Source: Saccostrea cucullata
Lineage: Eukaryota
Assembly (NCBI RefSeq): GCF_032062105.1
Contig: NW_026919274.1
Location: forward strand, 1,054,001-1,118,000
Length of the DNA: 64,000 bases
Direction of reading: 5' to 3'
Under the pieces are notes generated by a model. That model was not told where the DNA came from, made no database searches, and saw nothing but the letters and a program-made list of their open reading frames with translations. Positions 1 through 64,000 of the stretch are shown here, piece after piece; positions within the stretch are counted from its first letter, which is position 1, and the number at the start of each line of letters is the position of its first letter. Position numbers and translations under genes: made by a program.

Positions 1-1510
1 TCAGGGGTTCTTGTGCTAGGGCGGGGCTATATAGATCATATAGTGAAAATGCATTTATTCTTTGAAAATCTTCTCTGCTTCTGGGTATTAAATAAACTAA
101 CTAAGCACATAGTTATGACGAGCAAGAGTGCCACTTCCAAAATTGTGAATTTATGGTCCCATGGTCAGGGGTTCTTGTGTTAGGGCGGGGCTCTATTGAT
201 CATATAGTGAAAATGCATTAATTCTTTGAAAATTTTCTTCTCTGCTTCTGGGTATTAAATAAACTAAGTAAGTACATAGTTATGATGAGAAAGAGTGCTT
301 CTTCCAAAATTGTGAATTTTGTGGCCCCAGGGTCAGGGTTTCTGGTGTTAGGACGGGGCTCTATTGATTATATAGTGAAAATGCATTAATTCTTTGAAAA
401 TCTATTCCTTTGCTCCTGGGTTTTATGCCAATGATCCAAGTATATATATATTTTTGTTATACCCTTATAAATATCCTTCTATATATTTATTACTAATAAA
501 AAGTCCAACAAAAGAAATGTTTATTACGTCGGTCTCACAATTTCACTATTGACCGGTCTTACAAATTGTTATAACGTCACTTGTCTGTTACGTCACAATT
601 AATAATCTCGTTCAATATACGAAAATAGCCGAAGTTAGGAGCTATTTTAAAAGAGTTGTTGCTAACAGCAAGGTAAGGTAGAAGGGAAGAGTATGTTTTG
701 TGATAAATAATTTTTGTGATATAATAGATTTATAATTGATTTTGTTCTTTCTCAGCTTGATGTTTTATATTTACAAGAAGCCATAATTTTCCATATAAAA
801 TAATTGATAGTAAAGCGTGTATTGATAAAATTGATCAATCTTAAGTGAGCAGTGAAGGGTATAACAAAACAGTTATAGACTGGGATTCGGGCAACATATG
901 ATTTGTTGGACCTGAAGATGAAAATGTTGCCCTTGGCCTGCGGCCTCGGGCAACATATGATTTGCTGGACCTGAAGATGAAAATGTTGCCCTTGGCCTGC
1001 GGCCTCGGGCAACATTTTCACCTTCAGGTCCAACAAATCATATCTTGCCCTCATACCCAGTCAATAACTGTATAGTGATGAAGAAAGGTGCATCTAGCAA
1101 AATGGTTATTTTTTATGCCCCCTCCCTGGGGGGGGGGGGGGGGGGGGTGTAACATAGTCTGAAAATAAATTAATGCTTTGAAATCTGCTCTTTAGTATTA
1201 ATCAACCATTTTAAGATAAAATTTGCAAAATTTTGAAATATGTGGCCCCAGGGTCAGTGGTTATTTTGGGGTGAGGTGCATAACTGGTTATAAAATGGAA
1301 GTGCATTTTCTCTTTGTTACTCTGATCTACCTCTGAGTATTAAGTAAGTAGAGTAAGCTAAGTTTATAATTATGATAAGCAATGGTGCCTCTTTCAAAAT
1401 TGTGAATTGTGAATTTCATGGCCTCTGGGGTAAAACACGAACCAATTTTAATTATTTGAAAGTTGTTACACGATACTCAGGTGACCTATAAGGCCCGTGG
1501 GCCTCTTGTT
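1..1510 (+). mobile_element. Helentron/HINE-like non-autonomous element carrying ~166-bp tandem repeats (5' end outside window)
   Basis: Units beginning tcagggg/ggtcaggg at ~1, ~165 and ~332, with degenerate units at ~1075-1430. The 3' end has the palindrome aggcccgtgggcct followed by cttgtt (1491-1510). The array is interrupted by an insertion at ~445-1072. Confidence 0.7.
869..1071. repeat. Long hairpin with internal 59-bp tandem duplication; end of an element inserted in the HINE array (tentatively Crypton-like non-autonomous)
   Basis: Arms acagttatagactggg...gttgccc and gggcaacattttcacc...cccagtcaataactgt. The 59-bp unit occurs at 888-946 and 947-1005, with loop ggcctgcggcc. Confidence 0.6.
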
Positions 1511-1656
1511 TAAAGAAACATTTGATAAATTTTATTTTTAAACATATTTCATTTATCCCTTAAGAATTATTAAAATAGATAAATAAAACGACATTAATTT
1601 CTTATTTTAAAAATCAAGACACATTACGGAATTCTACTATTTTTAAGAACAGTCAG

Positions 1657-1954
1657 GTTGCCCACATGGTGCAGTGGTTAGACCGTCTGCTCTAGAGTCG
1701 CGGCGTAAGGAGTTGATCCTTACGTCGCGAGCTTGAATCCCAATCTGGGATATGGAGACCGGTCCTTTGGATTAGACCTATAAACCGAGGTCTCGTGTCG
1801 CAGTAGGTGTTGGCACGAAAAAGATCCATCCCTGCTCAATGGCCCTAAGTGCCGAATACAGGACAAAATTTGAAGCTCTCCAGTGGCAGCGTCTCCATTT
1901 GAGTGAAAAATTCTAGAGAAGGACGTTAAACAACATACAAACAAATTAACGAGC
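1657..1954 (+). mobile_element. Full-length tRNA-derived SINE with Deu/Nin-like core
   Basis: A-box-like tggtgcagtggt, B-box-like gcttgaatcc, core taaaccgaggtctcg...aaagatcc, (CAAA)n-type tail, and 10-bp TSD gaacagtcag at 1647-1656 and 1955-1964. Confidence 0.8.
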
Positions 1955-2257
1955 GAACAGTCAGAATCGGACCTGTAAGTGAAGTTTGTTTGACATCATT
2001 TCAAGAAGGCATAAAAGATGTTTCTAAGAATTTTGCATGAATATCCATGCGGATAAAACAAAAAAGAATGATTTAAGACTACAACATGTACAAGTGCCCT
2101 TCTTAGTTAAATAGTTAGGCATTTATTAGCCCCAATACTCTTCGTGATGTCTTAGAATATTAATTTTTTTTTTCAATTCTCTCAGTGACATTTCGTCATC
2201 GATTTTAAAAATACCCCTTCTTTATTTTCCCATGAATCTGAAAATAAAACTATTTAC

Positions 2258-3950
2258 CTCTTAGAGCATATTTTTATCGTTGTAAAAGTAATGACAGTGG
2301 TTGTCACTATACCAGCAAGAATCGCCAATACTATTCAAAAAATTAAAAAATAAATATTTATTTAAGCCGACTTTAAGTATACAACATATAACCCTTTATG
2401 TCTTTAATGAAGTTCTGCAACCGTTGATATTTTAAATTACTTAAAATATTCTATTTAAAATTTCTATCTGTTTTAATTGATGATTTAAACTTAAGAAACA
2501 ATGTAAGAAACAATTTTAGAAGAAACGTATTACCAAAATATTTGTTCTCTTTCAAAAAGTCAATAACGGTATCCTCTGAAATATAACCAAAATAAATTGA
2601 ATGTGTAATAAACACTTACGTATTTTCCTTAAGCATATACATCAGATCAAATAATTATGAATAAACTACAGCTTTTTTTAATAACTTAATATTGATGCAA
2701 ATAATAATAACATTGGCTTGAACACGTTTCCTTACGTACATAAATGTAAAATAAATATTCCTGTACTTATGCTTTCATTAATTTTCAGTATGTCTACTCT
2801 TATGTACATTAAATCCTAGGTGGACCTTAGTCATCTTTGGATATTGTTAGTAAGGCCATTCCAAGTTTTTTCTCTGTTTAGCGTCCACTCATCTTTCAAA
2901 AACCTACCTACCTATTCGCAAAAAAACACACAAGCCAAAACATAAAACACAGGCTTAAAAGTCATAAAAATGACGCCCTTCAAATGATTTGATCTAACTA
3001 AACTGCTTTAATAGAAGAAATTTCTATTCTTAAGCAAAAACAAGGGATTAAATACTTAAAATACACCTAATATATCTTACTGTACAGAATTATTTGGAGA
3101 AATTGACAAAATAAAAAAAATTTCGACTAAATTAATGAATTTCAGATTTTGTGTGTTTTTTCTAATATAGGGTGTCAAAAACCAAGGCGCACGCGGACGC
3201 TAAGCATAGAAAAAACTTGGATTGGCCTAACGTACTTTTCTAGACAAGTACATATACCTTCTATTATGCTTTCTGTTGATTGTGAATACTTCTGTGTTGT
3301 AGGATTGAGGTCTTTTCTACGATTGGCTTTACCCAACACAAAAACTATTCAGAAAAAAATAACTATTTATACTAGTAGTTAAGACTATGTTCAGAACACG
3401 AAAAACCAATATGAGATACGAATTTTGATTTTAAATGAATACTTTATTAAGTGAATATTGGTCGTTTTTATCTTACCATTCCAGCTAAGCTTGAATGTGA
3501 CATTGTAAGCAGACACTTGGACTTGATTATGACGTGTTTTCACGTGGTCACGTGTTATTGAGGAGCAGTAATTCTTAAGGGTTGTCCTTTGTTCAGTATG
3601 TATTTCTTTTAGCTATAAACATATGAAAATAAAGCTGAACGATAATCAAAATAACTACTGAATTATTCACTAGAAGTGACAAAACGCATGCACGCTAATA
3701 AGCAAGTGAGCAATCAAACCAAAAAAAAAAAAAAAGCAAATAAACACTGAGCAACAATTAATAAAATTTACCATGAGATAACTAGAACAGGTCTTAGAGT
3801 GCACAGAAACTCTTAGTGCTGTAACACGGAACCAGATGCCACGGTTTTCTGGTGCTTGGATTGTCCACGTACAAGTGTTCTCTTCCAATTCTCTCATTGC
3901 TATAATTCTCTTCTTGTAATCTATCTCCTTCTCACATGATGGCTTACACT
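2258..3950 (-). CDS. Gene A (partial): CUB-like domain single-pass membrane protein
   Basis: Phase-compatible GT-AG exons 3772-3950 (CKPSCEK..NTCTWTIQAPENRGIWFRVTALRV..CSSYLM), 3477-3612 (LKEIH..YCSS..VQVSAYNVTFKLSWN), 3258-3344, 2534-2575, and TM exon 2258-2330 (VLAILAGIVTTTVITFTTIKICSKR). CxWxIxAP and YC are CUB hallmarks. First and last exons were not located. Confidence 0.75.
2854..3227. mobile_element. PIF/Harbinger-type MITE in gene A intron
   Basis: ~35-bp imperfect TIRs (ggccattccaagtttttt..tttagcgtcc / ggacgctaagcatagaaaaaacttggattggcc) flanked by TAA on both sides. Confidence 0.65.
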
Positions 3951-4752
3951 CTGTGAAATTAATACAAGTTTAAGATGTTGAAAAATACAAAATTAGAAAT
4001 GTTTTGTCTAAAGAAAAATGTGAAGTCAGGGCAGTTTTATTATCTTAAAAGTCGCAAAAATGCCAAGAAAGATTGTTGGAGAATTAACTTTTTTACCCTC
4101 ATAAGAATGACCCATTTTCGTTTTTAATGGTGTTGTCTCGATCGTCTTTGTTATTCTCATTTCGAAATTTCAAATCATTAAGATTTTTTAAATTTCTTTT
4201 TAGCATTTGTATACTGTCCTATATGAAAGCAAACTGACAAAATCTGTGGTATCATTTATTTCGATTTAGTATCGAGAAAACATTTGAAATGAAAAAAAGA
4301 ATGTATTTTAATACACAGAATAGATAAATTATAGGTCTAAAGGTCGAGTTGACTGCTATTCAGAAACAATTTGTTGTAACCTTCATTGATATTTCCTACC
4401 CATTTTTTTAATGCTATGTAAAATACTCGAGGAAGGAATTTATAAATTGTTAAAGATTAAGATTTGCAATTATGAATGATTTTATACAAGGAATGAAGCG
4501 ATTTATAAAAAAAAGCGTAAACTGTCACAAGGTTTGTTATATCGTATAACATACGATAAACTTCATTCCGTGTAATTTAATTTCAGTGTAGACAATGAGA
4601 CAATTTTTCCTCCGGAAAAATGCCTAAAATTTAGCATATTTTAAAAGTAACGTCAAGCGGAGTAATACTTTCTTGACGTGGGCAAGTTATGTTATACAAA
4701 ATGGATTAAATCTTTAACCCAATCAAATGACGTGTTACAATGAAGAAATAAG

Positions 4753-4860
4753 ATATCATTTTTAGAGTTTCATTGGGATATGACATGAAGTTGGTCACGT
4801 GATCAAATTCTTTAGCGACCGACTTCATGTCATTCCCAATGAAACTCTAAAAAATTATAT
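4753..4860. repeat. Long hairpin related to the one at 22013-22152
   Basis: ~45-bp arms (ttagagtttcattgggatatgacatgaagttggtc / gaccgacttcatgtcattcccaatgaaactctaa). Shares ggtcacgtgatcaaat with the 22-kb hairpin. Confidence 0.6.
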
Positions 4861-7239
4861 TTTTTTCTTATATTTATATTTTCATTTTTATTCATGTGAC
4901 AAGGAAAACACGCACTATTTAGACTTTGTTATGGAAATGCAACATAACGTATCTACGACGTCATGTGACGTCACAATCTGAACTTTCCAAAATGGCTCGT
5001 ACAGTTTGCTTTCCATATGCAAGAAAATCTGATCATGTGACCAACTGCATGTCAATGAAAATTGAATTTCAATTTCATTATCATTGTTATATAAGGAAAG
5101 ACATCAGGAAATGTAAATATTTAAAATTAAATTGTTATATTTTAATTGTATGCAACAATATTTACAAATCACCGTACTGCATCTTTGATATAAGTAAAGG
5201 CCATTAAAATAGTCCTGACATTTTCCATAAAAATCTTCACGAAGTAAAAAAAAATTGTCTTTCAATTACAATTAATTTTTTCCAGCTGAACAGTAGATAA
5301 AACATCTATAAGCTACACTTTGTTCATTAATTTTGATCACAAAGGCCATGTAAAATATATCAATTTTTGGTATTGACCTTGTAGTCCAGTAATTCGAAAA
5401 AGTAACCCCAAAGTAAAAATATTCAGATTAATTTCTCTATTAATATTGCACCTACACAATACAAATGAACAATTTTTAGTAAAAATCATTTGTTTTAAAA
5501 TTTTCGAGTGAAATCAAAATTATGAGGGATATGTTGGACTCTCTCATTTAATGCATATAAGTTCTTACATTTTTAAAAAAATTCTTTCTAGTGGAACATT
5601 TTTTCTTCCAAAAGATACAAAAGGCTTTTTTATGTGAATGTTTATACTTACCAATCATATTGTATACTCCTATCAAAGAAAATACAAATATTAACCACTG
5701 AGACATATTGTCCAGATTTTTACTTCAAGACGACTCGATCGTTCTATGTTCGAAAAAAAATGTTCTGCGTGCTTATTATTTGTTTTATGTACTATTTAAA
5801 ACCTTCAATTTTAAGTGTACTTGTCCATTCTATAAATAATTCCTGATCAGATTTTTACTTCAAGAATTTTAATATTTTAAAAAAGTAGAAATAATGAAGA
5901 TATTAAAATTTTTGTATATTATCATAAGTATATATAATTTAATTTTGAGATGGCTGATTATAATTGTTAAATCGGGAATGAGGGTAATCTTTGCGTTCTA
6001 TGAACTGAATATAATATGTCCCTTATATTGTCATGCATTTATATTTGTCTTCAAAATCATGAATACACAAACATTTTAAATTCAATGTCAGTTCAGAGTA
6101 AGTTCTGATAACGTGAACAAGGCTGAATGACCTTAAATTACATCTGGTCTGCAAAATTATTATTGTATAGAATTGTGTCTCAAACATCTTTATTTTTTTT
6201 TTTGGTTCTAAATTTGTCTTTTATATTGAAATCAATCTTTATTTAAAGACTGTCCAGATCAAACATAAACATAATCACGTTTTCTTTTAAAGTTTTCTCA
6301 TTTAAAACTTCTAACTTAATTGTGACCATTTACTGTACTTTTCAAATTTTCGATACCGAGTCTGAAAAGGGACCTGGCTTATTTATTTAAAAAAAAAATA
6401 ATCAAAAATATAAAATAAATATTTAGATATTTTAAAAATAACATATCATCTGTTATTTGAACGGATGTTGATGATTGAGGAGATCATTGTATACAAGAGG
6501 ACTCCACATGGCTGTGTTTTAATTCAGGAAATTTGCTTTTCACAACGGGAACTCTTTTAATTTTTTATTGTCAGGTTTGGATCTTTTTCAGATTATGAAA
6601 ATGTATAGAGAGTATTCAATGTTTGAGGTTGGAATTTATTTCCCGAGTGAAACAAAATGATTTTTTCTTTACACAGCTAGTAAAGAAAGGCTGTGACGTC
6701 AAAGTTAAAACGTCATATTTAGCTAACACTAAACATTTGGAGAAATTTTGACAGTTTTAGTCACTGTCGGGATGGTTTAGTTACTGTCCTGATCTTATAT
6801 CTTCTTAAAACGTAGATTTATTTTTTTTTTAATTAACATAAAAGTTTTTGTCTGTCATAATACTAACCCAACCAAAACAGGAAAGTTTTTTTTTATTTTT
6901 CAATTTATGCCAGTTGTTAAACATGTGTCATAAAAATTTAGGAAATCAATGATTAACTTACAAAATAATAATGCAAGTTTGCTGTTTTTCTAAAAAAAAA
7001 AAAAAAAAACACGTCAATTTCACTTTAATTTATTTTTTTTGTATTTTCTTCACATTTTGGGTCATTCAAAACTGTTTAAATGTTTTATCTTTGTTAATTA
7101 ATGGAATGTGGATTGAAAACACCTCAGATATTGATTCTATACATTAAAATTTGCACAGTCATGCGGCCCAATTAATGAATGAAATGTATGAAAAAAAAAC
7201 CAAAATGTAGCACACCAAAAAGTCTATATTCAAACAATA

Positions 7240-8400
7240 AAAATCAGGAGCAGAGCAAATGGACCTTTAATATCAGAGATGAGATCAGGTATCACGAAGG
7301 AGTGAACATCTCCTGCCGATCGGTCTCAACCGTCGTGTGCGTCTTGTCCTGATCGAGAAATACATACAATGGAAGATCCATCGACAATTCGATGTGTAAA
7401 AATGACCCAATTATTAGTATGAAAAAAGTCTATCAGCTTTGCCCCTTTGATAACTAGATCATATATGTCTCAAAATGATGACTTTAAACGAAATTGTTGA
7501 TATTTTTTGTTTCATCAACTTATTTGACAATAACTTGACTTGTCTAAGAAATTGTTCGTACGTTGAGATTGCTCTTATGTAACAAATAAACTTAGAGATA
7601 TAAAACCTGTATGCAGGTGATAAGAGCATATTGCGAAAAATAAAAGAAAACAACTTCAAACCAAGATAAGAGCTACCTGATAGCGAAAATACATTACCAT
7701 TAAATTTCAAAGATGTTATATTTATAATAGTAGAACTTATACAGTTCAAAATTAAATGATGAAGAACTGAAATGTAAAAAAGAGTATATTGCTGCATAAG
7801 TAAGAGAAGTTGACAATTGGAAAGTCATAATCAGTCAAAACGTTTATCATGAAGCTTTTTTGTTTGGTTACCACTGACGTCTATCCAAATATGAAACTGA
7901 TTGCCAAACTCTATGGTATGTTTTATTTCAAGCTATCAGGGATATATCGTGTTGATACATATATAGAAATAACTTGTGTCGTTTGATAACACGTCGTCGA
8001 TATTTCAAAATATTATGCTTTCATTTAAATTGCTTGAATCTGATTCGTCGGGAAACATTTGTTTAAAAAAAACACTATTACATGTACTCGCTGAATGATG
8101 AAGCTGAATAATGAAGCCACAGTAGTTAACATTGCTTTTCGACGGGTGATATTCTATAAAATGTTGACTGCGCAAATTACATGCGTGTAAGTACCACTGT
8201 AATGCGTATTTGTATAAAACATTCAGCATAAAATAATTTATATTGCCTGTAGTTGAGTAAATACAATATTTATATGATATCTATCCAGTGTGTTCTTCTT
8301 CTCATGTATAGGATTTTGAATAAACTCTGCTTCATATGAATATAAAAATAGATGCATGAATAAAGGGGCGCAATTCGTATAATATTTTCACATCTTAATT
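7240..8400 (-). mobile_element. Degraded Penelope-like (Naiad-type) retroelement remnants
   Basis: Reverse strand gives TNCAPLF..LFLYSYEAEF (~8325-8378) and SPAY..YIS..I.YIRAISTYEQFLRQ (~7540-7625). The 3' tail at 7250-7340 is homologous to 36085-36230. Confidence 0.6.
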
Positions 8401-8628
8401 TAGTTTTATGATATCCTTATGCAAATTGCAATATGCTTTTAATGTGTTTTTATGTTATTGATTTTGTGCTTAATAAGTGAACGTACAAAATTTTAAAGAA
8501 GAAAACCAAGATATTAATAATATTTTAACTGATTCAAGAAATAAGTTTTTGAATAAAGAGTTTTTATGCTCTTTACAGCTTTGCTGAAATTGAGTATTTT
8601 AGTCTTAGGAAAATTAGCTGTATGATAC

Positions 8629-9743
8629 TAGGGCTTGGCATAAATATCGATATTTTGGTATATTGCAATACAGCGACAAACAATATCGTATCTCAATACG
8701 TTTTTGAATTTTATCATTAAATATATGAATAAATGCAAGAAAGGTTTGTTATTAAGGCAAGCAGTAAGACAGGAACTGTTTTATGGTCGCTGGATATTGG
8801 CCAAATTGCGATATGTTATATATTATACAATTATTGAAGTTTTTTTAGGTCAGTACAATGATTTAGCCATTTGAGGAGTACGATATTTACCTAGCCCGAA
8901 GGGCGAGGTGAATATATACTTCGAAGATAGCTAAATCATTGTATTGACCTCAAAAAACAGCAATAATTGTTTTTTTTATATGATTCACTGATAAAATGAT
9001 ACAGCTCATTACTTGTTTGCATTTTATTAAGTCCTAGCCAAATACAAGAGAGAAGCAGAATTAAAATGTGAATAAACCTTACCAGTCGTATCAATTTGAA
9101 ATTTTTTTTTATTTATCAATTTTAGTTGCCATGAAAATATATATAATTTTAGTCTTTTTTATTTGATAGATTTTGAAAGGAAGGAGTATTATCAGGGAAA
9201 ACTGACTGCCAAAAAGCAAAAAAAAAATTGTTGTTCAGTAAAAGTTTTGGAGGGGGGTCCCTACATCCCCTCTTACCACCCTCACCCTAAAATATAATAT
9301 ATAAATCGCTTATGTTTTGTTCACATGAAAAAAAAAACCCATAGTCGTTTAAATAGCTTTCCAAAACAATTTGTATCAATTTGGAATTTTCCAATCTATT
9401 TTTAGATCAATGTTGAAGAAATAAATCCTTGTATTGACCTAGAACGTCACGTACAGGTCATAACATTATTTTTCTAACATAGTTGGATCTCAGCCAGTCA
9501 GAGAGATGGAATTATTCAATCATATAATATATACTAATATTAAATTGGTATTGCGGTATATTGCGGTACATTTTTAACTGCATTGCGATATGTATTGTAA
9601 TATTTTTAATGGTATTAAAATGACATTTTCTTATTATATTAACTTTAATTTACATACAAACATACATACATGTAACTATGATAAGTAAGCAAAAGAAAAA
9701 AATCTTATTGGTTATATCAAATTTCTGCTTTGAACCAGCCCTA
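8629..9743. mobile_element. hAT-type MITE with a nested hairpin element
   Basis: Termini tagggc.. / ..cagcccta; 8-bp TSD tatgatac/tttgatac (1 mismatch). Nested hairpin at 8827-8970 with gcccgaagggc loop. Confidence 0.6.
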
Positions 9744-9809
9744 TTTGATACTAGTTAGAACAATATTTATTTTGTTATGACTATCTTCAATATTCCTTGC
9801 AGAGGTTAA

Positions 9810-11304
9810 AGGTACTTGAACACAGATTTGAACTTAATTTTTTCTGTATAATATCACGAATTGTATATTTAAATAGCATTTCACACAAAAATTAATTAAA
9901 AATCTTATTGCATTTAAAGGTACTTGGACACAGATTTGAAGTTACCATTTTCTCTATAATATTACGACTTATATATTTTAATAGCATTTCACACAAAAAT
10001 TAATAAAAAATCTTATTTCGTTTAAAAGACATTGAAATTTCAAATTTTTCGGCGGGTTTGATTGACATATCCTTGAACTCTCACAAATTTAATTTTATTC
10101 TTAATCCTTAGGAAAAGTGGCAATCTCGTTTTGTATAAATGAAAAATATTAATACTATAATCCAGAAAATTCAGAGTAGGCACTTTCGAAAGCAAAACAA
10201 ACACACAATATATTGTCAGTCCGTGCAGTTGTGGTAAGCAGACTGTGACGATAGAACGCGCCCGGTGAATTGTAAACATAAACAATAACAGAACTCGAGC
10301 CCTGTTTACAAAAACTGTGTACATAACACGAGTGTGCTCGATTTGCTAAACTCTGTACGCATCTCTTAGTTCGGAATGACGAAACTTGTGAAGGTGTTTT
10401 GCTTTCTAACATTTCTACTCTGAATAAAATTATTTTTCTTGGTAAAAGTTTTGATATTTCTCATTAAAACACATCAAAATTGACACTTTTCCTAAGGATT
10501 AAGAATAAAGTTAAAATTTGTGAAAGTGCAAGGATGTGTCAATCAAACCCGCCAAAAAATTTAAAGTTTTAATAACTATTAAATGAAATAAGATTTTTAA
10601 TTAATTTTTGTGTGAAATGCTATTAAAATATATAATTCGTGATATTATACAGAAAAAATGAGAAAATATTAACTTCAAATCTGTGTCCAAGTACCTTTAA
10701 AAGTTATTAAAACTTTTAATTTTTGGCGGGTTTGATTGACACATCCTTTCACTTTCACAAATTTTAACTTTATTCTTAATCCTTAGGAAAAGTGGCAATC
10801 TTGTTGTGTATTAATGAGAAACATTAAAACTTAAATCCAGAAAAATAATTTTATTCAGAGTAGAAATGTTATAAAGCAAAACCCCTTCACAAGTATCGTC
10901 ATTCCGTTGTGTACAGAGTTTAGCAAATCGAGCACACTCGTGTTATGTACACAGTATTTTGTACACAGGGCGAAAGCTTTGTTATTGTTTGGTGTTTTGG
11001 TTCACCGGGTGCGTTCAACGGCCAAAGTCTGCTCACCACAACTGCACGGACTGACAATATATTGTGTGTTTGTTTTGCTTTCGAACATGTCTACACTGAA
11101 TTTTCTGGATTATAGTATTAATATTTTTCATTAATACACAACAAGACTGCCACTTGTCAATCAAACCCGCCAAAAAAATTAAAATTTTAATAACTTTTAT
11201 ATGAAATAAGATTTTTAATTAATTTTTGTGTGAAATGCTATTAAAATATATAAGTGGTAAAATTACAGAAAAAATATTAACTTCAAATCTGTGTCCAAGT
11301 ACCT
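9810..11304. mobile_element. Two copies of one TTAA-targeting (Kolobok-like) long-TIR MITE, one nested in the other
   Basis: Termini aggtacttg(g/a)acacagatttgaa / ttcaaatctgtgtccaagtacct. Outer copy 9810-11304 (TTAA 9806-9809 and 11305-11308); inner copy 9918-10696 (TTAA 9914-9917 and 10697-10700). Confidence 0.8.
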
Positions 11305-11490
11305 TTAATAAGAGAACGAGAACATCAGCATGAAATAATACACATACTTTTTATTCAGTTTAATATGATGCAGGCATATATCGAATTATTTTGAGAAAAA
11401 ATTCTCTTGACAATAAAAATTTTTTTACTTAAAACATAACCTTGTTCAGGGTATTAACATGAAATAAGTTTTTGTTTGTCTGTTGTTTAA

Positions 11491-12512
11491 AGCAATATGA
11501 GCTGCATTTTGGAGATATCAGTGGCGTATATTTCTTTCTGCTAATGTGTAGGCTAGTGTGAAGTCACATATTTAACCTGAGGTGCAAAGTATTGGTAGAA
11601 AATGAGCTTCCTCTCGCTTGGTATTAGACCGGGGGGAGGGGGTTCAACGGGAGTATTTTTTGCAAACTCAGACACCTACAATAATTTATTTTAATTTGAC
11701 GTGTGAAATAATATTGTAAATATATTTACAGTTTATACAGCGATGTGAAGACAACTTAACAAAATTGATAGCTCTTAATTTATCCTTTAACTCTGCTTAG
11801 AAAATATAGAAACTTCCTTACTGAATAATCAAAATTCAATCAATATGTTGAATTTCCTACTATCGAAATAATAATTCATAATATCAATTTCGTTTCCTTC
11901 AATTATTATGGACTCCTGTTGCTTTCGATGAAATTTTCTGATAGTTACTTAATAACACTTGAATAACACTTGAACTTTGGCTTAAAACATTTCCAGCTTA
12001 GGGAATAGTTTTATCCCTAAAATTTAATATAAAACAAAACTGTAAACATAATTGGATAGGTATTAACGTGTAAAGTGCTAAGAATGCTTTTAGCATTTGC
12101 GACTAAATAAACTAATAGGTTCGATTTAATTATCAACTCCCCACCCCTTTATTTAAACGAATTTTTATACCGGAGAAAATGATGTGTATGCTGCAACCTT
12201 TTTTTCCACGCCACTGAATATTAATGTTGTTTTAAATTTGCTGTTAATATGAATCTGTATGTAATTCAAACCATTATGTTTTTCGTTTTCAAAAGAAAGA
12301 TTTTTACAAAGGAATGTATAGTATTATATAAGAAATCAATAAAGTACAGGGCGACAATAATGTAATTTTGCTTCAATCAGAGCAAATAAATCGTTCTTCT
12401 GCCTTAGATATAAAGATTAGAAGTTTATAAATGTTTTGTTTTTTGGGATCATTTGTTTAATTTCAATATTGCAACAGAAATTTCAGACATCAAACTTGCA
12501 GCTCATATTGCT
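11491..12512. mobile_element. TTAA-targeting (Kolobok-like) MITE inserted in a SINE tail
   Basis: Perfect 16-bp TIR agcaatatgagctgca / tgcagctcatattgct with TTAA TSDs. The flanks rejoin as minus-strand SINE sequence tttgtttgtctgttgtttaa|cgtc..cgagaa. Confidence 0.75.
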
Positions 12513-13061
12513 TTAACGTCACTTCGAGAACTTTTAACTTTTAAATTGAGACGCCACCAATTGCTAATGGAGAGGTTAAATTAAGACTACCACTAGGCAT
12601 TTAGGCATTTGAGCAATAAGTTATTTTTGAGTATAGATTTTGCCCATTTTATTCGTCTCGGCAGTTCCTCGGTAATTATATTAGGATCTACTTTTGAACA
12701 TTTTTATACCTGACTTTATGGATGACGATTGGAGGTAGATACTGATAGAGAAGTACGAGATAAACGGGTTATGTAAAGCTCAATTTTAAATAAGTTGAGT
12801 TGTTCTTTCATTTTATCCATTTTTGATACAATTTTTAAGTCCTGGAAGAACCAAGGTGATGAGTGGTCTTCACCAGAATGAATGCTTTAATACTATTTAT
12901 ATCACTTTATATGTAAATACACCCATAATACTATCAGTTCCAGGATAAACCTATACATTGTAGTTAATTTTATCTTTACAATACAGTATTCCATTTAGCC
13001 TTCAAGTAATTATTTTGAAGACAATAATATAAAATATGCTTATTATCAACTGTCACCCTAT

Positions 13062-16000
13062 TCATTTAGTTTGGTTTTTGTGTCCCATCCTCGATAAAAC
13101 GTTTGATACATCATCAGAATGAATAAGAAATAATGTACTGAGTGTTTCTATTTTACTGTTGGAAGTTTTTTCTGGACATGCATCCATCGACTGTTTAACG
13201 GAGTTCGTAGCTCTCTTATAACAAGCGTCCCCTGCTGCCTTTTCCTTGTGTATCTGTACCTCTGAGACCTTTGAAGGACATTGATTTGATGACCTCCCTG
13301 TAGATGGGCGAATCTGTTTTATATCAATTATAGAATGCTTGTTGTTTGTGTCTGAAAGTCCCTTTGATTCTCTATTTTGTGAAGATTCTGTGTTAAGGAT
13401 TGTTTTCTCATCCATAGTGCCATCCTTGGTCACTCCTTCTTTAAACAGATTTATCCTGTTCGATAATAACCCGTCCTTCACTATGATTTTTGTCTTCCGT
13501 GGATGGCGTTTGCGTTGTTCACTTTGGAGTGAGTTTGATGTTTTTTGATTACGAAAACCTTTCGTGGTGGACAAATTTGGTTGCATCAGTTTAGATAAAT
13601 GTGGTCTATGCTGTCTTCTCTTATTTCTCATCGACTGAATGCCAAATCGGTTGTTCCAATTCCGCTGAAACCAATCAGGTATGTACTTGAATGATATTCT
13701 GATTGGCTGAGCTCTATGTCTTCGTAGATACTCTGATCGCCCATATCTTATATACTCCAGACGGAATTTGTTCTGCCTGTAAAAGAAAATTCTTGGTCTG
13801 TTTAAAAGATATGAAAGAGAGATCAAAAAGTTTGTTTGGTTGAGGAATAGACTTTCCACCAAAAACTCTTCGGAAGAAGATACAAGGTTGACATACGATG
13901 TACATTATAAACTCTTTATTTTTATATACATTATAAACTCTTTATTTTTTGAAAGATTTAATTTTTTCCATAAAATTATTCGAACATATGTTTAAACTTA
14001 AGAAAATTTTTTATTAAGAATTAATTTTTACTACAGCTAGGACACTAGTGTAAATTAAGTATGTGTGCATCGAGCAAATCAAGTCATTTCTTCTGTTGTT
14101 ATTTCGTTTAGAAACGTTTCTCAATCCCCAAATGGTCGCTATGGTGAACAATTTTTTTTAAAGTTTACTGCACATGTAAAATTTTAGATTTACAAAGAAA
14201 TTTTAGACTTCTTGCACCTTATACCCGAAGATTGTCATTTAAATCAAATAAAAAAAGTGAGCACGTCTACACCTTTTTTTTAAATAGAGACAATTGTGAT
14301 TGGTAAGGGTTGATAGTATGTAATTTAGATAAACAATGTATATAGGGAATAAAAATATGATTTTGGTAAATATCTTTAGAATGAAATATCAACAGATGGC
14401 TGTTCAAGTCATTTACATGGAAATACGTACCTTTTCTTCCACTTCCTGTAGAATATACACACACATATAATGTTGAAAAACAGCAACATAAATATCCCGC
14501 AGAGGACCACAACGCCAACATCTGTCAAACAGTAAGGTCAAAATAGACTTTTAAAGATAGGGAAGATAAAAATAGACTGCCAAAGTGAAGAAGATAGATA
14601 GAATACATAATAAGTTAAATAGACTATAAAATCAGAAAAGTACAGATAGATTTTATAGTAAGGTCAAAAAAATAGGCAACAAACTAAGGAAGGTAAAACT
14701 ATTCTGCAAAATAAGGAAGGTACAGGTAGGCTTCAAAATAAGGAAGGTACAGATAGGAAACAAAATAAGGAAGGTACAGATAAGGGCTACATTTAAGAAA
14801 GATACAAATAGGCTATGAGATAAGGAAGGCACAGCTAAGCTACATTAAAAGAAAGGTACAGATAGCCTACACAATAAGAAGGATACAGATAGGCTATAAA
14901 ATAAGGAATGTACAGATATGCTACATTATAAGAAAGGCACAGATAGCCTACATTATAAGAAGGATACAGATAGGTTATAAAATAAGGAATGTACAGATAG
15001 TCTACATTAAAAGAAAGGTACAGATAGCCTACACAATAAAAAGGATACAGATAGGTTATAAACTAAGGAATGTACAGATAGCCTACATTATAAGAAAGGT
15101 AAAGATAGCCTATAGTATAAGAAGGATACAAATAGGCTATGAAATAAGGAAGGCACAGATAAACTTCATTATAAGAAAGGTATAGATAGCCTATAGTATA
15201 AAAAGGATACAGATAGGCTATAAAATAAGGAAGGCACAGATAGACTTCACTATAAGAATGGTACAGATAGCCTACATAATAAGAAGGATACAGATAGGCC
15301 ACAAAATAAGGAATGTACAGATAGGAAACAAAATAAGGAAGGTACAGATACTGGCTACATTTGAAAAGGGTACATATAGGCTATAACATAAGGAAGGCAC
15401 AGTTAGGCTACATTATAAGAAAGGTACAGATAGCCTATATTATAAAAAGGATACAGATAGGCTATAGAATAAGGAAGGCACAATTACTGGCTACATTATA
15501 AGGAGGTTACAGATAGACTAATAATAAGGGAGGTTCAGATAGGCTAATAAGCTGCAGAACAAAATAATGATGTATAAATATGCTATAAAATAAGATAAGG
15601 AACAAATATGCTACAAAAAGGAAGACATTTGCTAGAATAGGGAAGGTACTGATAGGCTATTAAATAAAAAGAATTTATAAACGGACTAGAGACAAAAAAA
15701 TTTTTTTAAAAATAGCTACAAAATAGAAAATGTATGAATAAACTTCCAACTAAAAATACACAAATAGACTATTAAGGAAGGTACACACAGGCTAAAAAAT
15801 AAGGAAGGTACAAAATCGTTAAAATTATACAAATAACCTAGATAATAGAGAAGATCAAAACAGGCTTATAAATATGTCATGCAGTTAGGGTTGAATGCCA
15901 ATATCTATATCTTTCTTGTTGGTTGGTCACATATACTATAAAAAATTATTATATTTAACTTTCTTTGATAAAATCTTCAGCATAAGAAATAAATCTCACC

Positions 16001-16108
16001 CACATCTTGTTCTTCACGATACTCAATTTCTGACTGGCCGGACATTATGATCGTGTTTCTATCTCTCTTTGTGACTAATACCACTTTAAATGTTTGTGAA
16101 GTGGAACA
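13062..16108 (-). CDS. Gene B: single-pass membrane protein, paralogue 1 of the trio (long basic/low-complexity tail)
   Basis: Exons 16000-16108 (in-frame ATG at 16045, MSGQSEIEYREEQDV), TM exon 14431-14521 (DVGVVVLCGIFMLLFFNIICVCIFYRKWKKR) and terminal exon 13062-13776 ending KIETLSTLFLIHSDDVSNVLSRMGHKNQTK*. About 283 aa from ATG 16045; further upstream exons are possible. Confidence 0.75.
14530..15860. repeat. 27-bp minisatellite with 81-bp higher-order structure (gene B intron)
   Basis: Unit ~ataagaaaggtacagatagcctacatt. The gataca variant recurs every 81 bp (14801, 14882, 14963, 15044, 15125, 15206, 15287). Confidence 0.85.
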
Positions 16109-16319
16109 CTAATTACATGAAAATAAAATAATTAGGAATGCATAACACTATTCCAGGCACGTTATAATTGTGAATACAAAAGTTCCTTTACAGTGATTTT
16201 TTAAATAGTATTCTTTCCGGATCGTACCATCGGGATGATTAAATGTATTTCAAAATATTTTCCTCTAATTTACTAATAAATGTATTTCGAAGAATATATC
16301 AAACTGAAAGGTATTCTAG

Positions 16320-16572
16320 TTTGTATGCCATTTAACGTCCACCTCTAGAATTTTTCATTCATATGCCAGTGGAAAGCTGCAAACTTTGTCCTATACTCGG
16401 ACCATTGAACAGAGTATTTTTTCGTACCAGCCCCTACTGCGACATGGACATCGATTTATATGGTCTCATCCGAAGAACCGGTCTCCACGTCCAATATTAG
16501 GATGTGAACACGCGTCGTAAAGATCAAATCCTTACCTCACAAAACTTTCTTGCCACAGCGTAACGCGGGCAA
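16320..16572 (-). mobile_element. SINE copy (same family as 1657-1954)
   Basis: Reverse-complement match across tail, core (ggtctcatccgaagaaccggtctcc) and head. Confidence 0.7.
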
Positions 16573-16754
16573 CTTCTTGTTTTGTAGTAGCTGTAACGGG
16601 AAAAATGTGCACAATGATATCAGAGACCAACAATTCTACCTATCATAAAGTATAATATTAGGAGATTAACTTTTTTCTTATGAACACATATTCAATGACT
16701 TTGATGAATAACAATATAACAATATTGCGCCTTTTATTGATTTTCTGTATGAGA

Positions 16755-17900
16755 CTGGTAAACAAGGGATACTTGCTCCTCAGTGGCACCTTATCCCACC
16801 TCTAATGTTTTCAGAGGTCCGTGTTTGCTCTATTCCCGATTCGTATTATTGGAATTGTGAGATATTATTCATAGTGACATAACGTATTGGTATTTTTGCA
16901 TTCATGAAGATACTTTAATAAGAAGCAGAGCAAATGATATCCCATAAAACATAAGAGTGAGGTCAACTGCTAAGGAAAAGTGAGTATCACCTGTAAAGGT
17001 ATCACACCCACAGCTAGCGTAATCCGTTTCTTGATCGGGAAAAACAAAAAGAAAAATACACTATTCATTGTATAAATAATTGCCCAACAATAAGATTGAT
17101 AAACATCAGTGAGCATTTGACTCAACGATAGGTTTTATTTGCTGACACTGTCATTGTTTAGACAAAATAACGCAAAATAATGACCTCAAGGGAGACTGTT
17201 GACATCCTTGTTTCATCAACTAGTTTGCCAATATAGCTTGCGTCGTTTTATAAATTGTTCTTGCGTATCGAAGAAACGGGAGAGATATAAACGCCGTGTG
17301 CAGTTGATGAAGGTATATTGCTGCATTAGTAACAATTGAGAAGTTTTACTGATCACGTTTTTCAAAAAGCTTGGTTGTTAGGTTACCATTAATGTTTTTC
17401 TTCAATTAAAACATTCAAATGTCAGATTCTTGGGGATCTTAAATTTTATTTCAAGCTCACTGTGATTCTTCTATATCTAGTCGACATATGAATGGAAGAA
17501 ACTAATGCTAATTGATATACGTAGTCGATTTAACAACATGTCGAGTTGATTGATCGATTGTATGTTGTTTAACGTCTCTCTCGAGAATTTTTCACTTATA
17601 TGGAGACGCCACCGGTGGAGAGCTTCACATTTTGCCCTATACTAGACACGATCTCATCCGAATGGCCGGTCTCCACGACCTACAGTGAAATATCGAGTTG
17701 TCGAGGTTTTTTTTATTAAGATTGGTTCACAAAATACACAAATAGGTCTGCAAACAACGGGGCGCAATTAGTACCGTAACAGATTGTTTGGAAGACTTGA
17801 TCTCCGAAAACTACAAAGATGCGTCGTCTCAATCCACGGTTCGTAGTCCGTGGCTGCTTGACTGCTTGATAACATCAATTGTAGTATTTTTGAATATTTA
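16755..17900. mobile_element. Penelope-like (Naiad-type) remnants in inverted arrangement, interrupted by a SINE fragment at ~17545-17685
   Basis: Plus-strand tail ggcaccttatcccacctcta..gtccgtgtttgctc at 16760-16860. The minus-strand tail and RT pieces run 16925-17900 and include VFGDQVF..GTNCAP at 17757-17812. Confidence 0.55.
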
Positions 17901-20900
17901 CGCCTCTGTGCTGTGACGTAATGTTTAGCCAATGACAATGTTTGCTTCCATCTTAATTGAGATCAACAGTTGACATCATCATTAAACAAAAATAATTTGT
18001 AAACTGGATGGGTTATTGAAAGATCGTATCAAAGTTCATTTTCCGACTATGCTTTACTAACACTTGTCAATATTTAAATGAGCTACGAAATATTCTCTTT
18101 TCATTCAACCACGGCCAGAATGGGAGAGGATCGTGCATTTTGGCCTTGATTTGTCAATATTGTCAATCAGAATCAGAAACTTAAGCATCGTTTTAATATC
18201 AAATCCATATTACTTATGTTTACAATCAATTATATGAAAAATTAAATTAAAGACTTTGGAGTATATTGTTTAATAAGGTAGAAACACTGATAAAAATTCT
18301 TCTGAACAATAATATTTCTATTTTTGTTTTACGTTTGCTTGCTTACCTCAAAGAACATTTAAGACAGATCCAATTTTTTTTTAAAAATTCAATTTCTTTT
18401 ATTAAAAAAAGCCTTAATTTTAGATGGCTAAACTTACATGAATCAAATAATGAGATTCATCGTTCTTACTTTTTTTGGTCCTCCATAAAGAACGTTTATG
18501 AAAATATCAGACTTCATTTTTTTTAAGCGGATAAAAAGAATCTACTTTCGACTATGAACGAAGAACTTAAAATTTTCTTCTCGATGTTTGTTATGTCATT
18601 AGAAGATTTTCTCATCGAAACACTAGACTTAAGTATAATTTTTTTTATAATCAAGGAAAGCAGATGTTTATAATCGTCACATTAACCAGAAGTAAAGTTA
18701 CAATCTCATGATGTTATTATATGTAATTCGTGGTAATTACTGTCACTTCCTGCATCATGAAATAAGGATAAAACATTTCTTCCTTTTATTTTTTATCAAT
18801 CGAAAATGCATCTAAACTTAATTATATATTGACAAGTATGCAATTATGCAACACGAGTGTTTTGTAAGAAAGTGAAAATGTTAAACATGTACGTTGGGTT
18901 TTTTTATAGGGATAAATAAGATTTTTCTGAAAATCAATTTACCGGAATAATATATCATGTCCTAACATGACAACCCAACAAGATTTTTTTTCAAATCAAT
19001 TTACACTCTATCTTTTTTCAATTTAAAATGTTATTAAGCATATTTAAACTAATCATGCTGAAATTAACTTTGTTAGTAAAAATGCTTATTTCGCATAATT
19101 ACTCGGTGAGTAACAATGGAGATCGTTAATCTTTGAAACAAATATATTACAAGCAATTATATTTAATCTACGTTGTAATTCTTACAGAATTTATTTGTTT
19201 TACGAATAAATAAACAAAAATCAATGAGGCCCTGCTGGATAGATTCTTTCTATCAAAGAAATAGTGGAAAAAGAACTGATTTACCAATTGAAAAAAATAC
19301 TTTTGTACTGTTTGTACTATTCTAAACCACGTAATGTTGATGATATGTAAAAGTGAGTTTACAGACCTTGTGTACTAGCTGCCTTATTTAAATGCAAAGT
19401 TTATAAACAAAATTGTTTTTGTGAAAAATGAAACCTTTCATTTTGCATTATTACTCGGTGAGTAACAAGAAGAAGATCGTTCACACGGAATCTTTGAAAC
19501 AAATATATTACAAACGATTATATTTAATCTACGTTGTAATTCTTACAGAAATTATTTGTTTTACGGAAGTTTAAATAATTTACAAAAATTATTATGTGAA
19601 CGCTAAGCGAAGCTAATTCGAATTAAATTTTGACGCATGCGTAAGGCCAGAATTAATCACAAAGTTATATATAGGTATTTGTGCTATATTTGGAAAAAGT
19701 TAATCACTAAAATCAATGATTTGCTACATGATGTATCAAAGGATTGAAAAAAATGACTTTTGTACTGTCGCATTGTTTACTTCGCATTAGCTGTCGTGTG
19801 AACGCAATTTAACGCATTAAGGAATGTTGAGAAAACAGAAAGGAAATTTCATAAAGTATAATATATTAAATCAAAATTGTTTTAAATGTGATAAAATACT
19901 AAGTTTTAACACAATATCAATTTTAAAATTTCATATTTTATTAAAGAAAATATAAACAAAATTGTTTTTGTGAATGATAATGTGAAACCATTTTTTCAAA
20001 ATCTTTTATTTCTTGCAATAATTTTCAAAATGTAAAGATTGTAAGACATCACTTTTCAAATTTTATATGTCTTAAAGATAATAAATTATTTCAAATAATT
20101 AAATGCTATTAAATAAAGAAATTCAGAAATATGAGCAAACCATTTCAGGCAATATATCTCAATAATTTGATCATTGATCCCATATAATGTTAATACCATG
20201 AGAATTATGGCAACAAAGGTAATATGAGGCTATAAATAATTTCTCATCAGTCATATTTTTTTAATATTCGATTAAAAATGGGGAAAAATACAAATATGAC
20301 AGAGGAAATTCTGTAATTTTAAAAGTTTTTGACCCTGTTCACGTTTCTTTATATGAAGCAACAAGAGTTTCATTGCAATAATATTTCAATATTTAAAGAG
20401 TTTTGTTGCTTGTAATATTTTGTTGAAGAAAAAATTGGTCATAGTGTGAAAAATCAACGTATTTTGTTCACACTAGCATGAAAAGAGTCATTGACCTAAT
20501 TATTTGAAATCAAAATTTAACACAAGAATTATAGGTGTAAAATGTGCAATAGGTGGTTTTTCGTTGTCATCAGTGGAATTTTTTAGTCATCTGAGTAAAG
20601 GTATACCTTAATTTGATTCGCATTAGTTTACTTCGCATTAATTTAGAATTGTGAACAGGGCATTAATGAATTAGTTTAATTCGAATAAGTTTACTGCGCA
20701 TTAATGCCCTGCGGAGATTAATGCCCTGTTCACACGAGAATTTAAGAGTTTTTGAGTTTACATTAAATTACTTCGCATTAGCTCCATCATGTCCATGTGA
20801 ACGCTAAGCGAAGCTAATTCGAATTAAATTCTGACGCATGCGTAATGGCAAAATTTAGTCAAATACCACCTTTCGATGGTCAGCTATAGAAACTTGTGCT

Positions 20901-21069
20901 ATTTTTGAGTGAAAACTAAGGAAAATTTTGTTAATCATTAAAATGTGTGTACAGACACTGTGACATTATGTCAGTTGGAGAAGGTGACGTGATTTGCAAA
21001 TGACGTCATAATAGCCGTGCTGACGCCGGGCTGCAGAAGTAAAATTTTAATTCGCATTAGTTTACTTAA

Positions 21070-22002
21070 CGACGTTCGATCCTGATATTTAAAGTCTTAA
21101 ACTTTTTTGCCAAGTATATTTTTAGTGTCTACAAACATAGCTTAATTAAAATTCAAATAAAAAAATGGGGGTCAATACGCATCTTTTGGCGCTACAGTTC
21201 ATTTAATATGACCTTTTTGCACTGAAATTTGTGTCTTAATTAAAAATTATATTTTTGAACGATTTCCCTCTTATATTTTTATCCAATTAAAGCATTAAAC
21301 AAAATGAACTCTAAGTTTGTTTAAAAAAAGACACTTAAAAGGTGTGACTAAGAAAACATTTTAAATTGCTTCGCATAATCAATTATTTGTCCTTTCTGCA
21401 CTAACAAAAAGTGATTTTTCTGGCATTGAAAATTTAATAGGCAAGAAAATTCTTTTAAAGTCTTAAACTTTTTCTGATTTTAAGCAAATAGGCCAAATTT
21501 ATCTTGAATATTTAGAAAAGAACATCAAAAGCGGGGTATAAAATGTAAATTTTCAGATATTACTACAAAAGTGTCAATTTTACGTTAAAATTGGCTCTAT
21601 TTTTTCCCGGATTTTCAGAATATATTTACTATATTTGTCAAACTTTGTTGATAGAATTCATAAGAAATAATTCAAAAGATATTTTAGAAGCAGCGTAACA
21701 CATTTAACTGCATAAAATAGGTTTTGTGCAACCAGGATGGAAAAATAGAAATCCTAAATTAACAGTAATGTTATAGTTCAAAATTGAAAAACTTATCATT
21801 TTCGTCTAAAAAACCTTCCGCCACAAAATATAGTCCCTATCTTAATTCTACTTGAATGGAATTTATTCGCTGTTTTTTCATTGAATATAGTTAAATTTGC
21901 ACTGTAGAATTCAGATTTAATGTTAGAACTTAAAAATGATGCAGAATTTTATAAATAAAGGACCTGACCAAATTACGCTCAAAATCTCAGGATCGAACGT
22001 CC
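21070..22002. mobile_element. TTAA-targeting (Kolobok-like) MITE
   Basis: TIR (c)gacgttcgatcctga / tcaggatcgaacgtcc with TTAA on both sides. Confidence 0.7.
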
Positions 22003-22012
22003 TTAAGGAAAA

Positions 22013-22152
22013 ATAACAAGTTTATAAACTTCAGTGGGAATTGAAGTGGGTCGGTCACGTGATCAAATCCTGTGAAGGCAGAAGGCCTTCTCGGAAGATT
22101 TGATCATATACCGACCCACTTCAATTCCTTTTGAAGTTTATAAACTTGTTAT
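22013..22152. repeat. Long hairpin, probable terminus of a non-autonomous (tentatively Crypton-like) element
   Basis: Arms ataacaagtttataaacttca..gaagtgggtcggt / accgacccacttc..tgaagtttataaacttgttat, with central aggcagaaggcct. Confidence 0.6.
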
Positions 22153-24477
22153 CTATTACTTATATATACATTTGAGACGGACAATTAAACATTAAATTCG
22201 ATATTTTTGGATATAAATATTGCACTAACCGGTCGCCGTAGATTTCCTTCAAGAGTACGCAAGGTGTAAATCGGCTTGAAAATCGGTTATGCATTGAATT
22301 CGTGACAGGCTAAGAATATTGTGACGTTACCTATTTTCGATAGTATCCTAATTTCGATAGGCTTAATGTTTTTAACAATAAATCAGAAAACCTTTCGTAA
22401 TTTTTTGGAACTCTTATCCCAAAATTATCATCAGATGTAAAAAGTGTAATCAAGCCAAAAAATAGAAAATTATGCCATCTAGAGAGGTAAGATTCTATTT
22501 TTCTTTTTATCTATTCAAATCAAGCCCTTCTCTCATAATGCCAAAAAATTTACTCTAAAACCCTATGTTCTAAGCCTGAAAACAACATTTGATGTTTTAA
22601 TGTTATCGTCTGTAAAAAAGCTCTGTGTTATATTGTTGATATTGCTCTTGAATAGACAAACAAAGTATCAGGTCGTGAGTTCTACTTGAAATACTTCCCT
22701 GGCGTATGACATTGTCCGAACAAGGTAAATATAATTTTTTTAGGTTCATAGAAAGCTATTTTTACTCAGTTTTTATCTGTTACAACTTGAAATGTTAACA
22801 AAAATCATTCTAAAGGCACGTTTTATGAATTTGTCATCGAGAATAAAAAATTATTTGCAAAGGTATTTCTGCCCAACCTAAGCTAACCCATCAATTAAAA
22901 AGTGCAAAATATGTTTAGATATTTTTATGCAAAATTACAGTTTGAACAGAGGCAGCACTTTTTGGTGATCATTTTTTAAGTATATTGAAGTGGTGATGAT
23001 TATGTGCTTTATTACCTCCCTGTTGTTTATAGTTTTGTTCAACTTACGTCATATATTTTCATGGTAGACATGTTCTGTGTAGTTTCATTGCCTAAAATTA
23101 TGACAACATTTGCTTATGAATGAAACTAATCTTGTGAATAAGTTGAATTTAAATGCATCCCATTTTTTTATGTTCTGTGTTATGCTACACTAATACAAAG
23201 AAAAGGGTTATAGATAGGAGTTATCCTTCCTAACTCAAATTTATCTTTCCCTTGAGACACACATCGCTGTCTGAGGTAGGCTCTACCTAACACTTGATTT
23301 TATGGAAACTAGAAGGTGTTTAAACAAATTTCATTTAGAATATACTTGTATGAACATAGAATAATGAAAAATGACATTTGACCTTATATTGTATTTTTAT
23401 TTTTAGGAAGAATTGCTACTTGATTGCATTGCTTTGATTTCCGATAGATTTACACATTTATCGTGAGTAGAATTAAATGGAAAAATATAGTTTTAGCCTA
23501 TATCATGAAGATTAATCTTAAGATCTACGATCTTAGGATAAAAGTTAGAGACTGTGCAGCTGACAAAAGTGACGTACAACTTGTAAACAAAGGCTAGTTT
23601 CTATCGGTATATTCTCTATGCACACAGGTTAAATGAAATCGATCGCCAAAAATGTATGAAGTACTAGTTTACGTAGTAAATAAAACAATTATTTCACTTG
23701 CTTTAATATTTTGTTCATTTTTTATGCATGAAAACTATTGAAAAGCAAGTCATTTTATATTTTTAAGTAATGGTAGATATTATTGCGCCGTGTGATTCGG
23801 CCATCTATTGACTTCTGACCTCTGACAAACTTCATACAGAATTGAAGATAATTTCTCTCTGTATGTTTATATAATCATAATGGAAAGATACCACAAATGT
23901 ATATATTTCGCATTAGCTGTCGTGTGAACGCAATTTAATTCGCATTAGTTTACTTCGCATTAATTTGCTGTGAATCAAACTCTCCATGTGAACAGGGCAT
24001 AAGAGTAAGAAGGGTTAATTCCTTTTTCTGACAATTATTTCTAAAATTACAGCCGATACTTTATAGATATTACGAATTCCAGATACTAGTATCATACACT
24101 ATACATTATTGCGTGAGTAAGTTACCTCTTTTCTCAAATTTGCAATAAGAACAAAATTACTCGAGGGCCTGTCTGAAAGGAATACTTTCTGACAAATATC
24201 ATTTACAAGCGTTTAATTTAACGTCATGTTATAACCTGAATATGATAAACATTAAAATGAACAATTTGAATCAAAAGAAGTCAAATGTATTTTGATAACA
24301 GACATATTTGAAAATTCAAATAACAGAAAATGGATTATGAAGCATGTCAAAATTAGAAAGTTTCTTGCACCTCTTGATAAGTAAAAGAAATCTGTTTATG
24401 GTGGACCTTTTCCGATGCATCTGCATTAAGAGTGTTAATACAGATTATTAAGGAAACCACCAAGCCTTGTTCAATTT

Positions 24478-24670
24478 GTTTTGTTGTTTCATGTCTCTTT
24501 CGACGATTTTCCACTCCTATGGAGACGTCACCACCTGTCAATGGTGAGGTGCAAATTTGACATGTACTCGGTCCCAGGGCTATTGAGCAGGGAAGTATCT
24601 TTTTCGTGGGATTCAAACCTTCGAAGTAAGGATCAACTCCTTACTTCACGACTCTAGAGCTTACGCTGGT
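24478..24670 (-). mobile_element. SINE copy with internal deletion
   Basis: Tail, core and head (gtaaggatcaactccttac..gactctagagc) match the reverse complement of 1657-1954. Confidence 0.65.
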
Positions 24671-24835
24671 CTCTAGAAAGAATGAATTGTTCTTCGATAA
24701 CTCGGGACAAGTTCTATGGGATTGAAAGCGTTCAACCTTTCAAACATTTATCGAAGATACCGACCCTTTGCTTCATGCATGTGTACCTATTTATATACAT
24801 GTACAAAAAGAATCATAAAAGATAGGTAAAAGAAT

Positions 24836-27114
24836 TCATGGCTCACTAACAACTTTTACAGTTTTTAATTTTGAAATGGTGCGTAGAACTTCAGGGGTAT
24901 GTGTTTCAAATAACGTCGTCAGAGTTTTGAGATTGTCCCTCTTCTCCTTTCTGAGTGGTGGTACAAAGCTGTCAGAGAAATTGATGTCCGTGTACGTATT
25001 CCTGTCTTTGGATTCAATTGTCATGTAAGTATCAGATCGGCAGGAGGAGGACAGCGACATAGATTCTGTGACGTTAGAGTAGATGTCGTCTGTTGATCTT
25101 CTAGATATATTTTCTGGCATGTTGTTGTTGTACAGGTGTTGATTCGACTTTCTAGACTGCTCCAACACATTGTATGTACGTTTTCTTTCAATGCCACTTT
25201 GTCTGCGACGTATTTTTTGTCTATGTTATAATAAATAAACTTCGTTATCCCTTGATCATCACTTCAAGATTTTATTTATAATACACGTATAATATATTAT
25301 CAACTATGTTATACTTTTCTTTAAAAAAAGTCGGTATGGTCAATTAGGAGAAATTGTCAGTTTTATATTGAAATAAAGGTTTCGATCGCTACACATTTTG
25401 TATATAAAATATTTACTTTAAATAGATAATGTAAAGATATAGTAATACATAAACAATTAATTGAATACTTTTTCTTCCAAGCGCGGTAGAAGAACAATGT
25501 GAAGACAAAATTAGCAATCACCAGCACGGATACACAAAGCGTTGTTATCATTCCAATACCTTTAAGAAAGTAAATAAAGTGATACATGTATTTATTTTCG
25601 CAGGGTCAAATTTTGGAGGTTTTGGAGTTATGGTTCGTGGGGATTTGATTTTTAAATTTGTGGAGGTTTTAAAAGATAACAAATATAACTTCGTGGAGGA
25701 TATATTTTCTAAGGTGTCATTAAAACACAAAATCATGATATTTTAACACCTCAAAAAGTGATTTTACAGTGTACACAGTTTATTTTGATTTTATTCAATT
25801 AGATGGTGTTGTATATATTTGCTAGGTGACTCACCAAATGTAGATGATGATGCAAATTCAACAGTGCCAACATCAAGATGGTTATATCTTCTTTTGTCAT
25901 CATGCGTGTAAAACAGGTTCTCTAAAGAAGTTTGCTCTGAAAAAAAAAATAAATTTCCTAATTATAGTAGTATGATTATTGGCAATTTGCTATACGAATG
26001 ACTCTTTACGATCCTCAGTATCAAATGAAATTTCCGTATCTTTTTATAGATTCTTTGTAATGCTGCAACTTAATGTTTTTATTAAAAGGAAATTAGTAAT
26101 TAATTCCATACATGTTTGTCACAAGTGAATAATACAAATAAATGAGTATACACATACGAATTTTGTCGAGTTGTCTTTAATACTTTCAAGGTCTTATCCA
26201 TTGTTTGAGTATTTCATTGCTGAGATACGTACCAAATACAGCGACTGTGGATGGAGTTTTTGTGGAACCTGTTGTATTTGGTTTTGCTTCCGAAGACTTC
26301 AAATTTTGCTCTCCTATATATGTAGAGTCATTTATTTGAAAACGAAAAACAAGTACAATTTTACGTAATACTTAAATTCATATTTGTTACAAATTAATGG
26401 TTTAAAAAGTAAAAAGGGTCCCTAATAATAATACATGTCTTTTTTCAGAAAAAGCGTGATAACAGTTAAGATTACAAGCTATCTATACGTATGTATATAA
26501 ACAATAATCAAAGTATGTATTAAACATCCACAACGCACAACCAAGGCGATAGACAATACAATTTCAGTATAAATATTATTTGTCATACCGCAGTTATGTA
26601 TTTCACAAGGCTTTCTATCGAAGAGTTTTGCGTCTGTGCAGCTCGTCAAACAGTCCCTTGCTCTGTACAAATCATCCTCATAACAGCAGCTCCATGAAGA
26701 CCAAGGAGAGTATCCATCATCTTTCTCAGCATGCAATCCTAAACGACGATTAAAATATTTATCATTCATTAACCAAATTTTACTATTTATTTAGTGTATG
26801 TTTCAAAAGCCGTTTTAATTTAACAGATTTGTAAAATACGAGGGTGCCAAGTTCGCTAAAATTAAAATCGCTAAAAATTAATAAAATCGCTAAAATTACA
26901 TCTCATCTATTTCTTTTACAAAATTTTACGAGTTGCTCTGTGTATCTTTCAAAATCCGTTTTTAAATGTAATAGTGCCGGAATAAAACTGGAAACAGTAA
27001 TGCTAAATTGTAACCATGAAACTTACCATTCCAGAGCAACATCATTAAAAGCAATGAATGCAAGGTATGGATCTCCGTGTGAAAGAAATCTATATATGTC
27101 CAAAAGACCAGCAT
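24836..27114 (-). CDS. Gene C: type I membrane protein with signal peptide, TSP1-like domain, S/T-rich stalk, TM and tyrosine-motif tail; paralogue 2
   Basis: Six phase-compatible exons: 27027-27114 (MLVFW..SLLLMMLLWN), 26589-26738 (YSPWSSWSCC..YRARDC..C..C..C), 26233-26313, 25835-25936, TM 25469-25559 (GIGMITTLCVSVLVIANFVFTLFFYRAWKKK) and 24836-25220. Total 897 nt = 298 aa plus stop. Confidence 0.85.
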
Positions 27115-27315
27115 GATACATTCTGGTGAATCTTCTCGTCATTTAAATAAATACCCGGTTCCAGGAACTACATGCCATTAATTTAAGTAGGAAATATATA
27201 TTATTTATACTAAAAACATTTATTTTTCAATACAAGGAAAATATTCTTATTTTATCAGGGATTGGATATGCAAATTACATAAATCATATACACTGTTAAT
27301 TACCACACTTTGATG

Positions 27316-27541
27316 TGCTCAGCACTTGAAGTGCAAGTTGTGAGTCCTTCGAATGAGACATTAAAAACCGAGGTCCCGGGTTATGACAGGCGTTGGCACG
27401 AAAAAGATCCCTCACTGCTTAATGGCCCTCATTGTCGAGTAAAGGTCAGAATTTGAAGCTCTTCTCCGGTATATGGTAACGTCTCTACATGAGCGAAAAA
27501 TTCTCGAAAGGGACGTAAAATAACATACATTCAATCAATCA
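27316..27541 (+). mobile_element. SINE copy (5'-truncated or diverged)
   Basis: gaatgagacattaaaaaccgaggtcccg..ggcacgaaaaagatccc core, aaaattctcgaaagggacgtaaa 3' end and (CAAT)n tail. Confidence 0.7.
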
Positions 27542-28254
27542 ATTACCGTACTTTAAGCAAACATGTATGAATAAATTTCAAATTTTTGATTGACCATGAA
27601 AGTTGGAAATTTATGAACAGTAAATCATTTCAATTTTAACAACCAAAGACACAATACTAAGCACAGACTACTAGTAAATTGTTCCGTGTTAAATAAAATT
27701 CAAAGCGCACATCGTATATACGTATTTTGTGATGCAAGCAATTGATTTTTTTTTCCAAAAAAGCTTGTCTGGTTGAAGTTAAATTATATACGTACTCATT
27801 TCCGTTAATTTTTTGGCGTGGGCTATAGCTATGTCTTATCCGTATTTTGAAGACTTTGTTCATAATATTATGATTTTATTAAGACTGATTTGTTTGCAAT
27901 TCATCATAAGAATGAAACTTAAAAGTGAACAGAATTTATGTTAATCTATCCAGTATAAGTTGGGGAGATAAAACTCACCTGGTGACTGGAATGTTAGATT
28001 TTTTTCTCCTTTGAAATTGAACTATGAGATCTTTTTCTTTCAAACCAAGAATTAAAACCAAGGTCTTCTAAAATGCATTTGAAATAGTGAGTCTTTCAAA
28101 CAAAGGCAATATTGTTACAATTTAGCTTTGCCTGCTGAAGCCATAACATATTGTTAAAAAATTCTTTATTCACCTATGATTTAGTTAATCGAAAGTATAG
28201 ACAGTTTGTATATTACCTTTCAACTTCCTAAAAAAATGCAGTAGATTTTTGTTG

Positions 28255-28495
28255 GGATTGAATAATTGATTGTTGTGTAACGTCCCTCTCGAGAAATTTT
28301 CACTCATGGAGACGCCACCACTTGCCGATGGAGAGCTACAAATTTTGTCCTGTACTCAGCACTCATGACCATTGGGCAGAGAGCTTTCTTTTTCGTGCCA
28401 GGAACTACTGAGACACGGGGTCTCGGTTTATACTGCCTCATCCGAAGGACCGGTCTACATGTCCCACAGTGGGACGAACCCGCGACGTAAGGACT
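28255..28495 (-). mobile_element. SINE copy
   Basis: Reverse-complement match to the tail and core of the 1657-1954 family. Confidence 0.7.
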
Positions 28496-28614
28496 TTTTG
28501 TTGGGAATATGTGGCTGTGATAAGGTTAAATATAAATTAATTTAAAATGCACGAAAAAACACGTTTTTTAAAAAGATAATAATATGAGTTAATAAGACAT
28601 CGGTCATGTATGTA

Positions 28615-29671
28615 CGAGCGTCATTCAAAAAATACGTAGACAATGTTCCTCATCGTCACATTATTTTTACAAAGTTAAATATCAGAAGGTTTTTTATATG
28701 TAAAACATGTATTTTATAGATGTGTGAAGTTTCATTCTATTTGATTAAATGGAACTCATGTTAGCCAATTTTAAAAGCAATGTGTATTGTGACCACGGAG
28801 CACGGTTAAAACATTGTAACGTCAAAAACAACGTCGAGAAAGTTTCTCAAACTCACTCTGCCTTTTCATTTTATACATCGTTAGTATCGTATTCCTCATT
28901 CATTAAAACACATCCATAACACTTGACACCTAGTGTGCTAACAATAATTCGAGTACCTTAAGTAAGATTGTCAATGTTTTTAAATTCTTTACCGCGTAAC
29001 TCTGGTTTCACAAGTTTTGCAACAGTGAAGTGCACATCACGTTTCATGACGTTACTAACTCTTTTGACGAGATTTTGAACTAAAATATGTTTCTTTGCAG
29101 ACTGTCCATCGTCGAATTCAAAGTCCTTATCCCTCAAAAATTGTCTTTTCCAATATAAACAAATACACGGTTCATTTTATATATATTTTTCCTGGTTCCT
29201 TCAGCATTTTCGGAGTTTGTTTTAGCAAATTTTTATTGCTACTCGCTGCTCCGTGACGTCCTTCGACGTGATGATATTTTGCTCTTTTTTTAATCAAGAC
29301 TATCTGTCTTTAGAAATTGATATCTTTTAAACAAAGCAATATATTGCTTTAACATTTAGCTTCTGAAATAATAAAACAATACTAAATTTAAGCATTTAAA
29401 TTTTATTTCGTTTAAGGCAATTTTAAAGAGTTATGGCTATAGATATGAAAAGTGTATAATTAGTCAATAACTCATTTTTGACCCTGCTCCGTGACTTCAT
29501 TTTTGCTGTCTTATATCTTTGATAATTTTAATATAAATCACGATAAATTCCAATTTCTTCGCTCAAAATATTTGAATCTGTTGTTAAAATATATATACTA
29601 AATTTGGTTGAATATGACATTAAATAAAAAAAGTTATGACAAAAGTCTACGAAGTTTTTGAATGACCCTCG
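28615..29671. mobile_element. Tc1/mariner-type MITE
   Basis: ~25-bp TIR cgagcgtcattcaaaaaatacgtagac / gtctacgaagtttttgaatgaccctcg, with TA on the left and CA (probably mutated TA) on the right. Confidence 0.6.
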
Positions 29672-30996
29672 CATGTGGATGAAAAAGATATTTTTTTTTA
29701 AAAATGATCATAATGTTATGTATTAGGTGCATTTCAAAATGTAATACTCAAGAATACTTAAATATTGAAAAAATTATTATCAACATAAAACGTGCACACA
29801 ATTCTTTGAAAAAAAGGATGTATACAGTATATTGTAAAAATTATCTACGTATCTCTATTTCCAAAAACATTTTAATTTATTGTTTTGGAATGAAAAAAAA
29901 TCCATCAAAATTGAGCTTAATGAAGAAAAAATATGCGAAATGATTTGACTTCTTGATTTAAGTCCCCCACCCAAAAAATACTAGATTTTATTTTTTCTTT
30001 GGTTTCTAATGTGAAAAACAACAAAATTTAGTAAATTGACCTTTTTTTTCGTTTAGTGACTTGTACCAGAGGAAATTATCATTTCGGATAATTTTTCAAT
30101 GACCCAATTTTTATAAATTTATAAATACACATGTGAATAGCATAGATGTATAAAAATATAGAAATTTCACGAAGGGACCTTGCTCTACATGAACAATACA
30201 GATCCGCACATAAGGTTTTTCGCACAAATTAAGGTCACATTTTTTATGTAGTAAACTTAATATCTAACTTCATTTCGAGACATAACCATTATATGTATAA
30301 CATATCTCATGTCAAAGGTACATGTTCTTTAAAATCATTATTGTAAGTTTTCAAAGTTGATGTTTTACAGTTAGACTTCATCTATAATGGTTTGATGTTA
30401 CATTCTGTATGATTCTGTCAAAGGTATATGAAATTAATTAATCGCGCTTTCTTTGATACTACCGGGTATTTAGTTGAAATTTTCCAATTGACTTCTTAGC
30501 GATGAGTATTTTTCTAAGTACTTTACTATTTTAGCCGTGGGCAAGGATGACAAACAAACAGGACTGGAGTAATTTGTTGTTACAGAACTTGACATGACTT
30601 GAACAGGAAAAACAGAACATTAAATATCGTGTTTTAATTTGATACTTTTTCGATATAAGTATTATATATTAATCATACTTGTTAATGAAACGCCTGTATA
30701 TCCTACATGTATGGTTTATGAAAAAAAATATCAAAAAGGGGAAAATTGTTGATGACTTTTTATTACTTTAATACTTAATTATTTAAATATAATGATTGCG
30801 AAAACATGAAATTTTGTATTATTAATATTTGAGAAAAGAATAAAATTGACACTTCTTAAGAAAGTTTTTATACAGACAGCTTATAAAGGACAGTCAAAGT
30901 AGTTAAGAAGATACTTATGTTGCTTACAAAATAGAGAAAGAAAATATTCTGCGTGTCAATATTTAACTCTTAATTGCATTTAACTCTTAATTGCAG

Positions 30997-31061
30997 ATCA
31001 CGTCTCCATATGAGTGAAAAATTCTCGAGAGGGACGTTAAACAATATACATGTACAATCAA
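30997..31061 (+). mobile_element. Severely 5'-truncated SINE 3' end with TSD
   Basis: cgtctccatatgagtgaaaaattctcgagagggacgttaaacaa flanked by 12-bp TSD tcttaattgcag (30985-30996, 31062-31073). Confidence 0.75.
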
Positions 31062-31756
31062 TCTTAATTGCAGCTCAAAAGAGATAGATAAATGTGATCG
31101 TGAAGTCAAGTACAAAAGAGCATAGATTACTTTAAAATCAGTGTTCTTTTTGGCGGTCCTATTTTTTATTTTCATACGACAGATAACATTTTTCGTTCAG
31201 ATTATGTGTACTGTCAACTTAGAAGAGCATGGCATTTTTCTTTGAAAATCTTTTTCCTCTTAATATATCTTGTTTTTTGAAAATGTAGTCCCAGCTGTGA
31301 AACATCAACTTTATATAAATAACTTATTGTCTGACACTTGAAAAAAATCTAACATCACAATGAAGGCATGAATTTCCTCGTTTGATCACAAAAATATTGA
31401 GTAAAACTGATACTTGTTCAGCCATACAATATGAAGAATATAAATTTGACGTCAAGTATTCATGTAATTTGAAATATTAGGCTTAATGCCTGTATCCTCA
31501 CCCCAAGCAAGATAATGAAGATTACAAGTCTTCTAAAATAAGGTTTTAAAATATACTTTTAAAAAATATTGAAATTTTAAGAATAACCCTATGTCCTATT
31601 TCATTTGATGATAGAGTCGTGCACAAAAATTACAAATGCACTATTCCCAAATCAAAATATCGGTCAAAGAAACTGTAAATCACTCAACAAATGTCTTTTA
31701 TTCACTATATTCAGGATATGCTTAGTCATATAAAGTATAATAATAACCATCGAAAC

Positions 31757-34700
31757 TCATCGGACACCTGTTTCAATGGCTTTCAATCTGGAAACTGTGC
31801 GATTAACATCATTCGAGTGCAATGAAAATAGTGTCGTTAGGGTTTTCAATCTGTCTCTTTTAATGGCTCTGAGCGGTGGCACACTTTCTTTAGAAATTTC
31901 CGTTTCCTTTGCTTTCGTTACAGATTGGATTGTTGCGTATCTATCGGACTGAAAGCTTATACGTGAATCCCGGACGTCGGAGTAAACATGCCTAGTCATG
32001 CGCTCGAGTGCACTGTATGAATTATTGGTGTTCATTTCAATCGTGCTTTGTCTTCGACGCACTTCCTGTCTGTACAGAAAGAAATAGTTGATTTAATATT
32101 GGCTTTGCCTAAATGCTTATATGTACTGGACAAAAGCAAATAAACGTTGGTTTTAATTATAAATGTCTAACTCCAATGTAGGAAATGCCTACAAAAATTA
32201 CATTTATCTCTCTTCATGTAAAAGTTTTGAAATCATTAAAACTTATTAATATGACAGTAATACCCACACTTAAAAGTGTTTACATCTTCATTTAAGCTAC
32301 TTGAGTAATGAAGAACCATGATATAAATTATCAAATAATCCACATAAAAGTATATTCCTTACAAAAGAACTTTTGGACAATTTGAAATCACAGGATTTTA
32401 CCAAAATCAACAGCTTTTAAAAAAACTTTTTAAACGACTTTTCAACTTAATACACAAACATATGCATTCTCCATGATAAATTAAAGTCCAATTTTTTTGA
32501 TATCATTGACAGCTGCCTTTTCAATAAAAATGAAACTCGTAATTTTACTTACCTTGTCATTGGTCATTTGCATAATTATTTTGTTAAAAACATTCTGATT
32601 GTACATACAATTACTCTGAAGTTGACATAAAAAAAGATGATTGAGTTTCTGATTGACAGTACATGTATCTATGTTGTTTTCGGAGACCAGGTCTGTTGGA
32701 ATTGCCCTGGGTACCAATTGCGCCCCGTTATAAGCAGACCTATTTTTGTATTCATATGAAGCAGAATTTGTTGAAAATCTTATCCATGAAATAGGGGATG
32801 GGGTAAAAGCATTACTATTGCATTTTTTTTTAAAAGGAACAATTTAGCTGTATGTAAGTATTGCTTTACAGTCAGCTTCACCCTCCTCCTCTAAAAATAT
32901 AAATTATAACAATCTTTGTCTGGTGTATATTTCTTCACTTCACCCTCTCTGGCCTACGTTTCACCTTTGGGTAGAGGATGGACAGTCTGGCTCAAACTCA
33001 TGAATAGAGAGTACCATTGAATATAAAAGAGATTTTGAACAATTTCTAGTTCAATGGTCAAGGTAAGAAAACAAACGTCTTTTCATGAGAAAACATTATT
33101 CAGATATCGAGTATTTACTAGTATTCTCTCCCATTGACTTTATATGGCTCAAACGATATCCATAAAGTACCAAAGGCTTGAGGGTGTTCAGAGACAGATA
33201 ATCATAGATATTGATGTCAAAACACGTTTCTGTGTAAAGTCTTTGTACAAAGCACACTTTGACTCCTTATGGCTCAGTTTGGCTCACATTTCACTCAAAG
33301 AGTATTCCCATGAATAAGGGTCTGACCAGAGTTTTAAATAATTTTTAAGGATGAAAGACCTAAGTCAAAATATTTTCTTTTGTTTTTAAACACTTCTTAG
33401 TCTTGGCGTAACACAAATCAAACCTATTGTCTGACACCTGAAAACCAGTGATCAGTGATTGTCACAGGCTGTGAGTGCCATATGCAGACTGGGCGCGACT
33501 AGTTTCCCGAAATGGGGACCTTTCATTATGTATTATTTAGAGTACGAAATTCCTACTGTATCGGAGATACAGGACTGGACTTGAGGCGAGAGCGACAGCT
33601 CGAACCGCGCCCCGCCCTGTATCTCCGAAACAATAGGAAACGAGTATTCTAAATGACTTGTGACATGACTTTTCTTATGACCTCACTAATTTATATGTGT
33701 ATTTGGGTCATTCTATAGCCAATCAGATGATTTTTCAGAAAGTGAAATTTCGCACCCCATTTTTATCAGTCGCAACTGAAATGCCGAGTAAGGTGGAGGC
33801 GAAGGTATCTATAAATTTAAATAATTTTAAAAATGGGAGGTGATATGCCCCGGTAAATGTATAATGTTTTTTTTCCAGAAAATTAATTTATATTTGACTG
33901 CGTAGGTTTTTTCCTCTGTTCCTCTTGCAAAGGAAAAATGTGTAAAACATTTTGATACATAAGAAACATATGAAAATGAAGCAAAAAAAGGTTTAGGGGA
34001 TTATATTCTGAGAGAAATATCCTACAATACCATCCACCAGTCGTCATATTACAATATTACTGGCTCTAATCTGAAATGCACAGATGAAAAAAGGGAGCAT
34101 ATATTACCTTCGTGTTTGAAAAAAATGTAAGCGTAACCAAGGCAAGTCAAGTGCTGAATAGCCCCCTTTGATTTTTCGTTTTGGCCCTCTTAAATTAGAT
34201 CTATATTTGCCAAACTTGGATATCCTTTATAATTGTTCATAATCAATATATAACGATCACACATAGTGTCAGAGCTGATTATGATTCTACCCCCACAAAA
34301 TACGATTTTCCTTTTTTTGGTCAAAGAAAATCGCGAACTGTGAAATGTGAACTGCTTCACTCCCTCCTTTCTTTTCCCACCATAGGTAATTATACTTTGT
34401 AAAATTATATTCTAAATTTACCTCAATTTTTCATCAAATACATGTAATAACATAATAATAATGTTATGCCTTTTGATTGATTCTCGTGTCTGTCTCATTT
34501 AAGATACGGATACAGCTTTCAGTCATCGCTAAAAATAAAATGTTTTCTATCGAAGTTATTGTACAGTTTCTGCTCATTTGCATGAGAAACGCCCTCGAAA
34601 AAGTGTTCCGTATCGCAGTTATTGTACGGTTGACATCAAAGGAAAACTCGCCGGGTCATGTCACAAATATTTTTGTAAATGTCACCTATTCAAATTTGTA

Positions 34701-37700
34701 ATATCACTAATTCAAATTAAATAGGTGATATCGCCTATTCAAATAGGTGATATCCCTTATTCGAATAAGTGATATCACCCATGAAGTCCGAACAAGTGAT
34801 ATCACCTAATAATTTCCAATGAATGATATCACCAAAAATGGCCTCAAACGTATCCTGGGGGAAAAGGAATCTTATTTTCTTCTAATGAAGAGTAAAGTCC
34901 TCCTTTATGGAGAAAAAATAGAAAAATGAATAGAAATCCTTTGAATGACGTTTTGATTGTTTAACCTTTTGGCATGTGTGTTTTGCAAAAATAATTAAGG
35001 TTAACTTTAAAAGAGAAAAATAATCTTGGAATAGTCTGTTGTGAAAGCTTCATAACACAGTGTACTTTTAGTAACCATGACCCAGTGGGCTAGAGTATTG
35101 CCACAAGAGCAAACAAAGTTTTACATACGAACGTGTATGAATCTTCTCAAGAACCACTGGGAAAAAGCAGTGGAAAATAATTTGGAAGTTTGATACAAAG
35201 TTAAGACGAAAAACCTGTTCTTACAAAATATTGCTCTTCCTACCGTTTTAATGAGATTCTAGTAAGACAGCACAAATAGGCTATACTAGGCTATATATAA
35301 TCCTTTTTATCTGTTTTTGATTTCCTAAAACCGTGTTGCCATAATAGCTGGAAATAGACACAATCAACACTCGTTATCTCGAATTACTTGAGACCAATAA
35401 CAAAAGCTTCGAGATATCCGATGATTAGATATTACCTCAAAATCATATATAGGTTGAGTTTTTAGAACCAGATTATTATTTTTTTCTAAGGGGGGGGAGC
35501 AGTTTTTGACTTTTGCTGTGGCCTTCAACTCGACCTTCAGATATATCGACGACGTATATTGTCAATTAACAATGGTAATTTCCATTCCTACGTCGATACG
35601 ATATATCCAGGAGAGCTTGAGATAAAAGATACCACAGAGTCTGACACATCTGTTTCATACTTGGATATTTTACTTGAAAAAGACGTTAATGGTAACCTAA
35701 CAACCAAGTTATATGATAAACGTGATGACTTTAACTTTTCTATCGTCAACTTCCCTTACTTATGCAGCAATATACCTTCATCACCTGTATACGGAGTGTA
35801 TATATCTCAGTTGATTCGATACGCAAGAGCATGCTCTACGTACGAACAACTTCTAAAACGGGGTAAATTATTGAAAAGCAAGTTCATGAAACAAGAATAT
35901 CAGCAGTCTCTTTTAAAGTCATCATTTCGCAAGTTCTATGGTCGATACAATGACCTTGTCAGCAAATACAATTTATCATTGAGTCAAATGCTGACTGACG
36001 TTTTTCATACCAATTGTTCGTCCATTATTCATACACTGAATTGACGACGGATTTTTCTGTTATTTCACGATCATGACAATGAGCACACGGCGAGTGTGAC
36101 CGGTCAGCAAGGGATGCTCACTCCTCCATGGCACCTGCTCCCACCTCTGATGTTTCGGATGTCCGTGTTTGCTCTGCTCCTATTTTGTATTGTTTTATGG
36201 ACTTTGATATTGAATACTGTTTGTTATCTCCATATCCATCCCAATGGTGAATATGAAAATTCCGAAACCAAATACACACATCTCTTATCCTTTCCCAAAA
36301 ATGAATAAGCTACATTAAAATGTTGGCGGAGTTCTTGGAACCAGAATTTTTTGGTTAAAACAATGAGAAAACATTTTTCGACCCCCATTTGACATCCCCG
36401 GGAAAAAATGATAATTCAGATATCTTTTTTGCTTATGACAAACCAATCAACTTCCAAATAAATAATTATAAGGTTACTGCATAAAATGTTAGAGGAGCTG
36501 GGAACCAACCCTTAGTAGAAAAACATCATTATTGACCCCCTGGATGAAATTAGAAATTCAAATTCTGAAATCTTATTTATATATCCATGACATCACCAAT
36601 CATCTTTCAAAAGATTATTATGTTATTGCGCAAAATGTAGGAGGAGCTCTGGAAACCAGACTTTTGTATTTAAAAAAACTAATTTTTAATATACCCGGTT
36701 TGCCCTCGGTGTGAAAATAAAAATTCGAAAGAAAACTTACTGCACATCTACAAGATGTTTTTTTTATTTTTATTTATTTATTTATTTATATTTTTTGTTA
36801 TTATTTGACCTTTTTATTGTTTGTGTAGGTCGCATCGAAACGTATTGAAGCAATTAAAAAGTAGTAAAAGATTCAATAAAACACAAATCAAAACTGAAAA
36901 TACTGAGTATCAAGAATAAATAATTGTCAAATTTAATGAGAGAAATTTTCGGAATCATGCTCAAAAATATCACTTTATTTCATATGCTAGACTAATTTAC
37001 ATTACGGCACTAAAATAAAAAGGCATGCACTTAATTCAAAAACTCAATATCAGATAAAAGAATGAACTTCAGCTCCTATTTTATACTTTTAACTTTTTTT
37101 AGTCTTAGTTTTCATCTTTCATTTATAGTGCAGAACTTTGGAAAAAAACTTTAAGTACTGAGACTGCATTGTTAAGGTGAATCATAAATGATTGTAAACT
37201 ACAAGTGTTTTGTCCAAATGATTATTTACCTCTGATGTTTTGGAGGTCCGTGTTTGCTATGCTCCTGATTTGAATTATTTGAATGGACTTTTGAGTATGA
37301 ATACTGTATGTTATCTCTAATATATTTCATTTTGGTTACGCTTATTTTCAAGTTATGTGAAATATTTACCTTTTCTTCCAAGCGCGGTAGAAGAAGAAAG
37401 TAAAGATAAGGTTAACCATTACAAGTGCAGACAGACATATAGTTGTTATCAACCCGGCACCTGAAAAAAAGTTACAGATATGTGTTATTATATTACATAA
37501 CAGGAACATTTATACAGAATTGTTGTTTATTTCATAAAAATAAATAATCATCCTTATTTTTTTTTTTTTTACATTTTTTATTAGTTATGGTAAGAATAGA
37601 AATGATCAACTTCATACAAAATTTAATTGAAAGAATGAAAAAAATTTCATTACAAGGCTTTGAAGCTCAGTATCTTGATTTTTATAAATTTAAAATACAT

Positions 37701-37808
37701 AAGTAAAATACTTACCAAATTCAGTGGGTACAATAAAGTCTTTGCTACCCATATCACGTTCATTATTTTGTTTAGTTTTATCCTCTGTCTCATTAGACAT
37801 GTTCACAG
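31757..37808 (-). CDS. Gene D: single-pass membrane protein with short ectodomain and tyrosine-motif tail; paralogue 3
   Basis: Exons 37716-37808 (ATG at 37800, MSNETEDK..PTEF), TM 37370-37460 (GAGLITTICLSALVMVNLIFTFFFYRAWKKR) and terminal 31757-32069 (QEVRRRQS..DRLKTLTTLFSLHSNDVNRTVSRLKAIETGVR*). 162 aa from ATG 37800; upstream exons are uncertain. Confidence 0.8.
32330..36240 (+). mobile_element. Penelope-like (Naiad-type) RT fragment split by ~2.7 kb of nested insertions
   Basis: 32698-32790 reads GIALGTNCAPL*ADLFLYSYEAEFVENL. Translation resumes at ~35513 with AVAFNSTFRYIDDVLSINN..YLDI..LYDKRDDFNF..YGVYISQLIRYARAC, ending at 36044 with no C-terminal GIY-YIG. The 3' tail runs 36085-36230. 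Confidence 0.75.
33535..33655. repeat. Long hairpin within the nested insertion
   Basis: atttagagtac..ttcctactgtatcggagatacagg / cctgtatctccgaaacaataggaa..gtattctaaat. Confidence 0.6.
36240..36760. repeat. Degenerate ~160-bp satellite-like units (HINE-type)
   Basis: Motif atgt(a/t)ggaggag..ggaacca recurs at ~36320, 36486 and 36635. Confidence 0.5.
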
Positions 37809-40800
37809 CTGTAGTTAAATAAATCTAAACTAAACCCGCTCTGTTCATACTTCCTCTTGTATTTTCATTTCTTGTCACGTTTTAATTTTTGCATTCTTTC
37901 CTATTAAATATGATCATGTTACTATGCAATTCTCCTTCTTTTACTTAATCTTAATTGGCTACATAAATTCACTGTTTACCATGTCGACCGAATTTATTTG
38001 TTACCGTATTTATATAAGGTATACCAAATATTATATTACATCTGTAATATTTATGATTCTCTCCTTTGAATCAACATTTCGATGACATAACTCGATCGAG
38101 AGAGTACAATTAAAGAACTAAAAACAAATCGCCTCAGGGTTTTCCCAAATGGTCGTCTTAAACATACTTGTATTTCAAGGAATAAAATTAGTCGACGTAG
38201 CAATTACTGTATATTCCAAGACAGACTTTCAAAGTCGAACCGTGTATTGGCAGAAAAGACATGCACTTTGAAAAACTCAATTAATTAAGAGCAGCATGAA
38301 TGTTTGCTAGTTCACATCCTCCAGCTAGGACTTTTGTTTTAAAGAAAAAATTAGGCCTTTTGCTGATGACCAATCACAAGATTGAAAATTTCTGAGCTCC
38401 GTTTTTATTGAAGAAACAGTTGTCTCTATGATACCAGAATGTCGAGATTTTATTTAGGAATTGTTGTATAAAGTATTAAAAGTCGTGCGATTTAATGTTA
38501 TACACATTCAAAATTTTGAGTTTTAACATTCTAAAAGTTCTTTGCAGTTTTTGAGGACGCTTACCTGATTTACACCACTTCTACATTATGACATAGCACA
38601 GTACGTCTGAAATTTCACCTTTAGAGCAACTCAGTTCTTGTAAGGAGTAAAAATGGGGGCTTGGTAGAGCATTTTTTGGACCCAGCAATATGTCTTTGTT
38701 TGGAAGGATTTTTAGGGAGTTTAGGAATCCAGTTAAGGAAGGGTAGACCGAATTCACATTGGTTGACTGGTATATTAAAAGTATTAGATACAAAAATGCT
38801 ATTTTAGAGAATTCCTTGGAAAGTGAACTGTGAGTATATGTTAGATTTCCAGATGTAAAAATTTACCAAAATACAGTTACACTGTATATAGATGCTCCTT
38901 TCAAACAAAGACGACATAGTTTCAAGTCTTGTCTACATTGTTCATGTAGTCTTAAGTTTCTAATTTCTCACCCCTTCCGAGAAAACGGAAGGATAGATGG
39001 TTAGCAAATCGCCTTTTAATTTTCTAGTACAAATCTTTACTTTATCATTATACACACTAAATCAATTATGACGAAGTGTTAAAGTCTTCCTTTTTAATTT
39101 TTAGCCCAACATTTGGTCTGATATTTTGCTTTGACAGAATTCATAATGGAAATGTTCTGTCGGCAAATTGAAAGATCGGGCCGTTTACAATATTTTTTAA
39201 GTATTCATTTTGAACTAAATTATCCTCACAAGAAAAGACGTGTCTAATGTGAAAGATTCGTCTATTTAGCCTATTAAACCTATTACAAGTACCACGAATT
39301 CAAATACAGACAAAACGAGGGATCTAATAGGAGGGACTTAAATCAAATTAAATGGTAGACATCAAATAAGACTCTTGCACCAAAGAAACACGCAAAATAT
39401 CAAGGTTCTTAATCAGTATGATAAGGAAATGATAGTGGATGATTGAATTTCTGCTTTAAAAATTATAACATTTGTTTAAGATTATGCAATAGGTTATAAA
39501 TCACGTATCACACTGTTGTATGTTTATAATATTGGTGTAAAGAAGTTAAAAGAAAACATTTTGTGTAATTTTTAGTAAAGAACAAAACCTTATGCACTGT
39601 ATTTTCTCCTAACTTGTCAATGACAATACCTCCTTTGGGCAAATCTTAGAGTTCAACCTTCAAAGAAATTCTGCAAGATGCTAAGTGGATCACCTCTGAA
39701 ATATATGTAACATGTAAGATGTTCACATTACTAGCTCTTTTTCTTTTAGTTACTTCAAACGTGATCAGGGCAGATGGGCTATTTTTAAAAGGTACACATA
39801 TCCATTTCTGCTTGGTGGACTTACTTTAAAAGTACAAGAAAACGGAAATTGTTGCCCAATATTGATAAGGAACTTAATTTTATGTATTGATAACGCCCTG
39901 ATTAAATATTTAAAAATACTACAGCGCGTATCAGAGTATCATAGATAGTAAATCATGAATTGTCAGACTACTTGTAAACACTTTTAATTTACATCATCAA
40001 TTGCAAAGTGCATAATTTCATAAGTGTACAAAAGTACTTGAAAAAAGAAAATGTGTTTGATAACATTTGCAGAATTTCTATGTAATTATTAGAAAAACAA
40101 AGGAAGCATTTTCTCATGTGCTTAAATACCGTTTACTTATATTATCTATTTTGCAAATCATTGTGCTCGTAAACAATTTACCAAATTATAATAGTAAACC
40201 ATTGTAAAATTGTCTCCTCATCCCCACTAATACCAAAGATGCATTAGAGTTGTGCAATTTGCACAAAAATACCAGATATGAAAGTTTTAAATTTTTCTGA
40301 CGATTCGTCTACCTGAACAATACATAAGGCTCCCGTCGGGTGTGACGTTCAACAGGGGATGCTTAGTCCTCCTAGGCACCTGATCCCACCTCTGGAGTCT
40401 CCAAGTGTCAGCAAGTCATGTCCACAGATTTCTATTGTTTTAAAAGATATTTCATATAGATCACTGTTCGTTAAAAAAATTATCTTCATACTTTTTATTA
40501 AAATTCATTGTAAAAATAAGTATAAAATTTATTATTGTATATGCAGGAAAAACAAACTTCTTGAAATACAGTTATCCTTGTCATCTTTTAGTTTGTAGAT
40601 CTGAACCCCCTTACCAAACAGAGATACAGTGACCAGAGCCATTAAATGTCTTATTATTGTATTACCAAAGAAATGACAACACCAAGCCAGGAGGTTTAGT
40701 CTATGAAGGTTAAAGTTAACCGCTAACACATAACTTATATATATTAAATGATTTTATATTGCAGAAGTATATTTTTTAGGTGTTGAGACCATGTAGTTAA

Positions 40801-41424
40801 TAAAACTCTTTTTGAAAATCATTGAATTTATTTATTTTTGTCAATACTCCAAATATTATTGCATGTGTAAAATAAGGACATTTTAAACAACCCAATTCCT
40901 GTAGGGGGCATTACTAGCAGACACAAGCTATTTAAAGATATTTGGATTCCTTCCGTTATTACAACCTGCAATACAATTAATTAGACCAATTTGTTTTAAA
41001 TATACTGTCAGCATACAATTGATATTTTTAGAGATTAACAACATTAAAGTATTTGTTCCTAAATATTATATTAAATTTGTTATATTAAAGAAAGATTTGC
41101 AACTCAAATGTCGTCTTACTCGTATAAATTTTATATATATATAGTATAACACTTTTCTTGGCAATGTAAAATTTGGCGTTTTACCTGCTTAAAGGTATGC
41201 AAATAATTTTGGCGTAATTTATTTTAGCGGACACAGAGTTTCAGCTCTTTGCAGGAGAACACTAAGAAGAGTTCTGAATATTTTAGCGATTAAAATTTTA
41301 GCGGGCTACCATCAAAACGCCAAAATAAGCCAAAATCAACACCTGCTAAAATAACCCTCTATACGGTATCAAGAAATCAACGATATAAATAAACTTATTT
41401 TCATGACGGACGTTCGGTATGATC

Positions 41425-42407
41425 TTTTTATGCGCCCGGATCGATAGATCCAGGGCGTGTATTATTTTTGTCCCGACTGTCTGTCTGTCTATCTGTTTGT
41501 TTGTCTGTCTTTCTGAACTTTCACCTTCATTATAACTTTTGAACCATGAAAGATAGAGGCTTCATATTTAGTATGCATACTCCACTAATTAAGCTCTTTC
41601 AAATGACACCAAGGTCAATGACCTTGTGACCTAAACTGTGGCCTATATGAAAAAATAGCTTTTTTCTGCAAACTTTAACCTTCATCATAACTTTTGAACC
41701 ATGAAAAATAGAGACTTCATATTTGGTATGCATACTCCACTAATCAAGTTCTTTTAAATGACACCAAGGTCAATAACCTTGTGACCTTGACTGTGACCTA
41801 TAAGTTAAAAGTAGCTTTTTTGAAACCTCACTATAACTCTTGAATATCCACCTATATTGTTTTTCTCCTGTCTCGCTGTGTCTGTTTGATTGTTTGTTTT
41901 GAACTTTAATTTACCTTCTCCATAACTTTTGAACCATGAAAGATAGAGACTTCATATTTAGTATGCATATTCCACTAATTAAGCTCTTTCAAATGACTTC
42001 AAGGTCAATGACCTTGTTACCTTCACTGTGGCCTATATGCTAAAAATAGCTTTTTTCTGCAAACTTTAACCTTCACCATAACTTTTGAACCATGAAAGAT
42101 AGAGACTTCAAATTTAGTATGCATACTCCACTAATCAGGTTCATTCAAATGTCACCAGGATCAATGACCTTGTGATCTTGACTGTGACCTATATGCTGAA
42201 AATAGCTTTTTTGAATCCTCATTATAACTTTTAAACCATAAAAGATTGAGATTTCATATTTGGTGCGCATACCCTACTAATTAAGTTGTTTCAAATGACA
42301 CCAAGGTCAATGACCTTGTGACCTTGACTGTGACTTTAATGCTTAAAATAGCTTTTTCCGAAATTTGTTGCTGCCGGGCGCATAGTGTTTCACAAACACA
42401 TCTTGTT
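41425..42407 (+). mobile_element. Complete Helentron/HINE-like element with ~156-bp tandem repeats
   Basis: 11-bp subterminal IR tatgcgcccgg (41429) / ccgggcgcata (42374), (CTGT)n microsatellite at 41477-41510, units ataacttttgaaccatgaa at ~41532, 41688, 41922, 42078 and 42224, and 3' palindrome gtgtttcacaaacac followed by cttgtt. Confidence 0.85.
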
Positions 42408-42912
42408 AATCCTTTTTTACAAATAAAATAAAATGAAAAATAATGGAAAAAATGTCTTATATAACTCATGATTTTTTTTTCAGACAGATTCCTTTATTAG
42501 ACAGAGACAGCTTTAACATACACAAATGACGTTTTTAAAAAATGATAAGGAAAAGTACAAACATCTGTTGATTATTCTATATCTTTTCCTCAGTTCTATA
42601 TATATTTTGGATGAAATCTCCATACTGCCTGCTCTTGTAATTAATGTTTCAAACAAGGACCTTTAACGCATCTCGATCCTGAAAATTGAAATAAAAGCAA
42701 AACAACAACAACAACGAAATATACATTTCTAAAAAAAACAATGAAACTCTGCTTCATAATTCTACCAAGATGCCGATGCTGTAATTGTGAAGTCACTACA
42801 AAGTTAGATGTGATGAAATTCAAGTCCTTTTATACCATAAAATAGTTAAACATAGCTTTCCTTATAGCTCAAGTTAATGAAAAATAAATAAGTTGCAATC
42901 TGTACTCTTTAA

Positions 42913-45900
42913 CTACCGGGTACCACTGAAAACCATATTTACACAAAGAATCAATAATTATATATATATATTATTAAACCTTGATGCAAAAAATTACTTT
43001 TCCTAAGGACAAGATAGAAATAATTTAGTTTCTAGTTTGCCTTTATCACGTTGTTAAAAAATAAATCTGAGATTGCTGTTAAACCTCATGACAAACTTAG
43101 GAGAGAAGCCGTCATCTTTGTGGGTGTAGGTTTCGAAAGAACACAATACGACTTACTTGTCATCCGTGTAGTCACTGTGAGACCAAACATTCCACTCGTA
43201 CTTTCCATTTATCTTCTCTGGCTCTTTCACTGTAACATACAGAGGATTTAAGGTAAATTTTTTAAATACTTTGAAAAAAAGACGAGAGCTTTCAGTAAAA
43301 TTTCTTTTTTGACCATGTTTGCCCGCTACCTTTCTGTCTTGGTGAAGTTTTCTTTTTGCAGCTGTAAAGAAATTCAAGTATTAAGGGCCAAAATCTAAAA
43401 ATAATGTATACATATGTATATTATGCATTTCAGGAAATGTTACTTACCAAACTCTGGACAACAAACCAGGATGACGAAAACACTTGTACAAGAAGTAAAT
43501 CAACAGAACCACCATTAAAGCTGCCAGAAGTACGGCGGGTATGAACCAGGCCAGGTTCTCTGGGTTGTCAAAGAATCCGCCCTTGGAGTTACTTGATCCT
43601 CCGGAACTAGGTGGCGCAGTCGTAGTGGTGGTGGTAGTGGTTGTTGTAGAAGTGGTGGTAGTCGGGTCTATAGGGGGCAGATTTAATCAATGATGGCATA
43701 TAATAAAATCACCTACATAGATATTGACATGTGATGATTTTCTTTTCTACTTTGAATTAACACTGGGTGAAAGTAAAAAGAATTTCAAAACGATTTTTTA
43801 AACTTCGGAGTTCTATGCATTTTATAATACTTATGCAAAAGAACTATATGCGGTATATTGAATATACATGTATTTGCCCCCACAAAAGTAAAATTTTGAA
43901 AACTTCCTGAAATGTGCTGAATTCAATTAATTGTATGAAAAATATAAATTAACAGAACATATTATAGTTCCAAAGTAGTTTATTCACAATTTTTGTTTTT
44001 ATGACGTCACAAACTAGTCCGATTTTATATCCTTTTTTAGAAAGAGGACAAAATGGACAAAATTTCAACAATTTTAGCTTTAAAATTTATAGAACGCAAG
44101 TTTGTTCAGGAACAATATTTATATATTTCATTGATATTATCATTCTACACATAATATCGAAATATTGAGCATGAACACACATGCGCTCGGTGACATTAAC
44201 TCAGAATATCGACTAAATATGTACATTTTCCCATAGAATTCATAAAAACCTAAAATTTACGTCATGTTTGTGACGTCATATCATACATATGACACCATTA
44301 CTTATGAAAATATTTAGTGCTTTGAAGTCAGCATATACCCCTCTGTTTTAGAACATAATTAAATATTTCTCCATCAAAGTCTGATTTGGGGGGCAAATAT
44401 TAGTTATTACCGAATAAAGTTCTTTACAAAAATCAAATGTATTCTAAGTAAAAAAATAACAGAATTGCATTCTTTTCATAGAAAAATACCTGTGATTACA
44501 ATAGTAACTGGAGCTGTATCTTGTAATCCATTTGCGTTAGCTGCAGATAAAGTTAGGTCATATTTGGTGCCCACAGGTACATTGCACAAATCTTGAGCAA
44601 CGTGAATTGTACCATCATTCCCTACCAAAAACCCCGCCCCTGAAGTGAGAGTAAAGGTCACGTCCTTGTGCTCCTGTTTAATATCCTTGTCAGTGGCAGT
44701 TACTTGGCCTGCCGAGGACCCGACTGATGAGCATTGTGAAACGAAGAAGGAGTAGCTCCCTTTGTCTAGAACAGGTGCGTTATCATTTATCTCATTTATT
44801 GTGATGGAGAGTTGAGTCGATATAGTATGTCCGCCTTTGTCCGTTGCCGTGACTGTGCATGTCACTACTTCCTGTTCCTTCCCAACAGAATCAAGGTCGT
44901 ATTCTACAGACTGGGTTATAGAACCTTTTTAAAATAAAAAATCAAAAGGAATGATTTCAATATTGTTGCTGAATAAAGAACCTCAATGTTTATATATGAA
45001 TAAAATTTTAGCAGTTTCTAACTTTCTACACGAAATTGACAATATGCACCTGTATTTGGATCCATACGAAATTTTCCTTGGTTGGTGCCACAGTCCATGG
45101 TAAAAGTTTGAACATCATTGAAATCAGGATCTATAACTTGCGTACCCGTAAAGGGATTGGTCAACACGTTTCCTGACTGAAGTATATTATTTCATTCAAA
45201 AGTATTTTAAACAAAGTTTTGCAACTCAAGCTACATATACTAGTCTGTAGACACAACCACACTGTAAAAATCTTTAAATGGTTTAATGTTTTTATTCTTA
45301 AATCTTTTTTACGGAGTTATATGACTAAAACATTAAATTGTCTGTAATTACACGGATAAAAAGATCCTAAAGTCTTCTGTAAGAAGATTCATTTCGTCAT
45401 TAATTCTTATAAAGAGCTCTATAAAATAAGATTTACCTTTCCTTCTCCTGTTTCTATGGCATATACCGATTTAACAAACCCTGTCTGTTGTTCATTTACA
45501 TCAGTAACAAGTATCGTCATTGTTTGGGGGATAGAACTCTCCCTGCCGTCGTTTGCAGTTACTGTGACGTCATACGTTAGTTGATTAAGTGTTCGAAGAC
45601 TTTCATAGTCAATATTGTCTTTTACAGAAATCACACCAGCTACAAAATGAATACAATATGTTTTACATATCTCATTGTTATGATGATGGTGGTTAAATGC
45701 ATATATTTATTTTATGAACCAGACACACCTTCATCGCCATGAGTATAAAATGAGATAGAAGTGAGTTTGATCTCTTCCTTATAGAATCAAATTCGCAAAA
45801 AATACTAAGGTAAGTATTTTTTTGGAGGGAAAATATTACGTCACTATTATAGAATATTTTTAGTTGATCATATTGAAATACTTATAAGGTTCTTGTATTT

Positions 45901-48900
45901 CATGAGGAGAATGATATTACATATTTATATCTACTTAAAAAATTTATTTCATATTATATTTTGGTGCAAAAAATAGGACAAATAATATCTATATAAATCA
46001 AAATAATTTTTCCAATTTTTTCCAAGTTCTGTTGCTGGTAGTATAGATATGACAAAAAGAGAATTGAGAGTCCTGGATACTGGAAATTTAACACATCTTT
46101 AATTGAAAATGAAACTTTCATCAGTGATATGAAAACTTTTCTCAATGAGCTTAAGTTCGATAGAGAAAACCCAACAAAATCTTGGGAAGACTCAAAGAGA
46201 AATGTAAAGGACTTCTGTATAATCTTCTCCAAGAATCTATCAAAATCTTACAAAAGTAAAATAAACTTTATTCAAGAAGAATTAAATAAAATAGAAGACC
46301 TGCCCTACGAAAAAATTGATATGAATAGAAAAAGAAAATTGGAAAACCAATGAACAGAATTTATTAACAAAAAAGCAAAAGGTGCTCAAGTTAGATCACG
46401 GGCAAACTGGATTGAAAATGGAGAGAAAAACACTTCATATTTCTTAACCTTAGAAAAGAAAAGACAGATATCAAATATAATAAAATCTTTAAATACTGAA
46501 CACGGTACTGTTTTTGATGAAGATGAAATATTGCAATCAACATGTAATTTTTTTGAAAAATTATACACTTCAGAAAATGTAACTGATAATAAGATAGAGG
46601 AATATCTCAATGATTTACAATTAGAATATACTATAAATGATAAGGAAAGAATAGAATTAGATGAATTTCCTTCAATATCCGATTGTAAAGAAGCAGTGTT
46701 TAAAATGAAGAAAAATAAATCCCCAGGACTTGATGGACTACCTTGTGAATTTTATCAAACATTCTGGGAAAATATTTAAGATTTCTATTATCTGACTCTC
46801 AAGGAGATTTTTGTAAAATACCAAATGGCATATACACAAAGGTTATCTTTAATAACTCTTTTATTTAAAAAAGGTGACTCTAAAAATCTGACAAATTATA
46901 GACCTATTAGTCTAACAAATACTGATTATAAAATTATAGCCTTTATCTTAGCTAACAAACTACAAAAAATACTGAATAATGCAATACATATAAATCAATC
47001 AGCATATATAAAAGGGCGCAATATAGCCTTAAATGCAAGATTAATTGTTGATATTTTTGAATACTGTGAAGAAAATAACTTGGATTCAGTATTGTTATTC
47101 CTTGATTTCCAAAAGGCTTTTGACTCTGTAGAATGGAATTTTATGTTGAAAGTTCTTAAAAAAATAATTTTGGAGAAAATTTCTTGAAATGGATCACCAT
47201 TTTATATGATAAGCCTATATTTAGAATAAAAAATAATGGGTGGATATCTAAAACATGTGATATGCACAGAGGTATAAGACAAGGATGTCCTATTTCTGCT
47301 ATTTTATTCCTATTTGTAGTAGAAGTATTAGCCATTGCTATTAGATCAAATCCTAACATAAAGGGTTTTCAAAAACCTGGAATGACTGATATTATAAAGA
47401 TAATACAACATGCAGATGACTAGACACTTCCTTTAAAAGATAAGAAGTCCCTTAAACATTCTTTAGAGGTTATAGAAAAATTCAGTAAAGTATCTGGTTT
47501 GAAACTAAACATGTCTAAAACAGAATGTCTCTTAACAGGTCAATTGAAAAATTTGTATCGACAAATAGAAAATGTTGAAGTTAATAATTCCTGTATAAAA
47601 GCTCTAGGGATATTCATAGGACATGATAAGGAAATATATTACAATAAAAACTGGACAAAAATTGTAGACGACCTAGAAAAACTTTTTGAGTCTTGGAAAA
47701 AAGAAAATTAACAATTCTGGGCAAAGTCTGTGTAATTAATAGTCTAGCAATATCAAAAATTATATATATTGGGTCAATTTTAAACTTTTCCAAAGGAAAA
47801 TACAGTTAAGAAAATACAAAGTCTAATTTTTAATTTTATATGGAATAAAAAAGACAGAATAAAGCGAAACACTCAGATTGGAAGTGTTCAAGAAGGAGGA
47901 ATAGGTATTGTTGATGTACTTTTAAAACTAAAATCCATAAAAGTATCATGGATTAAAAACATACTAAGTAAAACAAACTCCTTATTCCTATTTATTGATA
48001 GTTTGTGTAAAGAGAGAAATTTTGATTTTGAATATCTATGTAAAACAAACGTTATTGATACAAAAGACTATCAAATTATGGAAAACTTTCCCTTGTTTTA
48101 CAAAGAAATGCTAGTATTTTTTGATGAATGTAAAAGAAACAAAAGAGAACTGAATTTGAATGCTTTATTAAAGGAACCACTGTGGTGTAATAATAAAATG
48201 AAGCATAAAAACAAGCCAATATTTTTTTCAAATTGGCTGAAAAGCGGATTTAAATATATTGGTGATATTGTAGACAAAAATGGTATGCAACCCATAGAAT
48301 GGTTTTATGATAAACTTGTATGTAAGAGAAATTGGATTTGTGAATATATGATAATGAAAAATGTGGTTTTGAAAGCTTTTGTAGAATATGAATTTACAAA
48401 TATACAGTATGAAAATATCAAATATGAAATTAATTCATATGATTTATTATACCATCATCAAGTAGCAGTGTTTGATATTACTTCAAAATTGATTTATAAA
48501 ATTCTGTGTCTTGATAAATTTAAACCTCCCTTACATCAGTATTATTATGGAAAATTGTTTGAAATTCCAAAAACTGCTTGGAAATCTATATATGAACAAA
48601 AAATATTAGCAATTGCAGATAGAGGCATATCAGACTTCAATTACAGATTATTAAATAACTTATTATGTAATAGAGAAATGTTGAAGAAATGGAAAATTGT
48701 TGAAAATGAAATGTGTGTTTTTTGTAAAGATGTAAAAGAAAACAATGAACATCTTATTCTAAAATGTCAAAATGTTTCTCATATATGGGATGTTGTTCAG
48801 CAAGTTTTGAAATTTGATATAACATGGAAAAATATTGTTATTGGATTTTATTATGAAAAAAATGAAAAGATATTATTTTTGAATAGCATAATATCCCTGA

Positions 48901-49439
48901 TTGCTTGTAAAATTTACAAATACAAAATGTACTGTAGACTTGAAAACAAAGAAGAAAAGCCTCAAGAAATATGTTATCATATGAAGAGTATATTGAATAT
49001 TTTTACTGAAGTATATAATAAAATTAACCATATGAAATATTATAATGTTATAAAATGTATTAAAGAGAAACTATAATTTATAAACCCATTGTAGAATAAG
49101 CCTGTAGTTCTACGATCTTATCTGGGAGACAATAAATAGACTGTGTTTGAGCTGGAGGTGAGGTCTCCCAGATATATAAGGGTACCTATATACAAGTATA
49201 CATATGATAATCAGCTGTATTTTTTATGACTTTTTTTTCATTAAATTTTGGGATAAAACCTTTACAATCATACATAAGATAATCAGCTGTATTTGTTAAT
49301 GACTTTTCTTCATTTTGATATTTTGTGATAAATTATTCCACATGATTTTACATGACAAATAGAAAGAATGAAATTGTTCAAGTTATAAAATCAAATGCAC
49401 TGTAACATGTATATGATGTTTTGTTTTTCTAAATAAAAT

Positions 49440-49475
<36 letters not shown>

Positions 49476-64000: not shown

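Follow-up and report, generated by a model that had tools for sequence, protein, structure and literature searches.

Three neighbouring genes of the oyster Saccostrea cucullata, which we call B, C and D, end in a real, constrained and apparently undescribed motif of predicted helical shape, so far confined to one oyster-restricted family of adaptor-like membrane proteins. The genes lie in a stretch of 64,000 nucleotides that was analysed as a whole and is here called the window. As read from their sequences, the family members would have an ectodomain that is mostly short, an invariant Asn in the membrane helix, paired YxxI/L/V motifs and, near the C-terminus, the motif itself. Three islands of conservation were observed in the family: the membrane helix, the tyrosine motifs and the C-terminal motif. 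The earlier note on this DNA had described the motif but not its context, given by the tyrosine pairs and the invariant membrane Asn, both of which it overlooked.

Three tandem genes and their shared motif

The three genes correspond to uncharacterised Saccostrea cucullata loci, B to P0004 (283 aa), C to P0001 (236 aa, with the allele P0002) and D to P0005 (162 aa), and our exon models reproduce P0004 and P0005 exactly. The RefSeq model P0001 begins inside an intron; C spans 24836-27114 (-), and the window carries the signal-peptide and Cys-rich exons seen in the allele P0002 and in S. echinata P0003, with consistent phases. The features of the three genes are as follows.

13062..13776, minus strand: last coding exon of B, with a basic tail (45 K+R and 18 D+E in 208 aa) and no YxxI/L/V, then the motif and the stop (exon model; RNA coverage)
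13086..13151, minus strand: C-terminal motif of B, residues 255-276 of 283 (exact translation, profile score; helix predicted by AlphaFold)
13716..13760, minus strand: juxtamembrane block of the B lineage (EY...GRSEYL..H), retained in the orthologue P0011; the other aligned lineages do not show it
14431..14521, minus strand: membrane-helix exon of B (N-x-x-x-V, Cys-x-Cys, ending FYRKWKK), spliced to the last exon (exon model, RNA)
16000..16045, minus strand: first coding exon of B in the RefSeq model, with an ectodomain of ~15 aa and no signal peptide (the loose end of an RNA contig maps here)
24836..25220, minus strand: last exon of C (exon model)
24866..24931, minus strand: motif of C, with a Pro in its middle (exact translation)
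24983..25081, minus strand: tyrosine cluster of C, YSNV and then YMTI-x7-YTDI (sequence)
25469..25559, minus strand: membrane-helix exon of C, N-x-x-x-T (exon model)
25835..26313, minus strand: stalk exons of C (~26313-26233 and 25936-25835), Ser/Thr-rich, with one sequon (borders from splice context)
26589..26738, minus strand: six-cysteine exon of C, with WSxWS and RxR (sequence; no Pfam match)
27027..27114, minus strand: first exon of C, hydrophobic, a probable signal peptide (in the allele P0002 and in S. echinata P0003, missing from model P0001)
31757..32069, minus strand: last exon of D (covered by an RNA-type contig whose match ends at the 5' border)
31784..31849, minus strand: motif of D (exact translation)
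31928..32017, minus strand: tyrosine cluster of D, YSAL-x7-YSDV-x11-YATI (sequence)
37370..37460, minus strand: membrane-helix exon of D, N-x-x-x-T (exon model)
37716..37800, minus strand: first coding exon of D, with an ectodomain of ~30 aa and a sequon at residue 3 (exon model)

The motif peptides of B, C and D translate exactly from the minus strand at 13151-13086, 24931-24866 and 31849-31784, and each starts 27-29 residues ahead of the stop of its last exon. For the chance controls we used a profile of 16 family motifs from which B, its orthologue P0011 and two degenerate rows had been left out. The tail of B scored 19.4 bits against this profile and the best of 5,000 shuffles of that tail reached 7.6 (HMMER gave scores for 2,635 of them); against a profile of D and the C allele alone, the corresponding values were 16.2 and 6.7. 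When the window and three further stretches were scanned with a profile, only the motif copies of B, C and D came up. Over 66 nt of the motif region (taken one codon off the motif itself, in the same frame) there are 30 differences between B and D, which still keep 11 of 22 residues, and 8 of these 11 use a different codon, which indicates that the protein and not the DNA is what has been conserved.

Expression is supported for B and D. In B, one RNA-type contig and two raw reads run across the splice from the membrane exon into the last exon, and another contig spans the motif; the depth is low (22 and 30 reads), most reads are less than 95% alike, and X1 and X2 were taken to be RNA by guess only. 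In D, one such contig covers the last exon as far as its border. A further exon may lie upstream of the first modelled exon of B, where a 55-nt stretch at 16536-16590 (-) has good acceptor and donor sites. An intron of B also holds an imperfect tandem repeat (14650-15500, period ~81 nt) with a strong strand skew.

B, C and D lie on the minus strand as tandem paralogues. In each, a 91-nt exon for the membrane helix, which ends in FYRxWKK and has identical splice phases in all three, precedes a single last exon that encodes the whole tail. The tails of C and D align at 40% identity (E 1.6e-20). The middle of the B tail (209 aa), compared with C and D, gave alignments that 75 and 435 of 500 shuffles scored as high as, and against the relatives outside the B lineage it stayed within the shuffle range in seven of eight cases (75-484 of 500 as high; the eighth, 5 of 500); it does align to P0011, where 0 of 500 shuffles scored as high. 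These results indicate that the motif is common by descent and that only the middle of B has diverged. The earlier note was right that B, C and D all carry the motif, and we find that it scores far above shuffles. Its description of the tails as otherwise unalignable applies to the middle of B but not to C and D, and its view of a motif common to unrelated tails gives way to tandem paralogy, with a common membrane-helix exon and common splice phases.

We searched the same genome with six last-exon or whole-protein queries. The credible matches were B, C, D and the copies on contig C10795, a lower bound in searches of this kind; two of the six queries recovered B by its C-terminal part alone (E 2.9 and 0.17). 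Contig C10795 (L002, L003, L005-L007) carries C, D and the cadherin region at 77-99% identity and is probably the other haplotype. The weak matches L009 and L010 proved to be unrelated reading frames, and a weak membrane-exon match on C20215 had no significant motif-profile match within ~10 kb on either side.

Other genes of the region were also annotated. A neighbouring gene at 2258-3969 (-) gave a weak CUB match (E 0.041) and has a membrane exon at 2330-2258. Its probable last exon is L018:8917-9417 (-), just left of the window, by a putative link; this exon is rich in YxN (YENI, YVNL), motifs that we take to be of the Grb2 type. The profile scan did not find the C-terminal motif in this gene. 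The surroundings suggest a neighbourhood of tyrosine-motif receptors. Further along lie a multi-exon membrane gene with cadherin repeats at 43156-57000 (-) (Cadherin E 4.7e-9), with pieces of a LINE-type reverse transcriptase element (RVT_1, zf-RVT) inside it at ~46000-49100 (+), and exons of a protein disulphide isomerase-like gene at 61787-63757 (+) (Thioredoxin E 1.8e-22).

Constraint and predicted shape of the motif

Across 18 rows, after two degenerate ones had been dropped, the consensus reads K-Phi-K-T-L-T-T-L-F-x-Phi-H-S-x-D-V-x-x-T-Phi-S-x-L. In this set T0, L1, F5 and V12 are invariant (18 of 18), and H/N8, S9, D11 and T15 are also kept. Because motif-containing profiles were used to gather the rows, and alleles and orthologues are among them, the family counts are not independent. 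In every pair compared, the motif is better conserved than the tail preceding it: 64% against 20% identity for B and P0011, 100% against 73% for D and its S. echinata orthologue, 82% against 62% for the C allele and its S. echinata orthologue, and 68% against 23% for D and M. gigas P0009. Moreover, the codon changes between the window and C10795, pooled for C and D, are 7 synonymous and 1 non-synonymous in the motif and 10 and 15 in the middle of the tail (Fisher p = 0.039), in a test that is post hoc and assumes contig C10795 to be an allele. Conservation of specific residues, polar ones included, is what a protein interface would be expected to show. Of 17 full-length sequences, 16 carry the motif. 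Only the M. gigas paralogue lineage LOC105341380 (P0017/P0069) departs from this: its motif is degenerate and its tyrosine pair retained, so that the motif is dispensable for some members.

AlphaFold predicted a helix at residues 9-38 of the 41-aa end of B, with a core pLDDT of 82-92. In D the predicted helix covers the motif (residues 132-160, pLDDT 55-76) and most of the tail is unstructured. The hydrophobic moment of the motif (0.38-0.50) and a conservation periodicity peaking at 90-100 degrees are consistent with an amphipathic helix; the motif is Ser/Thr-rich, with a net charge between -2 and +2. C has a Pro at motif position 10 in both Saccostrea species, and this sits badly with the continuous helix of the AlphaFold models. 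Its S/T-P-E-V points to a kink at the H-S step, without counterpart in those models, that we presume to be a helix cap. A complex prediction with two copies of the last 39 residues of D, in which the alignment was not used, gave 0.08 (mark 0.32), a score that speaks neither for nor against pairing.

Searches for a known counterpart gave the following. Scanned against Pfam, the window exons and 19 relatives returned nothing above a curated cut-off. Two motif profiles searched against PDB sequences gave best E values of 0.46 and 0.31, the matches, to a bacterial helix-turn-helix regulator and to a methyltransferase, being due to chance. A Foldseek query with the modelled 41-aa end of B gave 0 matches at E up to 10, a single short helix being a weak query, and the ESM Atlas, queried with the last exon of D, gave no usable match. 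WH2, PIP-box, NES, MIM1, UIM, GBA, talin-binding and dileucine motifs were also weighed; all but the last we set aside, as key residues or the compartment would not fit. The paxillin LD motif, given as LDxLLxxL with an invariant Asp in PMC5818605, is absent, as the residue after L1 is Thr in 16 of 18 rows and Ser in 2 of 18. By eye the motif also recalls a CUE domain, with L-x-x-L/M-F and a Ser/Thr/Asp cap four residues on. We rejected this candidate: there is no third helix, Pro follows the Phe in 10 of 10 CUE matches of the same genome and in 0 of 18 motifs, and hhalign gave profile-profile probabilities of 1.5% (local) and 0.2% (global).

Taken together, these data agree with the earlier note that the motif is constrained and that it is probably helical (on the AlphaFold and hydrophobic-moment predictions). 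It has no match among Pfam families or solved structures; the motif is also present in orthologues, from which its absence had been named as a refutation. That it acts as a 'binding module', as was also claimed, is something we infer.

Membrane helix, tyrosine motifs and extent of the family

Searching 1.84 billion representatives with a profile returned 19 matches at E <= 0.001, of which P0020 (E 6.5e-4), without the membrane Asn and the motif, was dropped as a chance match; a word-indexed search with a 12-sequence profile returned 20. P0016 first appeared to be a member lacking the motif, but P0138, a newer model of the same locus, carries it. All members with a species name come from true oysters (Saccostrea, Ostrea, Magallana/Crassostrea). 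Three Pacific oyster loci of the family carry near-consecutive numbers, which suggests that the gene cluster is shared. The motif was not found outside the family in a profile search where a match by the motif alone (~20 bits) would be too weak to pass the E <= 0.001 threshold. In open-access main texts we found no description of the family loci or of stand-alone ITAM-like or TRAP-like adaptors in molluscs.

The membrane helix contains the Asn in 17 of 17 sequences, as NxxxT in 15 and as NxxxV in the other two, B and its orthologue, which lack the Thr and also the tyrosine pair. Ahead of the helix most relatives have an ectodomain of 11-41 aa. It measures ~17 aa in B and ~30 aa in D, both without a signal peptide, and is not short in C, where the stretch runs to 144-147 aa in P0002 and P0003. 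The six-cysteine exon of C looks TSP1-like by eye, although Pfam gave no TSP_1 match for P0002, P0003 or the exon despite the visible WSxWS, RxR and six Cys. Of 17 members, 10 (P0005, P0006, P0007, P0009, P0010, P0012, P0017, P0090, P0092, P0093) have an N-glycosylation sequon among their first 7 residues, which fits an extracellular N-terminus, each case by itself being weak (shuffle P 0.14-0.72).

Pairs of YxxI/L/V motifs at a distance of 6-14 residues were seen in 15 of the 19 sequences (shuffle P for each sequence 0.011-0.055), with a spacing that varies from 8 to 14 in the best-kept pair, and 17 of 19 sequences have 2-4 YxxPhi motifs. B keeps the C-terminal motif with no YxxI/L/V at all, and its orthologue P0011, whose best match in the genome of the window is B, has one YxxPhi. 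Several of the tyrosines in the family are preceded by acidic and I/V residues, as is typical of kinase sites. The x7 pair of C is lost in S. echinata. The strict ITAM pattern, D/ExxYxxL/I-x(6-12)-YxxL/I as quoted in PMC6994640, is found in 8 of 20 family sequences and in none of B, C and D: C has YxxI-x7-YxxI without the acid, and D fits only if Val is allowed.

Candidate functions and known counterparts

The family would resemble TRAPs and DAP12-type modules in its working and is not a member of either by homology. TRAPs such as SCIMP, LIME1, LAT, PAG and GAPT, whose function we take as described in PMC7655920, share with it a short ectodomain, one membrane helix and a non-catalytic tail with several YxxPhi motifs. 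They show no sequence homology to it. Their juxtamembrane palmitoylation Cys pair is absent in C and D; B has a Cys-x-Cys late inside its helix, of which P0011 keeps only one Cys. C differs further, having a signal peptide and a Cys-rich ectodomain. To our knowledge, neither a C-terminal helix motif nor a membrane Asn is a TRAP feature. The ESM Atlas language model gave SCIMP (0.90), LIME1, opalin, GAPT and poxvirus A36R as look-alikes of P0009 (0.87-0.90), a lead only; the Atlas flagged its top family as probably wrong, with 4 of the 10 best matches agreeing. The Pfam families of SCIMP, LIME1 and GAPT were not among the best 25 of 45 matched families for 19 members, and no match listed had E <1e-4.

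DAP12, CD3 and FcR-gamma are, like the family, small type I/III chains with a polar membrane residue, a Thr one turn below it and paired tyrosine motifs. Modules of the DAP12/CD3 type form a disulphide dimer through the ectodomain, whereas B and D have no Cys there and only 2 of 15 members without a C-type domain have one. Unlike DAP12, the family has the strict ITAM in a minority of its sequences, and DxxxT is replaced by NxxxT, with no acidic residue in any of the 17 helices. Because Asn stands in place of Asp and D-to-N changes compromise TCR-CD3 assembly, according to PMC13107469, charge pairing with a receptor Lys is not expected. Another counterpart is the oyster ITAM receptor CgIgR, a membrane protein whose tyrosine pair recruits CgSyk (PMC6994640); it has five Ig domains, whereas the family has none and B and D have almost no ectodomain. 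Binding of oyster Syk to an ITAM-bearing receptor comes from the same source, and Syk-ITAM binding is noted again in PMC13344425.

Our leading reading, in which we place roughly even confidence, is that the motif is a phosphorylation-independent docking helix carried by a family of tyrosine-based transmembrane adaptors and would work, by analogy, like P3 of DCC. P3 is a heptad-patterned helix that ends a disordered tail and binds the FAT domain of FAK and the FERM domain of myosin X (PMC5818605). P3 of DCC and neogenin shares with the motif an amphipathic, heptad-patterned helix, ~20 residues long, that closes a disordered receptor tail near a tyrosine site; it differs in that the PDB profile search found no sequence match and that the F, H and S-x-D-V of the motif have no stated counterpart, and the likeness is an analogy only. 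Hydrophobic and polar residues alike are conserved exactly along about six turns, a pattern best explained by a helix that becomes ordered as it binds a protein groove. Since the motif is kept in B, which lacks the tyrosines, and the tyrosines are kept in P0017, which lacks the motif, the two are separable modules.

Under this docking reading the N-terminus would lie outside the cell, and the chain would associate through its membrane Asn (NxxxT), whether with another copy of itself, with a paralogue or with a receptor. The paired YxxI/L/V would be substrates of Src-type kinases, and a tandem-SH2 protein such as Syk or SHP2 may then be recruited. The predicted amphipathic helix, one face of which carries the hydrophobic positions 1, 4/5, 12, 16 and 19, would fold as it enters a groove on a kinase or scaffold, in a helical-bundle or FERM-type domain, like DCC P3 with FAK and myosin X, and the docked partner would be held beside the tyrosines. 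B, having the helix but no tyrosine pair, would compete for the same partner or cluster it instead of signalling itself.

The heptad pattern would also suit a helix that forms pairs, either between identical motifs or between those of paralogues (B-C, B-D or C-D), and so, together with the membrane Asn, clusters the tails. The conserved positions 1, 5, 8, 12, 15 and 19 follow 4-3 spacing and put His/Asn at a core position, Asn at heptad cores being typical of parallel dimers, and the clustered genes have all three retained the motif. We consider such oligomerisation unlikely, given a motif only about three heptads long, the Pro in the middle of the C motif in both Saccostrea species, and conserved Thr/Ser flanks that differ from the charged e/g pairs of zippers.

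Lipid-packing-sensing helices are amphipathic, Ser/Thr-rich and near neutral, as the motif is, so that the tail might instead fold back onto the inner leaflet to shield or position its tyrosines. Such helices usually keep a pattern and not exact residues, and with four invariant positions and the kept His, Ser, Asp and Thr we regard lipid binding as improbable. A sorting or turnover signal appears still a poor candidate: T-x-x-x-L-F would act as a phospho-regulated, dileucine-like signal and YxxI/L/V as signals for AP complexes, serving trafficking and not signalling. T0, L4 and F5 are near invariant at dileucine-type spacing, and YxxPhi is also a mu-adaptin signal; but a dileucine needs ~6 residues, which leaves the conservation at positions 8-19 unexplained, and several tyrosines sit in the kinase-site-like context described above. 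Finally, recent tandem duplication or gene conversion might have left the motif behind without any constraint on it, and every copy found in this genome does sit in one cluster and its probable allele. Such an origin is very hard to credit when B and D differ as they do at the nucleotide level, mostly by synonymous codons at common residues, the motif persists over four oyster genus labels while its flanks decay, and dN/dS well below 1 on its codons is already indicated.

Carried further, the docking reading would make the cluster an oyster immunoreceptor-like kit, with a receptor-like C, a stubby ITAM-like adaptor D and a decoy B without a tyrosine pair, which would assemble through NxxxT as a charge-free counterpart of the DxxxT of DAP12 and have in common a novel type of helical docking motif by which the kinase is pre-loaded. 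We offer this kit as speculation and doubt that it is correct as a whole.

The motif and the family are apparently undescribed, but of a known kind, and oyster Syk signalling downstream of ITAM-bearing receptors is already established (PMC6994640). Should the partner be a common FAT or FERM domain, the motif would be one more lineage-specific docking helix, mainly of specialist interest. If the docking reading holds, a new short helical motif would be added that is directly testable as a 25-residue peptide, and the family would supply farmed oyster species with stand-alone adaptors whose design is convergent with that of vertebrate immune adaptors.

What the first reader, a model, noticed from the sequence alone, without database searches (positions are those of the whole stretch)
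13062..37808. Tandem trio of unannotated single-pass membrane paralogues: candidate invertebrate receptor/adaptor signalling cluster
Seen in sequence: genes B, C and D lie on the same strand. Each has a TM exon of exactly 91 nt (phase 1 to phase 2) ending FYR(A/K)WKK(R/K), followed by one terminal tail exon starting (R/K)Q and ending in a shared motif. Their ectodomains differ strongly: TSP1 plus stalk in C, apparently only 15-30 aa in B and D. Two tails are rich in YxxL/I/V motifs. Inference: a locally expanded family combining a ligand-binding member with adaptor-like members, analogous to vertebrate receptor/ITAM-adaptor pairs. The ORF track misses the relationship because the exons are short.
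Basis: partly seen in the sequence, partly recalled or inferred. Interest (0 to 1): 0.82.

Follow-up and report, generated by a model that had tools for sequence, protein, structure and literature searches.

The report
Oyster-only membrane adaptor-like gene trio
Three neighbouring genes of the hooded oyster encode related single-pass membrane proteins with conserved tyrosine motifs in their tails; they belong to an uncharacterised family found only in oysters, look like signalling adaptors, and show no evidence of pairing as receptor and adaptor.

Summary
On the minus strand of this Saccostrea cucullata window lie three paralogous genes, B, C and D. Each has a 91-nt transmembrane (TM) exon in phase 1 to 2, ending FYR(A/K)WKK. 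A single terminal tail exon follows, starting (R/K)Q and ending in a shared KTLTTLF..HS.DV motif.

The genes are not unannotated. RefSeq lists all three as "uncharacterized protein" (LOC134283572, LOC134283749, LOC134283583).

A profile search of 1.84 billion proteins found 18 relatives. Every one whose source I traced is from an oyster: Saccostrea, Ostrea or Crassostrea/Magallana. Seven more family members in three other species have the same 91-nt exon. C. gigas also has a tandem trio, and S. echinata keeps the order cadherin-D-C-B.

Family-wide features:
- an invariant Asn in the middle of the TM segment;
- no charged TM residue;
- an NxS/T sequon near the N-terminus of the short forms;
- a disordered tail whose best-conserved residues are three tyrosines;
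- a predicted C-terminal helix.

The extra domain of C is only weakly thrombospondin type 1 (TSP1)-like. Its ITAM spacing is absent from the S. echinata orthologue.

My best reading is an oyster-specific family that resembles transmembrane phosphotyrosine adaptors, with C as the form carrying an ectodomain. The proposed receptor/ITAM-adaptor pairing is not supported. Function is untested.

The parts
16000..16045 (-). Gene B exon 1 (coding part): Met plus a 15-aa acidic N-terminus, phase-1 donor
   Evidence: The peptide of RefSeq model P0004 was located here, followed by a GT donor.
14431..14521 (-). Gene B TM exon, 91 nt, phase 1 to 2, ending FYRKWKK; it has a CVC near the cytoplasmic end
13062..13776 (-). 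Gene B terminal tail exon: 237 aa, basic and tyrosine-poor, ending in the shared ETLSTLF..HSDDV motif, plus stop
27027..27114 (-). Gene C exon 1 (coding part): hydrophobic, signal-peptide-like N-terminus, phase-1 donor
   Evidence: It matches the first exon of the S. echinata orthologue P0006 and is intact in the haplotig. That it acts as a signal peptide is inferred.
26589..26738 (-). Gene C Cys-rich exon, 150 nt, phase 1 to 1: WSSWS, RAR and six Cys (TSP1-like, below threshold)
   Evidence: There is no Pfam hit.
26233..26313 (-). Gene C stalk exon 1, 81 nt, phase 1 to 1, rich in Ser/Thr/Pro
   Evidence: Present in RefSeq model P0005 and in P0006.
25835..25936 (-). Gene C stalk exon 2, 102 nt, phase 1 to 1
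25469..25559 (-). Gene C TM exon, 91 nt, phase 1 to 2, ending FYRAWKK
24836..25220 (-). Gene C terminal tail exon: 127 aa plus stop, with four YxxL/I/V motifs and the shared C-terminal motif
24983..25027 (-). YMTI-x7-YTDI in the C tail (ITAM spacing)
   Evidence: Present in both S. cucullata haplotypes. It reads YTTI-x7-YISS in S. echinata.
37716..37800 (-). Gene D exon 1 (coding part): Met plus a 27-aa hydrophilic N-terminus with an NET sequon at residues 3-5, phase-1 donor
37370..37460 (-). Gene D TM exon, 91 nt, phase 1 to 2, ending FYRAWKK
31757..32069 (-). Gene D terminal tail exon: 103 aa plus stop, with three YxxL/V/I motifs and the shared C-terminal motif

Best explanation
B, C and D are real, expressed-type genes of an uncharacterised family of small single-pass membrane proteins found only in oysters. 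The N-terminus faces outward and the C-terminus inward. The three copies arose by tandem duplication before the Saccostrea species split.

Each protein consists of:
- a TM helix with an invariant central Asn and an FYxxW(K/R)K stop-transfer sequence;
- a disordered cytoplasmic tail whose best-conserved residues are tyrosines. The motifs are PYNxL, (D/E)(I/V)Y(S/A)(D/N)(I/V)RES and YxTI, plus NTYxxL in many members;
- a conserved C-terminal amphipathic helix.

I infer that the tails are phosphorylated on these tyrosines and recruit SH2-domain proteins. They would then work like vertebrate transmembrane adaptor proteins such as SIT, PAG, SCIMP and GAPT.

D is the minimal form, with a 28-aa ectodomain carrying a glycosylation sequon. 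C is the same scaffold with a TSP1-like module and a mucin-like stalk added, so it could sense a ligand and signal by itself. B has kept the TM segment and the C-terminal helix, has lost the tyrosine motifs and has gained a long basic tail.

Shown here: gene structure, paralogy, restriction to oysters, conservation and predicted topology. Inferred: phosphorylation, SH2 recruitment and any role in immunity.
For: Gene models:
- RefSeq proteins P0001 (D), P0004 (B) and P0005 (C) use exactly the junctions found in the window.
- The S. echinata orthologue P0006 gives the full 298-aa form of C. The window's exon lengths add up to the same 298 codons.

Splicing and selection:
- A cDNA contig of a C. 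gigas paralogue, from gill RNA (PMC11171025), aligns to the genome as exons that include the 91-nt TM exon.
- The 91-nt exon is present in 7 of 7 further members from S. echinata, C. gigas and O. edulis.
- dN/dS is 0.12-0.56.

Distribution:
- The profile search of 1.84e9 representative proteins gave 18 hits. The ten looked up include named records only from oyster species.
- Pfam finds nothing.
- Within this genome the family is confined to this locus and its haplotig.
- The order cadherin-D-C-B is kept in S. echinata, and C. gigas has a tandem trio.

Conserved residues and structure:
- In the disordered tail the columns identical in at least 8 of 11 members are three Tyr (11/11, 10/11 and 8/11), a nearby Arg and Ser, and one Ile and one Val.
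- AlphaFold2 of D predicts a TM plus juxtamembrane helix at residues 30-74 (mean pLDDT 87-96 over residues 31-60), a disordered stretch at 75-135 and a C-terminal helix at 136-159.

Topology:
- The N-termini are acidic, with no hydrophobic signal sequence.
- The stretch after the TM segment carries a net charge of +6 to +7.
- The short forms keep an NxS/T sequon near the N-terminus.

Leads only:
- Language-model neighbours of D include the adaptors SCIMP and GAPT and the poxvirus phosphotyrosine scaffold A36R, at scores of 0.82-0.86.
- Oysters have a working ITAM-Syk axis, CgIgR-CgSyk (PMC6994640).
- From general knowledge, an acidic residue followed by I/V at position -1 before Tyr fits the preference of Src-family kinases.
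Against:
- There is no detectable homology to any adaptor family.
- C and D lack a juxtamembrane Cys palmitoylation motif.
- YxxL/I/V motifs also serve as endocytic sorting signals.
- B has none of the conserved tyrosine motifs.
- The language-model similarities are all below the 0.9 level at which they would count as more than leads.
Confidence: 0.45

Rival explanations
1. C is a ligand-binding receptor that assembles in the membrane with B and/or D, which act as signalling adaptors, as in vertebrate receptor/ITAM-adaptor pairs (DAP12, FcR gamma).
For: - The three genes are adjacent paralogues with homologous TM helices.
- The central TM Asn is invariant. From general knowledge, such a residue can drive helix-helix association.
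- C has an ectodomain, and B and D have almost none.
Against: - No TM segment has an acidic or basic residue.
- C itself has the most tyrosine motifs.
- B and D lack an ITAM, and B lacks all YxxL/I/V motifs.
- The short ectodomains have no Cys for disulfide-linked dimers.
- In O. edulis one gene appears to hold both kinds of 5' exon.
Confidence: 0.12
2. The tyrosine motifs are YxxPhi sorting signals rather than phosphorylation sites. On this view the family consists of trafficking or endocytic membrane proteins (cargo receptor, or mucin-like surface protein) without signalling function.
For: - All conserved motifs fit Yxx(L/I/V).
- The tails are short and disordered.
Against: - The residues upstream of the best-conserved Tyr, acidic followed by I/V at -1, are conserved as well. 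Binding to adaptor-complex mu subunits does not require them; this last point is general knowledge.
- Three or four such motifs per tail is unusual for sorting alone.
Confidence: 0.2
3. They are small accessory subunits of a multi-pass channel, transporter or receptor, as KCNE and FXYD proteins are. The conserved polar TM face (Asn, Thr-Thr) would contact the partner.
For: - The architecture fits: no signal peptide, an N-terminal glycosylation sequon, one TM segment and a basic juxtamembrane stretch.
- The TM segment is the best-conserved part of the protein, with an invariant Asn.
Against: - It does not explain the conserved tyrosines, the C-terminal helix or the TSP1-like ectodomain of C.
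- No partner gene stands out in the cluster. The neighbours are a cadherin gene and a PDI-like thioredoxin gene.
Confidence: 0.1

Closest known systems
Vertebrate transmembrane adaptor proteins (SIT, PAG/Cbp, LAT, NTAL, LIME, TRIM, SCIMP, GAPT)
   Same: - A very short ectodomain without a cleavable signal peptide; in SIT it is also glycosylated.
- One TM helix.
- A disordered cytoplasmic tail with several conserved tyrosine motifs.
- SCIMP and GAPT are among the language-model neighbours of D.
   Different: - There is no sequence homology.
- C and D have no juxtamembrane CxxC/CxC palmitoylation motif; only B has a CVC.
- This family has an invariant TM Asn and a conserved C-terminal helix, neither of which is a defining feature of these adaptors.
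- One member carries a TSP1-like ectodomain.
- The family is restricted to oysters.
ITAM adaptors DAP12 / FcR gamma / CD3 zeta, and the oyster ITAM receptor CgIgR (PMC6994640)
   Same: - The C tail has YxxI-x7-YxxI.
- Several Crassostrea members have YxxI-x9-YxxL.
- Oysters have a Syk that binds an ITAM receptor.
   Different: - There is no TM Asp and no ectodomain Cys.
- The spacing varies from 5 to 9 residues.
- The second Tyr is lost in the D lineage, and the motif is broken in C of S. echinata.
- There are no Ig domains.
Thrombospondin type 1 repeat (Pfam PF00090)
   Same: - The 49-aa exon of C has WSxWS, RxR and six Cys.
- 7 of the 11 weak PDB sequence hits are TSP1 repeats: C8 alpha and beta, C7, F-spondin and UNC5A.
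- All of the top language-model neighbours are TSP_1 clusters.
   Different: - There is no Pfam hit even at E = 10.
- The PDB E-values are only 0.2-10.
- The exon lacks the CSxTCG hairpin.
- My AlphaFold2 model was unusable, with a mean pLDDT of 55.6.

Membership tests
ITAM-bearing signalling adaptor (DAP12/FcR gamma type) | Acidic residue in the TM helix that pairs with a basic TM residue of the receptor | tested here: not met
   The TM segments of B, C and D and of all 14 aligned relatives contain no D, E, K or R. The only invariant polar residue is Asn.
ITAM-bearing signalling adaptor (DAP12/FcR gamma type) | Conserved YxxL/I-x6-8-YxxL/I in the tail | tested here: not met
   It is absent from B and D. 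It is present in S. cucullata C (24983-25027), but the S. echinata orthologue reads YTTI-x7-YISS. Other members have a spacing of 5 or 9.
ITAM-bearing signalling adaptor (DAP12/FcR gamma type) | Ectodomain cysteine for disulfide-linked dimers | tested here: not met
   There is no Cys in the 16-aa N-terminus of B or the 28-aa N-terminus of D.
Transmembrane adaptor proteins (functional class, not a homology family) | Short ectodomain, single TM segment, and a long tail without a domain but with several conserved Tyr motifs | tested here: met
   This holds for D and, apart from the ectodomain, for C. It does not hold for B, which has no conserved Tyr motifs.
Transmembrane adaptor proteins (functional class, not a homology family) | Juxtamembrane Cys palmitoylation motif (raft-targeted subgroup) | tested here: not met
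   C and D have no Cys at the cytoplasmic end of the TM segment. B has CVC just before FYRKW.
Transmembrane adaptor proteins (functional class, not a homology family) | Tyrosine phosphorylation and SH2 recruitment | not testable with these tools
   This needs biochemistry.
TSP1 repeat (PF00090) | Significant match to the family profile | tested here: not met
   There is no TSP_1 hit for the exon or for P0006 at E up to 10.
TSP1 repeat (PF00090) | WxxW, RxR and six-Cys layer motif, and the fold | tested here: inconclusive
   The motifs are present and invariant across three species. The weak PDB hits and the Atlas neighbours are mostly TSP1 repeats. My own model had a mean pLDDT of 55.6 and was not usable.

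The most novel reading that the evidence does not exclude
An oyster-specific membrane signalling module that evolved independently of vertebrate immunoreceptors. The TSP1-bearing member C would bind a microbial or matrix ligand. It would oligomerise with its short paralogues through the invariant TM Asn, and would signal to Syk-, Csk- or SHP-type SH2 proteins through the conserved tyrosine motifs, including an ITAM-like pair.
Probability: 0.1. Interest if true: 0.75.

Novelty: new variant of a known kind. Interest (0 to 1): 0.4.

Why it matters
Bivalves depend on innate immunity, yet few of their membrane-proximal phosphotyrosine signalling components are known. One published example is the CgIgR-CgSyk axis.

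This finding defines a lineage-restricted family with a very regular gene structure and with tyrosine motifs more conserved than the rest of the tail. It also gives precise exon coordinates and names orthologues in farmed species such as C. gigas, C. virginica and O. edulis. That makes a concrete candidate set for membrane adaptors in oysters.

If the tyrosine motifs turn out to be sorting signals, the family is simply an orphan group of membrane proteins.

Tried and rejected
There is no RNA evidence for S. cucullata itself.
- Pfam scans of the tails, the Cys-rich exon and eight full-length relatives gave only sub-threshold noise.
- AlphaFold2 of the Cys-rich exon, with a 4-row alignment, gave a mean pLDDT of 55.6 and a helical model. 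I discarded it and ran no fold search.
- Complex prediction of C (residues 62-130 of P0005) with D (residues 12-80 of P0001) scored 0.02 and gave no verdict. It counts neither for nor against binding.
- The look-up of encoding contigs found no record for P0001; the window's own genome is left out of that tool.
- The word-based profile search with alignment A4 added only one new fragment.
- A paper search for the LOC and XP identifiers of the C. gigas, C. virginica and O. edulis members found nothing.
- I considered trans-species polymorphism at D and rejected it. Site patterns follow the species tree, with 35 sites unique to S. echinata against 9 and 15 unique to the two alleles.
- Joined spliced models were not sent to any search tool. 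Exons were searched by reference, and full-length proteins came from the databases.
Full report
**Source of the window.** The window is contig C1411:1054001-1118000 of a 1.17-Gb assembly. Exact protein matches identify the organism as the hooded oyster Saccostrea cucullata. The window has 31.5% G+C and no N.

**Check of the observation.** A six-frame motif search found FYR.WKK exactly three times, all on the minus strand. The three exons are B 14521-14431, C 25559-25469 and D 37460-37370. Each is 91 nt long. Each has a polypyrimidine tract and an AG acceptor, a GT donor, two leading bases that complete a codon, and two trailing bases, so the phase runs 1 to 2.

Downstream of each lies one open tail exon, entered after an AG. 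Its first base completes the R or K codon, and the next codon is Q. These exons are B 13776-13062 (237 aa), C 25220-24836 (127 aa) and D 32069-31757 (103 aa). All three tails end in a shared motif, (K/E)TL(T/S)TLF..H(S/T)..V.

The similarity is not chance. The C tail finds the D tail in the whole genome at E = 2e-11. B against D gives two collinear BLASTP matches, in the TM segment (E = 2e-6) and in the C-terminal motif (E = 2e-5).

**Gene models.** The genes are not unannotated.
- D is RefSeq LOC134283583 (162 aa, P0001).
- B is LOC134283572 (283 aa, P0004).
- C is LOC134283749 (236 aa, P0005).

All three are named "uncharacterized protein". The three models use exactly the TM-to-tail junctions above. 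The first coding exons of B and D are at 16045-16000 and 37800-37716. They give 16 and 28 residues in front of the TM segment and have no hydrophobic signal sequence.

The RefSeq model of C starts at an ATG just beyond the donor of the Cys-rich exon, so it lacks that exon. The S. echinata orthologue (XP_061167686.1, 298 aa, P0006) has a hydrophobic first exon, the Cys-rich exon, two stalk exons, the TM exon and the tail. The window holds all of these intact, with matching phases:
- 27114-27027 (88 nt)
- 26738-26589 (150 nt)
- 26313-26233 (81 nt)
- 25936-25835 (102 nt)
- 25559-25469 (91 nt)
- 25220-24836 (385 nt)

The total is 897 nt, which is 298 codons plus a stop. Exons were searched by reference, and full-length proteins were taken from the databases.

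**RNA evidence.** There is indirect evidence. Logan contigs of about 1 kb carry the uninterrupted 153-aa ORF of a C. gigas paralogue. One of them, SRR27190615, comes from gill RNA of a Vibrio challenge study (PMC11171025). It aligns to the C. gigas genome as four exons, one of which is the 91-nt TM exon. A B-like protein also occurs on cDNA-like contigs.

**The family.** A profile of TM segment plus tail (alignment A2) was searched against 1.84 billion representative proteins. It found 18 proteins at E <= 0.001. Ten of them were looked up. The named records are all from oysters: S. cucullata, S. echinata, Ostrea edulis, Crassostrea/Magallana gigas, C. angulata and C. virginica. The unnamed ones are Logan contigs, some of which map to C. 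gigas. All named records read "uncharacterized protein". Pfam has no family for any of them, and no paper mentions the gene identifiers.

Within S. cucullata the family is confined to this locus and an allelic haplotig, C10795. In S. echinata the order cadherin-D-C-B is kept, and B is present there but not annotated. C. gigas has a tandem trio on one strand. The 91-nt TM exon, with AG and GT at the same places, is found in all seven additional members examined. dN/dS is 0.12-0.56 for the TM and tail exons, so the genes are under purifying selection.

**What is conserved.** Across 14 members the invariant residues are an Asn in the middle of the TM helix and F, Y and W of FYxxW(K/R)K. No TM segment has a charged residue.

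In an 11-member alignment of the non-B tails, the region between the basic juxtamembrane stretch and the C-terminal motif is poorly conserved. The columns identical in at least 8 of 11 sequences are:
- three tyrosines, at 11/11, 10/11 and 8/11;
- the R and S of a (D/E)(I/V)Y(S/A)(D/N)(I/V)RES motif;
- the I of YxTI;
- one V.

Many members also have NTYxxL, 5-9 residues after YxxI. AlphaFold2 with the family alignment predicts for D a helix at residues 30-74 (mean pLDDT 87-96 over residues 31-60), disorder at 75-135 and a helix at 136-159 over the C-terminal motif.

The short forms have acidic N-termini, a net charge of +6 to +7 after the TM segment, and a conserved NxS/T sequon within about the first eight residues (NET, NGT, NQS, NLS, NES). 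This argues for an N-out, C-in topology with a glycosylated stub.

**The ectodomain of C.** The 49-aa exon keeps WSxW(S/T), RxR and six Cys in S. cucullata (both haplotypes) and in S. echinata, and five of those Cys positions also in an O. edulis exon. Pfam TSP_1 is not hit.

A profile search of PDB sequences gives only E = 0.2-10. However, 7 of the 11 hits are TSP1 repeats, from complement C8 alpha, C8 beta and C7, F-spondin and UNC5A. The language-model and structure neighbours in the ESM Atlas are almost all TSP_1 families, at scores below the level that counts as evidence. My own model was unusable. The exon is therefore TSP1-like, but this is not proven.

**The ITAM.** S. cucullata C reads YMTI-x7-YTDI (24983-25027), and the haplotig reads YTTI-x7-YTDI. 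The S. echinata orthologue reads YTTI-x7-YISS. The D lineage has no second Tyr, and other members have a spacing of 5 or 9. What the family shares is a set of single Tyr motifs. It does not share a canonical ITAM.

**Interpretation.** The architecture is a stub ectodomain, one TM segment, and a disordered tail in which tyrosines are the conserved residues. Acidic residues and I/V stand just before the best-conserved Tyr. This architecture is that of transmembrane adaptor proteins.

The language-model neighbours of D include SCIMP, GAPT and poxvirus A36R (leads only). Oysters do have an ITAM-Syk pathway (PMC6994640). I therefore favour a role as a phosphotyrosine scaffold (0.45). In that reading C is the version with an ectodomain, and B is a divergent member that has lost the tyrosine motifs.

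- the TM segments have no complementary charges;
- the supposed receptor has the best signalling motifs;
- the supposed adaptors have no ITAM;
- the complex prediction gave no verdict.

Oligomerisation through the invariant Asn remains possible.

**Verdict.** This is an uncharacterised, oyster-restricted family with an adaptor-like design. It is of moderate interest, and its function is untested.

Noticed in passing
window 14672-15546: A minisatellite with a 27-bp unit (81-bp higher-order unit), about 32 copies, lies in intron 1 of gene B. It produces the spurious 79-aa ORF at 15063-15302.
   Followed up: partly
window 31063-32175 against haplotig C10795 27901-28975: The two S. cucullata haplotypes are unusually divergent around the D tail exon. 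Nucleotide identity is 78% over about 1.1 kb, and dS within the exon is 0.23, about the same as to S. echinata (0.24). Flanking blocks are 93-99% identical. Site patterns still follow the species tree.
   Followed up: partly
window 32070-37369 (D intron 2); ORFs at 35559-36308 (+): The intron between the TM exon and the tail exon of D is 5.3 kb here, against about 0.8 kb in S. echinata. It holds repeat-like ORFs with copies elsewhere in the window (54351-54602, 7459-7797). They have no Pfam match.
   Followed up: partly
L015:7727-7876 (O. edulis): A TSP1-like exon, 42% identical to that of C, lies about 2 kb upstream of the first exon of the single D-like O. edulis gene, on the same strand. 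No TM or tail exon of its own was found. It may be an alternative 5' exon, which would suggest that C and D arose from one gene with two alternative starts.
   Followed up: partly
L013:19546-22497 (S. echinata): An intact-looking orthologue of gene B (exon 1, 91-nt TM exon and the start of the tail) is present in S. echinata, but no gene is called there.
   Followed up: partly
window 26530-26586: The RefSeq model of C (P0005) starts at an ATG immediately after the donor of the Cys-rich exon and reads 18 hydrophobic residues of what the orthologue treats as intron. This is either an alternative first exon or a modelling artefact.
   Followed up: no
window 44479-44865 (-), 46531-49076 (+), 61802-63760 (+): The flanking genes are a cadherin gene on the minus strand, with a LINE-type reverse transcriptase insertion in an intron, and a PDI-like gene with thioredoxin domains on the plus strand.
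   Followed up: partly

What the first reader, a model, noticed from the sequence alone, without database searches (positions are those of the whole stretch)
24983..25027. Canonical ITAM spacing in the gene C cytoplasmic tail
The tail contains SDT-YMTI-ESKDRNT-YTDI, i.e. YxxI-x7-YxxI, matching the ITAM consensus YxxL/I-x6-8-YxxL/I that recruits Syk-family tandem SH2 domains. It also has YNVL and YSNV motifs and a PPLR patch. Function as an ITAM is inference.
Basis: partly seen in the sequence, partly recalled or inferred. Interest (0 to 1): 0.7.

Follow-up and report, generated by a model that had tools for sequence, protein, structure and literature searches.

The report
Oyster membrane adaptors with ITAM-like tails
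The two-tyrosine motif is real and lies in a spliced oyster gene from a small, uncharacterised family of membrane proteins whose inner tails likely dock signalling enzymes such as the kinase Syk, but only the first tyrosine is kept across the family, so the textbook spacing seen here is one variant rather than a fixed feature.

Summary
The motif is confirmed. YMTI-x7-YTDI (Y236/Y247) lies in the last exon of a six-exon, 298-aa single-pass gene from a Saccostrea oyster; RNA from related oysters shows all five introns. Tail shuffles give the pattern 0.6% of the time.

The gene belongs to an uncharacterised family found only in oysters (three tandem members in the window). Members share an invariant transmembrane face (L-x3-N-x3-T-x2-FY-x2-W, 12 of 12 genes), a C-terminal TLTTLF helix, and tails where 44 of 54 tyrosines carry L/I/V at +3 (background 18.5%).

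The first half of the motif is kept in 14 of 14 genes, a full second half in 7 of 14, with spacers of 5-9. Most members have almost no ectodomain and resemble vertebrate transmembrane adaptors. The genome encodes Syk.

Best reading: a phosphotyrosine adaptor or receptor that likely recruits Syk through a core YxxI plus a variable second site. Phosphorylation and binding are untested. ITAM-Syk signalling is already published for oysters; the family is not, in the searches run.

The parts
24983..25027 (-). ITAM-like pair YMTI-x7-YTDI (Y236 = module B, the family core; Y247 = module C, labile)
25070..25081 (-). Module A, YSNV (Y218); YxN and Csk-site-like; 14 residues before module B here, 8-12 in most relatives that have it
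   Evidence: PAG Csk site YSSV in PMC3492796
25163..25174 (-). Upstream module YNVL (Y187)
24866..24931 (-). C-terminal conserved LKTLTTLF..H...V..T...L motif, predicted two short helices; most conserved part of the tail; partner unknown
24836..25220 (-). Gene C exon 6: whole cytoplasmic tail and stop
25469..25559 (-). Gene C exon 5: transmembrane helix; invariant face L153, N157, T161, F164, Y165, W168 (25524-25477)
25835..25936 (-). Gene C exon 4: stalk
26233..26313 (-). Gene C exon 3: Ser/Thr/Pro-rich stalk
26589..26738 (-). Gene C exon 2: Cys/Trp domain, weakly TSP1-like (WxxWxxC, RxR); fold not confirmed
   Evidence: no Pfam hit; low-confidence model
27027..27114 (-). Gene C exon 1: predicted signal peptide
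   Evidence: P0002/P0003; joint in one contig
31757..37800 (-). Paralogue D (exons 37800-37716, 37460-37370, 32069-31757; 162 aa): about 31-aa ectodomain, NxxxT TM, YSAL/YSDV/YATI, no module C
   Evidence: (identical to P0004)
13062..16045 (-). Divergent paralogue B (exons 16045-16000, 14521-14431, 13776-13062; 283 aa): TM Asn and C-terminal motif kept, no YxxL/I pair
   Evidence: (identical to P0005)

Best explanation
Gene C is a spliced single-pass membrane protein of an oyster family whose disordered tail likely works as a phosphotyrosine docking platform that would recruit the tandem-SH2 kinase Syk. Shown: the anatomy, the splicing, the family, the tyrosine pattern, the invariant TM face, and a Syk gene in this genome. 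Inferred steps: (1) the protein assembles with itself, a paralogue or a ligand-binding receptor through the invariant Asn/Thr/Tyr/Trp TM face; (2) clustering lets a Src-family kinase phosphorylate the YxxI/L/V sites; (3) Syk binds the invariant module B plus a second phosphotyrosine, which is module C in this gene (7-aa spacer), module A in Ostrea-type members (8-11-aa spacer), or module B of a partner chain (hemITAM mode); (4) module A can also bind single-SH2 proteins such as Csk or Grb2.
For: 44 of 54 scorable tail tyrosines in 14 genes have L/I/V at +3, against 18.5% background and 2-5 of 54 at offsets +1, +2, +4, +5. Module B is YxxI/L in 14 of 14. A YxxL/I pair spaced 6-12 occurs in 8 of 14 genes (0.14 expected from shuffles), spaced 6-8 in 4 of 14 (0.05 expected). 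Module C, preceded by N-T-like residues, is shared with both Crassostrea/Magallana lineages, so it is likely ancestral. The haplotig allele and 4 of 4 contigs from four studies keep both tyrosines, both +3 Ile and the spacer. The TM face is invariant in 12 of 12 genes, all within about 120 degrees of a helical wheel. An SH2-SH2-kinase gene with best hit SYK (E 3e-17) is in this genome. CgIgR co-precipitates with CgSyk in C. gigas (PMC6994640, passages). The C. gigas member's nearest language-model look-alikes are SCIMP (0.90), LIME1 and GAPT (lead only).
Against: The full motif is present in only 1 of 3 species with the orthologue and module C is complete in only 7 of 14 genes. B-C spacers run 5, 5, 6, 7, 7, 9, 9, and 5 is below the published ranges of 6-9 and 6-12. 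Residue -3 is Ser, not D/E/N (consensus in PMC4536121). The 14 genes are related, so the enrichment is not 54 independent draws: about four homologous sites, 0.185^4 = 0.001. Low variation inside the motif among close relatives is not significant (1 of 45 versus 15 of 173 sites, p = 0.20). The most conserved tail segment is the C-terminal helix, not the tyrosines. The atlas scores are at a level that shuffled proteins reach 4-10 times in 100. There are no phosphorylation, binding or tissue data.
Confidence: 0.5

Rival explanations
1. The tail is a general adaptor scaffold (LAT/PAG/SIT/SCIMP-like) in which each tyrosine independently binds single-SH2 proteins (Csk, Grb2, SHP2, Src). The ITAM spacing is incidental and the net output may be inhibitory.
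For: Spacers vary freely and module C is lost repeatedly. YSNV resembles the PAG Csk site YSSV. YxN occurs in module A of several members, and module B reads as an ITIM-type SxYxxI in four Crassostrea-type members. A Csk-like SH2 exon is in the genome. Atlas look-alikes are TRAPs.
Against: The modules use I/L at +3 and stay 5-14 residues apart, which suits tandem-SH2 binding. No juxtamembrane CxxC in 12 of 12. This rival is not exclusive of the best explanation.
Confidence: 0.3
2. The YxxI/L/V motifs are unphosphorylated sorting signals for clathrin adaptor mu subunits, so the protein is an endocytic or trafficking factor.
For: YxxPhi is also the AP-complex sorting consensus (recalled, no call). 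+3 enrichment alone cannot separate the two readings.
Against: Three to five clustered sites per tail, no F or M among the enriched +3 residues of the conserved modules, and I/V/L enrichment at -1 (17 of 55), which fits tyrosine-kinase substrates (recalled).
Confidence: 0.1
3. In gene C the second half is a decaying relic or a chance match. The gene signals through module B or the C-terminal helix only.
For: +3 is lost in S. echinata and the tyrosine is absent in Ostrea and in paralogue D. Chance of the spacing is 0.13 given three modules.
Against: Intact in the haplotig allele and in four contigs from four studies. Homologous intact module C in six Crassostrea-type genes.
Confidence: 0.1

Closest known systems
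CgIgR of Crassostrea gigas (PMC6994640; passages seen)
   Same: Oyster single-pass protein with a cytoplasmic YxxL/I pair; reported to co-precipitate with CgSyk.
   Different: CgIgR has five Ig domains. Gene C has one small TSP1-like domain and most of its family almost no ectodomain. No sequence comparison with CgIgR was run.
Vertebrate ITAM signalling subunits DAP12, FcR-gamma, CD3 (PMC4536121 and PMC13107469; passages)
   Same: Tiny ectodomain in most members, YxxI-x7-YxxI in this gene, and a polar TM residue with Thr one turn below.
   Different: Asn instead of Asp. D-to-N is reported to compromise assembly with Lys/Arg partners, so the partner chemistry must differ. The motif sits in one exon, whereas the classical ITAM is split over two. 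No profile hit to PDB chains. Analogy, not homology.
Vertebrate transmembrane adaptor proteins LAT, PAG, LIME, SCIMP, GAPT (PMC4861716, passages)
   Same: Short ectodomain, one TM, tail with several tyrosine motifs; nearest language-model look-alikes.
   Different: No Pfam match, no palmitoylation CxxC, a far more conserved TM face and a C-terminal helix. Gene C itself has a signal peptide and a folded ectodomain.
Hydractinia Alr proteins (PMC9546547; passages)
   Same: Tandem cluster of invertebrate single-pass genes with divergent ITAM/ITIM-bearing tails, function of the motifs untested.
   Different: Alr proteins have Ig-like ectodomains. No sign of extreme polymorphism here: the allele tails are 94% identical.
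hemITAM receptors such as CLEC-2 (PMC9736690; passages)
   Same: One YxxL/I per chain, with Syk proposed to bridge two chains; fits members lacking module C.
   Different: Unrelated architecture; dimerisation of the oyster proteins is inferred from TM conservation only.

Membership tests
ITAM (motif) | YxxL/I-x(6-9)-YxxL/I | tested here: met
   x7; consensus from PMC9546547
ITAM (motif) | Located in the cytoplasmic tail of an expressed membrane protein | tested here: met
   71 residues after the TM tyrosine (Y165 to Y236); splice joints in RNA of related oysters
ITAM (motif) | D/E/N at -3 of the first tyrosine | tested here: not met
   Ser at -3, Asp at -2
ITAM (motif) | Both modules and spacing conserved in orthologues | tested here: not met
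   1 of 3 species with the orthologue; 7 of 14 family genes keep a B-C pair, 3 of them at x6-8
ITAM (motif) | Syk-family tandem-SH2 kinase in the organism | tested here: met
   G000:C20884, SH2-SH2-kinase exons, best hit SYK
ITAM (motif) | Dual phosphorylation and Syk binding | not testable with these tools
   needs experiment
Vertebrate ITAM signalling subunits (DAP12/FcR-gamma/CD3) | Acidic TM residue (DxxxT) | tested here: not met
   NxxxT in 12 of 12, no charged TM residue
Vertebrate ITAM signalling subunits (DAP12/FcR-gamma/CD3) | ITAM split by an intron | tested here: not met
   single tail exon
Transmembrane adaptor proteins (TRAPs) | Short ectodomain, one TM, multi-tyrosine tail | tested here: inconclusive
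   met by paralogue D, P0006, P0010, P0011 (about 23-40 aa); not by gene C (about 143 aa)
Transmembrane adaptor proteins (TRAPs) | Juxtamembrane palmitoylation motif (most TRAPs) | tested here: not met
   0 of 12
TSP1 repeat (ectodomain) | Profile match or three-stranded fold | tested here: inconclusive
   no Pfam hit; 7 of 7 weak PDB hits are TSP1-repeat-bearing proteins, E 0.1-5; atlas 0.83; model pLDDT 56, helical

The most novel reading that the evidence does not exclude
Oysters independently evolved dedicated ITAM-type signalling subunits: near-ectodomain-less chains that assemble in the membrane through an Asn-x3-Thr face with each other or with separate ligand-binding receptors, and fire Syk. 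This would be an invertebrate counterpart of DAP12/FcR-gamma/CD3, a division of labour described as characteristic of jawed vertebrates.
Probability: 0.2. Interest if true: 0.8.

Novelty: new variant of a known kind. Interest (0 to 1): 0.45.

Why it matters
ITAM-Syk signalling in oysters is already published for a receptor that carries its own ligand-binding domains. A family of adaptor-like chains with an invariant intramembrane assembly face would show that molluscs may also split sensing from signalling. The natural series of spacers (5-12 residues) and losses of the second tyrosine offers ready-made variants for testing what an invertebrate Syk accepts, which would help sort real from chance ITAM calls in invertebrate genomes.

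Tried and rejected
Pfam scans gave nothing above cut-off for 14 queries. The family profile matched no PDB chain at E<=10. AlphaFold2 models were low confidence outside the TM helix (mean pLDDT 56.5 and 55.6), so no fold search was run. The TM homodimer prediction gave no answer (score 0.03, alignment not used); it is no evidence either way. The run search listed no holder on record as RNA. No further family member was evident in this assembly beyond the window and its haplotig; two weak hits (E 0.5 and 6.7) were not followed (lower bounds). P0015 was dropped as a repeat protein matching only a short basic stretch. P0076 was dropped as an apparent fusion of two tandem genes. PPLR as an SH3 ligand: no PxxP, and not kept outside Saccostrea. 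The trees leave deep branches open, so the number of module C losses (2 changes needed, 1 not excluded) is unsure. The original Draper paper was not held; the consensus came from PMC6219719. Earlier scan notes by place, sequence and long word list returned nothing.

Full report
Observation. The minus strand at 25027..24983 reads YMTIESKDRNTYTDI. From the raw sequence I built a six-exon GT-AG model of 298 aa: signal peptide, a 50-aa Cys/Trp domain, a Ser/Thr stalk, one TM helix and a tail of about 130 aa. Named database records identify the locus as Saccostrea cucullata LOC134283749. That record lacks the first two exons, whereas the haplotig allele (P0002) and the S. echinata orthologue (P0003) have them. 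RNA reads and contigs from related oysters, mostly 80-95% alike, show all five introns, the first in one contig only.

Chance. Shuffling the tail gives a 6-8 spacer match in 0.64% of 100,000 trials. The spacing costs only 0.13 once three YxxL/I modules exist, and the regex hits 20 times in the six frames of this window. The regex alone is therefore not persuasive.

Family. Two relatives lie in tandem in the window: D upstream (162 aa) and the divergent B downstream (283 aa); both models equal the database proteins. A profile search of 1.84 billion representatives returned 16 proteins and a second profile search 13. Every named one is from Saccostrea, Ostrea or Crassostrea/Magallana and is called uncharacterised; several have no name or organism. 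In C. gigas the two members carry consecutive locus numbers, which suggests a tandem pair there too (inference). For counting I kept 14 genes (12 with a TM, 2 partial) and left out the allele, near-duplicates, the two B-type proteins, a fused model and one spurious hit.

What is conserved. First, the TM helix: L-4, N0, T+4, F+7, Y+8 and W+11 are invariant in 12 of 12 and lie on one face, with no charged residue and no CxxC. Second, a C-terminal TLTTLF..HS..V motif, the best-kept part of the tail, predicted as two short helices at modest confidence; its partner is unknown. Third, the tyrosines: 44 of 54 have L/I/V at +3 against 18.5% background, with no such enrichment at +1, +2, +4 or +5. The genes are related, so this amounts to about four independent sites.

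The reported motif in the family. Its first half (module B) is YxxI/L in 14 of 14 genes. Its second half (module C) is complete in 7 of 14, with spacers 5, 5, 6, 7, 7, 9 and 9; it is degenerate in 2 and absent in 5. It usually follows N-T-like residues in both Saccostrea and Crassostrea lineages, so it is likely ancestral, although the tree's deep branches are open. Among the three species with the TSP1-like ectodomain only this one has the full motif: S. echinata reads YTTI-x7-YISS and O. edulis lacks the tyrosine. The Ostrea-type members instead pair the upstream module A with B at 8-11 residues. Within this species group the motif is intact in the allele and in 4 of 4 contigs from four studies, with one M-to-T change at a free position; this is not significantly more conserved than the flanks (p = 0.20).

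Partners available. An SH2 scan of the genome gave 45 matches. One exon's best PDB hit is SYK (E 3e-17), and the locus continues with a second SH2 and kinase exons. Another exon's best hit is CSK, with SHP2 and RasGAP close behind.

Mechanism. The most likely reading is a clustering-dependent phosphotyrosine platform: TM-mediated assembly, Src-family phosphorylation, then Syk docking on module B plus whichever second site is available. All three steps are inferred. The main rival is a general adaptor scaffold for single-SH2 proteins, possibly inhibitory through Csk or SHP2; the two can coexist. Sorting signals and a decaying second half are less likely.

Comparison. By consensus and position this is an ITAM-like motif, but it fails the acidic -3 residue (PMC4536121) and orthologue conservation. 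It is not a member of the DAP12/FcR-gamma/CD3 group: Asn replaces Asp, and D-to-N is reported to compromise assembly there (PMC13107469). The small members work like transmembrane adaptors (PMC4861716; atlas lead). ITAM-Syk signalling is already reported in C. gigas (PMC6994640) and amphioxus (PMC13344425), and ITAM-like tails occur in Hydractinia (PMC9546547). I saw passages of these papers, not whole texts; of PMC10507400 I read the first of six parts and did not use it.

Novelty. A search for six locus identifiers found 0 papers, and topic searches showed no description of this family. Supplementary tables and subscription journals were not searched and could list these loci. The motif is ordinary in kind; the adaptor-like family with its invariant TM face is the more interesting result. 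Interest 0.45.

Noticed in passing
window 3670-3969 and about 2252-2330 (minus); L009:8917-9417 (minus): A downstream gene with a CUB-like exon (by eye) and a TM exon; an ORF just beyond the window start, likely its tail, carries YEMP, YENI and YVNL. It may be another tyrosine-signalling receptor and is a candidate partner.
   Followed up: partly
window 26589-27114: The database model of this locus (P0001) omits the signal-peptide and Cys-domain exons that the allele, the orthologue and RNA joints support; likely a mis-annotation.
   Followed up: yes
window 25923-25936: Two contigs show 13 different letters at the start of exon 4, and the haplotig protein is shorter there: allelic or splice variation in the stalk.
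   Followed up: no
window 43036-57000 (minus): A large gene with cadherin-like repeats, a Thr-rich stalk and a TM segment lies upstream of the cluster (by eye from ORFs).
   Followed up: no
window 45954-49076 (plus): A LINE-type reverse-transcriptase element broken by in-frame stops, absent from the haplotig alignment (gap 46040-50462).
   Followed up: no
window 61787-63760 (plus): Exons of a thioredoxin-fold protein disulfide isomerase-like gene (WCGHC), a useful synteny marker.
   Followed up: no
window 14531-15812: An A/T-skewed tandem repeat array of about 81-base period inside intron 1 of gene B.
   Followed up: no
window 861-1079, 9894-11308, 22004-22162: Long inverted repeats typical of non-autonomous DNA transposons.
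   Followed up: no
G000:C20884 about 61700-67900 (minus): The Syk gene of this genome (SH2-SH2-kinase exons).
   Followed up: partly
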